From a virus (lineage: Duplodnaviria; Caudoviricetes): a stretch of 64,000 nt of DNA. The translations under genes and the position numbers were made by a program. The notes beneath the pieces are model-generated. The model saw only the letters and a program-made list of their open reading frames with translations. It had not been told where the DNA came from and searched no databases. Shown piece after piece: positions 1 to 64,000 of this stretch; the stretch's first letter is position 1, and every line of letters starts with the position of its first letter. The DNA is taken from the IMG/VR virus record IMGVR_UViG_3300042523_000723, positions 1 to 64,000 of that record. One strand, 5' to 3'.

Positions 1-1
1 A

Positions 2-574
2 TTTATTAAGTTTAGTGAAAAAATATTAGTAGGTACACTTAATAAGAAAAACTATGTCACAATACATTTAGGATACAATAGAGATACTGATACAACATCT
101 AAAACAAAAAAATTTAGTATCTTAGTACATAGGGAAGTTGCCAAATCATTTATTGACAATCCACACGATTTACCACAGATTAATCATATAAATGGGAACA
201 CTTACGATAATAATGTTTCTAATTTAGAATGGTCTGATAATACATATAACCAACATCACAGGTATGAGGTTTTAAAAAAGGAAAAAACTATTATAAATGT
301 CAATAAAGATAGAATAGTAAAAGTACATAAGTATGATAAGTTTGGTAAACTATTAAAGACATATGATTCTATTAGTGAGGCGGCGAAAGAAAATAATACC
401 ACAACAGGTAACATCTGTAAAGTAGATAGAGGATATCGTATGACTGCGAGTGGATTTGTATGGAAAGTAGACAAAAAAAGTAGATATCAAAGATACAGAC
501 ACGATGGTAAAGAAAGAGGAATTAAAAGAAACTACCAACAAGAAATAGATGTGAATGAAAATCATGAAGGATAA
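2..574 (+). CDS. HNH homing endonuclease with NUMOD1-like C-terminal domain (5' partial)
   Basis: Frame +2 is open from the window edge to TAA at 572-574. It translates to LVHREVAKSFIDNPHDLPQINHINGNTYDNNVSNLEW (HNH_3-type) and YDKFGKLLKTYDSISEAAK...GFVWK (NUMOD1-like). Not in the ORF track because it lacks a start. Confidence 0.85.
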   Translation, partial: FIKFSEKILVGTLNKKNYVTIHLGYNRDTDTTSKTKKFSILVHREVAKSFIDNPHDLPQINHINGNTYDNNVSNLEWSDNTYNQHHRYEVLKKEKTIINVNKDRIVKVHKYDKFGKLLKTYDSISEAAKENNTTTGNICKVDRGYRMTASGFVWKVDKKSRYQRYRHDGKERGIKRNYQQEIDVNENHEG

Positions 575-675
575 TAAGGACAAGATATTATTCAAAACAG
601 AGTTAAAATAATATATGAGAAGATATTGTAACAAAATACTGTATTTACGATATAATTACCAAAAAATAAATAGAT

Positions 676-882
676 ATGACAATAGAAGAAAAAGAAGAAT
701 GGGAATATGTGTATTATAAAATGATGGAAGAAGGATTCCACTACTGTTTTAAACATTATTCCGATTTTATTGATATTAAAGATGAAGAGTTCCATAGACT
801 AAGAACTAACTATCTAAAGTCCGCCAATGAACTAGAGACATATATTAAAAACAAATATAAGGGGGAAATAGACGAAGAATAA
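676..882 (+). CDS. small hypothetical phage protein
   Basis: 68-aa ORF with an A-rich upstream region, same strand as its neighbours. Confidence 0.6.
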   Translation: MTIEEKEEWEYVYYKMMEEGFHYCFKHYSDFIDIKDEEFHRLRTNYLKSANELETYIKNKYKGEIDEE

Positions 883-991
883 ACAAAAAAAGAGTCATAA
901 AATATTTGACATTATAGAAATATAAGGGTTTTTTATTGTTATTAAATCATTAAATAATTCTTTAACGAAAAAAGTTAACATATTTATTAGT

Positions 992-1690
992 ATGTTAAAG
1001 AGTTTTATAACTATAATAATACCTTGTAAAAATGAAGAAAATTACATAGGTGATACACTTTTATCATTAAACAAACAAAGAGACATTGAAGGGGTTAAAG
1101 TCATTATATTGGATTCAAACTCAACGGACAACACTTTATTTATAATTAATGAATTTAAAAAAATCGTAAGTTATGATATAGTTGTTGAGTTAGGTGGTAA
1201 AGTTTCATATGCTCGTAATAAAGGTGCAAAAATGGTTAATACAAAATACGTTTTGTTTTTGGACGCTGATGTAACATTTATGGAAAGAGATACAATATTA
1301 AAGTCTTTTTTTGAATTAGAATATGGATATGATTTAGTAACTTGTAAATTAAAAAGTAGATCGGGATTTCCACTCAGTTTAGGTTTTTATTTATTTAACT
1401 TAGTCCATTCTTTTTTAAGGACTTCTTTTTCTATGGGGGCATATTTTATGACATCCTTAGAATCATTCAATATATACGGTGGGTTTGATGAAACAATAAA
1501 ACAAAGTGAGGATTTTATATTGAGTAAAAAATATCCCATACATAAACTTAAAATCATAAAAAGGTATATCACACAAGATGATAGAAGGTTTAAAAAGATG
1601 GGTTATTGGTTTTTTATAAAATTATTAATTAAGAATTATATAAAAAGAAATGATGAAGATCATTTTAGAAAAGAAATAAATTATTTTTAA
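992..1690 (+). CDS. glycosyltransferase family 2
   Basis: IIIPCKNEE, ILDSNSTDNT, ARNKGA, LFLDAD (DxD), GGFDE...SED motifs. Confidence 0.9.
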   Translation: MLKSFITIIIPCKNEENYIGDTLLSLNKQRDIEGVKVIILDSNSTDNTLFIINEFKKIVSYDIVVELGGKVSYARNKGAKMVNTKYVLFLDADVTFMERDTILKSFFELEYGYDLVTCKLKSRSGFPLSLGFYLFNLVHSFLRTSFSMGAYFMTSLESFNIYGGFDETIKQSEDFILSKKYPIHKLKIIKRYITQDDRRFKKMGYWFFIKLLIKNYIKRNDEDHFRKEINYF

Positions 1691-2392
1691 ATGAAAGTAG
1701 ATGCATTATTTATATCAGATATACATTTAGGTAGTAAAGGATCCAATTCTAAATTACTGTTGGAAATGTTAAAAGAATATGACCCCAAAGAATTATTTAT
1801 TGTGGGAGATTTTATTGATGGTTGGTTGTTAAAGAAGAGACATTATTGGACACAGGATTTTTCCAATGTAATACGTAAAATATTGTCATATTCTAAAAAG
1901 GGTACTAAAGTTACGTATATTACAGGTAATCATGATGATTTTTTAAGAAGTTACACCCCTTTATACTTTGGTGAAAATATAGAGGTAATTAATGAAACCA
2001 TATGGAATGATTATTTTATAACACATGGGGATTTATACGATGGTATAGTACAAATGAAATGGTTGGGTAAATTGGGGTCATTTGGTTATGAACTGGCGAT
2101 TAGTTTAGATATGTTAATGAAGAAGTTTGGATATAAGAAATCATTAAGTAAATTCTTAAAAAAGAAAGTAAAAGATGCGGTTAAATTCATAACTAACTTT
2201 GAAGATCAATTGGTGTATCAATCGAAAAAAAGAAATTGTAAGGGTGTTATTTGTGGACACATACATACACCAGAAAATAAATTCGTAGATGAAATACATT
2301 ATCTAAACTGTGGGGATTGGATTGAGAACAATAGTTATATTGTCTACGATAAGGGTATATGGGAATTAAAAGAAATGATTAAACCAATGTAA
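1691..2392 (+). CDS. PlcP/LpxH2-like metallophosphoesterase (putative phospholipase C)
   Basis: Calcineurin-like motifs FISDIHLG, VGDFIDGW, GNHD, HGD, CGHIH, NCGDW. GNHD rather than LpxH GNRD. Immediately follows the GT2 gene. Confidence 0.8.
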   Translation: MKVDALFISDIHLGSKGSNSKLLLEMLKEYDPKELFIVGDFIDGWLLKKRHYWTQDFSNVIRKILSYSKKGTKVTYITGNHDDFLRSYTPLYFGENIEVINETIWNDYFITHGDLYDGIVQMKWLGKLGSFGYELAISLDMLMKKFGYKKSLSKFLKKKVKDAVKFITNFEDQLVYQSKKRNCKGVICGHIHTPENKFVDEIHYLNCGDWIENNSYIVYDKGIWELKEMIKPM

Positions 2393-2580
2393 CCATAACA
2401 ATTTCATATTATATAAAGGTTACGCAATATAGATTATCATACTATATATACGATATGATTATATTAACTATAGTAGGTATATCGTTTCTGATGGTACTTA
2501 AAGACAGAAAAGACTATTTCGATTATTATGGAAAAAAATAAATCCTCACCTCATCAGTGGGGATTTTTATTATATACGAT

Positions 2581-2588
2581 ATATTTAT
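2581..2588 (+). promoter_or_regulatory. ATATTTAT putative phage late-promoter motif (representative copy)
   Basis: The same octamer lies shortly upstream of the starts at 992, 2593, 9803, 10864, 12327, 17350, 18051, 19522, 21545, 23827, 28341, 28937, 36995, 37846, 43344, 45300, 48534, 50487, 52265, 54176 and 57412, and on the minus strand before 27214, 59656 and 63647. Confidence 0.6.
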
Positions 2589-2592
2589 ATGT

Positions 2593-3528
2593 ATGAATTT
2601 ACAAAACAATATAAGAAGAATATTACTCGAAGAAACGGAACCAAGAGTATTAAATGAATGTGTAATTGCAGGAGTTAAATTAGAAGATACCATTGTTTTG
2701 GCAAAAAATAGGGATAGAGGTTATAAGGCGAAAATTGAATTGGTTCACGAAATAGTTGACGGTGTTGAGATTGCCTATTGGAGAGATACTGATACTGATT
2801 GGAGTGAGGGAATGAATGAGTATGGAATCAGTATTGTAAATTCTGCTTTATCAACCGCTTCCGATGAAAAAGAAGGTGAAAAAGTACTTAAACAACGAAA
2901 AATTAAAAACGATAAAACTGAAAAGAGGGTATACTCAAAAGATGGACAAAAAATAAGAGAAGCTCTTACAAAAAAAGATATGCAATCTGCAGTAAAGTCA
3001 TTAATTGAATTTACTGGAACAAAAAGTAAATGGGGTTTAAGAGGTGAGACATTTGTATCAGATGGTAAAGATATTTATGTTATTGAAATGACATCAAAAC
3101 ATGTACCAATAATTAAAAAATTAGAAGAGGATTCTAAAATAGTTGTTAGATCAAATCATGGAGTATATCAAAAAGATGCGGGATACACTACGGGTGAAAA
3201 AAGAAAATCATCTGTATCTAGAATGGAATTGGCGAAAAAACATTTAAAAGATGCCAAAACAGATATGGATGTAATTAATACATTAAAACAAAAATATGAT
3301 GACGATCCATTCTTAAATCCATATAGGACTAAAAATATGTATAATATGCATACTGTTGGACAAATTATGATGAACATAAAAGAAAAACAAATTGTTATAA
3401 GAATGGACAATGAGATGGGGGAATTTGAGGGTATCAATAATAAATTACCTAAAGGTTATTCACCAAAAATAAAGATAAGAATAGAGAATGAGAAAACTCA
3501 TCACAAAGGGAAAAAATTGCCAACATAA
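2593..3528 (+). CDS. Ntn-hydrolase superfamily protein (NRDE/C45-like) with N-terminal leader
   Basis: Start reassigned to ATG 2593 (MNLQNNIRRILLEE). CVIAG...LAKNRDR, EGMNEYGISIVNS and RSNH are typical of Cys-nucleophile Ntn hydrolases. Confidence 0.7.
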   Translation: MNLQNNIRRILLEETEPRVLNECVIAGVKLEDTIVLAKNRDRGYKAKIELVHEIVDGVEIAYWRDTDTDWSEGMNEYGISIVNSALSTASDEKEGEKVLKQRKIKNDKTEKRVYSKDGQKIREALTKKDMQSAVKSLIEFTGTKSKWGLRGETFVSDGKDIYVIEMTSKHVPIIKKLEEDSKIVVRSNHGVYQKDAGYTTGEKRKSSVSRMELAKKHLKDAKTDMDVINTLKQKYDDDPFLNPYRTKNMYNMHTVGQIMMNIKEKQIVIRMDNEMGEFEGINNKLPKGYSPKIKIRIENEKTHHKGKKLPT

Positions 3529-3529
3529 T

Positions 3530-4156
3530 ATGAACCTACAAGAAGAAATAAAAAGAATAAAGTCAATGATGGGACTTATTAATGAAGAAGTTAAATCTGA
3601 AGAAATGAAAGATGAGAGTAGTTTATATAGTAAACTGTTATCATCTATAAGTAGATTTATTCAAGGTAAAGAATTACATGATTTCTTATTAAAAATTAAA
3701 ACAGTAACATCATTTGATGATTTTACGTTGGAGTATTCAAAAGGTTTTGAAGGTGCGAATCAATTTATAATTAATATTATAGATATTAATAACAATGAAA
3801 AAGTTGGAAAATTTGTAGCATTTGTCTATAAAGATAGTGAAACTAAAAAACACTCATTACAAATACAAAAAGTTGAAATATATCCAAAATATAAGGGTGA
3901 AGGAATAATGAGAAGATTTTATCGGGATTTTAATGAATGGTTAAAAAGTAATTTCAACAACTTTGACATGTTCACTTCCGACTTTATATTCTTATATAAC
4001 GATGAAACAGGAAAGTATGATGGTTATAATATGTGGGAAGATTTAGTTAATAAAGGATTAGCGGTTAGATTAGGTCCAGATGAAAGTTATATTCCACCAG
4101 TTGATCCACCTGCAGATAAAATGTGGAAATTAGATTATGGATACAAACTTATTTAA
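3530..4156 (+). CDS. GNAT-like protein with MNLQEE leader
   Basis: Start ATG 3530. IQKVEIYPKYKGEGIMRRFY resembles GNAT acetyl-CoA-binding motif A. Confidence 0.6.
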   Translation: MNLQEEIKRIKSMMGLINEEVKSEEMKDESSLYSKLLSSISRFIQGKELHDFLLKIKTVTSFDDFTLEYSKGFEGANQFIINIIDINNNEKVGKFVAFVYKDSETKKHSLQIQKVEIYPKYKGEGIMRRFYRDFNEWLKSNFNNFDMFTSDFIFLYNDETGKYDGYNMWEDLVNKGLAVRLGPDESYIPPVDPPADKMWKLDYGYKLI

Positions 4157-4157
4157 T

Positions 4158-4547
4158 ATGAACCTACAAGAACAAATATCAAGAATGAAGTCAATGATGG
4201 GAATGGATAATTCTCGTTTAACTTTTGACATGAAAAAGTTACTCGATGATGGTGTTATTTTTATAACACAGGCTCACAATTTAACCACTGGTAAAATGTA
4301 TCCACCTGAGAAAGACCCTGAAACAGGTGAAATGTATTACGACTCAACAAATTTAATTACATTTCATAATCTTATGGAGCCTGAAAAAGGAACACAAGAT
4401 GGTATACCTGAAGCTATGAAACACCTAAGACCTGATAGGATTGACCATTGGCAACAAACACAAAATGAATTAGTTGATGACAAATATAATCAAATAATAA
4501 AATCAATCGAAATGAAAGGTAAAGATATAGATAATTATACAATATGA
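4158..4547 (+). CDS. hypothetical protein with MNLQEQ leader
   Basis: Start ATG 4158, leader MNLQEQISRMKSMMG. Confidence 0.7.
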   Translation: MNLQEQISRMKSMMGMDNSRLTFDMKKLLDDGVIFITQAHNLTTGKMYPPEKDPETGEMYYDSTNLITFHNLMEPEKGTQDGIPEAMKHLRPDRIDHWQQTQNELVDDKYNQIIKSIEMKGKDIDNYTI

Positions 4548-5071
4548 ACCTGCAAGAAGAAATAAAAAGAATAAAGTCAATGATGGGGATTGTTACAGAA
4601 ACAAGACAAGGAATGTTTAATTGGTTAAAAGAAAAACTACCAAACACTCCTGAATATGTAATAAGAGATTGGGTTTATAAAATGATTACACAATCAGACG
4701 ATGTAAACACATATGAAGGTATTACAGAATGGATTGATGAGTGGGTTAAAGATATGGAATGGGAGTTTCAAAAAGATTTTCCAATATCAATGGATATATT
4801 TACCGATAAAACAAAAAAAGAGTTAGAAAGTAGAATTGGGGGTGAAGTAAGACAAGATGTTGATAAAGATACTGAAAGACATGAAACACAAAAAGATTTA
4901 CTTCAAAGTAAGGGAGTATCTGAAGAACCAATTATTTTATTTAAAACCAAAGATGGTAAGTATGAATTAGGTGAAGGGTGGCATAGAACCACACAGACAT
5001 TTATACAATTCCCCGATGGGTTTATACAACCTAATGTATATATCGGATTAAACGCTAAATGGTTAGATTAA
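4544..5071 (+). CDS. ParB/Srx-like domain protein with MNLQEE leader
   Basis: EEPIILF...YELGEGWHRT resembles the ParB N-terminal xxGxHR motif. Confidence 0.6.
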   Translation: MNLQEEIKRIKSMMGIVTETRQGMFNWLKEKLPNTPEYVIRDWVYKMITQSDDVNTYEGITEWIDEWVKDMEWEFQKDFPISMDIFTDKTKKELESRIGGEVRQDVDKDTERHETQKDLLQSKGVSEEPIILFKTKDGKYELGEGWHRTTQTFIQFPDGFIQPNVYIGLNAKWLD

Positions 5072-5072
5072 T

Positions 5073-5795
5073 ATGAACTTACAGGAACAAATACATAGGA
5101 TGAAACAAATGATGGGGATTAATGAAGTAACCAATCCCTATAATGTTAATTGGATTCCACCCACAGAAGAATATTTCACACAAGAGTTAGATGAACTATT
5201 GGGTAATAATATGAGGTTCAGTAAAGACGAATTCTTCCACCCACAAAACTATGATACAGTATATTCATTATTTCCTCACACATTTAAGATGATCGCGGAA
5301 CATTCCAAAGGGGATAACATAGAATCTGAAGAAGAGATAAAAGAAATATTGGTGGGTAAAGAGATTTCTGAATTAATGGATGATTGGAATGAATTTAGAA
5401 GGTCATTGATGATAGATAAAGAATCACAGATGGAGGCTTTCAATTTATTCAGAATGGGAACTATGGAACATTGGGATGATGAAAAAATTAATACCACATT
5501 CTATATGGGTAATTTTAGTAAGAACTTTCCTGATATGTTTAAAGATACCACATCATCAGGTTTATTAAAACAAATGGGTGACGATGTAAATTTACAAGGG
5601 TATAGTAAAAACATAGAGAACTTTAGAAACGATAGGAATTTACAATTACCACCACCTTTTGTAATGTCTTTACCAAATGGAGGGAGAGAAGGTAATATGT
5701 ATACATTAATAGGTGGACATAAGAGATCCACAGTTGCCAGACAGTTAAATGTTCCAGTGGACGTATGGTTTATAAATCTATCCAAAACTAATTAA
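5073..5795 (+). CDS. ParB/Srx-like domain protein with MNLQEQ leader
   Basis: PPPFVM...YTLIGGHKRSTVARQL...VDVWFI. Confidence 0.55.
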   Translation: MNLQEQIHRMKQMMGINEVTNPYNVNWIPPTEEYFTQELDELLGNNMRFSKDEFFHPQNYDTVYSLFPHTFKMIAEHSKGDNIESEEEIKEILVGKEISELMDDWNEFRRSLMIDKESQMEAFNLFRMGTMEHWDDEKINTTFYMGNFSKNFPDMFKDTTSSGLLKQMGDDVNLQGYSKNIENFRNDRNLQLPPPFVMSLPNGGREGNMYTLIGGHKRSTVARQLNVPVDVWFINLSKTN

Positions 5796-5801
5796 TAACT
5801 G

Positions 5802-5829
5802 AACCTCTATAGAAATATAGGGGTTTTTT
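5802..5829 (+). terminator. intrinsic terminator
   Basis: aacctctata-gaaa-tataggggtt hairpin followed by a T run; related hairpins at ~7910, ~9983 and ~10418. Confidence 0.75.
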
Positions 5830-5856
5830 GTTTTATAAAAAAATAATGAAAATAAT

Positions 5857-5887
5857 TTTGGTGGTTAAAAAAAAATGATTATATTTG
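5857..5887 (+). promoter_or_regulatory. Bacteroidota sigma70-type promoter (TTTG-N19-TATATTTG)
   Basis: Matches the Bacteroidetes -33/-7 consensus, 19 nt upstream of ATG 5907. Confidence 0.7.
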
Positions 5888-5906
5888 TATAACAATATTT
5901 AGGAAT

Positions 5907-6323
5907 ATGAAATCAAATAAAAACATAGCGGTAGTAGGGTCACGTAACTTCACAGACAAAGATACCTTTAAAAAGGCATTAAATGAAGTTATATCTATCG
6001 AAGGCACACCTAAGAAAATCGTATCGGGAGGTGCCATTGGTGCCGACACTTTAGCCTATGAATGGGCAATAGACAACGATATTGAGGTTTTAGTTTTCAA
6101 ACCTAAATATAAGGACTTCCCTAAGAAAGAAAGTAGGTGGATGGCACCTAAAGAGAGAAATACCACAATCGTAGATAACTCAGACATAGTGTTAGCGTTT
6201 TGGGATATGGAATCTAATGGTACTAAAGACACTATCGACAAATCAGTAAAAAAAGGAAAAAAGGTATATTTATATAATATAAAAGAAAATAAAATATCCT
6301 TATACTGTGATGAAATTATATAA
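5907..6323 (+). CDS. SLOG family (YspA/DprA-like, DUF2493-type) protein
   Basis: IAVVGSRNF, IVSGGAIGAD, RN...IVDNSDIVLAFWD.ESNGT motifs. Confidence 0.85.
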   Translation: MKSNKNIAVVGSRNFTDKDTFKKALNEVISIEGTPKKIVSGGAIGADTLAYEWAIDNDIEVLVFKPKYKDFPKKESRWMAPKERNTTIVDNSDIVLAFWDMESNGTKDTIDKSVKKGKKVYLYNIKENKISLYCDEII

Positions 6324-7056
6324 TATTTTTAAAGAATACATTACTGAAGGTATTCGATACGACAATGAAGAATACATCATAGACTACGAAAAAGATTTGG
6401 TTGATGATATTATTAGGTTTAGTGATAATTTATCTTTTAAGAAAGATGTATATGGGAATGTAGTGATGATAGGTATTCCAGTTAAAAAATCTGAAAATAA
6501 AAATAAATTACTAAATGATATTAAGAAAGGGGTTAATATCGATACTAAGGACATTTCAATTATTATTGATAAGATAATAAGTAATTTAAGTGACAATGTA
6601 AACTTAAGTGATTTTGATTATGTTGTTTCCCCTAAAAGTTCCTCACTTTTAACAAAAAGTTTAATAGATAAACTAAGTTTGTTGAGTAATAATACTACCT
6701 TCATTAGTGATATGTTCTTAAAAAATGATGTTGATAATATTTGGTTGGATATTGAGACTGCGAAAAAAGAACTTGAACCTAAATATATAAAGATGTTAGT
6801 TAAATCCTTTGATAGATCCAAACAAGATGAAGGTCAATCAATGAAATTACAGAGATTAGGAAAATATCATAGGAAATACGTTAGGGATATGTTAATAATA
6901 AATTCAGATTACGATAATATTGTTGTGGATATGTTAGATAAAAACGTATTAGTTATTGACGACATATTAACTACGGGAAAAACTTTGAATGATATTCGGA
7001 ATATATTAACTAACCTAAGTACTGGTCGAATAACATTTTTTACTATGTTTGGGTAA
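6307..7056 (+). CDS. type I phosphoribosyltransferase-fold protein
   Basis: PRPP-binding loop VLVIDDILTTGKTL and VVSPKSS; N-terminus MKLYNIFKEYITEG is leader-like. Confidence 0.8.
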   Translation: MMKLYNIFKEYITEGIRYDNEEYIIDYEKDLVDDIIRFSDNLSFKKDVYGNVVMIGIPVKKSENKNKLLNDIKKGVNIDTKDISIIIDKIISNLSDNVNLSDFDYVVSPKSSSLLTKSLIDKLSLLSNNTTFISDMFLKNDVDNIWLDIETAKKELEPKYIKMLVKSFDRSKQDEGQSMKLQRLGKYHRKYVRDMLIINSDYDNIVVDMLDKNVLVIDDILTTGKTLNDIRNILTNLSTGRITFFTMFG

Positions 7057-7057
7057 T

Positions 7058-7105
7058 ATGAACCTACAAAAATCCATAAGAAGAATAATAAACGGATTAA
7101 AATGA
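7058..7105 (+). pseudogene. orphan leader micro-ORF MNLQKSIRRIINGLK
   Basis: Copy of the ATGAACCTACAA leader start that ends after 15 codons and overlaps the ATG at 7102. Confidence 0.5.
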
Positions 7106-7789
7106 AATTAAATTCAAACATACCGAGTTTTAAAGCCCTAATTCGTAAATCTTATTTTACTAAAAACAAAGAAGACAACAACGAGTTTTATAATGTCTAT
7201 GTTTTCGGCATCCAATCTGTTTCTGGAGTTATATTAACATTTCATGTTATGGTAGATAATGGGATGGTTCGTTCAAGAGTTCCTATATCAGAAATTTACA
7301 CTAAAATACCAACAAATGATATTCCATTTAATTTCAAACAATTATGGGATTGTTTTAGTGAAAATGTAAGTGTTATTGAATTTGATTTTTTAGTGCACCA
7401 TAGAGCACAAATAGTTCTAAGAGATGGAAAAAAAGTTTGGGGGACTTATATGTTTACTATAGACTGGTTTAACAATCCATATAGTGATGAACCTTCAGAC
7501 TATAAGTGTGGACATATATTTGAATCAGACGAAGGATATTTAATGTGTATGCCTAATAATAGAATATTTTGGAAAGATTCAAACTGGGTAACTAAAAAAC
7601 TACCTGAAAATTTAAAACAATATAAGGTGGATACTGAATTACCTTCTGTAGAAAACCAATCAGATAAATGGATAACAGAAGATGGGGATTCATTTTATTA
7701 TGATATGAATGAAGATAAATAAAGTTTGTTAATACAACCCAATTAATAAATTATTTTTATGTGTCGACAAAAATCCATAAGAAGAATAA
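7066..7789 (+). repeat. 23-bp direct repeat acaaaaatccataagaagaataa flanking a gene
   Basis: Identical copies at 7066-7088 and 7767-7789. Confidence 0.8.
7102..7722 (+). CDS. phage hypothetical protein
   Basis: 206-aa ORF with QLWDCFS, YMFTIDW and PNNRIFW, resembling a widespread phage family of unknown function. Confidence 0.75.
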   Translation: MKLNSNIPSFKALIRKSYFTKNKEDNNEFYNVYVFGIQSVSGVILTFHVMVDNGMVRSRVPISEIYTKIPTNDIPFNFKQLWDCFSENVSVIEFDFLVHHRAQIVLRDGKKVWGTYMFTIDWFNNPYSDEPSDYKCGHIFESDEGYLMCMPNNRIFWKDSNWVTKKLPENLKQYKVDTELPSVENQSDKWITEDGDSFYYDMNEDK

Positions 7790-7909
7790 AAAAGTTTTGG
7801 TGGTTAAAAAAAATGATATCTATGGGTTTGGAGTAATCTGATACACTTTTACACTCTATCTATAGTTCCGAAATCCATAGGTTTAATTAGGTTTTCGTTA
7901 ACGGTTGAC

Positions 7910-7938
7910 AAACCCTTACAGAAATGTAGGGGTTTTTT
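7910..7938 (+). terminator. intrinsic terminator (duplicated at ~9983-10011)
   Basis: aaacccttaca-gaaa-tgtaggggtttttt present at both sites. Confidence 0.75.
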
Positions 7939-7975
7939 ATATTATGTAAAATGATTAAACTTTTACCATAAAAAA

Positions 7976-8006
7976 TTTGGTAGTTAGAAAAATTTGTTTA
8001 TCTTTG
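7976..8006 (+). promoter_or_regulatory. Bacteroidota-type promoter (TTTG-N19-TATCTTTG)
   Basis: Consensus match upstream of ATG 8024. Confidence 0.7.
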
Positions 8007-8023
8007 TAAAAAAATAATATTTT

Positions 8024-8944
8024 ATGGGTGAGAAAATGTTAACTATCGGAACAATGTCTAAGACAGACATTAAAGATTATTTAGAGAATTTAAATTTAAA
8101 GGTTGAACTAAAAAATTTAAATGTTAAGGTATCAGACGTAATTTACGAAACAACTGACTTAACGATCTTTAAGTTTATGGAAGAAGGTAATCGACCAATT
8201 GATTGGGATCACGTTAAACAACTTAAGGAACGAATGGGGGAAAAGTTTTTACGAACCATTATAATTGTAAATAAATTTATGGAGATTATCGAAGGTCAAC
8301 ATAGGTATAGTGCAATTAAAAAAATTAATGAAGAAAATAGAGTAAAAGGATTACCACTCATATCAATTGAATTTGTGGTATGTGAAGATTATGGTGTGGA
8401 AGAGTGTTGTGAGTACAACGGTAAAGGTAAAAATTGGACTAACAAAAACATTACAGAGGGTGGTAAAATATTAAAGATTGAAGAGTATAAGATTTACGAT
8501 GAATTCGTTAAAAAATATAATCTACCACACAATGTAACTATTGGTTTATTAACGGGTGAAACCACCAATGCGAAAAATAGTTATGAGTTTAAAAATCTAA
8601 AATTAAAAATTGTAGACATTAACTCATCATTGGATAAGGCCAATAAAATTGTAGAGATAGTGAATACTGGTGTAATTCCTATTGGTAAATCTGATCAACC
8701 TATAAGTGTATTTGGGTTAGCGTTATTAGATGTCTTTAATGTTGAGGGTTACGATCACAATAGAATGGTTAGTAAGTGTAAGGAATATGTTCAAAGAGAA
8801 AATAAATCTCTTAGAAGGTTGACGAATATCACTGAACCATTGATTGAGTTTGAGGACATTTATAATCACAAAGAAAAATCCAAAACGTTGTTTATATCTG
8901 AGAAGAAGAAAAATGCGTACCTATTTAAACAAATGCGTAAGTAA
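8024..8944 (+). CDS. ParB-like N-terminal domain protein
   Basis: NRPIDWDHVKQL...IIIVN...IIEGQHRYSA. Confidence 0.75.
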   Translation: MGEKMLTIGTMSKTDIKDYLENLNLKVELKNLNVKVSDVIYETTDLTIFKFMEEGNRPIDWDHVKQLKERMGEKFLRTIIIVNKFMEIIEGQHRYSAIKKINEENRVKGLPLISIEFVVCEDYGVEECCEYNGKGKNWTNKNITEGGKILKIEEYKIYDEFVKKYNLPHNVTIGLLTGETTNAKNSYEFKNLKLKIVDINSSLDKANKIVEIVNTGVIPIGKSDQPISVFGLALLDVFNVEGYDHNRMVSKCKEYVQRENKSLRRLTNITEPLIEFEDIYNHKEKSKTLFISEKKKNAYLFKQMRK

Positions 8945-9714
8945 TGGAAAGTAATAAAATCAATCTACCATTTAATCATATGGGTACTTTTAAAAACAAC
9001 GATACAGAAGGATATGATAAAGAGATAATGGATGAATCGTGGAATTATATACTTAACCATATAGATGTTGATATGTTATGGAAGTTAGGGGTATATACGA
9101 CAAAGGTATATTCTATGGAGAATAATGAGAGAGGTATGTTTATTGAAAGATTCTTCTGTGAGGAATTAAAAGGAGAAAACTTAGATGAAACCACCGCCAA
9201 TAAGTTAAGACTAAATGGTACACATGTTAAACATGACTTCACTCTACCTAATGGTTTAAAAATTAATATTAAAACCAATTGTGTTGATAAACTATATAAT
9301 AGGATAGGTGATATATCTGTTAATAGTAAGATAAAGATATTCGATACAAGTAGGAATAAGTATTTAGAAGATCAATCAATATCTTTGTGGAGACAATTAA
9401 ATAACATTGGTTGGGATGTAGTGTTATTATGTTATGGTTATGAAAAATCAACCAATAGATGTTCTCTTTATTTAACTTCATTAAAAGAAATGTCAGAAAC
9501 TTTACTTAATGATAGTTCCAAAGATAGTATGATGAAGTTATTTTCTTATGATAAAGGAGGATCACATTATTTTATTGATAGGACTAACGTTTATTATTCC
9601 TCCAGACAAAACAATAGAGTATATTATTCAGATAAAATTGATGAGGTAATGGTAAAAGAATATATGGAAAGAAAACAAGAACATAAGTATAATTACATAA
9701 ATGTTTTAAGTTAA
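8944..9714 (+). CDS. hypothetical protein, possible PD-(D/E)xK-like nuclease
   Basis: Overlaps the upstream stop; RGMFIE...HDFTLPNGLKINIKT loosely fits E...D-x(n)-xxK. Confidence 0.45.
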   Translation: MESNKINLPFNHMGTFKNNDTEGYDKEIMDESWNYILNHIDVDMLWKLGVYTTKVYSMENNERGMFIERFFCEELKGENLDETTANKLRLNGTHVKHDFTLPNGLKINIKTNCVDKLYNRIGDISVNSKIKIFDTSRNKYLEDQSISLWRQLNNIGWDVVLLCYGYEKSTNRCSLYLTSLKEMSETLLNDSSKDSMMKLFSYDKGGSHYFIDRTNVYYSSRQNNRVYYSDKIDEVMVKEYMERKQEHKYNYINVLS

Positions 9715-9802
9715 CCAGTAATAAAAGTCAGGATGATAAAAAACCATTTTAATAAAAAATAAGATATTTATTAATATATAACAAAAATAAAAATATATTA
9801 TT

Positions 9803-9964
9803 ATGAGTAAAGAAAAAATATTAGGTATCATTCGACACACATTAACGTTTGTCGGTGGTATATTAGTGATGAAGGGGTTAGTTGATGAAACCATTGTTTC
9901 TGAAATAGTCGGAGGTGTTATGACACTTACCGGTACCATTTGGTCCATATTGGACAAAAAATAA
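9803..9964 (+). CDS. small two-helix membrane protein, putative holin (Pam3-gp28-like)
   Basis: MSKEKILGIIRHTLTFVGGILVMKGLVDETIVSEIVGGVMTLTGTIWSILDKK (53 aa, below the ORF-track cutoff); ATATTTAT upstream and terminator downstream. Confidence 0.65.
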   Translation: MSKEKILGIIRHTLTFVGGILVMKGLVDETIVSEIVGGVMTLTGTIWSILDKK

Positions 9965-10210
9965 AATCACTTAAACGTATTTAAACCCTTACAGAAATGT
10001 AGGGGTTTTTTGTTTATACATACCCACAAAAATAATCAAACAAAAGGGATATCATTCGTATTTGACATTGTAGAATAAAATCATTATAATAGTAAAAATA
10101 AAATAAATCAGAATAAGATGATAACAGTTATAATAATAATAATAGGAATACTGATATTATTTGGTGGACTTAGTAGTAACCTTTAAAAACACGAATATAA
10201 TCAGAATAAG

Positions 10211-10390
10211 ATGGTGATACACATTAATGAAATTAAATTAGAAGGTAATGATAAGTTCACAGAACAATTTAATCTTTGTTCAGATTATTACAAAAAATCA
10301 AATGATGAATCTTTAACACTAAAAGAAAGAAAAAAATACTTTGACTTATGGTTTGAAGAAAAACAAAGACTAGAACTTGGTATTTATTAA
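10211..10390 (+). CDS. small hypothetical protein (59 aa)
   Basis: MVIHINEIKLEG...LELGIY followed by a terminator hairpin; shares the aatcagaataagATG context with a 22-aa hydrophobic ORF at 10118. Confidence 0.5.
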   Translation: MVIHINEIKLEGNDKFTEQFNLCSDYYKKSNDESLTLKERKKYFDLWFEEKQRLELGIY

Positions 10391-10628
10391 TCTTTAAATC
10401 GGTAGTATAAAATAGTAAAACCTTCATAGTAATATGAGGGTTTTTTTATACCTTAAATAAGACCACCTGAGACACTATCATATCACTATGGTATACTATA
10501 ATATATTTAAAAAGATCTTTTAATAGAGTGTACCATAAACACCCACAATTAAATTATTAAACTAGTACTATAAAAGAAAATTTATTTGCCCCATTGAAAA
10601 TGGACTAATTGGAGAATAATGTTTAAAA

Positions 10629-10845
10629 GTGGTAAAAAGTGGGAATCTGATTAAGACTAAAAAGGAAAGGGTTAAATAATATTGCGTTGTCCCTAAATTT
10701 CCTCTATATTTTTTTCAAATTTTTTTAAAAATCTATATACAAATATACGAAAAAAATATGAAAAAGTCAACATTTTAGTAAAATATTTTAAAAAATAATT
10801 GTACTTATTACATTCGGTGTTTTACACATTCCCACTTTTTACCAC
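10629..10845. repeat. perfect 18-bp inverted repeat gtggtaaaaagtgggaat
   Basis: 10629-10646 and its reverse complement at 10828-10845, in non-coding DNA. Confidence 0.8.
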
Positions 10846-10863
10846 CGGTTAATATTTATATGT

Positions 10864-11106
10864 ATGGAAAATTATATTTATTTAGATAAGGTTTTGGAAT
10901 TTATTATTAGAGGTACTAAAGTAGATTATGATATTGGTGAGATATATACATCCTATGAAGAAAGACATTATTACATTGGTCATTTACCTTTTGGTCCTCC
11001 TGTTAGTTTTGAAGAATACTGTAAGGATGTATATGGTTTAACTTATGGAGAGACGGATTATGTATGGGAACAATATAGAAGGGAACTAAATAAGATAACT
11101 TATTAA
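10864..11106 (+). CDS. hypothetical phage protein
   Basis: 80-aa ORF immediately after ATATTTAT; ends ...YCKDVYGLTYGETDYVWEQYR. Confidence 0.65.
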   Translation: MENYIYLDKVLEFIIRGTKVDYDIGEIYTSYEERHYYIGHLPFGPPVSFEEYCKDVYGLTYGETDYVWEQYRRELNKITY

Positions 11107-11187
11107 TAGTTAATGTTTAGTTTTTTTTTAAATACCGTATATTTATATTTTATTGTTTAGGAGTAAAAGACAATTCTTAATGATTAA

Positions 11188-11940
11188 CTAAATTATTTTT
11201 TTTAGTTCTTTGATTAATGTGGTAATACTTTCTTTGGTGTTGTTTGGGTTGTAGTAGATTTTATGATAAAAATCTGATCCCTTTTTTAGGTGTTTTTTAA
11301 CTTCTTTAACTTTATTTAAGACCTCTTTATTTTTAATTTTATTTTTAGGGGTGTTCATCGACATTATAGTATACCAAATACACATATCTAAATCACTAAT
11401 ATCACCACTAATAAAATCCTTAAAAAGGGTATATAGATTACCGAACTTTTTTTTATTAAACCGTTCTATTCTATTATTTTCTCTTTTTAGTGTTTTATAT
11501 TGATTCCATTCTTTTTTATTAAACATGTTTATTATGTTTACTGAAGGTATGGTAGTTTTTGTTTTTAAAGTATGTATTTCTTCATATAGTACATTCCTTT
11601 TATTTCTTGTGGTAACGTTAATTGAAAGGTTAGGATCTCTATCCTCTTTACCACTAATATAAGTTAAATTACATAACTTACTATATTTTTTATTTAAACA
11701 ATTGGCCCACCTACGTTCCGTCTCAACCCAATTAGACTCATCACATTTGTCTATTATTTCCATCGATGGTTTTAGTCCATCGTTTAATAAATCATTAATC
11801 CATATATTCACATATGTCTTTCTTTTTTTAGAGGTATAAATATGTTGTTTATACCTTTTTTCCGGTTCGATTGATTTACCCACATACCTAACTTCATTAG
11901 TTATTGGGTCAATTAAACTATATATGTAAACTACTTTCAT
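11188..11940 (-). CDS. GIY-YIG endonuclease
   Basis: VYIYSLIDPITNEVRYVGKS...KRYKQH...ETERRW...LCNLT. Confidence 0.8.
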   Translation of the reverse strand: MKVVYIYSLIDPITNEVRYVGKSIEPEKRYKQHIYTSKKRKTYVNIWINDLLNDGLKPSMEIIDKCDESNWVETERRWANCLNKKYSKLCNLTYISGKEDRDPNLSINVTTRNKRNVLYEEIHTLKTKTTIPSVNIINMFNKKEWNQYKTLKRENNRIERFNKKKFGNLYTLFKDFISGDISDLDMCIWYTIMSMNTPKNKIKNKEVLNKVKEVKKHLKKGSDFYHKIYYNPNNTKESITTLIKELKKII

Positions 11941-12059
11941 ATATTATGTAAATATCTTAATATCGATTTTTTGTCTACTTTAAGTGTATTTTTTAATTTA
12001 AAATACACCTACTATGTGGGTCATTTGTCATGTTTAATAATTAAATAAATCGTTATTTA

Positions 12060-12300
12060 TTTGTTTATGTCAATTATTATTTGTATCTTTGTTATGTTGG
12101 TGATTAAGTTCGAAACAGGCGTACATCGGGTATATGATAGTATGAAGGGATCAGAGGTCGGTTGATCTTTTTTTTATAAATAGGAAAATATAAAACAAGT
12201 CGGAGTCCACCCTCTTAGAGAAGAACTTGTTTCTCTGACCCGTTTCGAGAATAATCTCACCAACAATATAAAGATAAACATTTTTTTTGACATATACAAA
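12060..12300. ncRNA. candidate pair of convergent small RNAs inside a ~65-bp imperfect inverted repeat
   Basis: Promoter-like ends face each other (TTTG-N20-TATCTTTG at 12060-12091), both followed by GTTGGTGA...TCGAAAC.GG, with hairpin plus T-run in each direction; no ORF. Confidence 0.4.
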
Positions 12301-12326
12301 TATTTATTAATATAATTTAAAGAAAA

Positions 12327-15323
12327 ATGAAGATAACCATAAAGAATATTATCAACGAAAATATAGATATTACACCAGAAGAAAAATTTATTAATGGTAT
12401 TAGTAATTTTATTAAATTACCTTATTTTTATAATTTAAGGGTTAATGAAGTACCTGAAGAATTATGGGATAGAATATTATCAAAAGTGTTTAAACAAAAA
12501 GTAAGTGTAAGTGTAAGTGTAAGTGAAAATTATATATATGATGAAAACAATAATGAAATTTATCTTGAAGATTCAAATGGTTTTTGGTGGAAACGAGAAT
12601 ATGATAAAAACAATAACGAAATTTATTATGAAAATTCAGATGGTTATAGGATAAATCGAGAATTTGATAAAAACAATAATCCAATTTATTATGAAAATTC
12701 AGATGGTGATTGGGAAAAAAGAGAATATGATTCAAATAATAATGAAGTTTATTTTGAAACTTCAAATGGTTATATTATTGATAATCGACCAAATAGTTCC
12801 ATTAATGAAAATATAGATATTACCCCAGAAGAGAAATTTATTAATGGTATTGTAAAATTTATTAATATCCCTTACTTCTATAATTTAAAAGTTACAGATA
12901 CTCCAGAACATTTATGGAATAGAATATTGTCAAAGAAATTTAATCAAGAAGTAAGTGTAAGGGATAATTATATATATAATTCAAACAATAACCAAATTTA
13001 TTATGAAACAAAAAAGGGTGGTTGGGAGAAACGAGAATTTGATAAAAACAACAACAGAATTTATTACGAAAATTCAAATGGTTATTGGGAGAAACGAGAA
13101 CTTGATAAAAACAATAACATAATTTATTATGAAGATTCAGATGGTACAATTAGAGATGACAGACCAAGTAGTTCCATTAATGAAAATATAGATATTACCC
13201 CAGAAGAGAAATTTATTAATGGAATTGTAAATTTTATTAGATTACCTTATATCTATAATTTAAGTGTTAATGAAGTACCGAAAGAACTATGGAATAGAAT
13301 ATTATCAAAAATATTTAATCAAAAAGTAAGTGTAAGGGTAAGTGGACGTTATAAGTATATATTTGATTCAAACAATAACTCAATTTATTATGAAGATTCA
13401 GATGGTTATTGGTCAAAACAAGAATATGATTCAAACAATAACATAATTTATTATGAAAATTCAGATGGTGAAATTAAAGATAACAGACCAAGTAATTCCA
13501 TTAATGAAAATGTAGATATTAACCCAGAACAAAGATTTATTAATGGAATTGTAAATTTTATTAGATTACCTTATATCTATAATTTAAGTGTTAATGAAGT
13601 ACCGAAAGAACTATGGAATAGAATATTATCAAAAGTGTTTAAACAAAAAGTAAGAGAATATAATAATTATCTATTTGATTCAAACAATAATGAAATTTAT
13701 CGTGAATATTTAAATGGTTATTGGATAAAAAAAGAATATGATAAAAACAATAACTTACTTTATTTTGAAGATTCAGATGGTGATTGGGAGAAACAAGAAT
13801 TTGACAAAAACAATAACAGAATTTATTCTGAAAATTCAAATGGTTTTTGGGAGAAACAAGAATATGACTCAAACAATAACTCAATTTATTATGAAAAGTC
13901 GAATGGTTATTGGGAGAAAAAAGAATATGATTCAAACAATAATGAAATTTATTTTGAAGATTCATATGGTTATATTTTAGATAACAGACCAAGTAACCCA
14001 TTAAATGAAAATATAGATAACACCCCAGAAGAGAAATTTATTAATGGATTAAGTAAATTAATTAAACCACCTTATTTTTATAATTTAAGAGTTAATGAAG
14101 TACCAAAAGAATTATGGGGTAGAGTATTATCAAAAGTATATAATCAAGAAGTAAGTGTAAGTGAAAATTATATATATGATTCAAACAATAATGAAATTTA
14201 TTATGAAAGATTAAATGGTCATTGGTCTAAACGAGAATTTGATAAAAACAATAACAAAATTTATTTTGAAGATTCAGATGGTTATTGGGGAAAACAAGAA
14301 TTTGATAAAAATAATAACTTAATTTATTTTGAAAATTCAAATGGTTATATTATTGATAAAAGAAATATTAACGAAAATATTGACCCAGAAGAAAAATACG
14401 TTAATGGTATTGTAAAATTTATTAATATCCCTTACTTCTATAATTTAAAAGTTACAGATACTCCTGAAGAATTATGGGATAGAATATTATCAAAAGTATA
14501 TAATCAAGAAGTAAGGGTACAAGGTAATGGAATAAATAATTCAAACAATAACCAAATTTATTGGGAAGATTCAGATGGTTTTTGGGAGAAACGAGAATTT
14601 GATAAAAAAAATAACGAAATTTATTTTGAAAATTCAAGTGGTTATTGGGAAAAAAGAGAATATGATTCAAATAATAATGAAGTTTATTATGAAAATTCAT
14701 ATGGTTTTTGGATAAAACGAGAATATGATTCAAACAATAACAGAATTTATTATGAAAATTCAAATGGTGAGTGGTATAAACAAGAATATGATTCAAACAA
14801 TAACAGAATTTATTTTGAAGATTCAGATGGTAAAATTATAGACAACAGACCAAGTAACCCATTAAATGAAAATATAGATATTACCCCAGAAGAGAAATAC
14901 ATTAATGGATTAAGTAATATGATTAGAACACCTTATATCTATAATTTAAGGGTTAATGAAGTACCTGAAGAATTATGGGATAGGATATTATCAAAAGTAT
15001 ATAATCAAGAAGTAAGGTTAAGTAATAACTATATATTTGATTCAAACAATAACCAAATTTATTATGAAGATTCAGATGGTGATTGGGAGAAACGAGAATT
15101 TGATAAAAAAAATAATTTAATTTATTATGAAGATTCAGATGGTTATTGGTCAAAACAAGAATATGATTCAAACAATAACAAAATTTATTATGAAAATTCA
15201 GATGGTTATTGGATAAAACGAGAATTTGACAAAAACAATAACAAAATTTATTATGAAGATTCAGATGGTAATATTGTGAACAACAGACCAAGTAGTTCCA
15301 TTAATGAAAACAATACCATATGA
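12327..15323 (+). CDS. 998-aa repeat protein: 7 modules joined by (I/L)NE linkers, 26 copies of a 21-aa YYExSxG repeat
   Basis: Modules begin at ~12351, 12801, 13176, 13500, 14001, 14367 and 14862 with (I/L)NEN(I/V)D...PEEKFINGI, followed by 2-5 copies of IYYENSDGYWEKREYDSNNNE. Confidence 0.9.
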   Translation: MKITIKNIINENIDITPEEKFINGISNFIKLPYFYNLRVNEVPEELWDRILSKVFKQKVSVSVSVSENYIYDENNNEIYLEDSNGFWWKREYDKNNNEIYYENSDGYRINREFDKNNNPIYYENSDGDWEKREYDSNNNEVYFETSNGYIIDNRPNSSINENIDITPEEKFINGIVKFINIPYFYNLKVTDTPEHLWNRILSKKFNQEVSVRDNYIYNSNNNQIYYETKKGGWEKREFDKNNNRIYYENSNGYWEKRELDKNNNIIYYEDSDGTIRDDRPSSSINENIDITPEEKFINGIVNFIRLPYIYNLSVNEVPKELWNRILSKIFNQKVSVRVSGRYKYIFDSNNNSIYYEDSDGYWSKQEYDSNNNIIYYENSDGEIKDNRPSNSINENVDINPEQRFINGIVNFIRLPYIYNLSVNEVPKELWNRILSKVFKQKVREYNNYLFDSNNNEIYREYLNGYWIKKEYDKNNNLLYFEDSDGDWEKQEFDKNNNRIYSENSNGFWEKQEYDSNNNSIYYEKSNGYWEKKEYDSNNNEIYFEDSYGYILDNRPSNPLNENIDNTPEEKFINGLSKLIKPPYFYNLRVNEVPKELWGRVLSKVYNQEVSVSENYIYDSNNNEIYYERLNGHWSKREFDKNNNKIYFEDSDGYWGKQEFDKNNNLIYFENSNGYIIDKRNINENIDPEEKYVNGIVKFINIPYFYNLKVTDTPEELWDRILSKVYNQEVRVQGNGINNSNNNQIYWEDSDGFWEKREFDKKNNEIYFENSSGYWEKREYDSNNNEVYYENSYGFWIKREYDSNNNRIYYENSNGEWYKQEYDSNNNRIYFEDSDGKIIDNRPSNPLNENIDITPEEKYINGLSNMIRTPYIYNLRVNEVPEELWDRILSKVYNQEVRLSNNYIFDSNNNQIYYEDSDGDWEKREFDKKNNLIYYEDSDGYWSKQEYDSNNNKIYYENSDGYWIKREFDKNNNKIYYEDSDGNIVNNRPSSSINENNTI

Positions 15324-15349
15324 AATGATAAATTTTATAATCTAAACTA

Positions 15350-15606
15350 TTGACATTATGATATATTATACGTATTATTATATTATAGTTATTTGATATA
15401 GAAGGTTACATATCCCACTGTCTCCATCCCCACACCACAGGAGATAGAAAGGTGAAAGAAAAGTCAGAGTCTTTACACTGGGTGTGTAAACCTTATCCGT
15501 GAGAAGATAAAGTGTCTAATCTGAAAGATACATACTACTCACAAAAATCAGAGAGGGATAAAAATTAGGGTTTTATTTTTTAAGTCCGAACTTTATCCCT
15601 TTTTTT
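15350..15606 (+). ncRNA. candidate structured non-coding RNA
   Basis: TTGACA...TATTAT promoter-like site, no ORF, serial hairpins (tgtctcc/ggagata, tttacac/gtgtaaa, ttatc/gataa) and an agggataaa/tttatccct terminator with T run. Confidence 0.35.
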
Positions 15607-15659
15607 ATTCACTAAAAATTTGACATTGTAAAATATAATTCGTATATTTGTATTAATGA

Positions 15660-16410
15660 AAGATACATAGATAGACATATTGATAGACATATTGATAGTT
15701 GAGGTAACATAGGGGGGTACCATATAGAAATATATAAGTACCCCCTATAAAGGGGGGATCCCCCTATACCCCCCCGTATAACCCCCCTTCCCTATGGGGA
15801 TATAACGAAGTTTAAAGGGGGTGTGATATCGTCCATAAATTTTCCAGGAAATTTTTAGGTTTAGGTTCGAAGTCTTTTTCGTCCCATTCAATAAGTTTTT
15901 ATAAACGATGATAAACAACACCCATTTCTGGTGAATAAGGGATACCCTTCAAAATTTTTCCCTGGAATTTTTAAGTTTAGAATTAAAGTGTTTTTAATAT
16001 GAAGTGTATGTATCGGGTTCGTATTTATGAGAAATTCCTATATGGTTTGGGTGAAGAGAATACGATATTAAAGGGAGAGTTATTCTATAGTGATTATCAG
16101 AAGTTATTTAATTATTTACGTTTAAATTTATATGAACGTAAGGATGGTAAGTAATTAATAGATGTGGGTGACAGTGAATTGTGGGAGAAGGATTATAGTT
16201 ATCAGGTGAGAGTAAATAAGAGGATTGTTGAGGGTTAGAGATGTCTTCTTCAAATAAGGTTTTTTCAGAATAACATATGGTATGTTATTTTAGAATATTC
16301 TATGTTATACTATGAGGATGGTTTTCTTCAAATGGGTTTCATCAGAAACAACACCCATTTCTGGTAAAAGGGGTTAGATGTCAAAAAAATTTTTGAAAAA
16401 TTTTTCTATT
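15660..16410. other. G/C-homopolymer and repeat-rich non-coding region (candidate origin, packaging site or terminus)
   Basis: Runs gggggg/ccccccc at 15712-15822; near-palindrome aaattttccaggaaatttt; 20-bp direct repeat aaacaacacccatttctggt (15913, 16346); tandem gatagacatatt. Confidence 0.5.
15999..16367 (+). pseudogene. interrupted ORF (two in-frame stops)
   Basis: 123-codon frame MKCMYRVRIYEKFL... broken by TAA 16152 and TAG 16236. Confidence 0.3.
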
Positions 16411-16450
16411 TCAAATATTTTGTTTATATTTGTATTATAAATTAAATACT

Positions 16451-16711
16451 ATGAATGTATATCATGTTACACCCTCTACAGATGGGGTTGAGATTGTTAG
16501 ATTGGTTTCATTATATGTTGATGAGAAAAATCGTTTAAGTGTTATTGAAAAGGATGGTATTGAATGTATGACTGGTGGTATTATGATTCCCATAACCCCC
16601 AGAATTAAGGTTGTGTTGGATTCCATTCCTAAAGAGGAACATTATGAGTTTCTTAAGGATCTAAGGAATACCCATTGGGATTCTTCCGTTGGCGTTTATC
16701 ACAGTATTTAA
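16451..16711 (+). CDS. hypothetical protein
   Basis: ATG 16451 downstream of a TATATTTG promoter-like motif. Confidence 0.6.
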   Translation: MNVYHVTPSTDGVEIVRLVSLYVDEKNRLSVIEKDGIECMTGGIMIPITPRIKVVLDSIPKEEHYEFLKDLRNTHWDSSVGVYHSI

Positions 16712-16721
16712 TATATTCTAT

Positions 16722-17258
16722 ATGGTAAATGAAAATTTTATTAGGAAAGTTGCGCCTTTAAACAAATTTGTTATTGATGTATTTGTCGTGTATGGTGATA
16801 GTTTTCGTATTGAGTTTTATGATGGTGATTGCATCGATACGAGTGGTAAAACACAAAGGGTGGTATATGAATTATCGTTTGGTGGTAAGAGGTATGGTAA
16901 ATATTATTTTATATATATATATATGAATTTTATTAATGATGTATATGCAATAATATATAACCACTATGTTAACTATATGGTTACAGATAAAGAGGAGGTT
17001 GGTTATATATGGGATATTATTGTGTCGGAATATAATCTAATAATTGAAAATAAGGTTAAAGATTATTTGGGGAAGATTGATCACCATTTGTTATATTTTC
17101 CCACGTATAGGAGTTATGTGAATAGATTGTTAACTGTTAATTTACGTAATGGTTCATTTAGTGGTTATAATACAATAAAAACGTGTCATTCCGTTCCCTC
17201 TAAGTATTCTGACAAACCGAGACATGAACTTATTTTTATTGATCATGTAATTTATTAA
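16722..17258 (+). CDS. hypothetical protein
   Basis: ORF with probable start at ATG 16722. Confidence 0.5.
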   Translation: MVNENFIRKVAPLNKFVIDVFVVYGDSFRIEFYDGDCIDTSGKTQRVVYELSFGGKRYGKYYFIYIYMNFINDVYAIIYNHYVNYMVTDKEEVGYIWDIIVSEYNLIIENKVKDYLGKIDHHLLYFPTYRSYVNRLLTVNLRNGSFSGYNTIKTCHSVPSKYSDKPRHELIFIDHVIY

Positions 17259-17349
17259 TCTTTTGTATGACCGAATTGTCCGAATCACCCCGACCCCTCT
17301 TGAAGAGAGTTTTTTATATTATTGATATATTTATATAATAAAAGAAATT

Positions 17350-17613
17350 ATGAAAAGAAGGTTAGACGAAAGAAGGGGATATACAATAGGTGAACTTAGA
17401 AGAATGTCTATATCCGTATTAAAATCATTGGGGATCGAAATGACAGAAACCAATATTCTATTAATGATGGATAAATTTGTTGATGTTATTGGTTTAACTA
17501 AGTCTGGTGTTGTTATGAGAGATATGGGTAGTATTGATAAGGATACTAAGTATTATAAGTTAACTGAATCTGATTTACGTAGAATAGTTAAAAGAGTGAT
17601 TGGTGGAAAATAA
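17350..17613 (+). CDS. small protein with C-terminal LTESDLRRIVKRVI motif
   Basis: Carries the recurrent leader motif at the C-terminus; ATATTTAT upstream. Confidence 0.7.
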   Translation: MKRRLDERRGYTIGELRRMSISVLKSLGIEMTETNILLMMDKFVDVIGLTKSGVVMRDMGSIDKDTKYYKLTESDLRRIVKRVIGGK

Positions 17614-17648
17614 AACGAGTGATGAGGTAATATCTCATTATTTTCGTA

Positions 17649-18002
17649 TTATCTACTACCACCAAAGTATTCCACACCATGACCCTCATTAATCAATGTC
17701 TTTTGTAGTGAAGTTTCACCTAATGTAGTAACAAAAATTTCACCTAGACATCTACCATATTTATCTACACCAAATGATTTTAAAATAATTTCATTATTGT
17801 TTTCGTTTAGAATGTCAATGACCCTTTGTTTGGCGAGTAAACCTTTTTTCTTTTCTTCTAAATCTTTGGTTCTACTTTCGTGTGTATCAATACCATAAAA
17901 ACGGATTCTTACTTTTTTCCATATGTCAAATCCTAAATCTACCAAGTCGTCAATGGTATCCCCATCAACAACACGTTCTACTTTTGCGTTATAAGTGTAC
18001 AT
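17649..18002 (-). CDS. staphylococcal nuclease-like (thermonuclease) protein
   Basis: RVVDGDTID, RIRFYGIDTHE, DKYGRCLG. Confidence 0.9.
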   Translation of the reverse strand: MYTYNAKVERVVDGDTIDDLVDLGFDIWKKVRIRFYGIDTHESRTKDLEEKKKGLLAKQRVIDILNENNNEIILKSFGVDKYGRCLGEIFVTTLGETSLQKTLINEGHGVEYFGGSR

Positions 18003-18050
18003 AATTTGAATTTTTATTGATTTTCATATATTTATTAATAAATATCCACA

Positions 18051-18335
18051 ATGGGAAGAATTGAAAAACAAAAAAGATTAATTATTGAACTATCAAATAA
18101 ACGTTTGTTGGGTGAGTCTATAGTTAATATGGAAAAAGTAATAAAAGATATGAAATATAAATTTGGTTATGATGATTTATCTTCCGACATTGTAAATGAG
18201 TTTGAGAGACATATGGGTGGTGATTTAATTAATCAACTAACGACAAATGAATATACTGATTTATTTTCGGATTGGGTGTCGTCCAAAGGACAAACTCCAA
18301 ATTACGGAAACTACAACTCAATGGTGAGTGAGTAG
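18051..18335 (+). CDS. hypothetical protein with MGRIEKQKRL leader
   Basis: Leader shared with 18611, ending RLLGE. Confidence 0.7.
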   Translation: MGRIEKQKRLIIELSNKRLLGESIVNMEKVIKDMKYKFGYDDLSSDIVNEFERHMGGDLINQLTTNEYTDLFSDWVSSKGQTPNYGNYNSMVSE

Positions 18336-18361
18336 AATAATAGAATGAAATAAAAATAAAT

Positions 18362-18598
18362 ATGAAAATAAGAATTACAGAATCACAATATAATAAAATT
18401 TTAACTGAGTCATATTATGATTCGAATAAATTATACACTAAACAATATATAGAGAATGTAACTATGAAGGCGCCTATGAATATTAAAAATATTGTTAGAA
18501 GTTTAGAGGTTATTGATTGTATAGATAAAAATGGTAATATGTCACAATGTGTTATGATACCTGAAGTATTATATATGTATGTTAGTGGTAGATATTAA
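18362..18598 (+). CDS. hypothetical protein with MKIRITESQY leader
   Basis: MKIRITESQYNKILTE-S. Confidence 0.7.
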   Translation: MKIRITESQYNKILTESYYDSNKLYTKQYIENVTMKAPMNIKNIVRSLEVIDCIDKNGNMSQCVMIPEVLYMYVSGRY

Positions 18599-18610
18599 AC
18601 ATAAAAAAAA

Positions 18611-18931
18611 ATGGGAAGAATTGAAAAACAAAAGAGATTGATGATTGAACAATCGAACAGACGGTTGTTGAATGAACAGAATGAAAAATTAACTCAAGGT
18701 TATATTAACAAAATGACTAAATCTATACAAGGTTTAATACCGTATATGGTAAAATCTGGTGATGATATTGATGGTATAATAAAAAAATCTAAAGAAAAAG
18801 ATGGTTTACATTTTTTACCTTTTAATAAAGAATTAAATACACACATTATTGATCCGGATAAGATTTATTCCGGAGATGTTTTATTTTTTATGACCGACCA
18901 CACAAGTAGTATGGGTAAAATGGGGTCTTAA
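18611..18931 (+). CDS. hypothetical protein with MGRIEKQKRL leader, possible LysM-like segment
   Basis: Leader ends RLLNE; YMVKSGDDIDGI...LNTHIIDPDKIYSGDVL resembles LysM. Confidence 0.6.
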   Translation: MGRIEKQKRLMIEQSNRRLLNEQNEKLTQGYINKMTKSIQGLIPYMVKSGDDIDGIIKKSKEKDGLHFLPFNKELNTHIIDPDKIYSGDVLFFMTDHTSSMGKMGS

Positions 18932-19110
18932 ATATTTTTTTTATTGCCCACACATTGAAACTCTGGATTATCTGTCCAGAGTTTTTTGTTTGTACCGGTA
19001 ATTAACATGTGACAATTATGTTTCTTTCCCCATTTTTTAGAATGGTTAACTATTGAGTCATTGTTTTTGTTTCTAACAATCCAAGGACATTCTTTACAAC
19101 ATTTCTCCAT
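18928..19110 (-). CDS. small Cys/His-rich protein
   Basis: CCKECPW...HNCHM...QCVG. Confidence 0.6.
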   Translation of the reverse strand: MEKCCKECPWIVRNKNNDSIVNHSKKWGKKHNCHMLITGTNKKLWTDNPEFQCVGNKKNI

Positions 19111-19120
19111 CAGATTTTTT

Positions 19121-19411
19121 TTAATCTACAACACCATTACTATAGAACATATTAAACTTAGTACTTTCATCTAAAGATTTGTACCAATTTATATATTCAG
19201 TGTGTAATGTTTCATCTTCAAATTCACAATGACTTCCGTTACAATATCTTAGACTATTATTCTCCTTATCAAACCTTTTGAATATCTCTTCTTTATCCCC
19301 TTCCCAAGTTTCTATATTAGTAATAACAGACTTTGTATCTAAATATCTAAAACCCGTCTCTGTTACAACGGTTTCATTTTTTGGTGACCAACGTTCAATT
19401 TTTACTACCAT
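19121..19411 (-). CDS. hypothetical protein
   Basis: 96-aa ORF with TAAATTTG promoter-like motif upstream. Confidence 0.6.
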   Translation of the reverse strand: MVVKIERWSPKNETVVTETGFRYLDTKSVITNIETWEGDKEEIFKRFDKENNSLRYCNGSHCEFEDETLHTEYINWYKSLDESTKFNMFYSNGVVD

Positions 19412-19521
19412 ATATTTTAACTATTTTGATATTACAAATTTACAAAAAATATATTAATTATACAAATGATAATTACTTTTTTGTGGGTTACGTATATTTA
19501 TATTATAAAAAGGGTATTATT

Positions 19522-20805
19522 ATGAAACGGAATTTAACTGAAGAAATATATAGAATGAGAAAACTAATGGGTTATGACTCTAAATCGGATAGAGAAAACA
19601 TTACATCATTAGATAGATTAACAGAAGAAAAGATAGTCAAAAAATATTTTCTTAATGAACAAACGGAGGAATATGAAAAAGTAACACAGTTCAACGCAGG
19701 AATTAGAAACGCAAAAGATATTCAACGACAATTCGGAAATAATATTTTTTATAAGTCTTTAGGCGAACCACAACCATTAAAGGTTGACCCACCTAAAGTT
19801 GAGGCATTATATAAGGATAATATGGTTACTATTGACGGCGCCACAAATTCCGAACAATTAAAGGAACAGTTAGACATAGTTATTCAGAATTTACTCGATA
19901 CCTCAGGGTTTGACGCTAAAAATGTGGTAATGTCTATTCAAGGCGCTGCAAATGATAAAGCACCTACTGAGACTGGTCCTGGTGGGATAAAATTGGATCA
20001 CCCAGACTCACGACCATTTGGTGGTATAGATATCACTAAAAGTGAGAATTATGATGCAGGAAACCAATACTTAGCGGAGAAGAGAGCTGAGTCAGTTGCC
20101 AAATATATTCAAGAAAAGATTCCGGGTATTACAATCAAAACAAGTGGTAAAGTAATGCCAGGAAAAACTGAGGAAGAGAAATTCATCCTCTTAAACGCAA
20201 AATATAAAGATGAAGCTCAATATCCTATAGAACAGGGTAAACCAAAAATAGAGTTTATTAATAATTTAGAAGTTAAATTGGCTAAAGACTTTGGTGTAGA
20301 GGGTGGTAGTATAACGCAAGACCCTACTCAAACATATTATCAAGGGAATAGAACAATTAAATTAACACCCGCCGGTGGTACAGAACCAATAGTACTTAGT
20401 TACTTTTGGGATGGCAGTACGGGTCAGAATCCTATTTCTGCCGGAGGTGTTCAAGGTGGTGTTGGTGGTGCTGAATTTAGACAAGGAGCATGGACAGACA
20501 ACCCAACTGGGGCTTTTGAGACACAGGCTTTTAAAAACGTTAGTAGTAATGCCCACAGTAAAATTGTGACAGCTTTAACCACAAGTGGATATTTAAATAA
20601 CCGTCAGGAAGGTGAAGATATTTTAACAATAATTATGGATGGTACAAAATTATCAGACGTTAGTGAAATTAACGATTTTGAGACATTCATTAGTAAGTTG
20701 GGTGTTGGCAATTCAAACTTCGATAGAGACTTAGCGGTTGATAATGGTGCATTTATGATCAATTATATAACCAAAATAGTAAGTGGTGGTAAGAAAAAGT
20801 CATAA
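19522..20805 (+). CDS. leader-bearing protein with OmpA-C-like peptidoglycan-binding motif
   Basis: Start ATG 19522 (MKRNLTEEIYRMRKLMG...FLNEQ); IQGAAN...NQYLAEKRAESVAKYI. Confidence 0.6.
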   Translation: MKRNLTEEIYRMRKLMGYDSKSDRENITSLDRLTEEKIVKKYFLNEQTEEYEKVTQFNAGIRNAKDIQRQFGNNIFYKSLGEPQPLKVDPPKVEALYKDNMVTIDGATNSEQLKEQLDIVIQNLLDTSGFDAKNVVMSIQGAANDKAPTETGPGGIKLDHPDSRPFGGIDITKSENYDAGNQYLAEKRAESVAKYIQEKIPGITIKTSGKVMPGKTEEEKFILLNAKYKDEAQYPIEQGKPKIEFINNLEVKLAKDFGVEGGSITQDPTQTYYQGNRTIKLTPAGGTEPIVLSYFWDGSTGQNPISAGGVQGGVGGAEFRQGAWTDNPTGAFETQAFKNVSSNAHSKIVTALTTSGYLNNRQEGEDILTIIMDGTKLSDVSEINDFETFISKLGVGNSNFDRDLAVDNGAFMINYITKIVSGGKKKS

Positions 20806-20815
20806 AAAAAAGGGG

Positions 20816-21424
20816 TTATTTAACCCCTTTTTCTATTTTATATTCATCAGTATATTTACCCACGATAACTGTTATGTACATTCCAGATGATATCGGATTT
20901 TCTCTATAGTCGTGTAAGAAATCAATCACAACATAAATACAATCCCAATTAGAGTTCGTTAAATCATTCCAATGATCTGTTGAATTACTAAAAAGTTTAA
21001 TAAAATGATCACTACATGAATTGAATGTTGCTGGATTATATGCCTGTGATATACTAATAACCCCAGTACCAATGTCTTCACTCAAATCTTCAATTTTAGT
21101 TCTATCAAGTAATCTTAATCTAGATATATGTGAAGGGTATTCTACCATACCTTCTACATCATCATCTTCCCAATGAGTTAATTTACCCAATTTTCTCATA
21201 TAAAGGGCGTGGTGATCACCCGCCGGTGCCAATAAAGTATCAAACGCCAATGGTTTTTTACCCAACTTAACTCTTTCTTTATTCAATTTTTCAATGAATA
21301 ATTGTTCACAATAAGAAGAAGACTTCTCACTTAAGTCTGGGATATAGTCAGTTGGTTTCTGAGAAATTCCATTGATAGACAAAAGAAGTGTAAGTGTTGC
21401 GATAATTAAATTTAAAGATTTCAT
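20816..21424 (-). CDS. secreted CAP/SCP-domain protein
   Basis: Signal peptide MKSLNLIIATLTLLLSING; LNKERVKLG...L...DHHALYM...LTH...S.DHWNDL. Confidence 0.7.
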   Translation of the reverse strand: MKSLNLIIATLTLLLSINGISQKPTDYIPDLSEKSSSYCEQLFIEKLNKERVKLGKKPLAFDTLLAPAGDHHALYMRKLGKLTHWEDDDVEGMVEYPSHISRLRLLDRTKIEDLSEDIGTGVISISQAYNPATFNSCSDHFIKLFSNSTDHWNDLTNSNWDCIYVVIDFLHDYRENPISSGMYITVIVGKYTDEYKIEKGVK

Positions 21425-21544
21425 AATTTATTTAGTTTTATTAATACGAATATAAGACAAAAAAATTAAACTGCCAAATTTTTTTACAAAAAAATAATTT
21501 TTTTTCTATCATATAATCATATTTATATAAATAAAGTGTTAAAC

Positions 21545-22825
21545 ATGAAGAATAAAATACAATCATTAAACGAACAGAGAGAAAGGATGAAGACACTCTA
21601 TGAGTTTAATTTTAATTACGATAAAAAGTTATTGAATGAGGATGAAAATGAGAGAGAAACTTTTAAGTTTAAAGAAACCTTTCCCGATAATTTAGCGTAC
21701 CCTATAAAACCAGGGGTTACATTCAATACGATAAACGATATAAAATTAAATGAGTTAACGCCTGAGTTTTATGACTTCATAACTAAACTTAATCTATCAA
21801 TTAGTAAAGGGGCTAAAATAGACAACGTTCAAATACAAAGTGGTGCATCATCTGAGGGTGCCACCAATCAAATACCGACAGGATATTCACAAGAGTTAGT
21901 CAATAAATCTTATTATGATAATGGTAAGGTTACTTATGATAATAAAGTTATTGCCTTAAATAGAGGAAAGGCAATTAAAGGATTAATCGAAAAATTCGTA
22001 ACACCACTTAAAGGTAAAATAAGTGACCCTAACCCTAATCTAAACGAAAAAGAAGTTAGAGTTACCATACCATCTGGTGTTTTATTTAACTTTAAAGAAA
22101 ACCCTAAATTCAGTAGAGAATATAGAACACCTACTAAACAGTTTAGTGACGCTTCCGTAATAAAAGTTAATAAATGTGAGACACCGATTAAGGCGTCTGG
22201 TAGTGCAGGTATTCTACCTAATTATTTGGCAGATAGAATTGTCATTGATTTTGATGTGAATTACGCAGGTGAAATAATATTCAAGGGAGACTCATATGTT
22301 ATACCTGACAGATTTGTCATTAAAAGAAATAAGTTAGGTGGTAAAGAAGATTTAATCAAAGATAGTGGTTACATTACTTCTTTATCTTCAGGTGATCCAG
22401 ACTTTACATCTTTATCTAAACAAGTAAAAACAATTACCGGAATGGATTTACAAGGTGGAGTAAACGGTTTTACTCACACAATAAACAAAGAATCTGGTTA
22501 CAATTATTTTATTGATATCTACGCACCGTTTGGTGGGACTTATTGGACGGCAAATTTGGAATGTTCTACGCAACCAGAACTAAAGACCCCCACACCTAAA
22601 AGTGAATTCAAAGATGGTGAGGGTCAAATATACTATGTTGATTTAAAGACTGGTAAACATTCAGATAAAAAAGAAGGTAATTTTCAAGAACTATCTCATG
22701 AAGGAGATTTCAAAAACGGTAAATTTTTTAGTGGTAGAAAATACGTTTATGATAATGATGGTATCTTAGAAAAGATAGAAGTATGGGAAAATGGTAAATT
22801 CGCTAGATTAGGGACAATAGAATAA
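21545..22825 (+). CDS. leader-bearing protein, probable paralog of 19522 (OmpA-C-like motif)
   Basis: MKNKIQSLNEQRERMKTLY...LLNE; IQSGASS...NKVIALNRGKAIK. Confidence 0.55.
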   Translation: MKNKIQSLNEQRERMKTLYEFNFNYDKKLLNEDENERETFKFKETFPDNLAYPIKPGVTFNTINDIKLNELTPEFYDFITKLNLSISKGAKIDNVQIQSGASSEGATNQIPTGYSQELVNKSYYDNGKVTYDNKVIALNRGKAIKGLIEKFVTPLKGKISDPNPNLNEKEVRVTIPSGVLFNFKENPKFSREYRTPTKQFSDASVIKVNKCETPIKASGSAGILPNYLADRIVIDFDVNYAGEIIFKGDSYVIPDRFVIKRNKLGGKEDLIKDSGYITSLSSGDPDFTSLSKQVKTITGMDLQGGVNGFTHTINKESGYNYFIDIYAPFGGTYWTANLECSTQPELKTPTPKSEFKDGEGQIYYVDLKTGKHSDKKEGNFQELSHEGDFKNGKFFSGRKYVYDNDGILEKIEVWENGKFARLGTIE

Positions 22826-23057
22826 ATATAGGGAAACCTGATCCTCACCAATAAGACTAAAATGATTATTAAATTTTTCATAGTTATTTAATTTTTTATA
22901 ACAAATATAAAAAAATATTTCATATGGCAAAAAAAAATCCCACAAAAATGAGATTTTTTTTAAATAGTCAATATATTTATATATAATAAAATAAAGTTAT
23001 GGAGTACGAAGATGATTATGAATGGTATCCTGATCAAGGAATTTAAAAAAATATATT

Positions 23058-23498
23058 ATGAAAATTAAAAAGAACGGAGAAATAATAAATCTAAGTGAAT
23101 CAGATTTAAATAGAATTATAGAACATACTAAAAGATTAGACGAAGGACTAGGTAGAAGAATTATGTCTGGCTTTAAGGGTATTGGGGGTATGTTTAAAGG
23201 CACAGGATACGACTACACCAAATACGCTTACCAATTAAGTGGTGCAATAAACGAATTAAATGAGGAATTAGTAGAGACTAAGAAAGAGTTACAGAAGATA
23301 GTTGACAAATCTAATAGGTCTAAGATGACAAATGTTTCCTTCGATAGACTGAGTACACATATTGCAGATGCAATGGACGCTTATCAAATGGTTATCGATA
23401 CAAATGAAATTATTATAGAAGATTTAGATGCTTCAGTTTCAAGTGAAAGGGGGGGTGATAGACCCTCTAATAACCCCGGAAACCAATTTACACAATAA
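23058..23498 (+). CDS. coiled-coil protein with LSESDL leader
   Basis: IINLSESDLNRIIEHTKRLDEG. Confidence 0.7.
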   Translation: MKIKKNGEIINLSESDLNRIIEHTKRLDEGLGRRIMSGFKGIGGMFKGTGYDYTKYAYQLSGAINELNEELVETKKELQKIVDKSNRSKMTNVSFDRLSTHIADAMDAYQMVIDTNEIIIEDLDASVSSERGGDRPSNNPGNQFTQ

Positions 23499-23760
23499 TC
23501 TCATAATAAAAGTATAAATCATTACCGTCGATACCTACGTATAGTTGCGTGTGTTTTTTTTTGTCTAACCTCTCTTTTGTTATTTCACTATCCTCCATTT
23601 TAAATCTAACTATTTCACCATTAATTCCTTTTATCTTATCCCATCTAATTTTACTATCATTAGGAACATAAGTAATCGGACTTTTTTTTTCTTTAACTTC
23701 TACCCTTTTCTTAGGTGTGGTTTTTTCTAATGACTCAGATTTAACTTTTTTTCTACTCAT
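23488..23760 (-). CDS. hypothetical protein
   Basis: TATATTTG promoter-like motif directly upstream of the ATG. Confidence 0.6.
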   Translation of the reverse strand: MSRKKVKSESLEKTTPKKRVEVKEKKSPITYVPNDSKIRWDKIKGINGEIVRFKMEDSEITKERLDKKKHTQLYVGIDGNDLYFYYEIIV

Positions 23761-23826
23761 AATACAAATATATATACTTATTTAAAAAAAAACAATATTT
23801 ATATAAATAAATGTGACTATTAAACA

Positions 23827-25302
23827 ATGGAACAACAAGAATTTTTAGAAAAACTATTTAATACTTTAATCAAAAATCGTTTAAATTATAACCCCGTTAC
23901 TAATATAGAAATTAATATATGTGACATTAACTCTCATATCGGAAAATGGAATGTAAATAAGGTACAACTTAAAAAGGACAGTTATCTGGGTACGGAGGTT
24001 AGAAAATGTTTAAGAAATTTATACGGTGTTACTGAAGATGAATCCGATACTTTGTGGGATATGATTAGAATCCATTTAAAGAAATTAATATTTGTGGAAA
24101 ATGCGTATGAGGTTTTATATGATGATTATGTACAATATGAATCTGATCCTTATCGTATAAACGGTTACAAATTGAAAGATCTTAATGATTTTATTGATTT
24201 TATGGGTGAGATTTGGTACGGAGATTTTAAAAGTGATGTATACGGTGATGAAAAAATTAATTTCTTAGATATGTTGGATAAGAGTGAGTACGAATACATC
24301 CAAAGTGAGTTATTCGACTTAATAGAGTCTTCTTGGGAACCAAATGATGAATATAGAAGTATTAATGAAGATATTGAAAGGTATGATGAGGAGGAGAAAG
24401 AGTTTAACCCCCTTAATGATGATTTAGCAACAAAAGTACAATACGAAAAAGTTTTTAAGGCATTCGATAGTAATCCCGATAAAATATTTGACTTATTAAA
24501 AGTTTTTGATTTTCAAAATAATGAACAAGGTGAAAAATATGAAAAAGAATATAATTTTATCTATAAGTATTTAACAGAATATAATAATAGAACACCAAAA
24601 TACATAAGAATAGTTTTCGATGCAGATGATTTATCAGGTATGTTTGTAGATGATAGGGATTATGACATACAAGATATGGTTAAAAACTATCTAAGTGGTG
24701 ATTGGGATTATGATACTACTTGGGAATGTATGGATTTTGATTCTTGGTTGTTTGATAAAATAGATGAATCTAATATTAAAACACTTAAAGAACATTATTT
24801 AAAAGATTTAGAAGGTGAAGAATCAGAAGAAGACTTTAAGGAGTTTGTTGAAAATGAGTTTGGTAGTGATATTGGTTGCGCCGCCAGTGACGCACAATAC
24901 AGCGCAGATATAGATTACTTACATTCTGATTTTGAAAATGGTATTGAGGATTATTTAAGTGGTTTTGGTGGTAAATTACAAAATAAAGTGAATAGTGATG
25001 GTAATCTTAATATGGGATTAGAATATGTCGCAGATTTAGAAATTGGAGAACTCACACAATCTCCTTTCTTTCAAGAGTCTCTTTTAGGTATTTTAGAAGA
25101 TGATTATCCTGATAGTTTTTACGATATTTATAATAATATCATTGAATCAGAAAAGGAGGGTTACAGTTCAGAGTATAATTATTTTTTACCTGAAGATAAA
25201 ATTAGTATTAATACAGATAAACATTTTAGATATGGTGGTGCGGGAAATATAGAATGGAATTATTTTAATGAAATATTATCAGACAAACTATCTTATTATT
25301 AA
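23827..25302 (+). CDS. acidic hypothetical protein (related to 43344..44414)
   Basis: 491-aa D/E/Y-rich ORF with an internal SINE junction. Confidence 0.75.
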   Translation: MEQQEFLEKLFNTLIKNRLNYNPVTNIEINICDINSHIGKWNVNKVQLKKDSYLGTEVRKCLRNLYGVTEDESDTLWDMIRIHLKKLIFVENAYEVLYDDYVQYESDPYRINGYKLKDLNDFIDFMGEIWYGDFKSDVYGDEKINFLDMLDKSEYEYIQSELFDLIESSWEPNDEYRSINEDIERYDEEEKEFNPLNDDLATKVQYEKVFKAFDSNPDKIFDLLKVFDFQNNEQGEKYEKEYNFIYKYLTEYNNRTPKYIRIVFDADDLSGMFVDDRDYDIQDMVKNYLSGDWDYDTTWECMDFDSWLFDKIDESNIKTLKEHYLKDLEGEESEEDFKEFVENEFGSDIGCAASDAQYSADIDYLHSDFENGIEDYLSGFGGKLQNKVNSDGNLNMGLEYVADLEIGELTQSPFFQESLLGILEDDYPDSFYDIYNNIIESEKEGYSSEYNYFLPEDKISINTDKHFRYGGAGNIEWNYFNEILSDKLSYY

Positions 25303-25353
25303 TAAAATTTTATTATATTTGTATCATACGAGAACTAAAGTTAAAAAAATAAT

Positions 25354-25806
25354 ATGAATTCAAGACAAAAATTTATATCCACATTAATAGACTTCCTGAA
25401 TAAAAGGTATGGTAAAATGTCCAACCCAAATAAAGACTTTAATCTTTTTAGTAATGTATTGGGGTACGCAACGGAAAAGGTTAGACCAGAATTAGTTAAT
25501 ATATACGATATAGAGTATCGTTCTGACTTATATTATGAGATTATTAATAAATTTGTTAGGGATAACTATGGTGACGGTAATAATGCATTACCTGGAGACA
25601 GAATACGTTTAATTAACATGCCTGATGATCCTAACCCAATAGAACCTAACACTACAGGTACTGTTACATCAATAGATACAATTAATATGTTCGATGAAGA
25701 TCTTTTAAACGTTGATTGGGATAACGGTAGAATTTTAAATTTGATTGTGGGTATTGATGAATTTGAGGTTATTGATAAAGATGAACAAAATAATTTTAAA
25801 CAATGA
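25354..25806 (+). CDS. DUF4314-like domain protein
   Basis: GDRIRLINMPDDPNPIEPNTTGTV...VDWDNGRILNLIVGIDEF. Confidence 0.7.
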   Translation: MNSRQKFISTLIDFLNKRYGKMSNPNKDFNLFSNVLGYATEKVRPELVNIYDIEYRSDLYYEIINKFVRDNYGDGNNALPGDRIRLINMPDDPNPIEPNTTGTVTSIDTINMFDEDLLNVDWDNGRILNLIVGIDEFEVIDKDEQNNFKQ

Positions 25807-26825
25807 AAGATTTAATTAGGAAAATATTAAAAGAGGAGTTTACACACCCGAACCATCAAAAGTTTTTAGATGGTGTGGTTAATTCTTTATTAGAAACTAT
25901 ATATATTTCACCGTCAAATAACATGACTTCGTTTGGATCTGTTAGTGAGATGGAAGATATTGGTGTTTTTGATATCGATCTCGAAAGAATAAGACATGAA
26001 GATAAATATATAAAACAATTAGGGTGGGACTATCATTATGATCCTGAAGACGTATATGATGAAGGATATTATTTCAGAATAAATAACCCAAAACAACAAT
26101 ATAATTCAGATGAATTTTATTATGAAATTGTTTATGATTGGTTAGATACTTTGGTGGAAAAGGGGGTATTGGATTATAATGAAGATTTCGGAGATGCGGG
26201 TGAATGGGTTTTATTGGAAGATGATATTTTACTAAAAAGTAAATTGTTTATTTTTAATTGTACTGTATGGAGAACGTTATTAAAAGATGGATATGAATTA
26301 TTTGGGTGTGAGAGTTCCGCTAACCGAATCTCAATTATGGGAAAACTTAATAGTGTTTACGACATTGATGACTCTTTTTCTATGGATTATGTAGTAAACG
26401 AATTTTTCAGAAAATTACCATATAAGTTAAAAGATATGGGTATTAAAATGATTATACCTTCAGATAATGAAACACTGAATGAAAGTATAGTTGGTGATTT
26501 TATTGAATTCGGAAAAAGGGAATTATCATTAGGTGATGGATTTAGAGTTAATTTAACTGATAATGGTGATGACATTGAGACATTGGCGAATTATGATATG
26601 ATAGATGGTGAGATTAATGTCCTAACAAGAGATAGGGCAACTCCAGATATAATTAGATCCATTGCACATGAAATGGTACATCATAAACAAAATGAAAGAG
26701 GTGATTTAAGAGGTAATCCTGATGAGGGTGAAGATGGGTCACCTTGGGAAGATGAGGCGAACGCAAAGGCGGGTGAGTTACTTAGGGTTTTTGGGAAACA
26801 ATATCCTGAGATTTATGATATATAA
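25803..26825 (+). CDS. leader-bearing protein with C-terminal HExxH zinc metallopeptidase domain
   Basis: MKDLIRKILKEE leader; internal TLNES before RSIAHEMVHHKQ...PWEDEAN. Confidence 0.75.
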   Translation: MKDLIRKILKEEFTHPNHQKFLDGVVNSLLETIYISPSNNMTSFGSVSEMEDIGVFDIDLERIRHEDKYIKQLGWDYHYDPEDVYDEGYYFRINNPKQQYNSDEFYYEIVYDWLDTLVEKGVLDYNEDFGDAGEWVLLEDDILLKSKLFIFNCTVWRTLLKDGYELFGCESSANRISIMGKLNSVYDIDDSFSMDYVVNEFFRKLPYKLKDMGIKMIIPSDNETLNESIVGDFIEFGKRELSLGDGFRVNLTDNGDDIETLANYDMIDGEINVLTRDRATPDIIRSIAHEMVHHKQNERGDLRGNPDEGEDGSPWEDEANAKAGELLRVFGKQYPEIYDI

Positions 26826-27214
26826 ACTTTATCCCCAATAGAGATATTATTTGATTTACTGAAACCATCATTTACTTCTAAATTACCATTTGATTCTACG
26901 GAAGAGTATATTGTTGTTTCATCTTGCGCTTTCGCCCTTTTAATGTCAACAATCTGATTATTATTTATGAAAATCATCTCAATTGGGAAATTAACATTTT
27001 TCATCCAAAACCCACCATCAACATAATCGTAAAACATTCCACAATTATCACAAAGATTATCTCTATACATTAAACCTGTCATTTTCTCTTCGTCTGTAGT
27101 TGGAACTTCACAATTTACTACGATTTCTTCACCATCAGAGTTTGTTATTGTCAAAACACAACTTTCTTTAAATGGTACCGATACAGTTTCTAATAATAAA
27201 TCCAATAGTTTCAT
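26813..27214 (-). CDS. DUF192 family protein
   Basis: GLMYRDNL...GMFY...FWMKNVNFPIEMIFI...LEVN; leader-like MKLLDLLLE. Confidence 0.85.
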   Translation of the reverse strand: MKLLDLLLETVSVPFKESCVLTITNSDGEEIVVNCEVPTTDEEKMTGLMYRDNLCDNCGMFYDYVDGGFWMKNVNFPIEMIFINNNQIVDIKRAKAQDETTIYSSVESNGNLEVNDGFSKSNNISIGDKVYIS

Positions 27215-27275
27215 AATAATAAATATTGACTTTTTAATAAAAGATAGTTATACTTATAATATAAAAATTTTAATT

Positions 27276-27461
27276 ATGCCAAAAAGTAGACATAGAAAAA
27301 ATCAAAAACAAAAATCTAAGGCTAGGACAGAAAGAATTGAATCTGATCAAAGAAGAGTACAAAAAATATTTCAAAAAGAGTTTATGAAAGAGATAGAAAA
27401 ACTCAAAGATAGACAACTTGATATCGAAGAAGTAGAAGTAATAGAAGAAACTGATAACTAA
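27276..27461 (+). CDS. small basic/acidic hypothetical protein
   Basis: MPKSRHRKNQKQK..., TTGACT-type promoter upstream. Confidence 0.6.
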   Translation: MPKSRHRKNQKQKSKARTERIESDQRRVQKIFQKEFMKEIEKLKDRQLDIEEVEVIEETDN

Positions 27462-27606
27462 TATCAGTTTTTTTATAATATACACCCGAAAAACCCATCC
27501 ATTTTTAGTATTTGGGTAGATTGAGTAGAATGATTTGAACGGTAGATAATAGATATGTAATCGTTTGGGTCTAAATTAAATAACATTTTAAAAAAATTAA
27601 AGAAAA

Positions 27607-27801
27607 ATGAATAACGAACAAAAAGGACAACTTTATCATTCATTATTGTTACAACATGATAAATTAGATGGACAAATTGCAGATATTAAATCTGAATCTG
27701 CTGGTATGGAACTTAACGAAACTCAAAAAGCGAAGTTAGATTTGTTAGAACAACAAAAAAATGATTTAGTTAGGAAGGCAATTAGTTTAATGAACAGTTA
27801 A
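27607..27801 (+). CDS. small coiled-coil protein
   Basis: 64-aa ORF followed by a hairpin at ~27847-27876. Confidence 0.6.
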   Translation: MNNEQKGQLYHSLLLQHDKLDGQIADIKSESAGMELNETQKAKLDLLEQQKNDLVRKAISLMNS

Positions 27802-27895
27802 TTTATTTACTTTTTTAACCTTATTAGTACGAGTATAGATGACATTCCCCCAACCCCTAAAGAGGGTTGGGGGTTTTCGATTTATAGTAAAAACG

Positions 27896-28309
27896 TTAAT
27901 ATTTTTTTGATTTTTTTAACATTTCTTTTAAAATATGAGGTTTTACCTTATAACCTTTATCGATATTCTCTTTGTAATGAAGGAATTGTAAATTTTTAAT
28001 ATTACCAATCAATTCTGGTGAAATATTATTATGATACCCAACTGAAATGCTACAAATATGATCTAAATGATAGTTTTTCCACCCTCTTTTGTCAGAATTC
28101 TCTAAATTATAGTATGGTTGTAGTTCCGTAACCTCCCAAACCATCGCATAATACAATTTTTTTTCTAAATCCTTAATATTTTTGATTTTTTGTTTGATTT
28201 TTGGGTATTTTTTTGTAATTTTACGTATTTGATACCTAATTTTATCTTTAATTTTTTCAGATGAAGACTTTCTTCGGTATTTTTTATTATATTTTAATGG
28301 TTTTTTCAT
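27896..28309 (-). CDS. HNH-like nuclease
   Basis: YHLDHICSISVG...IGNIKNLQFLHYKENIDK. Confidence 0.6.
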   Translation of the reverse strand: MKKPLKYNKKYRRKSSSEKIKDKIRYQIRKITKKYPKIKQKIKNIKDLEKKLYYAMVWEVTELQPYYNLENSDKRGWKNYHLDHICSISVGYHNNISPELIGNIKNLQFLHYKENIDKGYKVKPHILKEMLKKSKKY

Positions 28310-28340
28310 ATATTTATTATAAAATAATATATTTATAAAT

Positions 28341-28892
28341 ATGAAAATTATAATTACTGAAAATCAATTAAAAAGATTAATAATTGAAAGTGACAATAGA
28401 AGTGATGGCACTAAATTAATCGCCAGTCAAAATTTTTGGGATTGGTTAAGGTGGCATGAGGGTAGTCCAACCAAAAAAGGAGATCCGTTATTAAAGGCAT
28501 ACAAAGATACCGTAGGCGTTTGGACTATTGGTTATGGACATACAGGTGAAGAAGCGTATGAGGGTAACGTAATATCTAAAAGTAAGGCAAATGATCTATT
28601 TATTAAGGACGTGAATGAGGCCGCAAAATGTGTAAAAACATTTTTAAATTCTTGGAAGGAAACAAATCATGAGGGATATAAACTTAAACTGAATGAATAT
28701 GAGGCACTCATTTCATTAGTTATTAATAGTGGGTGTGAGGGAGTGAGAACATCTGATTTCATTCAAAAACTTAAAAAAGGTAACTATGATGATGCAGCAG
28801 AACTAATTAAAACCTATAGATCAAAAGGATTAAAAAATAGGCGTAATGTAGAATATGAATTATTCAAAAACTCACAATACATTAAGGATTGA
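28341..28892 (+). CDS. GH24 (T4-type) lysozyme with MKIIITENQL leader
   Basis: HEG...AYKDTVGVWTIGYGH catalytic region, ALISLVINSG, GLKNRRNVE. Confidence 0.9.
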   Translation: MKIIITENQLKRLIIESDNRSDGTKLIASQNFWDWLRWHEGSPTKKGDPLLKAYKDTVGVWTIGYGHTGEEAYEGNVISKSKANDLFIKDVNEAAKCVKTFLNSWKETNHEGYKLKLNEYEALISLVINSGCEGVRTSDFIQKLKKGNYDDAAELIKTYRSKGLKNRRNVEYELFKNSQYIKD

Positions 28893-28936
28893 ATTTTTTA
28901 TTAAAAACAATATATTTATATAATAAAAACTAAATT

Positions 28937-30574
28937 ATGAAATACATTATATCTGAAAATCAATATAAGATATTACTTAAAGAAGATAGGGTAGAATTCT
29001 TAAGAAATCAAAATGTAATTGATCCAGAAACATTAGACCAAGCGGTAGAGGGTGAAAATGAAAGAGAAGATGAAAGAGAACCGGGAGGTGGTAGAAATAG
29101 AAGAATTAACGTTAAACCTATCGAAAATCATGAGGGTATCGATATCGCATATATTGTTACTAGTAGAAATGGTAAACAATCAATAAAATTATCGCCAGAA
29201 ATATTTCAAGACATTGTAGATGCCGACCCATCGAACAATAAACAATATGTTCAGTGGATGATTAAAGTGTTTATGAATCATATTAACGAAAATGATTTCG
29301 AACAAGCGGTTAGATTTTTAGCGGAAGATTTACCTGAAGCGAATGAATTTTTAGGTGTTTTCGATAAAGTTAAAAGTAAAAAAGTATTTAAAAGAAGTGC
29401 ACCTAATAGACCTAACGCACCTCAAAATGTGACAGACATCAACCAATACAGCGATCTAGCACACCTATATAGTGTAGTGAGTCCCTTTGTTGGTGCCGAA
29501 GATGAAGACGAAGATGGGGAAAGTAAGATTTGGAAAAGTTTGAAAAAATTCGTTGACTTAGGTGAGGCAAGACTAGCATATCGAGATAATGACGTATTAG
29601 TATATACACCATTAACAAGGGATTCGAGTTGTGAACCTTTAGGTGGTTTAGCCTCTTGGTGTACTAGAAGAGAAGGTAACAGTTATTTTGATAGTTATAG
29701 AAGAAATAACCCAAAACCTGATGGGTCACTTTCCGATTATTATGTAATTATGCCTAAAAAACTTTTCGATGGTGATGATGAAGGTGGTTTATATCCACTA
29801 CAATTCCATTTTGAATCTAATCAAATACACGATAAAAATAACTCATCTATAGAAAACAGCAGTAAGTTAGATAGTGTTTTAAATAGATTTTCAGGACTTA
29901 GGGATTTCTTTAAGAAAGAATTGGGTGCGTTAGTAGAGATGGACGTAAGAAAAGGATCGGGACTTATGGAGAGTTCATATATTAAATATTTAAATAAGTT
30001 TGGTGGATCCGCGAAAGAACACATAAGCGGTGAAGCGTATGAAGAAGGTGTTAAGAATATTAAGAAATTAGCGTCAGAACAAACTGTACCATTAAAACAA
30101 AACAAATACTTAAATTGGTTATTAGATAATGTTGATGATGTCGATGTTACAGAGTATTTAGATAAGGATACTGTTGAGATGGTAGACTTTTCTGATATGA
30201 AGATTAAAACTCTACCAGACTTATCAGGATTCAAAAAACTAAGTCATTTAGCAGCCATAAATTGTGGCCTTGATAAATTCCCACCTGCGGATTACTTACC
30301 ATTGGACACATTGGTAATGCTTTCATTAAGTAATAATAATATTGTGGAAATACCTGGTGAGGGATATGAAAAATTAAAAACTGTATTTGGAATATCTGCA
30401 GGTGGTAACCCGATTAAAAAAGTTAACAACGAAACATTAAAGAAAATGTGTACTAAAGAAGGTGCTACCATCGTTAGACTTTCTTTCGACACTAATGGTT
30501 TAGAAGGTGAAAATAAAGAAGAATTCTACAAGATGAAAGATGAGTTCTGTCAGGGGATAATGTGGTCAATATAA
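28937..30574 (+). CDS. leader-bearing protein with WCT motif domain and C-terminal leucine-rich repeats
   Basis: MKYIISENQYKILLKE; ADPSNNKQYVQWM; SWCTR; LRR-like LSLSNNNIVEIP, ISAGGNPIKK. Confidence 0.7.
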   Translation: MKYIISENQYKILLKEDRVEFLRNQNVIDPETLDQAVEGENEREDEREPGGGRNRRINVKPIENHEGIDIAYIVTSRNGKQSIKLSPEIFQDIVDADPSNNKQYVQWMIKVFMNHINENDFEQAVRFLAEDLPEANEFLGVFDKVKSKKVFKRSAPNRPNAPQNVTDINQYSDLAHLYSVVSPFVGAEDEDEDGESKIWKSLKKFVDLGEARLAYRDNDVLVYTPLTRDSSCEPLGGLASWCTRREGNSYFDSYRRNNPKPDGSLSDYYVIMPKKLFDGDDEGGLYPLQFHFESNQIHDKNNSSIENSSKLDSVLNRFSGLRDFFKKELGALVEMDVRKGSGLMESSYIKYLNKFGGSAKEHISGEAYEEGVKNIKKLASEQTVPLKQNKYLNWLLDNVDDVDVTEYLDKDTVEMVDFSDMKIKTLPDLSGFKKLSHLAAINCGLDKFPPADYLPLDTLVMLSLSNNNIVEIPGEGYEKLKTVFGISAGGNPIKKVNNETLKKMCTKEGATIVRLSFDTNGLEGENKEEFYKMKDEFCQGIMWSI

Positions 30575-30612
30575 CAATAGATTAAAATAACAATAGAGTA
30601 AAAATAAATAAA

Positions 30613-30747
30613 ATGAATAAAGGTAAAAAAACAATCAGACTTACGGAATCAGAAATGGTTGAGATGATCGAAAGAATCGTTAATGAAGTAAAAAGAGAAA
30701 AAAGAAATCAAATTTCTGAGTCACGTAGAAGATATAATAGAAAATAG
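30613..30747 (+). CDS. 44-aa leader-only micro-protein
   Basis: MNKGKKTIRLTESEMVEMIERIVNEVKREKRNQISESRRRYNRK; below the ORF-track cutoff. Confidence 0.6.
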   Translation: MNKGKKTIRLTESEMVEMIERIVNEVKREKRNQISESRRRYNRK

Positions 30748-30831
30748 ATATTATTATGGTAAAAGGTAATATTGGAAATCTTAATGAATAATCAACTACT
30801 GTCGCAGATGTTACCGATTTAGGGCTTATAT

Positions 30832-30868
30832 TAAACACCATCTCTACGATTGAGTAGAGGTGGTGTTT
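30832..30868. terminator. strong hairpin between convergent units
   Basis: aaacaccatctctac-gattga-gtagaggtggtgttt. Confidence 0.75.
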
Positions 30869-30948
30869 ATGAACTAAATACTAAATTTTTCATATTTATT
30901 TGTTTTATAATACGAATAAAAAACAAATAATTTAAACTGCCAAATTTT

Positions 30949-33180
30949 TTAAGAGATTTTTATCACAATTTCTTCTTTTGCCTTAGAATAACTCACTTTA
31001 ATAGTTTGACCTTCTTCTACTCTACCACTTAAAATTTCTTCAGAGACAGGATCCTCAATATGTTTTTGTATTGCCCTATTCAATGGTCTTGCCCCATATT
31101 CTTCATCGTATCCGACATCCACTAAATGATCTTTCGCAGTTTTATTTATTTGTAGTGTATAACCTATTTCAGATACCCTTTTCACTAATTTAACAATTTC
31201 TAAGTCAACAATCTTACCGATTTGTTCCTTAGTTAATGATTTAAATATAATAACATCATCTAATCTATTTAGGAACTCAGGTGGAAATTGTTTTTTAAGT
31301 TCATCAGTTAACATACTCTCTTTAATGTCATCTCGTTTCTCCAATTTAGATTTAGTACCAAAACCAACGCCCGTACCAAAGTCTCGTAGTTTCTTAACAC
31401 CAACATTAGATGTCATTATAACCATACAGTTTTTAAAGTTAACTTTTCTTCCTGACGAATCCGTTAAATGTCCATCATCTAATAATTGTAATAGGATATT
31501 GTATATTTCTTTATGTGCCTTTTCAATCTCATCAAATAGTACAATAGAATACGGTTTTCTCCTAACTTTCTCAGTGAGTTGCCCACCATCTTCATGTCCA
31601 ACGTAACCCGGAGGAGAACCTATTAATCTAGAGATAGAATGTTTTTCCTGAAATTCAGACATATCTAATCTAATTAATGAATCTTCATCACCGAACATAT
31701 GCTCCGCCAATTTTTTCGCAATATGAGTTTTACCCACCCCACTATTTCCAATAAACATGAAAGTTCCTACTGGTTTTTTAGGGTTCCTGATCCCAACTCG
31801 ATTTCTTCTTAATGATTTGGCAATCTTTTCTAACGCTACTTCTTGACCGATAACTTGTTTACCCATCTCTTTTTCCATCTCTAACATCCTCTTACCTTGA
31901 TCACCACTAATTCTTTTTAATGGTATTCCCGTCATAGATGCAACCACTTCATTAACGTCTTCAGGGGTTATTATTTTTTTATCTTTACTTAAACTATCTA
32001 CCCACTTTACCTTTTCACCATCCAACCTTTCGTTGATTATTCTCTCTTCGTCTCTTAATCTCGCCGCCTCTTCGTATTTTTGTTTCTTAACAACTTCACT
32101 CTTTTTATTTTTTAACTCTAAAATTTTATCTTCTAAATCATTAATTGCCTTTGGGACTTTAACGTTAATCTGACTTCTAGATCCAACCTCATCCATAATG
32201 TCAATCGCTTTATCGGGAAATTCTCTGTCTGTGATATATCTATCCGACATCTTAACACATTGTTCGATTGTCTCTGTTGGGTAAAATACTTTATGGTAAG
32301 TTTCATACGAATCTTTAATTTTCATTAAGATTTTTATCGTATCTTCTACTGAAGGTGGGTCAATAATTACTTGTTGGAATCTTCTCGCTAAGGCACCATC
32401 CTTCTCTATATTTTCTCTAAATTCATCTAATGTGGTTGCACCAATCAATTGTAAGTCACCTCTCGCCAACGCTGGTTTTAATACATTCGCAGCGTCCATA
32501 GATCCACTTGTGTTACCTGCACCTACTATAGTGTGAACTTCATCTATAAATAATATCACATTATCTACACCCATAAGTTCATCAACAACACCTTTAATCC
32601 TTTCTTCGAACTGTCCTCTATATTTTGTACCCGCAACTAATGAAGTTAAGTCTAATGAAACAATTCTTTTATCTAACAACGTTCTAGGTGCGTCACCTTG
32701 TACAATTTTTAACGCCAACCCCTCTACTATTGTGGTTTTACCAGTATTATGACTAATTATCCCGTTCGAGACGTATCTATGGTTATTATCTTTAACCTCA
32801 AAATCATACGTATCATGAACCCCTATGTCCGTTTTAGATACAACCTCAACCATACCATCAATAGTGTTAACAAAATCACCAATTTCTACTAAACCTAATG
32901 GTAACCATGTAGCACCATCTAATTTCTTAACCCTACCATCCTCAATATCAACCATTAAATAGTGATCCTCAGATGCTTCCAAAAACATACCGTTAGATAA
33001 TTCAACCCTAAAACATTTTTTATCTTTTTTAGTTATTAAAGAACCCAGACTACTAAAACCTTCATCAGTTTCTATTTGGTAGGTACCACCTTCGTCTTTT
33101 ACCATGTTAAAGAAATCCGTAACTGACATCTCAACAACATCATCGATTTCCATACTTTTTTTATTTTCCTTTGTTTCCAT
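30949..33180 (-). CDS. clpC: ClpC ATPase C-terminal part fused to IntC of a split intein
   Basis: After ...ISHN come TGKT (rest of Walker A), ILFIDEVH, UVR-like KYEEAARLRDEE, second Walker A GNSGVGKT, GVGFG ClpP-docking loop and YGARPL. Confidence 0.9.
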   Translation of the reverse strand: METKENKKSMEIDDVVEMSVTDFFNMVKDEGGTYQIETDEGFSSLGSLITKKDKKCFRVELSNGMFLEASEDHYLMVDIEDGRVKKLDGATWLPLGLVEIGDFVNTIDGMVEVVSKTDIGVHDTYDFEVKDNNHRYVSNGIISHNTGKTTIVEGLALKIVQGDAPRTLLDKRIVSLDLTSLVAGTKYRGQFEERIKGVVDELMGVDNVILFIDEVHTIVGAGNTSGSMDAANVLKPALARGDLQLIGATTLDEFRENIEKDGALARRFQQVIIDPPSVEDTIKILMKIKDSYETYHKVFYPTETIEQCVKMSDRYITDREFPDKAIDIMDEVGSRSQINVKVPKAINDLEDKILELKNKKSEVVKKQKYEEAARLRDEERIINERLDGEKVKWVDSLSKDKKIITPEDVNEVVASMTGIPLKRISGDQGKRMLEMEKEMGKQVIGQEVALEKIAKSLRRNRVGIRNPKKPVGTFMFIGNSGVGKTHIAKKLAEHMFGDEDSLIRLDMSEFQEKHSISRLIGSPPGYVGHEDGGQLTEKVRRKPYSIVLFDEIEKAHKEIYNILLQLLDDGHLTDSSGRKVNFKNCMVIMTSNVGVKKLRDFGTGVGFGTKSKLEKRDDIKESMLTDELKKQFPPEFLNRLDDVIIFKSLTKEQIGKIVDLEIVKLVKRVSEIGYTLQINKTAKDHLVDVGYDEEYGARPLNRAIQKHIEDPVSEEILSGRVEEGQTIKVSYSKAKEEIVIKIS
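32746..33180 (-). mobile_element. split intein C-fragment (145 aa)
   Basis: Contains block B LEASEDH, block F TYDFEV and terminal SHN followed by Thr+1. Confidence 0.85.
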
Positions 33181-33436
33181 ACTCTTTATTTAATTTTTTA
33201 ATAATTTCACTAACTGAGGTATCATAAATAACATTATAACCATTGTCTTTAAAAAAGACAATCTTATCACCCATTTTACGTGAATATTCGTCTAACATTT
33301 TATTATCAACATAACCAACATTTTTAATTAATCCAAAATATTCGATATATGTGTCGTATTTAGTAAGGTAGAAATCGTACCTATATTTTTTACCATCTGG
33401 GTACCACTCATCATGTTTGAAGTCTATATTGATATG
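33162..33436 (-). pseudogene. 5'-truncated PD-(D/E)xK/DUF559-like homing endonuclease between the clpC halves
   Basis: Alternative frame reads [34 protein letters not shown]...KLNKEYGNKGK*; no ATG upstream of the nuclease motif; stop overlaps the IntC ORF start. Confidence 0.65.
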
Positions 33437-34146
33437 TCAGATATTTTCTTAACCTTGATTTTAGTATCACCTAATACACAACCCGGATCACCAATAATAA
33501 TAGGATTATTCTTTTTCTTTCTCGCCAATATTTGGGCAACTCTTTGAATTGACTCGTCCCTACCAATTACCGGATCAATCTTACCTTCGGACGCTCTTTT
33601 AGTAACATCGATAGAAAAATTATCTAATATAGGTGTTTCATTAGACTTACTACTTTTTAATTTATTTTTACTTTCTCTACTTTTATTTTCATCTTCATTT
33701 TCCATAGGTTCTATCGCACTTACAATGTTATCTTTATAATTTTTATAAGAAATCTTCGCACTTTTTAACATTGAGGACATATTAGTTTTTACTTTAAGTG
33801 TTGCCAAAAGAATGTGTTGGGTGTCCAAGTATTCATCGTTTAATTTATCACACTCTATTTCCGCACCCTTTAAAATGTTTTCTGTCATTTCTTCCAATGG
33901 GAAATCTTTATTATTAATTTTCACATTATCATAATCCTCTTCTCTTAACAAAGACTTCTCTATAGTTTTATGTAAATTATCCACATCAACACCCATATTA
34001 ATTAATGTCTTTATCGCATTATTATTATAGTCGTTTATTAATGATATTATTATATGTTCAATTCTAACCTCATAATCACCATAAAATTTCGCCTGTTTTA
34101 TGGACATATTTATAATCCTCTTAACTTTAGGTAATACTTTTTTCAT
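33424..34146 (-). CDS. clpC: ClpC N-terminal part fused to 18-aa IntN
   Basis: Clp N-domain repeats ([17 protein letters not shown]), LDNFSIDVT...IDPVIGRD...[16 protein letters not shown], then [18 protein letters not shown] (intein block A, 33427-33480). Confidence 0.9.
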
Positions 34147-34206
34147 TTTAAATTTGTTTTTTTAATTAAATATCATTATCTTTGTTTCAAAGTTAACTAT
34201 AAAATC

Positions 34207-35130
34207 ATGAAAAGTCAATACAAATTACAATTAGGTGATACAAAAATCGTTCTAAAAGAAATGATCGATAACGGTGAAAAGGTTGATATGATATTCACTT
34301 CTCCCCCTTATTTTTCAATGAGAAAGAATTATAGTGGAAATGATGATGGGGAAATCGGATCCATTCACGTTGACGATTACGCAGATTGGTTGTTAGAATT
34401 CACTGAATTGTTTTTACAGGTTCTTAAACCTGATGGTAGTTTTTTCTTAAATATTAACGATAAAATTGATAAGGGTGTTGTTCATCCTGTTTTAGATGAG
34501 TTAAGATATAAGATGAGGAAACAAGGTTGGTATATGGTTGCGAAACCATATATTTGGTTTAAAAAGAACGCAATACCCACAAACTGTAAATATAGGGCAA
34601 TCGATAGATACGAATATGTTTTCCATTTTAGCAATTCAAACAAACCCAAATTTAGGGCTGACAATTGTAGGACAGAACATTCTGATGTCACTAAAAAAAG
34701 GTTTGAGAAACCTGTTACCACAATTAACTCTAGAGATGGTGTTTATGATTCACAAATGAAGGAGTTAAATGAAAAGGGATCGTTACCACATAATGTTGTT
34801 ATCGCTGCGGCGGAATCTAATCCGGGTATTTTACACCCTGCACCGTTTACGGTTGAATTGGCAGAGTGGTTTGTTAAGATTGGTAGTGATGAGAATGATG
34901 TCGTTTTAGATCCATTCGCAGGTTCATCTACAACGGGAGTGGCATCACTAAAGAATAACAGAAAGTTCATTGGTATTGATTTGGTTGAGTTCAATATTAA
35001 CTTCGGTAGAAAGAGAATGGATCATTACTTAGAAACTGGTGAGACATATATACCTAAAAAAGAATTAGAAGAAAAGGATATAGATGTCAATTATTACAAA
35101 ATTAAAGGTAAACATATAAACAATCCATGA
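34207..35130 (+). CDS. DNA methyltransferase, beta class (N4-C/N6-A)
   Basis: FTSPPYF catalytic motif preceding HPAPF and VLDPFAGSSTT SAM-binding motif. Confidence 0.9.
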   Translation: MKSQYKLQLGDTKIVLKEMIDNGEKVDMIFTSPPYFSMRKNYSGNDDGEIGSIHVDDYADWLLEFTELFLQVLKPDGSFFLNINDKIDKGVVHPVLDELRYKMRKQGWYMVAKPYIWFKKNAIPTNCKYRAIDRYEYVFHFSNSNKPKFRADNCRTEHSDVTKKRFEKPVTTINSRDGVYDSQMKELNEKGSLPHNVVIAAAESNPGILHPAPFTVELAEWFVKIGSDENDVVLDPFAGSSTTGVASLKNNRKFIGIDLVEFNINFGRKRMDHYLETGETYIPKKELEEKDIDVNYYKIKGKHINNP

Positions 35131-35212
35131 CAAATTGTCACATTTTAGTCGTTGGTATAACGTTTGTCTTGAACGTTTGTAAACATAATAACAATGAAAA
35201 ATAAAATTAATA

Positions 35213-35665
35213 ATGAGTACAAATTTTTTTAAGTTAATCGAAGAGTTCGAAACGATGTTAGTTAAAAATTCTTCCCCCAATTATAATCTTAAAGGTAGAT
35301 TAAATAGTGGTGGTAAAATATTAGGCTTTAGTACTAATATTCCCTCAACTAATATTTTTGAGGACGAATGGGGATATAGGTACGAAATCATTACACCTGG
35401 ATTATCTAAAGGGAATCTTTCTATTGAAATTAATGGTGAAACATTATCATTTAAAGGTGAACATAAATTAGAAAAAACAGAAAACGGTGATTATATATCT
35501 AAAGAGTATCGCTATAATAATTTTCATAGAACTTTTGATATCCCTACAAATGTTGTCAGTGAAGAAATTTACGCAAAAACAGAAAACGGTATAACGACAA
35601 TTTACTTACCAAAAGAAAAACTAAGTAAAACAAAGTCCTATAATAGAAAGGTAACTATAGATTAA
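35213..35665 (+). CDS. small heat-shock protein (Hsp20)
   Basis: TNIFEDE...PGLSKGNLSIEI...NFHRTFDIP...AKTENGITTIYLPK. Confidence 0.9.
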   Translation: MSTNFFKLIEEFETMLVKNSSPNYNLKGRLNSGGKILGFSTNIPSTNIFEDEWGYRYEIITPGLSKGNLSIEINGETLSFKGEHKLEKTENGDYISKEYRYNNFHRTFDIPTNVVSEEIYAKTENGITTIYLPKEKLSKTKSYNRKVTID

Positions 35666-35766
35666 GTACATATCTACTACATTTAAATGATTCATGACTT
35701 TACAAGTTGTGGATTTTTTTTATATTTATATTTGTTTAAATAATAAATTTTTTATATCTTTGTATT

Positions 35767-35991
35767 ATGATACCAAGTGCACCAACATTTAGAAAAATAG
35801 TTTTATTACTTAAAGACGAAGAAGGTAAACCTACAGACAGAATAGTATATGAAGATTCTGCAATGGTAATAACAGGTAATTATGTTTTAATTACTGAAGA
35901 GACAAGAGTTTCCATAAGTGAACCTTCTGAAATTAAGGGAGATGTTTATGAACTTAAAAATATACATTCATATAAACTTTTAAAAGATTAA
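35767..35991 (+). CDS. hypothetical protein
   Basis: TATCTTTG motif immediately upstream. Confidence 0.6.
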   Translation: MIPSAPTFRKIVLLLKDEEGKPTDRIVYEDSAMVITGNYVLITEETRVSISEPSEIKGDVYELKNIHSYKLLKD

Positions 35992-35993
35992 TT

Positions 35994-36290
35994 ATGGTTT
36001 TATTAAAACATGAAGAAAACGGTTCGATAGAGTGTCTTTATGACTCTTCTAATATTTTAGGGTCTAAGTATGTCGTTAATGAAAAAAAATTGGCACTTAT
36101 TTTTAACTCTGGTAGACAGTATATCTATGAGGGAGTTACCTTTACTGATTATAGTAAGTTTGAGGGGGGTAAAAGTCAGGGTAAGGTATTACACACAGTT
36201 ATTAAAAAATATTCGTATTCACAATCAAGTGATATAGTAGACGTACAACCAATAGTGGAACAAATAAATGAAATAAAAAAGACGTTATGA
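35994..36290 (+). CDS. KTSC domain protein
   Basis: DSSNILGSKY...LIFNSGRQYIYEGV...SQGK. Confidence 0.8.
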   Translation: MVLLKHEENGSIECLYDSSNILGSKYVVNEKKLALIFNSGRQYIYEGVTFTDYSKFEGGKSQGKVLHTVIKKYSYSQSSDIVDVQPIVEQINEIKKTL

Positions 36291-36478
36291 TTAAGAGTTA
36301 TCAGATAAAAAAGATTATGAATAAAGGTGGTAAACCACAACACGTTATTTTACTGGATTCGAATGGTGAGGTTTATGAGACATCGTGTTTTGGTGTGGTA
36401 ACGAAATTATGTGAACTATTAAATACCAACACAGATAGGGGTTGGAGATATGAAATTATTACTATAGGTAGTAAATAG
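36287..36478 (+). CDS. hypothetical protein
   Basis: Overlapping-start ORF in the same operon. Confidence 0.6.
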   Translation: MIKSYQIKKIMNKGGKPQHVILLDSNGEVYETSCFGVVTKLCELLNTNTDRGWRYEIITIGSK

Positions 36479-36532
36479 AAACGGGCGTTTCATAAATAAC
36501 AAATAACAAATAAAAATTAAAAACAAATAGTT

Positions 36533-36922
36533 ATGGAAAAATTATCATTCGCTTTGGGTGTTGCTTCTGTATTGGTTGTGCTTATGGGTATAGTCATTAC
36601 TTGGGTTACACTTAAGGTTATAAAGTTAATTAAAATTAACAAAAACTTAGAAAGTTACATATCTGAAACAGATAGAAGTATACATAATAGAATAGACAGA
36701 ACAGAACACAATTATTCTGGTGAAATAAAAGAAATATATGACACATTCCACAGACGGATTGATGACTCATATAGAAATATTGACCAAACGGTTGAACGAT
36801 CCCATTCACATACGGTTGAGTTACATAATGAGGCTATAAGATATATAGACTCTAGAATAGACAAGTTACTCAATAATCCTAAATTTTGTTTAAACAAAGA
36901 AAAGGAATTATTGACGGATTAA
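36533..36922 (+). CDS. single-pass membrane protein with coiled coil
   Basis: N-terminal hydrophobic helix, YIDSRIDKL; flanked by a 12-bp inverted repeat. Confidence 0.65.
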   Translation: MEKLSFALGVASVLVVLMGIVITWVTLKVIKLIKINKNLESYISETDRSIHNRIDRTEHNYSGEIKEIYDTFHRRIDDSYRNIDQTVERSHSHTVELHNEAIRYIDSRIDKLLNNPKFCLNKEKELLTD

Positions 36923-36994
36923 AATAAGAATACGCCCGTTTCTTATTTTTAAGATATTTATCCATATATTAATATATTTATTAAAAAAAGATTT

Positions 36995-37789
36995 ATGGAT
37001 ATTATAAAAATTACTGAACAAGATATCAATGATATCATCCAAAAAGAAAACATTGACTTCTCTTCATTTGAAGTGAGATCCACACTTAACCCAAAAATAT
37101 TCGATAAAGAACAACATATGTATGAGGATATTAGAAGGAGACTTCTTATGATTGCAGATGATTTCTTTGAAACATTAAATGTAAGTTGGGTAGACATAAA
37201 TGACATTATTTTAACTGGTAGTTTGGCGAACTTTAATTGGTCAAAATTTTCAGATGTAGACTTACATATATTAGTAGATTTTGGTGAAGTTGACGAAAAC
37301 GAAGAGTTAGTTAAAGAATATTTCAACTCCAAAAAGAATTTATGGAATGAAAAACACGACATAACTATTAAAGGTTATGATGTGGAATTATATATGCAAG
37401 ATACTGAAGAACCACACGTTTCTAGTGGTGTATATTCTATTCTATGGGATGGATGGGTAGTACAACCTGACTCAACTAAAAAAGAAATAGACGCAAAAAA
37501 AGTAGAACAAAAAGTTAATAATATTATAGACACAATACATGATGTCTATTATATGTATAAAAATGAGGAATACGATAAAACTATCAGAATGATTAAAAAC
37601 CTAAAAGAAAAAATCAAAAAAATGAGACAAACTGGTTTAGATCGTGAAGGTGAGTATTCGTTTGAGAATATCGCATTTAAAGTATTAAGGAGAACCATGT
37701 ATTTAGATAAATTAAGTGAAATTGAGAATAGTTCATATGATAAATCTTTAACATTAGATGAGTCTATGTTAAGAATTAAAACATTATAA
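36995..37789 (+). CDS. nucleotidyltransferase (Pol beta superfamily)
   Basis: LTGSLANFNWSKFSDVDLHI and VELYMQD. Confidence 0.8.
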   Translation: MDIIKITEQDINDIIQKENIDFSSFEVRSTLNPKIFDKEQHMYEDIRRRLLMIADDFFETLNVSWVDINDIILTGSLANFNWSKFSDVDLHILVDFGEVDENEELVKEYFNSKKNLWNEKHDITIKGYDVELYMQDTEEPHVSSGVYSILWDGWVVQPDSTKKEIDAKKVEQKVNNIIDTIHDVYYMYKNEEYDKTIRMIKNLKEKIKKMRQTGLDREGEYSFENIAFKVLRRTMYLDKLSEIENSSYDKSLTLDESMLRIKTL

Positions 37790-37845
37790 AAATTAATTTG
37801 CGTTTTTTTATGAAAAATGCAATATTTATTTAATAAAAGATAATT

Positions 37846-38166
37846 ATGGGAACATATTTAACGGGAACTTATTCCGTATTACATACATCAGGTACTACAG
37901 ACTTCACTAATTTTGTATATAGTGCAGTTTATTTCAACTCTGGATCAACATACACTATTAATGGTACTAATGTTATTGGGGTCGCAGGTAAAACATTAGA
38001 CATTATAGTACAAGTGGATGGCACAACACTAAGTACAGGATACCTATTATTAGGTAATTCAATTCCACCACAAACAAAAATTAATACAGGTTTAATTACT
38101 GCAACTGGTGGTACAGAACAATATCAATTTGTAAACATTAAAACCGGTTTACCAACTAACGGATAA
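37846..38166 (+). CDS. Thr/Gly-rich small protein, probably virion-associated
   Basis: Composition; late-type motif upstream. Confidence 0.6.
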   Translation: MGTYLTGTYSVLHTSGTTDFTNFVYSAVYFNSGSTYTINGTNVIGVAGKTLDIIVQVDGTTLSTGYLLLGNSIPPQTKINTGLITATGGTEQYQFVNIKTGLPTNG

Positions 38167-38186
38167 AATGAAATAAAAACATAAAA

Positions 38187-40226
38187 ATGAGAAAAAACGT
38201 AAATCCAAAAACATTAAAAGGTCAAGACAAACTTAATAGGATGTTAGATCTTATGGGGAAAATGAATACTTTAAATGAAAGTAAATCATATTCTGAATTA
38301 GAATTAATCAAAAAAGGACCTAATGACGTTGTTTATGGTATCATTAGAGAAAATCACGATTACTTTATTAAAACTTCAAATAAAACTTCAGGACGATTCT
38401 TATCAGAAGACTTTAGTTATGTCGGAGGACTACAAAACAAATATGATGAAAGATATAAGTCATATGCGGAAGCAATCAAACACTTAAATATGAAGTTTGA
38501 TATGTTGAATGAGTCTTATGGTATCGAAAACAATACTAATATTTTTGAGTCTGACGGTGTTGCCTTTGGTGGTGGGGTAGGTTTTGGATTTGTTATGGAA
38601 GAAGATGAAGAAGATCAAACTGAAGGAGAAAAAGAAATTATATCTGACGCAGATTTAGAAGAACAAAAGAAAGTTCTTAAGGTTAATACCCCTAAAGTAG
38701 AAGCACCTGTGGAAGATGAGGTAGAAGATGAGACTGAAGTTAATGTTGATATGGGAGGAGACATCGCAGATGTTGATTTCGGTGAAGAAGAAACTGAAGA
38801 GGATATGGGTGATGAAGAAGGTGATGATAACACTAAAAAGATACAAAAATATACCGGTAAAATCGGACAGTTGTTAAGAGATATGGATGTAGCGGATTCT
38901 GACTTAGAAAAATATGTAATTAATTCAATTATCTCAGCGATGCATTTAGATGAAATGGATGAAGGAGATAAAGAAGATATTATTGCAAAATTAGAAGGTG
39001 GAGAAGACGAAGAAGTTTCAGACGAGTTCGATAAGGGAGGTGATGAAGAAGTAGATGAGTTCGATATGGGTTCCACTGAAAAAACACCGGAAGAAAGTGG
39101 TGATGAACTATCTGAAGGTGAGGACAAAGAAGATGGTGATGATAAAAAAGAAGTTCTTAACATCACAGAAAAACAAATGGATATGTTACACAAAAAAGGT
39201 ATCTGTGAATGTGATGATAAGTGTTTAGTATATAGAGAATCAGGTGTTGAAGATTCAATATTGTTAGATAAAATTGCCGAAACTGATAAAGAATGTATAT
39301 TCATTTCTAAAAAACAAATGGATATGTTACACGAAAAAGGTATCTGCAAATGTGGTGATGTTACACTAAAATATAAAGAAGGTAAAAAAGAAAAAAACGA
39401 AGGTAGAGTTTTTTCTAAAAAACAATTAATGGAATCTTTCTTAAGAAGAGAAACTAAAAAAACACTTAGAAACGTTATTAAAGAAAGAAGAGAACTTTGT
39501 GAACAATGTGGTAGTAGAATGAACGAAGGTATGTGTATGAAATGTGAACTTAGCGAAAGTGAAATGGTATACGAAAAACTTGCCGGTAAACAAAGAAATT
39601 TAGATAAAAACAATAATGGTAGAATCGATGCGGAAGACTTCAAAATGTTACGTAAAGGAAGAAAAGATAGTAGACGTAATATAGATGAAGAAGATATGTC
39701 TGTAATGGACGCAATTGCAACTGGTCAAGGTTACTTATCCACCACAGGTGATTTAGACAGAGACTTCGATGGTATCCCTAATCGTTTAGATATGGATAAC
39801 AACGATGATGGTAAATTAGATTTTGAGATGGGTAAAGGTGATGACTTCATTGACTTAGATATCAATTTCTTAAGAAATAATAATCCAGGAACTAAAGAAA
39901 GGGAAAGAACTATAACTAGACCAACAACTACCCCAGGAAAAGGTGATAAGTGGAGAACTACTAAGCGACCTAAAGTTGATCCTAGACCTAAAGCACAAAT
40001 GGATAACGATGAAGACTTCATTGACTTAGATATCGATTTCTTAAGAAATGATAGTCCGGGAACTAAAGAAAAGGAAAGAACTATAACTACACCAACAACT
40101 AGACCAGGAAAAGGTGATAAGTGGAGAACTATTAAACGTCCTAAAGTTGATCCTAGACCTAAGGCAGAAAACCCAAATATGGATAAACCAAAACCTTCTT
40201 ACAGAAGAAGAGGTATGTTTAGATAA
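38187..40226 (+). CDS. large acidic head-associated protein with EF-hand-like motifs and internal duplications
   Basis: Several LNES/LSE sites, LDKNNNGRIDAEDF, CEQCG...CMKC, duplicated KQMDMLHxKGICxC. Confidence 0.7.
   Translation: MRKNVNPKTLKGQDKLNRMLDLMGKMNTLNESKSYSELELIKKGPNDVVYGIIRENHDYFIKTSNKTSGRFLSEDFSYVGGLQNKYDERYKSYAEAIKHLNMKFDMLNESYGIENNTNIFESDGVAFGGGVGFGFVMEEDEEDQTEGEKEIISDADLEEQKKVLKVNTPKVEAPVEDEVEDETEVNVDMGGDIADVDFGEEETEEDMGDEEGDDNTKKIQKYTGKIGQLLRDMDVADSDLEKYVINSIISAMHLDEMDEGDKEDIIAKLEGGEDEEVSDEFDKGGDEEVDEFDMGSTEKTPEESGDELSEGEDKEDGDDKKEVLNITEKQMDMLHKKGICECDDKCLVYRESGVEDSILLDKIAETDKECIFISKKQMDMLHEKGICKCGDVTLKYKEGKKEKNEGRVFSKKQLMESFLRRETKKTLRNVIKERRELCEQCGSRMNEGMCMKCELSESEMVYEKLAGKQRNLDKNNNGRIDAEDFKMLRKGRKDSRRNIDEEDMSVMDAIATGQGYLSTTGDLDRDFDGIPNRLDMDNNDDGKLDFEMGKGDDFIDLDINFLRNNNPGTKERERTITRPTTTPGKGDKWRTTKRPKVDPRPKAQMDNDEDFIDLDIDFLRNDSPGTKEKERTITTPTTRPGKGDKWRTIKRPKVDPRPKAENPNMDKPKPSYRRRGMFR
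39843..40166 (+). repeat. tandem duplication, 171-bp period
   Basis: DFIDLDI.FLRN..PGTKE.ERTIT.PTT.PGKGDKWRT.KRPKVDPRPKA occurs twice. Confidence 0.9.
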
Positions 40227-40624
40227 TGAAACTAGTATATATAAATAAAATAGGTCAAAACTGGAAGGGGAATTACATTTATGAATTCCTCTTTTCAGAT
40301 ATTTTAGATGATATAGATGGTGAAGGATGGGACTCGTACCCATCATCTGGTAATCCAGAACCACCAGAAGGGAAATTAATAAAAAAGTCAGGTGTATTAA
40401 ATACTGATTTAAAATTAGATTTAGTACAAGAGTCTGACTCATTTGCAATGTGGGACGCAGTTGATGGAATTGTTGCAATGGCTTGGGAAAATATGGAAGG
40501 ATATGATGATTATCCCGAAAAAAGACTATATTTCTCTTTTGGTGAAGAAATTTCTTCGGTAGAAGATAAACTATATGAAAAAGATATGGTAATAATATAT
40601 GAAAAGGAAACTATAAATACGTAA
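40226..40624 (+). CDS. hypothetical protein
   Basis: Translationally coupled ORF. Confidence 0.7.
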   Translation: MKLVYINKIGQNWKGNYIYEFLFSDILDDIDGEGWDSYPSSGNPEPPEGKLIKKSGVLNTDLKLDLVQESDSFAMWDAVDGIVAMAWENMEGYDDYPEKRLYFSFGEEISSVEDKLYEKDMVIIYEKETINT

Positions 40625-40627
40625 GTT

Positions 40628-41125
40628 ATGGGAAAAAAAATTAGAATATATGAATCAGAGATTAGGAGAGCAACTAGACGTAAATTAATGGAACGTTATG
40701 TTGACGAGGACTATGAGATGAGAGATACTTATAGTAAAAAAGATTTTAAGCCAACACCAAAAGAAAGAGGTGTTGAGGATGTGTTTGGTAAGTATGGTGA
40801 CGATATGGATCCTGCGGTTGTTAGATATATGAGAAAAAATCCCGATCACATTCTAAGAAGAATGGCGAAATTATACCCAGACATCTATATGAGACACATT
40901 CCATTACAATCTAACACAGAACTAGAAATGGGGGATGAAATGATAGGTGAGGAAACTCAAATGACTGTCTATGATGACCCAACAAAATTGGCATCTGATT
41001 TATCAAATGATAAAATTAAAAGGGATGATACTGTAGGTCTAAAAGACGCACAAGGTAACATAAGAACCGCAACATTTGGTGAATCAAAAAAAGACTTAAT
41101 TAAAAAATTCATAAAAAGAAAGTAA
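40628..41125 (+). CDS. hypothetical protein with IRIYESEI leader
   Basis: MGKKIRIYESEIRRATRRKLME. Confidence 0.7.
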   Translation: MGKKIRIYESEIRRATRRKLMERYVDEDYEMRDTYSKKDFKPTPKERGVEDVFGKYGDDMDPAVVRYMRKNPDHILRRMAKLYPDIYMRHIPLQSNTELEMGDEMIGEETQMTVYDDPTKLASDLSNDKIKRDDTVGLKDAQGNIRTATFGESKKDLIKKFIKRK

Positions 41126-41128
41126 GTT

Positions 41129-41860
41129 ATGACAAAAGGGGAAATCATAAAAAAACTAATTTCAGAAAAATTTGCGTCAAAAGCACAACAAAGGTTCTTT
41201 TATGCTATGGCGGACAAAGATACTAAAAAAGGTAGAAAGTTTAAGAAGTGGGCAAAAGAATTTTCTGATGATACTGATTTTGAGGATATACCTGAAAAAG
41301 TTTCTGAGGATAAAAAAGAAACTAAAAACCCAAAAATGAAAAAAAGGGATTTAGTAGAATACATTAATTCTAAAGTTAAGATTAATGAATCTCCATATAA
41401 TGAAAGTGGTGATCGTTTTTTCGTAATTAGGGAAATACCTTCATCTGATAGAACTAAAGTATTTAAATTTTTAGAGCACCTTAGAGAAAGTGGACTTATT
41501 AATATGTATGGTGCATCCCCATTATTAAATTGGGATAAAGATGATTTACATAGATGGTTATATGGAATGGGTAAGGATCCTGAAAGTTTAGAAGAAGAGA
41601 TAGAAAATTTAGATTATTATGATGAAGATGAAGATGAGTATGATTCTACTGGTGATAAAAACATGTTAGAAAAACAATTAACACACATAAATTATCTTTT
41701 AGATAATAAACAAGAAATAAGAGATATTTTAATTAGGGCAGCTTTGGCTAGAATAGAAAATAGTGGAGGTAGTACCGACTTAATAAATGTACAGAGAGTA
41801 TTTGGGAGAATGGCATCAGATTCTTTTAAAATGTGGACTAGTATTATGTATCCGATTTAA
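41129..41860 (+). CDS. hypothetical protein with leader
   Basis: IIKKLISE-KFASKAQQRFFYA; internal KINES. Confidence 0.7.
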   Translation: MTKGEIIKKLISEKFASKAQQRFFYAMADKDTKKGRKFKKWAKEFSDDTDFEDIPEKVSEDKKETKNPKMKKRDLVEYINSKVKINESPYNESGDRFFVIREIPSSDRTKVFKFLEHLRESGLINMYGASPLLNWDKDDLHRWLYGMGKDPESLEEEIENLDYYDEDEDEYDSTGDKNMLEKQLTHINYLLDNKQEIRDILIRAALARIENSGGSTDLINVQRVFGRMASDSFKMWTSIMYPI

Positions 41861-41872
41861 AAATAAAAAAAT

Positions 41873-43306
41873 ATGAAAAGAAAAAATATCATTAACGAAG
41901 TAACTAATAGAGTTATAAAAGAAAAATATAGACTTAACAAAATCGTTGAGGCAATTGAATATGATCCAGAACAACCAGAAAGGATGAATCCCGGATTAGA
42001 AAAAAGACTTAGAAGTGGTGAACATATCTTTGGTAAGAGTAAATCAATACCTGTTGGTTCGGAAGCACAAAATTATTCTGAAAAACTGGCAAGTAAAAGA
42101 TTTAAAGAAATTATTAATAAAGTAAAGAGATATCATGGAGTCCAAAACATCAACCCTATGATGATGCAACAGATGTTTCAGATTATGGGCGAAGTTAGTC
42201 AAATTGAGTCCAGACATAAAGAAGCTTTAGAACAATTGGCGATTGATATAGTTTCCGAAGAATTTGACATTCCGGATCAAATGTTAGAGGCAACATTATC
42301 ACCTCCCGGTACTGATTTAGGGTTTAATGATCAAGATGAAGAGGAAGAAGATGAACAAGACTATGGTTCAGAGTTTGAGACACCAAAAGCCCCAAAAAGT
42401 GCGGAGAGAATGGAAGAGTTAGAAATGGAGGTAGATAAAAGAAGAGTCATAAACGCTTTGATGCAAGGGGCATCTAAAAAAGGACACTATATTTTCCATA
42501 TGGTTGCTGACGAATTAGATACTATTGACCCTAGACTTATGGGGTTATATGGTAAGCTAATGTCTTTAGCAGATTTCCAATATTGGGTGATTCCCGATAC
42601 TACTATGACAGGACAAGCTGGAGGTGTAGAGAAGATTGAATGGAGAAAGGCTAAATCGCCTGAAGATTCTGACGAGGAAGAAGAAATGGATAAAGTTAAT
42701 GTTGAGGAAGGAGACGAGATACCTGTAGTAGTAGCAAAGGCTTGGATATTCCCGCTTTTAGTACATGAACTTATTAAAGGTACATTAGAATTATCCGCAA
42801 TCAATTGGGCGGACGGTCACTTAGATTTTGAAGAACAATCAGAAGTAATTAAAAAGGCAGATACACCAGAAGGTGAAATATGGGGGATGAGATTAGGTCC
42901 TGGTATGTGGGAGAAGTTCTTAGATTGTGTAGGATCTGAAAATTACGATATGAAACAATGGTTATTTCAAGAATTAACTAAATTGCCGGCAAAACAATTT
43001 CATGAATTTATGAAAGAAATTTTAAGTGGTAGCCAAAAGTGTAAAGAAGTAATCCAAACATTAAAAGACTTACACGCAGAAGATCCTTCAGATAGTTTAG
43101 AAGACATATTCGATGAAACAGGTTATGATGATATGGACGATATTATAGATAACTTAGATAATGAAACCGAAGAAGAACCAACTACTGATGAACCAAAAGA
43201 ATTAGATTATTCCGAAATGTCACCTAATGAAATACAAGGGTTGATAGATGATGCATTAGATAACGGTGACTTCGATACGGTTGCGAAACTACATAAATAT
43301 TTATAA
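41873..43306 (+). CDS. hypothetical protein (head module)
   Basis: 477-aa ORF upstream of the terminase; KRRVINALMQGAS, FPLLVHELIKG. Confidence 0.75.
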   Translation: MKRKNIINEVTNRVIKEKYRLNKIVEAIEYDPEQPERMNPGLEKRLRSGEHIFGKSKSIPVGSEAQNYSEKLASKRFKEIINKVKRYHGVQNINPMMMQQMFQIMGEVSQIESRHKEALEQLAIDIVSEEFDIPDQMLEATLSPPGTDLGFNDQDEEEEDEQDYGSEFETPKAPKSAERMEELEMEVDKRRVINALMQGASKKGHYIFHMVADELDTIDPRLMGLYGKLMSLADFQYWVIPDTTMTGQAGGVEKIEWRKAKSPEDSDEEEEMDKVNVEEGDEIPVVVAKAWIFPLLVHELIKGTLELSAINWADGHLDFEEQSEVIKKADTPEGEIWGMRLGPGMWEKFLDCVGSENYDMKQWLFQELTKLPAKQFHEFMKEILSGSQKCKEVIQTLKDLHAEDPSDSLEDIFDETGYDDMDDIIDNLDNETEEEPTTDEPKELDYSEMSPNEIQGLIDDALDNGDFDTVAKLHKYL

Positions 43307-43343
43307 TAATTATTAAAACATTATATTTATTAATAAAAAGACA

Positions 43344-44414
43344 ATGGTAGGTACTTTAAACCCCAATTTTAAAAAATTAATACTAAAATATATTAGTTAC
43401 CAGAAGCATAACTATGGTGACGATTACACGTTGTATATTGACGATATGATAAAATACTTTGACGATATAGATAAAGTAGATATATTTTCAGGTGTTTTTA
43501 ATTATATTATTGAGGAAGAAGATGAGGACCCATTAGACTATATAGACTTAAATGAATTAAATGATCGGTTTTATTCTGATACTATAATAAAAATATTGAG
43601 GGATTCAGGTTGGTTTGAAAAATATTTTAATTTAGATAGGTACAAAGATTACGTAACTAAAGAAGGTAGAGCAATACCAATATTCAATGATATTAAATGG
43701 GGTGGAGATACCCCCTATTTAATTATCGATGGGTGGCATGAATTATCAACATTATACCACTCTAATGATAGAAGTGTTGCCGAACTTGTATTAGGTGAAG
43801 ATTCGTCAGAACTTTTTAGTGTTGATAGTGTTGACTTTATGGGTGAAGTGTGGAATGAATTAAATGAAAAATCATTAAAACACATAATAGATTATATTAA
43901 GGATAATGGTTTTATTGGCGGAGAATTAGAGTATGATGAAGATCCAGATGGTGGCGGATTGAGTGAGGATATGTTGGCCGACAGTGATTTATTAGGTGAA
44001 TTAATAAATGATGAAGATATGTTTGATGACTTAAAGAGGGAATTGGAAAATTTTTATAGGTGGTCATACAACTCCGCAGCGGAATCCGAAGTGTTTAAGT
44101 CTATAAGTAGTGATATAGTAGATCTTTTGGGTTCTGAAGGTGAGTGGGATGTAATCAAATCAAAAAAAGAAGGTGGTTCAAATAAACATATTTTAAAGTT
44201 CGACATTAGTAAAATATTTATGGATATATTAGAAAGATTCGTGGAGTGTGAAGGTAAATTACCTGAAGATGAATATTCGGATTTTTTACAGGTCTTAAGT
44301 GCAACATTAGAATGTGAAGGAGAAATGTTAGAAACACCCGATATGGGATATTTTTATCCTGATAGTAGTACGATATCTGAACATTTAAATGAAAATTTAT
44401 TAGGAAACTTATAA
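43344..44414 (+). CDS. acidic hypothetical protein
   Basis: Similar composition and C-terminus to 23827..25302. Confidence 0.7.
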   Translation: MVGTLNPNFKKLILKYISYQKHNYGDDYTLYIDDMIKYFDDIDKVDIFSGVFNYIIEEEDEDPLDYIDLNELNDRFYSDTIIKILRDSGWFEKYFNLDRYKDYVTKEGRAIPIFNDIKWGGDTPYLIIDGWHELSTLYHSNDRSVAELVLGEDSSELFSVDSVDFMGEVWNELNEKSLKHIIDYIKDNGFIGGELEYDEDPDGGGLSEDMLADSDLLGELINDEDMFDDLKRELENFYRWSYNSAAESEVFKSISSDIVDLLGSEGEWDVIKSKKEGGSNKHILKFDISKIFMDILERFVECEGKLPEDEYSDFLQVLSATLECEGEMLETPDMGYFYPDSSTISEHLNENLLGNL

Positions 44415-45268
44415 TGAAGATTAAACTAACGGAAAGACAATATTTAAAAGTTATTACTGAAAATCAAAACCCTAACATTGATAGGTTATTACAAAAGTTT
44501 TTTGACGATACTAGATCCTTAGATGAAGACGAAAAACTATATTATTTTTTCGATATATATGAATTTAATGAAAAAATGATGGGAGTTAGTGATAGATTGT
44601 ATGATTGGTTTAAATATAGTCTTTTAAGTGACATTAAAATGATTAATCGTAGAACTCTTAGTAAATACCAAAATAAAATTAATAATCTTTTAGAATTGTT
44701 AACTACAAAAGAAACTAAAAAAATAATAGATTCTAATAAAAACGTTTTAGAAAAAATTAAAGAATTAATTAAATTAGAAAGTGTTATACCAAAATATTTT
44801 AAAAGTGAAATCTTAAAAGAGTTAATTGATGGATTATTGTTTGATTCCATACAATATCTGTTTAACAATTATGAACCTAAAGAAGCGATTAGACAATCAT
44901 CCATTCTATCTGATCATTTAGGTATAAATAGAATGGAAAATATAGAACCATTAGTTAAAGATTTCGCAGAAAAAAATGGGTTAACTATCATACCTAAACA
45001 TAAAGGGTTCACTCTCCAAAAAGATGAAGGTAGTATGGTTAGGGATTTAATTAATTATATGAAAGATATACCAGAAATACCTAAGAAAACAAAAAGAGGG
45101 TTTTTAGACTTTATTGGTAGTCATTATACGGGTGGGCAATATTCTACCTTTTGGAGTGCGGTTAATAAGGCGGGTATTATACAAAAAGTAGGTGGTGGTA
45201 ATAACGTCACATACGAATTAGGTCCTAACTACAAAGCGTATGAAGAAGGTAATGTAGTTGCATTTTAA
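44414..45268 (+). CDS. hypothetical protein with MKIKLTERQY leader
   Basis: MKIKLTERQYLKVITE-NQ. Confidence 0.7.
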   Translation: MKIKLTERQYLKVITENQNPNIDRLLQKFFDDTRSLDEDEKLYYFFDIYEFNEKMMGVSDRLYDWFKYSLLSDIKMINRRTLSKYQNKINNLLELLTTKETKKIIDSNKNVLEKIKELIKLESVIPKYFKSEILKELIDGLLFDSIQYLFNNYEPKEAIRQSSILSDHLGINRMENIEPLVKDFAEKNGLTIIPKHKGFTLQKDEGSMVRDLINYMKDIPEIPKKTKRGFLDFIGSHYTGGQYSTFWSAVNKAGIIQKVGGGNNVTYELGPNYKAYEEGNVVAF

Positions 45269-45299
45269 TCATTTATAGATATTTATATAGAAAAAAATA

Positions 45300-48200
45300 A
45301 TGGATAGAGCAGAACAACTTAAAATATTTGCTCGATGTTTAGGTGATCCAACATACGCAATAGAAACGTTTTTAAAGACATTTGATTTAACTCAGAAAGG
45401 TATGGTACCTTTTAAGTTGTATTACAAACAAAAAGAAATCATTAAGTCATACGAAAAAAACAATCGTAATCTGGTAACTAAACCTCGGCAGGCAGGTGTG
45501 TCTACAACTACTGCCGCATATATTGCAGTTAAAACTGCCTTTGGTGATCCAGATAACCCACATAAAGTACTTATACTCGCCAATAAACAAACATTGGCGC
45601 AAGAATTTTTAAAAAAAGTAAAAGACTTTTTAGAACAAATACCTTATTGGGTTTGGGGGTTAGATGAGTCAACAGATTATTTAGAGATAAATTCAAAAGG
45701 ACATCTTAAATTAAAATCAAACGGTTGTGAAATTAGAGCCCTCGCAACGTCTAAAGATGCATTAAGGGGTTTTACTCCAACATTCTTAGTAATGGACGAG
45801 GCGGCATTCATCGACAATGGGGCAGATGTATTTGGTGCCGCATTGGCGTCATTAGGTACTGGTGGTAAAATCGCACTTATATCTTGTGTAACGGATGATA
45901 CATTTATTTTCACTGATAAAGGATTAAGACAAGTTTCTGATTTTATAGATTATGGACAACCTGATAACCCTAATGAGGGTTATTATGTGGATGAATACTC
46001 AATTTTAGGGAAAGATAAAACTAGGCAATCGAATATTTTAGTAAATAATGGTTTACAAGATACTATTAAAATTACCACAACAAATAGTTTTTTAGAAGGT
46101 ACATTAACACATAAACTTTGGGTTTATCAGAGTGAAACTAAAATTTATAGTTGGTTACCTATGGGTGAAATAAAAGAAGGTGATTATGTTAATATTCAGT
46201 ATGGTTATAATTTATTTGGGGATGATGATAAAATAGAACATAATTACATCTTTAATAATAAAGAAAAAAAACCAAAAAAGATTTATAAAGAGATTGATAA
46301 TGATTTAAGTTATTTAATAGGGTTATACCTTTCAGAAGGTTCTAGTTATAAAAAATATAATAAAAAAGGTGAATTAGTTGGTGTAAGTATAACATTAACT
46401 TGTGGTGATTTTATTGGGGACTCCATTAATAACGCAGGTTTTAATTATAGTTGTCATGATGGATTACACTATACAATTTCATCTAAATATTTAGGTTCTT
46501 TACTGGAAAATTTAGGCATCGATTTAAGTCTTACCGCAACTAAAAAATTTATACCTAAAAAATTATTATCATTGTCTAAAGAAAAGACTATTCATCTTTT
46601 AAAAGGTTTTATGGATGGAGATGGTTATTCAGATAGTGTTAGGGGTAGAATAGGTATTAATATTTCTTCTAAGAAGATGTGTTTACAAATAAGATATATG
46701 TTATCTAATTTAGGTATTTTAACAGATTATCAAGAAGGTATTAATAAAGGTTCTAAATTGATACCTACAAAAAGTAACTATTATAGATTATCTGCAACAT
46801 CTATTGACGCCTTAAAATACTTTGAACTAATAGGGTTTAATTTTGAAAGAAAAGAAAAGAAAAAAGATTCGATTAAAAAAGTTAATTTAAATAATAGATA
46901 TAGAATCATACCAAACGGTAAAATCATATTGAGACGAATTATTGACGATAATAATTTAGTAAGACGTTTTAGGGGTAGTAATTTAAAATTAACTAGTATT
47001 AGATTAAGTGATAAAAATAAAACCTCAAATCTATCAGTTAACATTTTTAAAAGTTTTATAGATTATATTGAAAACAATTTAGGTATTGATATCACAAAAT
47101 ATAATATTGATAAAATCTTAATGGAAAAAAGTAAATGGGTTAGAGTAAGTAAAATAGAAAAAAGTAAAAATAAAACTTATGATTTTTCATTACCTGAAAC
47201 AGATGATTTTTGGTGTCATTCAGTTTTATATAACAATATATTAGGACACCAAACCCCTAATGGGATGGACGAATTATATTATAAAACATATGATAAATCC
47301 AAAACAGGCGATAATAACTTCAATATTGTGGAAATGAAATGGTATCAGGACATTAGATATAATAGAGGGTTGTATTGGGTTAGAGGTGATGAAAAAGAAG
47401 AAGAGATTAAATGTGAATCATTAGGTAGAACCAAACTTAGGTGGGAATATAAGGGTGTTATATATGAGACAGATGAATCTACAATAGACTATTATGAAGT
47501 AATGGTTAAAGACGGGTGGAAACCATTGTCGCCATGGTATGATGAAATGTCGGCAGATATGGGTGACCCTAAGAAAATCGCACAGGAACTTGACGTTTCA
47601 TTTATTGGGTCAGGTGGTAATGTTATTGAAGATGAATATATAGTCTACCACGAAGAGAATTTCGTCTTCGATCCAAATTTTTCTGCGGAGGCAGAAAAGA
47701 GTATGTGGATATGGAAAAAACCTGAAGTCGGGCACAAATACATAATGGGTGTGGACGTTAGTAGAGGGGACGGTAAAGATAGTTCTACTATTGTTATATT
47801 AGACTTCGAAAACTTAGAACAAGTTGCAGAATTTAAACATAAGTTACCACCCGATATGTTGGCGGAAATTGTTTATAAGTATGGTAATATGTATAACGCG
47901 TATACTATTGTGGATATTACTGGAGGTATGGGTGTGGCAACAGTATTAAAACTTCTGGAGATGGAATATGAATATCTACATTATGATGACCCTAAAAGTA
48001 GAAAATTATCTGAAAAGTATTCGAAGACTGTATACAAACAAGGTGATAAAGTACCGGGATTTAATGTTGGTAATACTCGTCTACAAATGGTTTCTGAATT
48101 AGAAGAACATATTAGAGAAAATAAAACTATAATACGTTCACGGAGATTAATATCAGAACTTAGAACATTTGTTTATAAAAATGGTAGACCGGATCATATG

Positions 48201-48470
48201 GAAGGTTTTAATGATGATATTATTATGGCATATGCAATGGCAATATTCATTGTACAAACATCTTTTAAAAAATTAGAACAAGTGGAAAAACAAACTAAGG
48301 CAATGTTAGAGAGTTGGGTAAATGTGTCAAACATCCAAAGTAAACCAATGATTAATGGACAACAACACATTAATCCCTTCTATACTAACACACCAACGTA
48401 TAATCCAGTCCACCCCAATAATGGTAATAATGATAATGGTGAATACAACTGGTTATTCGGAATTAAATAG
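45300..48470 (+). CDS. terL: terminase large subunit (T4 gp17-like), intein-containing
   Basis: KPRQAGVST (Walker A), LVMDEAAF (Walker B), coupling motif IS|TPNG split by the intein, nuclease MGVDVSRG and DDIIMA. Confidence 0.95.
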   Translation: MDRAEQLKIFARCLGDPTYAIETFLKTFDLTQKGMVPFKLYYKQKEIIKSYEKNNRNLVTKPRQAGVSTTTAAYIAVKTAFGDPDNPHKVLILANKQTLAQEFLKKVKDFLEQIPYWVWGLDESTDYLEINSKGHLKLKSNGCEIRALATSKDALRGFTPTFLVMDEAAFIDNGADVFGAALASLGTGGKIALISCVTDDTFIFTDKGLRQVSDFIDYGQPDNPNEGYYVDEYSILGKDKTRQSNILVNNGLQDTIKITTTNSFLEGTLTHKLWVYQSETKIYSWLPMGEIKEGDYVNIQYGYNLFGDDDKIEHNYIFNNKEKKPKKIYKEIDNDLSYLIGLYLSEGSSYKKYNKKGELVGVSITLTCGDFIGDSINNAGFNYSCHDGLHYTISSKYLGSLLENLGIDLSLTATKKFIPKKLLSLSKEKTIHLLKGFMDGDGYSDSVRGRIGINISSKKMCLQIRYMLSNLGILTDYQEGINKGSKLIPTKSNYYRLSATSIDALKYFELIGFNFERKEKKKDSIKKVNLNNRYRIIPNGKIILRRIIDDNNLVRRFRGSNLKLTSIRLSDKNKTSNLSVNIFKSFIDYIENNLGIDITKYNIDKILMEKSKWVRVSKIEKSKNKTYDFSLPETDDFWCHSVLYNNILGHQTPNGMDELYYKTYDKSKTGDNNFNIVEMKWYQDIRYNRGLYWVRGDEKEEEIKCESLGRTKLRWEYKGVIYETDESTIDYYEVMVKDGWKPLSPWYDEMSADMGDPKKIAQELDVSFIGSGGNVIEDEYIVYHEENFVFDPNFSAEAEKSMWIWKKPEVGHKYIMGVDVSRGDGKDSSTIVILDFENLEQVAEFKHKLPPDMLAEIVYKYGNMYNAYTIVDITGGMGVATVLKLLEMEYEYLHYDDPKSRKLSEKYSKTVYKQGDKVPGFNVGNTRLQMVSELEEHIRENKTIIRSRRLISELRTFVYKNGRPDHMEGFNDDIIMAYAMAIFIVQTSFKKLEQVEKQTKAMLESWVNVSNIQSKPMINGQQHINPFYTNTPTYNPVHPNNGNNDNGEYNWLFGIK
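45885..47252 (+). mobile_element. intein with LAGLIDADG endonuclease, Gln-terminated (456 aa)
   Basis: CVTDDT start, GTLTH block B, LIGLYLSEGS and LKGFMDGDG, TYDFSLP, ends GHQ followed by Thr+1. Confidence 0.9.
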
Positions 48471-48533
48471 AATGTAAACATTTAGAATTTTGATATATTT
48501 ATTATAATAGTAATAAAGTATATTTAAGTAAAA

Positions 48534-50444
48534 ATGGCAAAAAAAACAATATTCCAACAATTAAACGATTTATTTGGCCCAGAGGTTGTGAAACCGCAAA
48601 ATAAATCAAGGTATTCAATTAACGATAAAGAACTTCTTAAAACTAAATCTAAAGAAGAATATGATTTTGAAAAGTTAAAAAGACAACAAGATTCGTATCT
48701 TTCTAATATGTGGCAAAAAGTGGATAATGAAATCTACCAACATTCCATATATTATGAAACAACTAGGTTAGCATCTTATGCGGATTTTGAGGGTATGGAG
48801 TTTTTTCCCGAAATCGCCGCCGCATTAGATATAATGATGGAAGAATCTACCACATTAAATTCGGATAACAAAGTTATTAACATATTTTCTGAAAGTAGGA
48901 GAGTTAGAAGAATATTAGAAGACTTATTTTTTAATAGATTAGATATACATACATCATTACCTATGTGGACGAGAAATGTTTGTAAATATGGTGATGATTT
49001 TTTATTCCTCAATATAGATAGTGAAGAAGGGATTACAGGTGTTAAACAATTACCAAATATTGAGATTAGTAGAAAGGAAAATGAAGGTTTCGGTGAAAAT
49101 CCTGCGAATGCCGAAACTGATAAAATTAACCCAATTAAATTTATATGGGGTCAAAGAAATATTGAGTTTAATGCGTGGCAAATCGCACACTTTAGGTTGT
49201 TGGGCGATGATAGGAGACTACCTTACGGAACTTCAATGTTGGAAAAAGCGAGAAGGATATGGAAACAATTGTTACTTTCTGAAGATGCGATGTTGATATA
49301 CAGAGTAACTAGGGCACCTGAAAGAAGAATCTTTAAAATATTTGTCGGTAACATTGATGAGAAAGATGTACCCGCATATGTTAACAATATTGCGAATAAT
49401 TTTAAAAGAAGTCCTGTTATTGATCAAAACACGGGGCAGGTAGACACTAGATATAATCAAATGGCTCAGGACCAAGACTATTTTATCCCAGTAAGAGACA
49501 CAAACGCACCTTCACCAATAGAGACTCTACCAGGAGCATCTAACCTATCTGAGATTGCAGACATTCAATACCTTCAGAAAAAATTGTTTACTGCACTTAG
49601 AGTACCTAAACCATTCTTAGGATTTGAGGAGGTTAATGGTGAAGGTAAAAACTTAGCGTTACAAGATATTAGATTTGCTAGAACAATCAATAGAATTCAA
49701 CAAGCAATGATACAAGAATTAAATAAGATTGCTATCATTCATTTATATATTTTAGGGTTAGAAGATGAGTTAGAAAACTTTACACTAACATTGAATAACC
49801 CGTCTACTCAGGCAGAGATGTTAAAGGTAGAACAAACTCAATTAAAGGTAACCCTATATAAAGATGTAGTATCAGATGCGGGTAATGGATTCGGAACAAT
49901 GTCAATGACTAGGGCGAAAAAAGAAATTTTAGGAATGTCTGAAGAAGAAATAAGAAATGATTTAGAACAACAAAGATTAGAAAAAGCTGCCGCAGCAGAA
50001 ATGGAACAAACCGCAACTATCATTAAGAAGACAGGTATCTTTGATAGGGTAGATAAACTTTATGGTGATTTTTCTACATTAACCGGTGGTGTACCCGCAG
50101 AGGGTGGTGGTGAAGAAGGTGAAGGCACAGGTGGTGATGACTTAGGTGGGTTCGGAACAGACACTGGAGGTGACTTAGGTGGAATCGGAACAGACACTGG
50201 TGGTGCAGAACCCGCACCAACCGAAGAGTCAATAAAGAAAAAAGACAATCTTTTATTAGAGCAAGGAAGAAGAAGATACGAAGAGAAAGTTAATAAATAT
50301 CAAAGAATTTATTTAAATAGACTTATGGAAAGTTTAGATAAGGATGAAAGGGTTTTTAACTTAGATGAGGTAGAAAAGGATACTGAAATACTAAACTCTA
50401 AAATTAGTGATATGGCAAAAGAAATCGATAATTTAATTAAATAG
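48534..50444 (+). CDS. portal protein (T4 gp20-like)
   Basis: PEIAAALD, YGTSMLEKARR.WKQL.L.EDAMLIYRVTRAPERRIF, DYFIPVR, IETLPG. Confidence 0.95.
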   Translation: MAKKTIFQQLNDLFGPEVVKPQNKSRYSINDKELLKTKSKEEYDFEKLKRQQDSYLSNMWQKVDNEIYQHSIYYETTRLASYADFEGMEFFPEIAAALDIMMEESTTLNSDNKVINIFSESRRVRRILEDLFFNRLDIHTSLPMWTRNVCKYGDDFLFLNIDSEEGITGVKQLPNIEISRKENEGFGENPANAETDKINPIKFIWGQRNIEFNAWQIAHFRLLGDDRRLPYGTSMLEKARRIWKQLLLSEDAMLIYRVTRAPERRIFKIFVGNIDEKDVPAYVNNIANNFKRSPVIDQNTGQVDTRYNQMAQDQDYFIPVRDTNAPSPIETLPGASNLSEIADIQYLQKKLFTALRVPKPFLGFEEVNGEGKNLALQDIRFARTINRIQQAMIQELNKIAIIHLYILGLEDELENFTLTLNNPSTQAEMLKVEQTQLKVTLYKDVVSDAGNGFGTMSMTRAKKEILGMSEEEIRNDLEQQRLEKAAAAEMEQTATIIKKTGIFDRVDKLYGDFSTLTGGVPAEGGGEEGEGTGGDDLGGFGTDTGGDLGGIGTDTGGAEPAPTEESIKKKDNLLLEQGRRRYEEKVNKYQRIYLNRLMESLDKDERVFNLDEVEKDTEILNSKISDMAKEIDNLIK

Positions 50445-50486
50445 AACTTTTTTATAAATTCAGAATATTTATTTATAAAAAAGAAC

Positions 50487-51251
50487 ATGGAGAATTTTGG
50501 TAATATTAAAGATACCTTTAAAAATTTAGTAGTAGAGTCTATAATTAAAAAAAACGAAAAGAGTAAAAAACTATTTTCTAAATTTTTAAAAACAATTAAA
50601 GAAAATAAAACATTAAAGAATCAATATCTAATTTATAGTAATTTACAAAATAGTAGGTTCGATGATGGTGTTGAGGCGAAAGAATTCGTTAAGGAGAATA
50701 TTGAACTACTTAAAGGTTTAAACGAAGGACATATCGTAAAAGGTAATGAGTTTTTCGTTAAATTACTTAAAGGTAATAAAATCATAAAAGAAAATCAAGA
50801 ATTCTATAATAAAATATCTTATTTAGTTAACACCGAAAAAACACCTTCGAATATTAAAAAAATTAATGAGACAATTAATTATATAGTTAAAAATATGTTA
50901 GAAAAAGAGGAAGTAAAAGAGGTTGTTACGGAAAGTGTATATTTACCACCTAGTGTGTTAACAAAATTGGCAGTAAATAAGTTTAATTCTAGATATTCTA
51001 ACATTAGTGAGTCAGAAAAAGAAATCATTAAAACAGTACTTAATGGTACAAGTGAAGATAAAGAAAATATTTTCAATAAATTAAAAAGAGAGTGTATTGA
51101 TGGTATCGATACTAAATTAAATGAGTCTTCTGATTTAGATCTTAAAGATAAACTATTAAAAGTTAAGGATAAACTACTGAACAATAGTTTCAACATAGAT
51201 TCTTTTACTACTGATATTACAAGATTACACGATTTAAAAGAATCAATATAA
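50487..51251 (+). CDS. head-module hypothetical protein
   Basis: Located between portal and protease; several (L/V)xE sites. Confidence 0.7.
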   Translation: MENFGNIKDTFKNLVVESIIKKNEKSKKLFSKFLKTIKENKTLKNQYLIYSNLQNSRFDDGVEAKEFVKENIELLKGLNEGHIVKGNEFFVKLLKGNKIIKENQEFYNKISYLVNTEKTPSNIKKINETINYIVKNMLEKEEVKEVVTESVYLPPSVLTKLAVNKFNSRYSNISESEKEIIKTVLNGTSEDKENIFNKLKRECIDGIDTKLNESSDLDLKDKLLKVKDKLLNNSFNIDSFTTDITRLHDLKESI

Positions 51252-51271
51252 CTAATAAAAAAATAAGAAAA

Positions 51272-51622
51272 ATGAAAAAAAGAGTAATAAGACTTAGTGA
51301 ATCTGATTTACAAAGAATTGTAAAAAGAGTGATTAAAGAAAATATGATTAATGAATTAGGTGGGATGGACGATGGACACCCTAGATTCGGTGATGTTAAA
51401 TTTTCTGATTTATCGAGAGACGAAATATTAAGAATGGGTGGTAGTGAATACTCAGAAGATTCTGACGATGATTTAACTGATGACAATGAATATTATGACT
51501 TTGATGGTGATATTGATGACTTAAAGGGTGGTCGTAGAGGGAAATTGCCAATTATGAGGTCAATGCCTTCACGACATAATACCGGAGATAGACCGTTCAG
51601 AAGAGGAAATAGAAAAATGTAA
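51272..51622 (+). CDS. small protein with MKKRVIRLSESDL leader
   Basis: MKKRVIRLSESDLQRIVKRVIKENMINE, acidic middle, basic tail. Confidence 0.7.
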   Translation: MKKRVIRLSESDLQRIVKRVIKENMINELGGMDDGHPRFGDVKFSDLSRDEILRMGGSEYSEDSDDDLTDDNEYYDFDGDIDDLKGGRRGKLPIMRSMPSRHNTGDRPFRRGNRKM

Positions 51623-51780
51623 AAAAACGGATTAGGGCCGTTATTGTCTACGGACAAATATTACCCACTAGAGTTCGCTACTATAGTGGGTTTTATTTGC
51701 GATTAAATTTGACATTTCACGAATATTTTTGTATTATTATTAACAAACTTTTAAATAACAATACATGAAAAAAATTATGA

Positions 51781-52218
51781 ATGAAATTAGGAAAAGAAAT
51801 CAAATTAGATTTATTAGAAAACTATAAAACTAAGATTGGTACTGTTAACAACAAAGAATCAAAAAGTATCTATATTAATCTATCTGCGTGGGGCGAATTA
51901 GATGAATTAGACGAAAATCTAAATTACGAATATTTTTTAAGTAATTTAAGAAAAAAAATAAAACAAAAATTAAACAACTATCTAGATCAAGATTTATACT
52001 ACAATAACAAATACATTGTAGATTTAGATATGAGAACTTCAGGACTATCAGTAGAAAAAAAAAGTTTTATGTCTTGTGAAATAACACTCTTCCAAAAAAG
52101 ACATTATCCGTTAAACAACCCAAAAATTATAGATAGTACTAAAAGTATTATTTATAATGTCGTAAAAAATTGTATAGAAACCAATAACGTTTTTACTTTC
52201 CATAAGAGAAAAAAATAA
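51781..52218 (+). CDS. hypothetical protein
   Basis: 145-aa ORF with TTGACA promoter-like site upstream. Confidence 0.7.
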   Translation: MKLGKEIKLDLLENYKTKIGTVNNKESKSIYINLSAWGELDELDENLNYEYFLSNLRKKIKQKLNNYLDQDLYYNNKYIVDLDMRTSGLSVEKKSFMSCEITLFQKRHYPLNNPKIIDSTKSIIYNVVKNCIETNNVFTFHKRKK

Positions 52219-52264
52219 TTTTTTTAACATAGTGATATATTTATTATTAAAGTATATCACTATT

Positions 52265-54076
52265 ATGGAAATATTAAAAAATAACGATAGCAATAAGAGG
52301 GGTGTCCTTATTGAGTATGATTCGGGATACATTTCACCAAAAGATAACCAGAACTTTATTAGTGAAATGACTAAACTATCAAAAGGGGAACCTATCATAG
52401 AGGAACCTTTGATAGTTTATGCGGTTATGCAAAAATATGGGGTAGAAAACAGAAATGGAAGAGTATACCCTGAAGCTATACTTAGACGAGAAGCGGAAAA
52501 CTACCTTAAACTTATTAAAGAAAAAAGAGCGTTAGGGGAATGCGTACCTGAAGGTACTGAGATTTACACCACTGATGGGTGGTTTAAAATTGAGGATGTT
52601 AAAGTTGGTGATAAAATTTTAACAATGAATATTGATACCAACTTCATTGAGGAACAAAATGTTACGGATACTATCAAAAAACAATATGACGATGACTTAA
52701 TCCATATCTATAACAATAGTAGTTTAGACATGAAAATCACTAAAAAACATAAAGTAGTATTATGGGATAGAAATGATAAATCTTATATCTTAACTGGTGA
52801 AGAATTATATGATAAAATAAAAAATAAAGATTCTAAAGTATCTCATTCTTATATTAAACATTCCGCAGAATGGGTAGGTGATTCACCTAAAACTTATACA
52901 TTAAAAAATAGTGATATTACTATAGATATAGAAGATTGGGTTTCTTTTTTAGGTATTTTTATTGCCGATGGACATTGTAGTGGAACTAAAGGTGGCAATA
53001 AGAAAAATTTAGTATGTATTACACAAGTGAAGGAAGAGTCCTCAAAAATGATTGAGTCTTTACTTGAACGGTTACCTTTTAAATATAGTGTATCAGATAA
53101 CAGACAATATAACATATATAGTAAAGAATTATATGATGAATTGTTCAGTTTAGGGAATTCATATCAAAAACATATACCTAATTATATTAAACAATACTCA
53201 CCGGAATTGTTAAATATTTTATTAGATTGGTTATTACTTGGTGATGGAAGAAACAGACACAATAGTAAAAATGAATTAATTAAAGAATATGTCACTACAT
53301 CAAAATCTTTGGCAGATGACGTATTCGAAATTATAGTAAAACTAGGGTACGGTGCAACAATTAACACAATCACACCAAAAGATAGAATTATTGTTGATGA
53401 AAACGTAGTCTTTAGTGAGGTTGAAAATGAAGATGGAACAATTTCTTTAATTAAAGAAAAAATTAAAACTAAACGATTAATAAAATCTTCTGATTCTAAA
53501 GTATTATATAATGTACACCTTAGAACTAATAAGGGAATTTATTTAGATCATAGATTTATAAAGATTGATAAGATTAAACATAATGATTATGTATACTGTG
53601 TAACTGTCCCTAATAGTACGTGGTTAATGAGATCAAATAATAAGATCTCTTGGACACATAATTGTGACCACCCAGAATCATCTATTGTTGCGGTAAGTAG
53701 AATTTCTCATAATGTGGTAGACCTTTGGTGGGAAGGTAATGTACTTATGGGTAAGTTAGAAATCATTATGTCACCGGGATTCGTAAACCAAGGAATTATA
53801 TCTTGTGAAGGTGACAGAGTAGCGAATTATTTGAGAAAAGGTTTAAAGATTGGTGTGTCATCAAGAGGTGTAGGTTCTTTGGAAAAAGAAGGTGGTAAGA
53901 ATATAGTGCAAGACGATTTTGAATTAATTTGTTGGGATATTGTTACCTCACCGTCTACTCCAGGTTCTTGGATTTATAGTGATGTTCCATCTAGAGAACA
54001 ACAGATGTCTGAGTCGAATATTAAAAAAGAAGATGCTATCCTTAAAGATAATTTAAATAATTTTTTACTCGATTAG
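52265..54076 (+). CDS. prohead core protease (T4 gp21-like), intein-containing
   Basis: NRNGRVYP, ALGE|CDHP, SHNV, GVSSRGVGSL, DIVTSPSTPGS; start probably ATG 52265. Confidence 0.93.
   Translation: MEILKNNDSNKRGVLIEYDSGYISPKDNQNFISEMTKLSKGEPIIEEPLIVYAVMQKYGVENRNGRVYPEAILRREAENYLKLIKEKRALGECVPEGTEIYTTDGWFKIEDVKVGDKILTMNIDTNFIEEQNVTDTIKKQYDDDLIHIYNNSSLDMKITKKHKVVLWDRNDKSYILTGEELYDKIKNKDSKVSHSYIKHSAEWVGDSPKTYTLKNSDITIDIEDWVSFLGIFIADGHCSGTKGGNKKNLVCITQVKEESSKMIESLLERLPFKYSVSDNRQYNIYSKELYDELFSLGNSYQKHIPNYIKQYSPELLNILLDWLLLGDGRNRHNSKNELIKEYVTTSKSLADDVFEIIVKLGYGATINTITPKDRIIVDENVVFSEVENEDGTISLIKEKIKTKRLIKSSDSKVLYNVHLRTNKGIYLDHRFIKIDKIKHNDYVYCVTVPNSTWLMRSNNKISWTHNCDHPESSIVAVSRISHNVVDLWWEGNVLMGKLEIIMSPGFVNQGIISCEGDRVANYLRKGLKIGVSSRGVGSLEKEGGKNIVQDDFELICWDIVTSPSTPGSWIYSDVPSREQQMSESNIKKEDAILKDNLNNFLLD
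52541..53662 (+). mobile_element. intein with LAGLIDADG endonuclease (374 aa)
   Basis: CVPEGTE start, ITKKH block B, FLGIFIADGH and LLLGDGR, VYCVTVP, ends THN followed by Cys+1. Confidence 0.92.
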
Positions 54077-54175
54077 TAAAATAATTAACACTTTTCTAAA
54101 ATATCGCATATTTATTTAGTGAACGTATAACATTGCGTTAAATAATAATTAATAACAATTAAAAAAAAAAGTAAA

Positions 54176-55531
54176 ATGGCTGAAAAAAAGAAATCAATCA
54201 TCGAAGAGGCTTTACTAGAAGCAAAGTCTTTAGAGGATGCCTTAAAAGCCAATACGAAAGAAATGCTTGCGGCACTTATGTCCAAGGAATTTGAAAGTAT
54301 CGTCGAGTCATCTTTGAAAAAGGGAGATGAAGAAAAAGAAAAAAAAGTCTCAGAACAAGAAGATGAGATAGATTTAGAAATGATCGATACAGAAGTTAAA
54401 GGATCCGATGATGAAGAAGAAGAAGAAGACCTTTTAGATCTTGAAGATGAAGAATCTGATGAGGTGGAAGACATCGAATTAGATTTAGATGATGAAGTAT
54501 CTGATGAAGAGTCTGATGACATTGAACTTGACTTAGACACCGACCTAGACTTAGACGCTAGTGAAGGTGAAGAAGGAGAGGAAATGAAATTAGATTTAGA
54601 ATTACCTTTTATGGGTATGGGAGGAGAAGAAGTAATGGACTTAACAGGTGCGTCTGATGACGAAGTTGTTAAAGTTTTCAAAAAACTCTCTGACGATGAT
54701 GAAGTAGAAGTTGTAAAAGATGCTGGTGGTATCCATCTAACAGATAATAAAACAGGTGCAGAGTATTACATTAAGGAATCTATGGATGAAATGAGACATT
54801 CTATGAACGAAAAAGAGTATTGCGCTGAAGGGAATTGCGGTTCTATGTACGAAGAAGTAATGTACGAGATAGAATTAGACGAAGATTCCGACATGATGGA
54901 AATGTTTAAAGAAATGGGTGGTATGAAAAAAAGTCACTATGGTGAAGACTACCACATGGAAGAAGGCGCTTACATTGATGAGGAAGAAGAAAAATTAGAA
55001 GAGGACAAACTACAAAGACACAGAAAGTTCGCTGGTAAACAAAGATACAGTGGCACTAAAGTGGGTAGAAGAGACGAATCTATAAAACTTCGTAAACCTT
55101 TAGTAAATAGAACCCCAAAATCATCTACAGTTTCTGAATCTAAGATAATGAAAGAATACACAGAGTTAAAATCTAAAAACGAAGAGTATAAGAAAGCACT
55201 TAATGTATTCAAAGACAAACTTAATGAGGTGGCTTTGTTTAACACTAACTTAGCGTATGTGAATAGAATCTTCACTGAGCATTCGACAACGAAAAAAGAA
55301 AAAATGGATATCCTTAAGAGGTTTGACAATGCTGAGTCGATAAAAGAGTCTAAGAACATATACAAAACAATTAAGACTGAGTTAGATAATAAGAAACCAA
55401 TTAACGAGTCAGTACAAAAAAAAGTTAATAAGACTATTGAGTCGTCAAAGTCGCAAAATCTAAATGAGTCTACAGCATATGTAGATCCACAGATATCTGC
55501 GATTAAAGATTTAATGAGAAGAATCTCATAA
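54176..55531 (+). CDS. prohead scaffolding/core protein
   Basis: Very acidic coiled-coil ORF between protease and capsid genes with many (L/I/V)xE sites (VSES, INES, LNES). Confidence 0.8.
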   Translation: MAEKKKSIIEEALLEAKSLEDALKANTKEMLAALMSKEFESIVESSLKKGDEEKEKKVSEQEDEIDLEMIDTEVKGSDDEEEEEDLLDLEDEESDEVEDIELDLDDEVSDEESDDIELDLDTDLDLDASEGEEGEEMKLDLELPFMGMGGEEVMDLTGASDDEVVKVFKKLSDDDEVEVVKDAGGIHLTDNKTGAEYYIKESMDEMRHSMNEKEYCAEGNCGSMYEEVMYEIELDEDSDMMEMFKEMGGMKKSHYGEDYHMEEGAYIDEEEEKLEEDKLQRHRKFAGKQRYSGTKVGRRDESIKLRKPLVNRTPKSSTVSESKIMKEYTELKSKNEEYKKALNVFKDKLNEVALFNTNLAYVNRIFTEHSTTKKEKMDILKRFDNAESIKESKNIYKTIKTELDNKKPINESVQKKVNKTIESSKSQNLNESTAYVDPQISAIKDLMRRIS

Positions 55532-55570
55532 AAATAATAAAATAACAAAAATTAAAAAATAATAAAAAAA

Positions 55571-57325
55571 ATGGGACATTTGTTAAATTCAGGTCAAGTC
55601 GGAAACATCGGACTAGAGCACCTAAAGCAAATCAGATCTAAAACTATTTCTAAGTGGACCTCATTAGGTTTCCTTGAAGGTTTGAAAGGTCACGTAAAAG
55701 AGAACATCGCACAATTGTACGAAAACCAAGCATCTTCTTTACTTAATGAGTCGACTTCGTCTGATTCATCAGGTTCATTCGAGACAGTGGTATTTCCAAT
55801 TGTACGAAGAGTATTCTCTAAATTATTGGCTAACGATATCGTATCGGTACAAGCGATGAACATGCCAATTGGAAAATTATTCTTCTTTGTACCTAAAACA
55901 TCATCTACACAAGTTCCTTTGAACGGTAAAGATGGTTCCGCTAACGGATCATTACCAGCATGTGTTATTTCTGGATGTAATGAAGATACACTTATCACTC
56001 CATTCTTAGAGAAGTCACTATATGACTTATACTATAATGATGGATTGTTTGACGCATCTAAAGGTAAAAAAATCGTTTTTGCTGGGGCAGGTTTCTATGG
56101 TGCAACACTTAACGCTAATGGTGTGAAAGTACCTACTAATTTATCATCACAACCTAAAGCTTCGGATGGTTCATTCAGAAGTGTTAAAATGTGTGTAACA
56201 GGTTTCTCTACTACTAACGCAGGTAGATTAACTGGACCAGACGGAAACGAAATGGATACTGAATCTTTCTTATCTTCTTTATCAGTAGTTTCTACACCAG
56301 CAATTGTTGATGGTGATGGTAAACAAATTATTGCTGCAGGTGGTAGTGTACCATTTAGAGTAGTAACTCAGAAATACGGAAGAGGTATCGTTGATTATGG
56401 TGATATCTGTACTCCTGATGGATGTTTACTAATCGAATTGGACCTTACACATCCAGCTTGTATTGATTGTTCTTCTGCTAACTTTGACGGATATGTTGGT
56501 GCGGCAACTGGAACTTCATTTACAGGTTTGACTGTAGCTTGGTCCAGATACGAATCATTAGAATTCTCAACTGAAATGGGTGAGGTATCATTCGAACTTG
56601 ATGAAGTTGTGGTTTCTGTAACAGAAAGAAAACTAAGAGCTACTTGGTCACCAGAATTGGCACAAGACGTTAGTGCATTCCATAACATTGATGCAGAAGC
56701 AGAACTTACGGCGTTATTGTCTGAGCAAGTTGCGGCGGAAATCGATAGAGAGATCCTAAGAGACTTAAGAAAAGGTTCGGCTTGGCAATTGAGATGGGAT
56801 TACAACGGATGGAAACGAGCTAACAATGGTGGTGGTTTCAACGCTTACACTCAAAAAGAGTGGAATCAAACGTTGATTACTAAAATCAATCAAATCTCAG
56901 CTCAAATTCATAAGGCTACTTTAAGAGGTGGTGCTAACTTCATCGTTGTTTCGTCTGAAGTTTCTGCTATCTTTGATGACTTAGAATACTTCCACGTATC
57001 TAACGCATCTCCAGAGCAAGATCAGTACAATATGGGTATTGAGAAGATTGGTTCATTAGGAGGAAGATATACTGTATATCGTGATCCATATGCACCGGCT
57101 AACTCAATCATCATTGGACACAAAGGAAAATCATTGTTGGATACTGGGTACGTTTACGCACCTTACGTACCTCTACAATTGACTCCTACGTTACAAAACC
57201 CGTTCAACTTCGCACCAACGAAGGGTATCATGACTAGATACGCTAAGAAAATGGTTAATAACCGTTTCTATGGTGTAGTTACAGTTGATGGAGTTCAAAC
57301 ATTCGATGTAAACGAATTGAGATAA
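55571..57325 (+). CDS. major capsid protein (T4 gp23-like)
   Basis: LYENQ...LLNES, FPIVRRVF, VSVQAMNMP, RKLRATWSPELAQD, EIDREIL, YAPYVPL, KGIMTRY. Confidence 0.97.
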   Translation: MGHLLNSGQVGNIGLEHLKQIRSKTISKWTSLGFLEGLKGHVKENIAQLYENQASSLLNESTSSDSSGSFETVVFPIVRRVFSKLLANDIVSVQAMNMPIGKLFFFVPKTSSTQVPLNGKDGSANGSLPACVISGCNEDTLITPFLEKSLYDLYYNDGLFDASKGKKIVFAGAGFYGATLNANGVKVPTNLSSQPKASDGSFRSVKMCVTGFSTTNAGRLTGPDGNEMDTESFLSSLSVVSTPAIVDGDGKQIIAAGGSVPFRVVTQKYGRGIVDYGDICTPDGCLLIELDLTHPACIDCSSANFDGYVGAATGTSFTGLTVAWSRYESLEFSTEMGEVSFELDEVVVSVTERKLRATWSPELAQDVSAFHNIDAEAELTALLSEQVAAEIDREILRDLRKGSAWQLRWDYNGWKRANNGGGFNAYTQKEWNQTLITKINQISAQIHKATLRGGANFIVVSSEVSAIFDDLEYFHVSNASPEQDQYNMGIEKIGSLGGRYTVYRDPYAPANSIIIGHKGKSLLDTGYVYAPYVPLQLTPTLQNPFNFAPTKGIMTRYAKKMVNNRFYGVVTVDGVQTFDVNELR

Positions 57326-57346
57326 TCGATTTAAAGAGTGAATATA

Positions 57347-57374
57347 AAAGGGTAGATTTTGTCTACCCTTTTTT
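57347..57374 (+). terminator. intrinsic terminator after the capsid gene
   Basis: aaagggtaga-tttt-gtctaccctttttt. Confidence 0.85.
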
Positions 57375-57411
57375 GTTTTATAAGATATTTATTATTATAT
57401 TTACATTATAT

Positions 57412-58275
57412 ATGATAATCAAAAAGAAATACGTACTATTAGAGTCTTTATTAATAGATGATACAAATGAATTTGACGCAACTGAAAAAAGAATTTTTAA
57501 GACGTTAAATATCCAATACGGTGACCCAATGAAAGGTGGTGAGGAGGGTAAGAAACCATTCACTCAATGGGAAGTCGCAGCATGGTTAATTGAGAATATT
57601 GAAATTCCATATGATATGGCTTATGGGTTGACAAAAACGTATTATTGGAACTACGATAAACTTTTTAGTGAAACGACTTCTCTTAGAAAAACAATCCCTT
57701 CCGCACAATTATTCAAGGATCATCATCAAACATTAAGTAAATTATTTAGAGATAAATTAACGAATGATTTATATGGGCAAATAAAAATTAATATTGATAG
57801 GGATACGGGTGTAGAAGACATGAGAGATATTAATTTTTGGGGGGGATATTCGGGAGTTGTCCTATACTTACCTTTTATGACTATGGATAATAATGGCAAT
57901 TATATCTATGGTGATGATAGAAATGGTAGAAATTTAATAGTAGACGTATTTTACCGTATATTAGATAAGGAAGGTAATATTGTTGACGGTTATTTCACAG
58001 ATGATAAGTATCAAGAAAAAATTGATAATGAAAAATTTAAGGTTGTCGTAAAATATACGTTAGGTGAGACAACTGATAGAGAAGGAAGTGGTAGACAGTT
58101 TAATTTAATGGAATTTGATGTTCCATACCCTAAACCATTGTCTTTAAAAACATATTCAGAGATGTTAAATCTAATTTTGGGTGATGTCATTAAAAAGATA
58201 GAATCGATGACATTTACTTTACCTCCCCACTTAGACGGTTTTGAGGAATCTAGTGGAGATTCTCAACCTGATTAA
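57412..58275 (+). CDS. hypothetical protein with leader-like N-terminus
   Basis: Start ATG 57412 (MIIKKKYVLLES) after ATATTTAT. Confidence 0.65.
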   Translation: MIIKKKYVLLESLLIDDTNEFDATEKRIFKTLNIQYGDPMKGGEEGKKPFTQWEVAAWLIENIEIPYDMAYGLTKTYYWNYDKLFSETTSLRKTIPSAQLFKDHHQTLSKLFRDKLTNDLYGQIKINIDRDTGVEDMRDINFWGGYSGVVLYLPFMTMDNNGNYIYGDDRNGRNLIVDVFYRILDKEGNIVDGYFTDDKYQEKIDNEKFKVVVKYTLGETTDREGSGRQFNLMEFDVPYPKPLSLKTYSEMLNLILGDVIKKIESMTFTLPPHLDGFEESSGDSQPD

Positions 58276-59656
58276 CAATATTAAACTTTAGGGTATTGGT
58301 ATATGTCTTAACTAATTGGTTAGACGTTAATTTAATATCGATATAATATTCATTAGGTATCATCCAAGAAGTATCTAAAATAAAATAATTTTTAAGGTAA
58401 GATTTATTTACATCAGTCCAATTAATAACGTTAACTTCAGTATTACCTTCTCTAATCCACAATCTATACTGTAATCCATCTATCACAGATGTTTCGTTTA
58501 CCGTATAAGGTATTCTAGCATTAACAAATACTTTTCTTTGATCACCTCTCTTTATTTTTTCATCTCTTCTAATACCACTTAAATTAAATGTATATTCTAT
58601 TGGTAAAGATTCTGAATCACCAAAGTTATAATATTCTGTATCATCCTTAATCTCAAATTGTAGGGTAACATTAGGACGATTAATTCCATTTATAACAATA
58701 TTTGACCAAGTATCGGTAAATATTGTACAATCTGAAGATGTGATAGGTACAAATAATTCTATATAATAAACACCTTTAGTTTGTTGTACTACATTATTAC
58801 TTGTGAATGAGGAGAATAATGTACCATTACCATTTTTAACTACTACAGATGGTTTAGAACCCAAATTAGTCGGTTCTCCACCTAGATTAGTGTATAAGTA
58901 TAGTCTATTAGTCTTTCCTCGATAAAAGTTCTTCCTGTCGTCTCTAATGGGGTTATTATAAGATGTCTCCACAAAAGGTTCATAATATGTTTGTGTGTGT
59001 CTGGTAAAGAATCCTACATATTGTGATGGTACAACTTCTTTGGTTTCCAAATCCCTTTCAAATGCAATACCATATCCATAGTTTGTTGTCCCACCAGTAA
59101 TTAAACTATTTACTTCATTGGTAATATCCATTTCAATATTTTCATTACCTTTATCGAAATGTTGTGTTGTTACAGTAATACCTGAAGGTGATCCCGAATA
59201 AACACCAGGTTCGTCCCACGCATTTGTTGTAGTCGCATTAACCCAATTACTCGCAGATTCTACGAATGTAATATCGTCACTAGGATGTAATCCCATAAAT
59301 TGTTGGTAGTCGTATCCACAACCTTCATCCCATAATTTATTAACTCTAAATAAAACTAAATCAAAAGAAGATGTTCTTTGTTTACCATCTAATAATTTTT
59401 GTGCTTGCAAATCTCTATCAAAGAATGAACTATTAGTCATTCTTAAAGTATGTGTAACATTAGATAAGTCACCTAATTCACCATTATTATATTTTTGTTG
59501 TAAATCTGAAATATCAAAATATAATAAGTGTCTGGTGTAATCAGTTTGAGTTTCTTTTCCCCCATAATATAATTCGGCGATAGGATTTCTACCTGTATTT
59601 ATTAGGGTTCCGAATATGATTGTATTGTTTTTATCTATATAAGTTCTAGTTACCAT
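58250..59656 (-). CDS. putative virion structural protein
   Basis: 468-aa beta-rich ORF (WDEGCGYD, SNWVNATT..W..PG) in the tail/baseplate block. Confidence 0.65.
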   Translation of the reverse strand: MVTRTYIDKNNTIIFGTLINTGRNPIAELYYGGKETQTDYTRHLLYFDISDLQQKYNNGELGDLSNVTHTLRMTNSSFFDRDLQAQKLLDGKQRTSSFDLVLFRVNKLWDEGCGYDYQQFMGLHPSDDITFVESASNWVNATTTNAWDEPGVYSGSPSGITVTTQHFDKGNENIEMDITNEVNSLITGGTTNYGYGIAFERDLETKEVVPSQYVGFFTRHTQTYYEPFVETSYNNPIRDDRKNFYRGKTNRLYLYTNLGGEPTNLGSKPSVVVKNGNGTLFSSFTSNNVVQQTKGVYYIELFVPITSSDCTIFTDTWSNIVINGINRPNVTLQFEIKDDTEYYNFGDSESLPIEYTFNLSGIRRDEKIKRGDQRKVFVNARIPYTVNETSVIDGLQYRLWIREGNTEVNVINWTDVNKSYLKNYFILDTSWMIPNEYYIDIKLTSNQLVKTYTNTLKFNIVNQVENLH

Positions 59657-59677
59657 ACCTTTTTATAAATAAATATC

Positions 59678-60985
59678 TTAATTACTATTAATGTTCTTAT
59701 TTAATATCCTATTTAAGTCAAATCTTATGACATCAGTTGTTGTGGTACTAGGATCCGCAGGTAATCCATGATATGGATGAACATGTGAGATAACATATTG
59801 TTTAACTAATTCTAAAAATTCCACTAATGTGTCACCATAGACTAATGGGTGTGCACCTTTATTGATTTTCTCTTGTTCTTCATCAGTTATCAAACCTTTA
59901 GGGTCAGTTAAATTAAATGTGTGTTCACCATCATGACTAATTAAGTTTATTTTATTGGCAACAACATTAACTACACTACTTTTTTTACCGGTATTTTTTT
60001 CTAATCTAACTGTTTTAATTGTCTTTTTTGGTCCTGGTATTGGTGTGTTAGTAAAAACAGATATGTTACCACTTACATTAGGTAAGGTATTTAGATAATC
60101 TTTTACGGTAGATTTAATTTTCCACTGTGTACCTTTATTTGCGTCAACGTATGTTTTTACCGCAGTCAAGGCTAAATCTCTAGATTGTGAACCCACAAAA
60201 GAACTCACATTCTCAAATGAACTTTTAAGTGTGTTTAATTTAATATCATAAACCTTAACAAATACTTCGGTCCTATCAATATCACTTTCTCTATATCTAC
60301 TCTCCTCTAAATCGCCAGATAAGATAACACCACTATTAGTTATGCTATTTATTTCGACAGTCACAAGAGTATCAGGTATTGGTATGATACTAGTTTGTAT
60401 CACTCTATCTTCAACGACTCTTTTCAATTTTTCGTTACCGTATTTCAGTTGGATGTAACCTAAATTTTTATTATTAAATTTTCTAGGATCACTTTCTAAA
60501 GTCTTACCGACTCTCAACCACATTTCTCTATCTTTTTGTATGATATCCGTATTATATCTACCTTGTAATACAATATCTTCATCATTACCATATGCACCAG
60601 GCTCTACTTTGGGGTCATTTAATTTCACATAACCGTTAGGTAATATAGATAAGGCAGAATTATATTGTTCCTCATTTAAATTTGTTGGTTGAGTAATCAA
60701 CGGTCCGATCCAAAATCTAGTATTTTTAAATGATGAGGTTGGGGAGGAATTATTATATTCATATTGAAACACAAATACACATTCACCTACTTTTGGTAGA
60801 GTTACTAAATATTTTGGTAGTAGTGGTACACAATCTATAAGTTCTAAATCACCTTCAGTGTCAATACCAGTAATTTTCACTTTAATTCTACCTGATTTAG
60901 TATTATCTACAATTGATCTAACCTCACCGACTTTGATTATTGGTATGGTGTTAATATTGGTACTGTCACTATAATAATTACCCAT
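59678..60985 (-). CDS. baseplate central spike (gp5/GpV/VgrG-like)
   Basis: OB-fold GRIKVKI...LPKVGECVFV and C-terminal HVHPYHG spike-tip motif. Confidence 0.7.
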   Translation of the reverse strand: MGNYYSDSTNINTIPIIKVGEVRSIVDNTKSGRIKVKITGIDTEGDLELIDCVPLLPKYLVTLPKVGECVFVFQYEYNNSSPTSSFKNTRFWIGPLITQPTNLNEEQYNSALSILPNGYVKLNDPKVEPGAYGNDEDIVLQGRYNTDIIQKDREMWLRVGKTLESDPRKFNNKNLGYIQLKYGNEKLKRVVEDRVIQTSIIPIPDTLVTVEINSITNSGVILSGDLEESRYRESDIDRTEVFVKVYDIKLNTLKSSFENVSSFVGSQSRDLALTAVKTYVDANKGTQWKIKSTVKDYLNTLPNVSGNISVFTNTPIPGPKKTIKTVRLEKNTGKKSSVVNVVANKINLISHDGEHTFNLTDPKGLITDEEQEKINKGAHPLVYGDTLVEFLELVKQYVISHVHPYHGLPADPSTTTTDVIRFDLNRILNKNINSN

Positions 60986-61167
60986 TATTCTTCTCCTTTA
61001 TATCTTTTAGTTAAAATAGTATTACCTAATAAATATTCCTTTTCAGTTAATTCTAATTTTTCAGATAATGATATTATTTTTTCTTTTATACTTTTTTGTT
61101 GGTGTGCGAGTTCCTCTAGTTGCATTTTTATGGACGCGTTACTCATATTTTTCCAATCTATTTTCAT
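60985..61167 (-). CDS. small coiled-coil protein
   Basis: Coupled to the downstream gene. Confidence 0.6.
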   Translation of the reverse strand: MKIDWKNMSNASIKMQLEELAHQQKSIKEKIISLSEKLELTEKEYLLGNTILTKRYKGEE

Positions 61168-61170
61168 ATA

Positions 61171-61575
61171 CTATCTTATAATACCTTCACCCTTACTTAT
61201 ACCTATAGTTGTCCCAACAACTACTATTGGCCCACCCGCATTACCACCAGTTGCTTGTATAGGTGTACCTGGAGGTATCGCCACTTCAATCTTCGCCTTA
61301 GTTAAAAGTGCGTTTAAAATTTCTTCGACTCTTATTACTTCCATTTTCAATTCAATATTTTCTGAACCACTAGGTAATGGACCAATACCTACCCCTATCT
61401 CCTTTTTTCTCTCTATTATTTTAGACGCAATATCTATCGCACTTAAACCTTCTCTAAATTTAGCCCCAATCAAAATCTCTTGTTTACTTATAGGTTGTAA
61501 AGGTGTAGATGGTTTAAATAAATTTTTAAACAAATTCCTAATAGTGCTAATTGTAGTATTAAAATTGGTTGCCAT
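61171..61575 (-). CDS. hypothetical structural-module protein
   Basis: 134-aa ORF, Gly-rich C-terminus. Confidence 0.65.
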   Translation of the reverse strand: MATNFNTTISTIRNLFKNLFKPSTPLQPISKQEILIGAKFREGLSAIDIASKIIERKKEIGVGIGPLPSGSENIELKMEVIRVEEILNALLTKAKIEVAIPPGTPIQATGGNAGGPIVVVGTTIGISKGEGIIR

Positions 61576-61586
61576 AATATTTTATT

Positions 61587-63260
61587 TTAAAAATCACAAA
61601 ATCTATTTTTTCTATTAAATTGTGAATTAACATTATTTAATGAATCTAAATTCACTTTATCTGTAAACCCTCTAGCGGTATCTACAACACCCTCTACCTT
61701 ACCAAATAAATTATTTACATTTTCAATCTGTTCATTTACAAACCCAGGTAATAAACTTAGTCTAGATTTTAATAGGTTAATGTTTTTTTCTTTTATTTTT
61801 TTAGTTAATACACACAATATTAATTGTTTTAATCTATTTATCACTAAAGGTAATAAATAATCGTAAATTAACCTTCGTATAATTTCACCTATAACATCTC
61901 TAATTATACACTCATATTCTTTAAGTATTTTTTTAACAGATATTTCAGTGACAGGTTTACTATTAACTAAATAATAGAATAAATTTAACATTAGTAAATT
62001 CTTAGGTGATAATACTAATTTAGTTAACACAATTTGTAGTGAGGTAATAAAATTAGATAAGAACTCACCAGATGCCCCATCTTTATCTAAGTTTTTCACA
62101 TTTTCAGTTGATTCTTTAATTAAATCATCAATCGATTTAGTATATGTGTTAATTTTTTCTTGTAAATTAGAAGAATTTTTTAAACTATCATTAATATTTT
62201 TTAATGTGTCAAATGATATAGTACTAATTTCTTTACCACAACATTTTTTAAATTTTTTCACACCCGATTTCTTCTCTTTAACTTTTTCTTTGATATTACT
62301 TAATTGTTTACTATCAAAAGTATAAAAACTCTCATCGAATTCAATTTCAACATTATCAATGCCTGCATCTATATAGTCGTCAATTGAATTCTCCAATTCT
62401 ACTACCTTATTTAAACACGCCTCAGGTAATTTTATTTTATTTGTTAAAGTACCATATAAGAGATCAATTACATTAGGTATAGTTTTATCTACATCGAACA
62501 AAGGTTGTTGACTATTAAAATAATCTACTAATAGTGTAATTAATGTTTTATTTTGATAATTACTATTCAAAACTCTAATATTAAATACCCTTGGTCTAGG
62601 TTCTATATTTTGATATTCCACAGTACCATCATTTTGGGTGTATGCGATGGGACTGTTTTCATAATAACGAACCTCTAAAATCTCTTTCCCATTTGTAGGG
62701 TTAGCCCATATTAAAGGATTCCCATTTTCCTGTATAACTTCCCATAAAAATGCGTTGACATCATTAGACGAATCACCATCATAAAATAACTTCCCTATTT
62801 CGGTGTTTGGGTTTGCGGCGAATAAACAAGTTAAGTCTAATTTATTAATTTCAATATTTATCCCAACACCCTCTACTCCGCTAGATGGTTGTACTTGATA
62901 TAACCATTCAGGTATTTTGGGTTCTATTTTACAAGCGTAACAACTTTTTATCGATTCAATAAAATTAACTGATAAATCTTCAGAGAGAGGTTGTAATTGT
63001 TCTACTAACCAGTTTATTAACTGCATCCTCATTTCATCAAAGTTTATTCCTGACACTAAAGCTAGCACATCTGCAAGTAAATCAATTACTTTTTGACTTG
63101 GATTTAAATTAGGGACTTCAGGTATTAAATTAGGAATACTTAAATCAGGTAGATTATTACAAATAGTTTTATTTAAATTTATCAACTCAAATATCTCCCT
63201 TTTTGCATCCGTAAAAACGTCTTTAGGTTTACATACAACATTTCTAAATTTATTGCTCAT
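61587..63260 (-). CDS. hypothetical structural-module protein
   Basis: 557-aa ORF in a tight minus-strand operon. Confidence 0.7.
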   Translation of the reverse strand: MSNKFRNVVCKPKDVFTDAKREIFELINLNKTICNNLPDLSIPNLIPEVPNLNPSQKVIDLLADVLALVSGINFDEMRMQLINWLVEQLQPLSEDLSVNFIESIKSCYACKIEPKIPEWLYQVQPSSGVEGVGINIEINKLDLTCLFAANPNTEIGKLFYDGDSSNDVNAFLWEVIQENGNPLIWANPTNGKEILEVRYYENSPIAYTQNDGTVEYQNIEPRPRVFNIRVLNSNYQNKTLITLLVDYFNSQQPLFDVDKTIPNVIDLLYGTLTNKIKLPEACLNKVVELENSIDDYIDAGIDNVEIEFDESFYTFDSKQLSNIKEKVKEKKSGVKKFKKCCGKEISTISFDTLKNINDSLKNSSNLQEKINTYTKSIDDLIKESTENVKNLDKDGASGEFLSNFITSLQIVLTKLVLSPKNLLMLNLFYYLVNSKPVTEISVKKILKEYECIIRDVIGEIIRRLIYDYLLPLVINRLKQLILCVLTKKIKEKNINLLKSRLSLLPGFVNEQIENVNNLFGKVEGVVDTARGFTDKVNLDSLNNVNSQFNRKNRFCDF

Positions 63261-63266
63261 AACTTT

Positions 63267-63647
63267 CTAATCTATGTCGTACTCAGTATTCTTATTGTTC
63301 GATTTTTCTTTAAATAATTCTCTAAGTATGTTTTTATCTTCTTCTGTTATACTACTATCAATATTATTTTGACCATCATCTGATTTAGTACCAATTATTT
63401 GAGTCTGTAGTTTAGCTAACGCGATTTTTTTATCGACAGTACTTTCTAAAATTTTGATGGTTTCATTATTAACTTTACCTATTTGGTATTCGTCATTAGT
63501 ATCTTCTATCTCCGCTCTTTGTTTTCTTTCGTTAAGCTCTCTTCTAGCATTATTCATAATGGTATTACAATCATTATAAATTTCTTGCATTAATTCCTGA
63601 AGACTATTCTTATCTAAATTTATTTTAGTTTTTTTAGGTCTAGCCAT
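63267..63647 (-). CDS. hypothetical protein
   Basis: 126-aa ORF after a minus-strand ATATTTAT. Confidence 0.7.
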   Translation of the reverse strand: MARPKKTKINLDKNSLQELMQEIYNDCNTIMNNARRELNERKQRAEIEDTNDEYQIGKVNNETIKILESTVDKKIALAKLQTQIIGTKSDDGQNNIDSSITEEDKNILRELFKEKSNNKNTEYDID

Positions 63648-63685
63648 AAATTGTGTTTTATTATAAATATCTTTTGTTTATTTTT

Positions 63686-64000
63686 TTATAATAAATCGTT
63701 TTCTATTTTATCATTTTTGAAAAGTGAGTACATTTTTTTATATCTTCTCATACCAACCCTAATATCTTTAGTAGTTAAATCAGTAATTTCTCTGATGTAT
63801 GATAAGATAAGATTTTTATTATATTTATTACCACTTTCAATTTGTTCAAATATGGTTTCCCAATCATCTAAAATTTTACATAGGGCATCTCCAACCTTAA
63901 TTTCTGTTTCAGATAACTTACTATAAAGTAATTCAGATTTAATATTAGCCGATACCTCTTTAATAAAACTATCTAATTGCATTTTTTGATCGTCTATGCA
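63686..64000 (-). CDS. C-terminal part of a putative phage sigma-like transcription factor (5' partial)
   Basis: Frame is open to the window end; KYNKNLILSYIREITDLTTKDIR resembles the C-terminal helix-turn-helix of large-phage late sigma-like proteins (recognised from memory only). Confidence 0.4.
   Translation of the reverse strand, partial: CIDDQKMQLDSFIKEVSANIKSELLYSKLSETEIKVGDALCKILDDWETIFEQIESGNKYNKNLILSYIREITDLTTKDIRVGMRRYKKMYSLFKNDKIENDLL

Follow-up and report, generated by a model that had tools for sequence, protein, structure and literature searches.

Recurring N-terminal leaders on unrelated proteins of an uncultured giant T4-type phage: candidate prohead address peptides

The locus and its head module

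The window analysed here is the whole stretch of 64,000 nucleotides from IMG/VR record IMGVR_UViG_3300042523_000723; it lies within an 85.8-kb fragment from an uncultured giant T4-type phage. It contains a head module in which the T4 gene order of portal, S77 protease, scaffold and gp23 capsid protein is kept:

45300..48470, + strand: large terminase (TerL) with a LAGLIDADG insertion
48534..50444, + strand: T4 gp20-type portal (Pfam Portal_T4, 1.9e-78)
50487..51251, + strand: conserved head-module protein between portal and protease
52265..54076, + strand: gp21-family (S77) prohead protease with an intein at about 52541-53662 (Pfam S77, 5.5e-18)
54176..55531, + strand: scaffold protein, at the position of T4 gene 22
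55571..57325, + strand: gp23-type major capsid protein (Pfam Gp23, 2e-71; 33% identity to T4 gp23)

The S77 domain of the protease (65.6 bits against a Pfam cut-off of 27) is interrupted by a class-1 intein that carries a homing endonuclease (Intein_splicing, 38.8 bits against a cut-off of 35.8, plus LAGLIDADG_3). The insert has Cys at its start and His-Asn at its end, followed by Cys; an intein-free relative, which is 92% and 82% identical across the two exteins, has Ala there. The protease of this relative shares 32% identity with T4 gp21 (E 4e-25). The capsid protein has a predicted propeptide of 60 residues (55571-55750) ending in LNE↓S, where the arrow marks the predicted cut, and the protein encoded between portal and protease, with orthologs in all nine relatives inspected, keeps [IL]xE↓[SA] near residue 17 of its N-terminus.

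No cultured relative of the phage was found, the nearest isolates having 35-42% portal identity and no class B leaders (defined below). Among leader-bearing records with a completeness of 90% or more, all four encode gp23; it was not seen in 20 of 35 leader-bearing records, all 20 of which are estimated to be 13-63% complete.

Leader classes and the proteins that carry them

The original prediction was that some 20 proteins with unrelated bodies begin with a few recurring amphipathic leaders ending in (L/I)xE. The N-termini are as it described, except that the start at 27214 belongs to a minus-strand gene (26813-27214). The leaders are real and far above chance. When residues 2-25 of 99 predicted contig proteins were compared all-against-all without gaps, 26 of 4851 pairs scored 35 or more, against about 2.8 expected from 8742 control pairs of internal segments; the counts were 16 against 1.1 at scores of at least 40, and 8 against 0 at scores of at least 50. 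The bodies are indeed unrelated: the best mutual BLASTP match among 22 leader proteins, taken from residue 31 onward, has an E-value of 0.73, and in full-length comparisons only the leaders align. Profile or motif evidence from relatives or paralogues supports 17 of the 22 proposed members and does not support 21545, 6307, 12327, 27214 and 41129. The original observation is confirmed in part. Three leader-type proteins had been missed: 38187 (scaffold-tail-like), 17350 (a C-terminal class B copy) and 36995 (weak). The supported leaders are predicted from sequence to be charged amphipathic helices, not signal peptides, and fall into three classes, identified here by the first coordinate of each gene.

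Class A comprises five proteins (3530, 4158, 4544, 5073 and 19522) and a related subclass, A2, of two (2593 and 25803); the scaffold-tail-like protein is given with them:

2593..3528, + strand: Cys-Ntn hydrolase with a 22-residue A2 leader (2593-2658), LNE directly before Cys23
3530..4156, + strand: A1 leader protein (leader 3530-3586, ends INE; A1 profile E 2.5e-9; R-I-K-S-M-M-G)
4158..4547, + strand: A1 leader protein (leader 4158-4202; A1 profile E 2.5e-9)
4544..5071, + strand: A1 leader protein (leader 4544-4600, ends VTE; A1 profile E 4.1e-10)
5073..5795, + strand: A1 leader protein (leader 5073-5126, ends INE; A1 profile E 6.6e-9)
19522..20805, + strand: A1-like leader protein (R-M-R-K-L-M-G at residues 11-17; A1 profile E only 0.83)
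25803..26825, + strand: A2 leader protein (leader 25803-25838; A2 profile E 2.2e-5)
38187..40226, + strand: 679-residue protein whose N-terminus (38187-38279) has a scaffold-tail-type DLM motif, then TLNE↓S

All 36 A1 profile matches are N-terminal. A2 motifs directly follow Met in 15/15 and 6/7 matches, the latter being the 25803 type, which relatives carry on other bodies. [ILVM]xE is present at columns 17-22 in 20 of 27 A1 blocks; the other seven, among them 4158, have no such site directly behind the motif. All class A leaders begin M-N-L-Q-E, so that LxE already fits at residues 3-5. Protein 5073 was found at seven relative loci, where its gene stands within tandem arrays of leader genes; the leader is kept in all six aligned unique sequences. 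The N-terminus of the 38187 family is likewise kept in 12/12 relative N-termini examined (7 unique). The DNA encoding class A leaders shows synonymous differences, and conservation does not extend upstream of the start codon, which argues for selection on the peptide.

The class A motif links these leaders to the head module. Scaffold and protease have one common tail motif, located behind a cut site: the 20-residue C-terminal tail of the scaffold (55469-55528) contains I-K-D-L-M and lies behind the last LNE↓S site, and the C-terminal tail of the protease comes after MSE↓S. In 795,000 residues of six-frame open reading frames from 81 sources, the pattern R[MIV][KR].[LM]MG occurs 21 times: at 12 scaffold C-termini, at three protease C-termini, in six class A leaders and nowhere else. 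Scaffold tails were taken from 60 unique relatives; profile-profile comparison (hhalign) of the scaffold tail with the A1 leaders gave P 2.5e-4.

Class B is the largest class:

17350..17613, + strand: small protein, class B copy C-terminal (17548-17610, final xE absent; profile E 5.7e-7)
18362..18598, + strand: short-form leader protein (leader 18362-18409, ends LTE; profile E 4.4e-7)
23058..23498, + strand: leader protein (leader 23058-23144, ends LDE; profile E 1.9e-4)
28341..28892, + strand: lysozyme with short-form leader (28341-28388, ends IIE)
28937..30574, + strand: short-form leader protein (leader 28937-28984, ends LKE; profile E 0.013)
30613..30747, + strand: 44-residue reading frame, long leader (30613-30687, ends VNE; E 1.2e-5) and basic tail
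40628..41125, + strand: leader protein (leader 40628-40693, ends LME; profile E 4.7e-3)
44414..45268, + strand: short-form leader protein (leader 44414-44461, ends ITE; profile E 6.7e-3)
51272..51622, + strand: 116-residue acidic protein with long leader (51272-51340, ends IKE; profile E 1.3e-8)

A Met lies no more than 10 residues upstream in 262 of 274 class B profile matches, and within six residues in 75 of 79 unique DNA-pattern matches in IMG/VR. The remaining 12 profile matches are not N-terminal; among them are a family whose motif lies close to residue 142 and C-terminal copies that lack the closing Glu, in 17350 and at one relative locus (L128). The class B leader comes in length forms of 16, 20 and 24 columns, and [ILVM]xE ends at one of these columns in 193 of 209 unique blocks, against 10 of 209 at control columns. 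Three complete relative genomes of 356, 296 and 272 kb contain 10, 29 and 18 matches, respectively. Across both leader types sampled, 236 unique bodies form 157 clusters, of which 139 carry class B and 18 carry A1 leaders.

Individual class B proteins illustrate how the leader is distributed. All 14 unique N-termini related to lysozyme 28341 start with the same leader; 12 of them precede lysozyme-type bodies of varied length, and two (L313 and L315) precede other bodies and match 28341 across the leader only. Relatives of 30613 carry the leader on lysine-rich tails. The 44414 gene lies just upstream of TerL and has orthologs with the same leader at five loci (L001, L002, L004, L031 and L057). 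The 51272 gene is an insertion in the head module, with 45 related, unnamed proteins in the protein collection; a class B reading frame occupies its position in only 3 of 52 loci, and thus the position is not conserved.

Class C consists of two proteins:

18051..18335, + strand: leader protein (leader 18051-18116, ends LGE)
18611..18931, + strand: leader protein (leader 18611-18676, ends LNE)

Their residues 1-22 are 82% identical and their bodies unrelated. They match only each other, and no class C relatives were found in 321 sources.

Several names had been proposed for the bodies. Lysozyme for 28341 (Pfam Phage_lysozyme 1.4e-24, residues 51-171) and DUF192 (3e-20) hold, as does, by fold, Ntn hydrolase for 2593. 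PRTase, OmpA-like (19522, Pfam 2.8e-4) and LRR (28937, LRR_4 7.6e-5) are weak matches below the Pfam cut-off, and GNAT, zinc peptidase and ParB/Srx found no match on a leader protein.

Most leader genes or operons had also been said to follow the motif ATATTTAT, an assumed promoter that heads terminase, portal and scaffold as well. The motif has 49 matches against 27.4 +/- 5.1 expected, and lies 12-68 nt upstream of TerL, portal, protease and scaffold. Of the 20 solid leader genes, 19 either have the motif immediately upstream or belong to a compact run on one strand that follows a gene with it; the exception, 23058, has no copy within 70 nt or in its run. ATATTTAT also precedes genes without leaders. 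Leader genes stand in tandem arrays with junctions of 1 nt to -4 nt.

Cut sites and the Ntn hydrolase

The prediction that LNE-type sites recur in the capsid propeptide (LNE↓S) and the scaffold (last LNE↓S) was correct. At the equivalent of the T4 gp23 cut site, [LIM]xE↓[SA] is present in the capsid proteins of 62/62 unique relatives. Residues 63-65 of T4 gp23 are LTE, and the capsid site of the present phage is equivalent to LTE65↓A; in the available text of PMC9958956, T4 gp23 loses 65 residues. [LI]xE is common by chance, occurring in 26.7 of 94 internal 20-residue windows, and (L/I)xE is not depleted in bodies (observed/expected 1.32 for 17 leader proteins and 1.11 for 77 other proteins). 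Thus, the motif alone cannot define cutting.

In the Ntn hydrolase 2593, a cut would be required exactly at the leader end. Its Pfam AAT match has E 0.0042, below the cut-off, and its Ntn-hydrolase fold was found with the predicted structure. The AF2 model (pLDDT 84.3) matches NAAA, AAT, acid ceramidase, BSH and PVA with VIA Z-scores of 16-21 (21.1 to 3gvz, 20.7 to NAAA 6dy2_B and 19.4 to AAT 2x1d_A), and Foldseek gives E 1e-8 to AAT 2x1c. In these alignments, residue 23 coincides with the first residue of the mature chains: residue 126 of human NAAA (beta chain), 143 of acid ceramidase (beta chain), 103 of AAT, 1 of PVA and 2 of BSH. Glu22 and Cys23 are invariant in 46 family sequences, and [LIMF]xE↓C is present in all 54 unique orthologs, behind leaders of 7-30 residues and of different classes. 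By model and sequence, the mature chain would begin with the predicted nucleophile Cys. Self-processing is known among Ntn hydrolases, and the E↓C bond is therefore not necessarily cut by the prohead protease. The suggestion that the leaders form a protease-activation system thus has one good case in its favour, 2593.

Proposed function and comparison with known systems

From the sequence patterns, their conservation and their distribution we infer binding, cutting, packaging and ejection as follows. The leaders are likely (probability roughly 0.7) to be detachable prohead address peptides, that is, T4-style capsid targeting with several tag classes and many cargo proteins. Leader genes would be transcribed together with head genes in units headed by ATATTTAT, and the amphipathic leader, 15-31 residues long, would dock its protein into the assembling prohead. 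Class A would dock via the R-[MI]-K-x-[LM]-M-G / DLM helix, which is the end helix of scaffold and protease; because the helix is the same, class A probably binds where they do. Once the shell is assembled, the gp21-family protease would cut behind Glu in [LIVM]-x-E at the leader end, at LNE60 in the capsid propeptide and at a number of positions in the scaffold, setting cargo free inside the head. In 2593, the prohead cut would generate the N-terminal catalytic Cys, and the enzyme would therefore become active only once the head has matured. As with the internal proteins of T4, cargo would exit with the DNA into the next host.

In the original interpretation, which is supported in part, a portable N-terminal tag is cut by a gp21-type protease after Glu in (L/I)xE. 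The capsid site, the [LIMF]xE↓Cys junction behind different leaders and the restriction of the class A motif to scaffold and protease tails speak for this core idea; the lack of (L/I)xE depletion in bodies and the tag copies that are site-less or not N-terminal speak against it. We are more doubtful about the fullest version, in which a modular address code of at least three clip-off docking peptides, one copied from the scaffold/protease tail, would bring unrelated proteins, dozens in each genome, into the head, including zymogens armed only by the maturation protease, and deliver them into the host with the DNA.

The internal and C-terminal class B copies without a cut site would also fit leaders that are non-capsid propeptides or regulatory or oligomerising helices, keeping enzymes inactive or partnered in the infected cell and removed, if at all, by self-processing or a cytoplasmic protease. 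Amphipathic helices serve as interaction modules in many settings, chance alone often yields (L/I)xE, and self-processing has precedent among Ntn hydrolases. Even so, we consider this unlikely, as it leaves unexplained why the junction motif is the conserved capsid propeptide motif, why class A reproduces a motif seen otherwise only in the tails of scaffold and protease, and why 157 or more unrelated body clusters would need the same helix. It is quite improbable that the leaders address a different phage machine, such as the phage's own split ClpB/ClpC-like ATPase together with Hsp20, the assembly of tail or baseplate, or export from the cell. Clp-type unfoldases are commonly addressed through N-terminal tags, and the window does encode candidate components:

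30949-33180: two-AAA Clp ATPase
33424-34146: Clp_N protein
35213-35665: Hsp20

However, no leader link to the Clp and Hsp20 genes was found, and ATATTTAT, which heads leader and head-gene units, is absent before them. The occurrence of the class A motif in the tails of scaffold and protease speaks for the head, and charged amphipathic helices are not signal peptides. Very improbable, finally, is that the common gene starts act as cassettes for recombination or expression, promoting the shuffling of genes in arrays or efficient translation, with no role for the peptide. T4-like genomes typically have hyperplastic gene arrays, and the tandem arrays with their tight junctions would suit such cassettes; against it, the peptides are conserved through synonymous codon changes while upstream DNA is not, and amphipathic periodicity and the terminal [ILVM]xE are kept where capsid proteins are 51-91% identical.

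The closest parallel to the proposed prohead address peptides is T4. Its capsid targeting sequences (CTS) are described in the available parts of PMC9026906 and PMC5694885 as propeptides of 10-19 residues that are sufficient to package foreign proteins. As far as the available text of these papers and PMC3012670 goes, those of IPI, IPII, IPIII and Alt, removed by gp21, resemble the present leaders in being short N-terminal propeptides on unrelated proteins with an (L/I)xE end, and cargo genes are variable in both systems. The leaders here lie at the extreme N-terminus, are short (15-31 residues in the window) and end in (L/I)xE, and, as in T4, a gp21-family protease is encoded together with a gp23-type capsid protein whose propeptide has the same kind of cut site. 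The systems differ in that the class B profile has no match in the T4 genome or in two cultured T4-like phages; the tags resemble the CTS in proposed function, and for class B, the class compared with T4, no relatedness in sequence was found. The present phage group has three or more tag classes, in lengths of 16, 20 and 24 residues, and tens of carriers per genome rather than four; the predicted cargo includes enzymes (lysozyme, Ntn hydrolase); and one class copies the scaffold/protease tail. This would be a large variation on the T4 capsid-targeting principle, which is itself already known.

In the giant phages phiKZ, 201phi2-1 and SPN3US, a gp21-related protease matures numerous head proteins by cutting behind Glu (8 of about 50 in SPN3US), according to the available text of PMC5694885. 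The same text describes paralogs with common conserved N-termini and a protease cut at its own C-terminus, both resembling the present phage, and, as differences, an A/S/G-x-E motif and propeptides mostly longer than 100 residues. The tags described here are short and end in L/I/V/M-x-E, and the head module is T4-like rather than phiKZ-like.

A short C-terminal helix of the scaffold or protease is thought to anchor to the inner shell in P22, herpesviruses and HK97-type proteases. The tail motif shared by scaffold and protease behind a cut site is alike, and by analogy these tails may bind capsid protein in this clade. We found no description, in the literature consulted, of a tail motif re-used as an N-terminal cargo tag. 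Encapsulins also use short peptide tags, which direct unrelated enzymes into an HK97-fold shell, but these are usually C-terminal and uncleaved, and neither a protease nor DNA packaging is involved.

If prohead targeting is correct, a large group of uncultured phages of 270-360 kb would have a protein cargo that is predictable, and an injected effector set that is readable, directly from sequence. In the sampled DNA this amounts to tens of proteins in each genome and to 157 or more body clusters. Injected proteins meet host defences first, and such a catalogue would therefore be a ready list of candidate anti-defence or takeover factors. Scaffold-tail mimicry suggests a route by which new cargo is recruited, and the Ntn hydrolase suggests that head maturation may also be an enzyme activation switch. 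The tags could also be packaging handles for engineering, a use to which T4 CTS have already been put.

Leaders shared by unrelated proteins

The core of the original prediction, that proteins with unrelated bodies begin with a few recurring leaders, is real, and the N-terminal sequences read as stated. An all-against-all comparison of residues 2-25 of 99 predicted proteins gave 26 pairs scoring at least 35, compared with 2.8 expected from internal segments; at least 40 was reached by 16 pairs (1.1 expected) and at least 50 by eight (0 expected). The bodies of the 22 proteins listed (residues 31 onwards) are unrelated at the BLAST level (best E-value, 0.73), and in full-length comparisons the alignment is confined to the first 16-42 residues. 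Class A leader genes differ from each other at synonymous positions and lack conservation in the DNA upstream, indicating conservation at the peptide level. The class A leaders of 2593, 3530, 4158, 4544 and 5073 (genes are named by their start coordinates) all start with M-N-L-Q-E, which places an LxE at residues 3-5, a candidate second cut site or part of a docking helix.

Profiles seeded with window leaders were iterated over 321 sources of relative DNA (2.24 Mb), and hits were counted at E≤0.01. The class A1 profile gave 36 hits, all 36 of them N-terminal, and the class B profile 274 hits, 262 of them N-terminal; the class C profile retrieved the two window genes only. The motif of subclass A2 (2593 and 25803) matches directly after Met in 15/15 and 6/7 cases, on differing bodies. 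Family support was obtained for 17 of the 22 proteins, leaving 21545, 6307, 12327, 27214 (a minus-strand gene) and 41129 without it. Family support is needed here because chance copies of [LI]xE close to an N-terminus are frequent: internal windows of equal size contain one in 26.7 of 94 cases. Overall, N-termini are only about 1.6-fold enriched, with the motif near the N-terminus of 30/51 plus-strand genes before 58 kb and 13/43 others. Additional members are 38187, 17350 (with a C-terminal class B copy) and, weakly, 36995.

An alignment-based locus search turned up no conserved stretch. A degenerate DNA pattern covering the core of class B, which stops before the protease site, was scanned over IMG/VR and matched at least 127 stretches; among the matches listed, 75 of 79 unique ones have a Met no more than six residues upstream. 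Complete relatives of 356, 296 and 272 kb contain 10, 29 and 18 class B profile hits, respectively (E≤1). The capsid protein gp23 is encoded in 15 of 35 leader-bearing records of at least 40 kb and in all four with a completeness of 90% or more; for the 20 records lacking gp23, completeness is estimated at 13-63%. The class B profile has no match in T4, Microcystis phage Mel-JY01 or Flavobacterium phage immuto, and four hits (E<0.01) in the uncultured phage LR756508. When a class B leader of 30 residues was searched by tblastn in 50,697 phage records, one weak hit was obtained (E-value, 9), and residues 1-40 of 51272 retrieved from the protein collection only their own orthologs, unnamed and without Pfam assignment. 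BLASTP clustering of the 236 unique bodies of at least 50 residues that follow A1 or B leaders gave 157 clusters (139 B, 18 A1), a number that may be inflated by bodies cut at locus ends. Some tiny ORFs consist of a class B leader and a lysine- or arginine-rich tail only (30613-30747 in the window; others in relative loci L013, L030 and L038), reminiscent of the basic proteins and peptides inside T4 heads.

Head module, protease and cut site

The window (24-36% G+C) contains a head module in T4 gene order: large terminase (TerL), portal, protease, a gene in the scaffold position and capsid protein. Its assigned features are:

45300-48470, large terminase with a LAGLIDADG insertion (LAGLIDADG_3 at residues 433-512)
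portal protein, gp20-type (Pfam, 1.9e-78)
52265-54076, S77 gp21-type prohead protease with intein
52541-53662, the protease intein, 374 residues, with a LAGLIDADG domain
capsid protein, gp23-type (Pfam, 2e-71)

The terminase has 1056 amino acids, compared with about 600 in close relatives, and its insertion is probably a second intein. No close phage record was found by megablast. The best portal matches are Mel-JY01 (42%) and immuto (35.5%), and the best capsid protein matches LR756508 (43%) and Mel-JY01 (40%). At least 598 relatives of the capsid protein are present in IMG/VR, of which the 80 kept are 51-91% identical. Given that these relatives sit on contigs of up to 356 kb, our contig, 85,810 bases long with the window as its first 64 kb, is probably one piece of a 270-360-kb genome. 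Hosts of the clade are presumably low-GC Bacteroidota.

A close relative has an intein-free protease that is 92% and 82% identical to the two exteins of the window protease, and 32% identical to T4 gp21 (E-value, 4e-25). Protease splicing must precede head maturation. The intein sits directly ahead of the conserved D-H-P motif. It is missing from close relatives, which have Ala in place of the +1 Cys of the window. The protease N-terminus (52265-52315) contains L-I-E at residues 15-17, kept in relatives as G-[IVL]-L-I-E-Y-D. It resembles the LIE found close to the N-terminus of T4 gp21, a site thought to be self-cleaved.

The N-terminal part of the capsid protein can be aligned with T4 gp23, whose residues 63-65 are LTE and whose first 65 residues are removed by gp21 (PMC9958956, excerpt). 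[LIM]-x-E followed by Ser or Ala is kept in 62/62 unique relatives of the capsid protein (in the window, LNE ending at residue 60 and followed by Ser), and the middle residue is free (N, T, Y, K, S). Several such sites are kept in the scaffold, the last about 20 residues before the C-terminus. Class B blocks occur in three lengths: [ILVM]xE ends at column 16, 20 or 24 in 193 of 209 unique blocks, a count that is partly circular because the profile spans these columns, compared with 10 of 209 when columns 30, 34 or 38 are taken as controls. The set selected by the DNA pattern, which ends ahead of the site, has the same [ILVM]xE ending. Past the Glu, class B sequences diverge. In class A1 the site is found at columns 17-22 in 20 of 27 blocks and is missing from seven, including 4158 of the window. 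We tested whether [LI]xE is depleted in the cargo bodies and saw no depletion; therefore the motif would not suffice to decide cutting, and accessibility would have to contribute. Accessibility is said to govern cutting by gp21 (PMC9026906, excerpt).

An Ntn hydrolase and a shared, putative docking motif

Searches of the PDB with 2593, using its single sequence or a profile, returned nothing relevant, and a fold search was required. The predicted fold (mean pLDDT 84.3, from a 46-sequence alignment) matches Cys-Ntn hydrolases: Foldseek gave an E-value of 1e-8 to isopenicillin-N acyltransferase, and VIA-align gave Z-scores of 16-21 to NAAA, acid ceramidase, AAT, bile salt hydrolases (BSH) and penicillin V acylase (PVA). 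Residue 23 of the model is aligned to the residue that begins the mature chain in these enzymes (residue 126 of human NAAA beta, 143 of acid ceramidase beta, 103 of mature AAT, 1 of PVA, 2 of BSH), which in this family serves as the catalytic nucleophile. Glu22 and Cys23 are invariant in the 46 sequences, and [LIMF]-x-E precedes the Cys in 54/54 unique orthologs that are 40-98% identical. The leaders ahead of the Cys vary in length from 7 to 30 residues and are class A1-like, A2, B-like or minimal. An invariant [LIMF]xE-Cys behind such varied leaders implies that the body needs a cut exactly after the Glu, and that the same body has exchanged tags. As in other Ntn hydrolases, the leader may instead be removed by self-processing; however, to our knowledge the residues preceding the nucleophile in solved relatives are not of the [LIMF]xE kind. 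Two peptide patterns scanned over 185,579 prokaryote genomes yielded 15 stretches, none of which was confirmed as a cellular relative of the family, and we found no literature on a prohead protease together with an Ntn hydrolase.

In relatives, the class A profile gave weak hits at scaffold and protease C-termini. Across six-frame ORFs from 81 sources (795,000 residues), R[MIV][KR].[LM]MG has 21 matches: 12 at scaffold C-termini (one in a truncated locus), three at protease C-termini, six in class A leaders and none elsewhere. When a profile of 26 A1 leaders was compared with one of 45 scaffold tails, 13 columns aligned (P = 2.5e-4). Tails of the scaffold (60 unique relatives) and of the protease (56) have in common an x-D-L-M-x-[KR] helix after an [LIVM]xE site. 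The same DLM motif is present at the N-terminus of the conserved 38187 family (600-700 residues), followed by TL[NT]E and Ser, with the predicted cut between them. In other viruses, scaffold and protease tails of this type anchor these proteins to the shell. We infer that class A leaders may use the docking site of the scaffold and protease tails. An uncontrolled complex prediction for the capsid protein and a class A leader (residues 1-40, 5073 family) scored 0.00, a value that argues in neither direction on binding.

Expression, exceptions and comparison with T4

The motif ATATTTAT, which we assume to be a late promoter, occurs 49 times in the window (27.4 ± 5.1 expected), a count not attained in any of 100 shuffles. 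Of the 71 genes listed, 27 have it within 70 nt upstream, including TerL, portal, 50487, protease and scaffold. Seven of the 20 solid leader genes are directly behind ATATTTAT and 12 are in same-strand runs (gaps of at most 51 nt) behind such a gene; 23058 is the only one with no ATATTTAT within 70 nt upstream or heading its run. ATATTTAT also precedes non-leader genes.

Among the 274 class B hits, 12 lie away from the N-terminus. In an earlier search of 81 sources, four of six such hits came from a single family, which has the motif around residue 142 and whose genes lie downstream of that for the capsid protein in four relative loci:

L011, 6061-6918
L019, 3433-4281
L065, 13587-14093
L068, 4221-5693

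This family might be a polyprotein that is cut in two. The C-terminal class B copies of 17350 in the window and of locus L128 lack the final Glu, suggesting that the class B helix can act unclipped. We also considered 51272 as a conserved gp67-like core protein, and rejected this assignment: a class B ORF is found upstream of the protease in only 3 of 52 loci, and the gene is absent from the closest relatives. The region 51252-51780, the gap between the 50487 and 51781 orthologs, is a variable-gene hotspot, as is the same place in loci L004, L012, L062 and L071; its inserts differ among relatives, some carrying class B leaders.

That the leaders are capsid address tags clipped off after the Glu, as originally proposed, is the best-supported explanation, and we put its probability at roughly 70%. 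That the leader proteins are injected as an arsenal of effectors is plausible only by analogy. In the parts of the T4 literature covered (PMC9026906, PMC5694885, PMC3012670, excerpts), internal proteins and Alt carry propeptides of 10-19 residues (the capsid targeting sequence, CTS) that target them to the prohead core and are removed by gp21; a CTS suffices to package foreign proteins, and reviews already suggest that it lets T4-like phages load varied proteins. The leader system is a large variation on an already known principle. The leaders would work like the CTS without being related to it in sequence, as the class B profile finds none in T4. The system differs in its scale and in having several tag classes and length variants, one class that copies the scaffold and protease tail, and a candidate zymogen (2593). 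Giant phiKZ-like phages, in contrast, cut after A/S-x-E and mostly have long propeptides (PMC5694885, excerpt). We found no description of the leaders in the literature by motif strings or topic, in a search confined to openly available article texts. The chief interest is that the virion cargo of uncultured giant phages would become predictable and testable.

Some other features of the contig were recorded. No tRNA or Rfam family was found in the window, including the ORF-poor stretches 9715-10860 and 15324-16429. Positions 64000-85810 of the contig, outside the window, hold a minus-strand block of about 20 genes rich in look-alikes of glycosyltransferases and sugar-nucleotide enzymes, in which no leader-type N-termini were seen. 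A Clp-type ATPase with two AAA domains (30949-33180, minus strand) is split from a Clp_N domain gene (33424-34146, minus strand), and an Hsp20 gene lies at 35213-35665 (plus strand); none of the three is behind ATATTTAT. A GIY-YIG homing endonuclease gene is located at 11188-11940 (minus strand).
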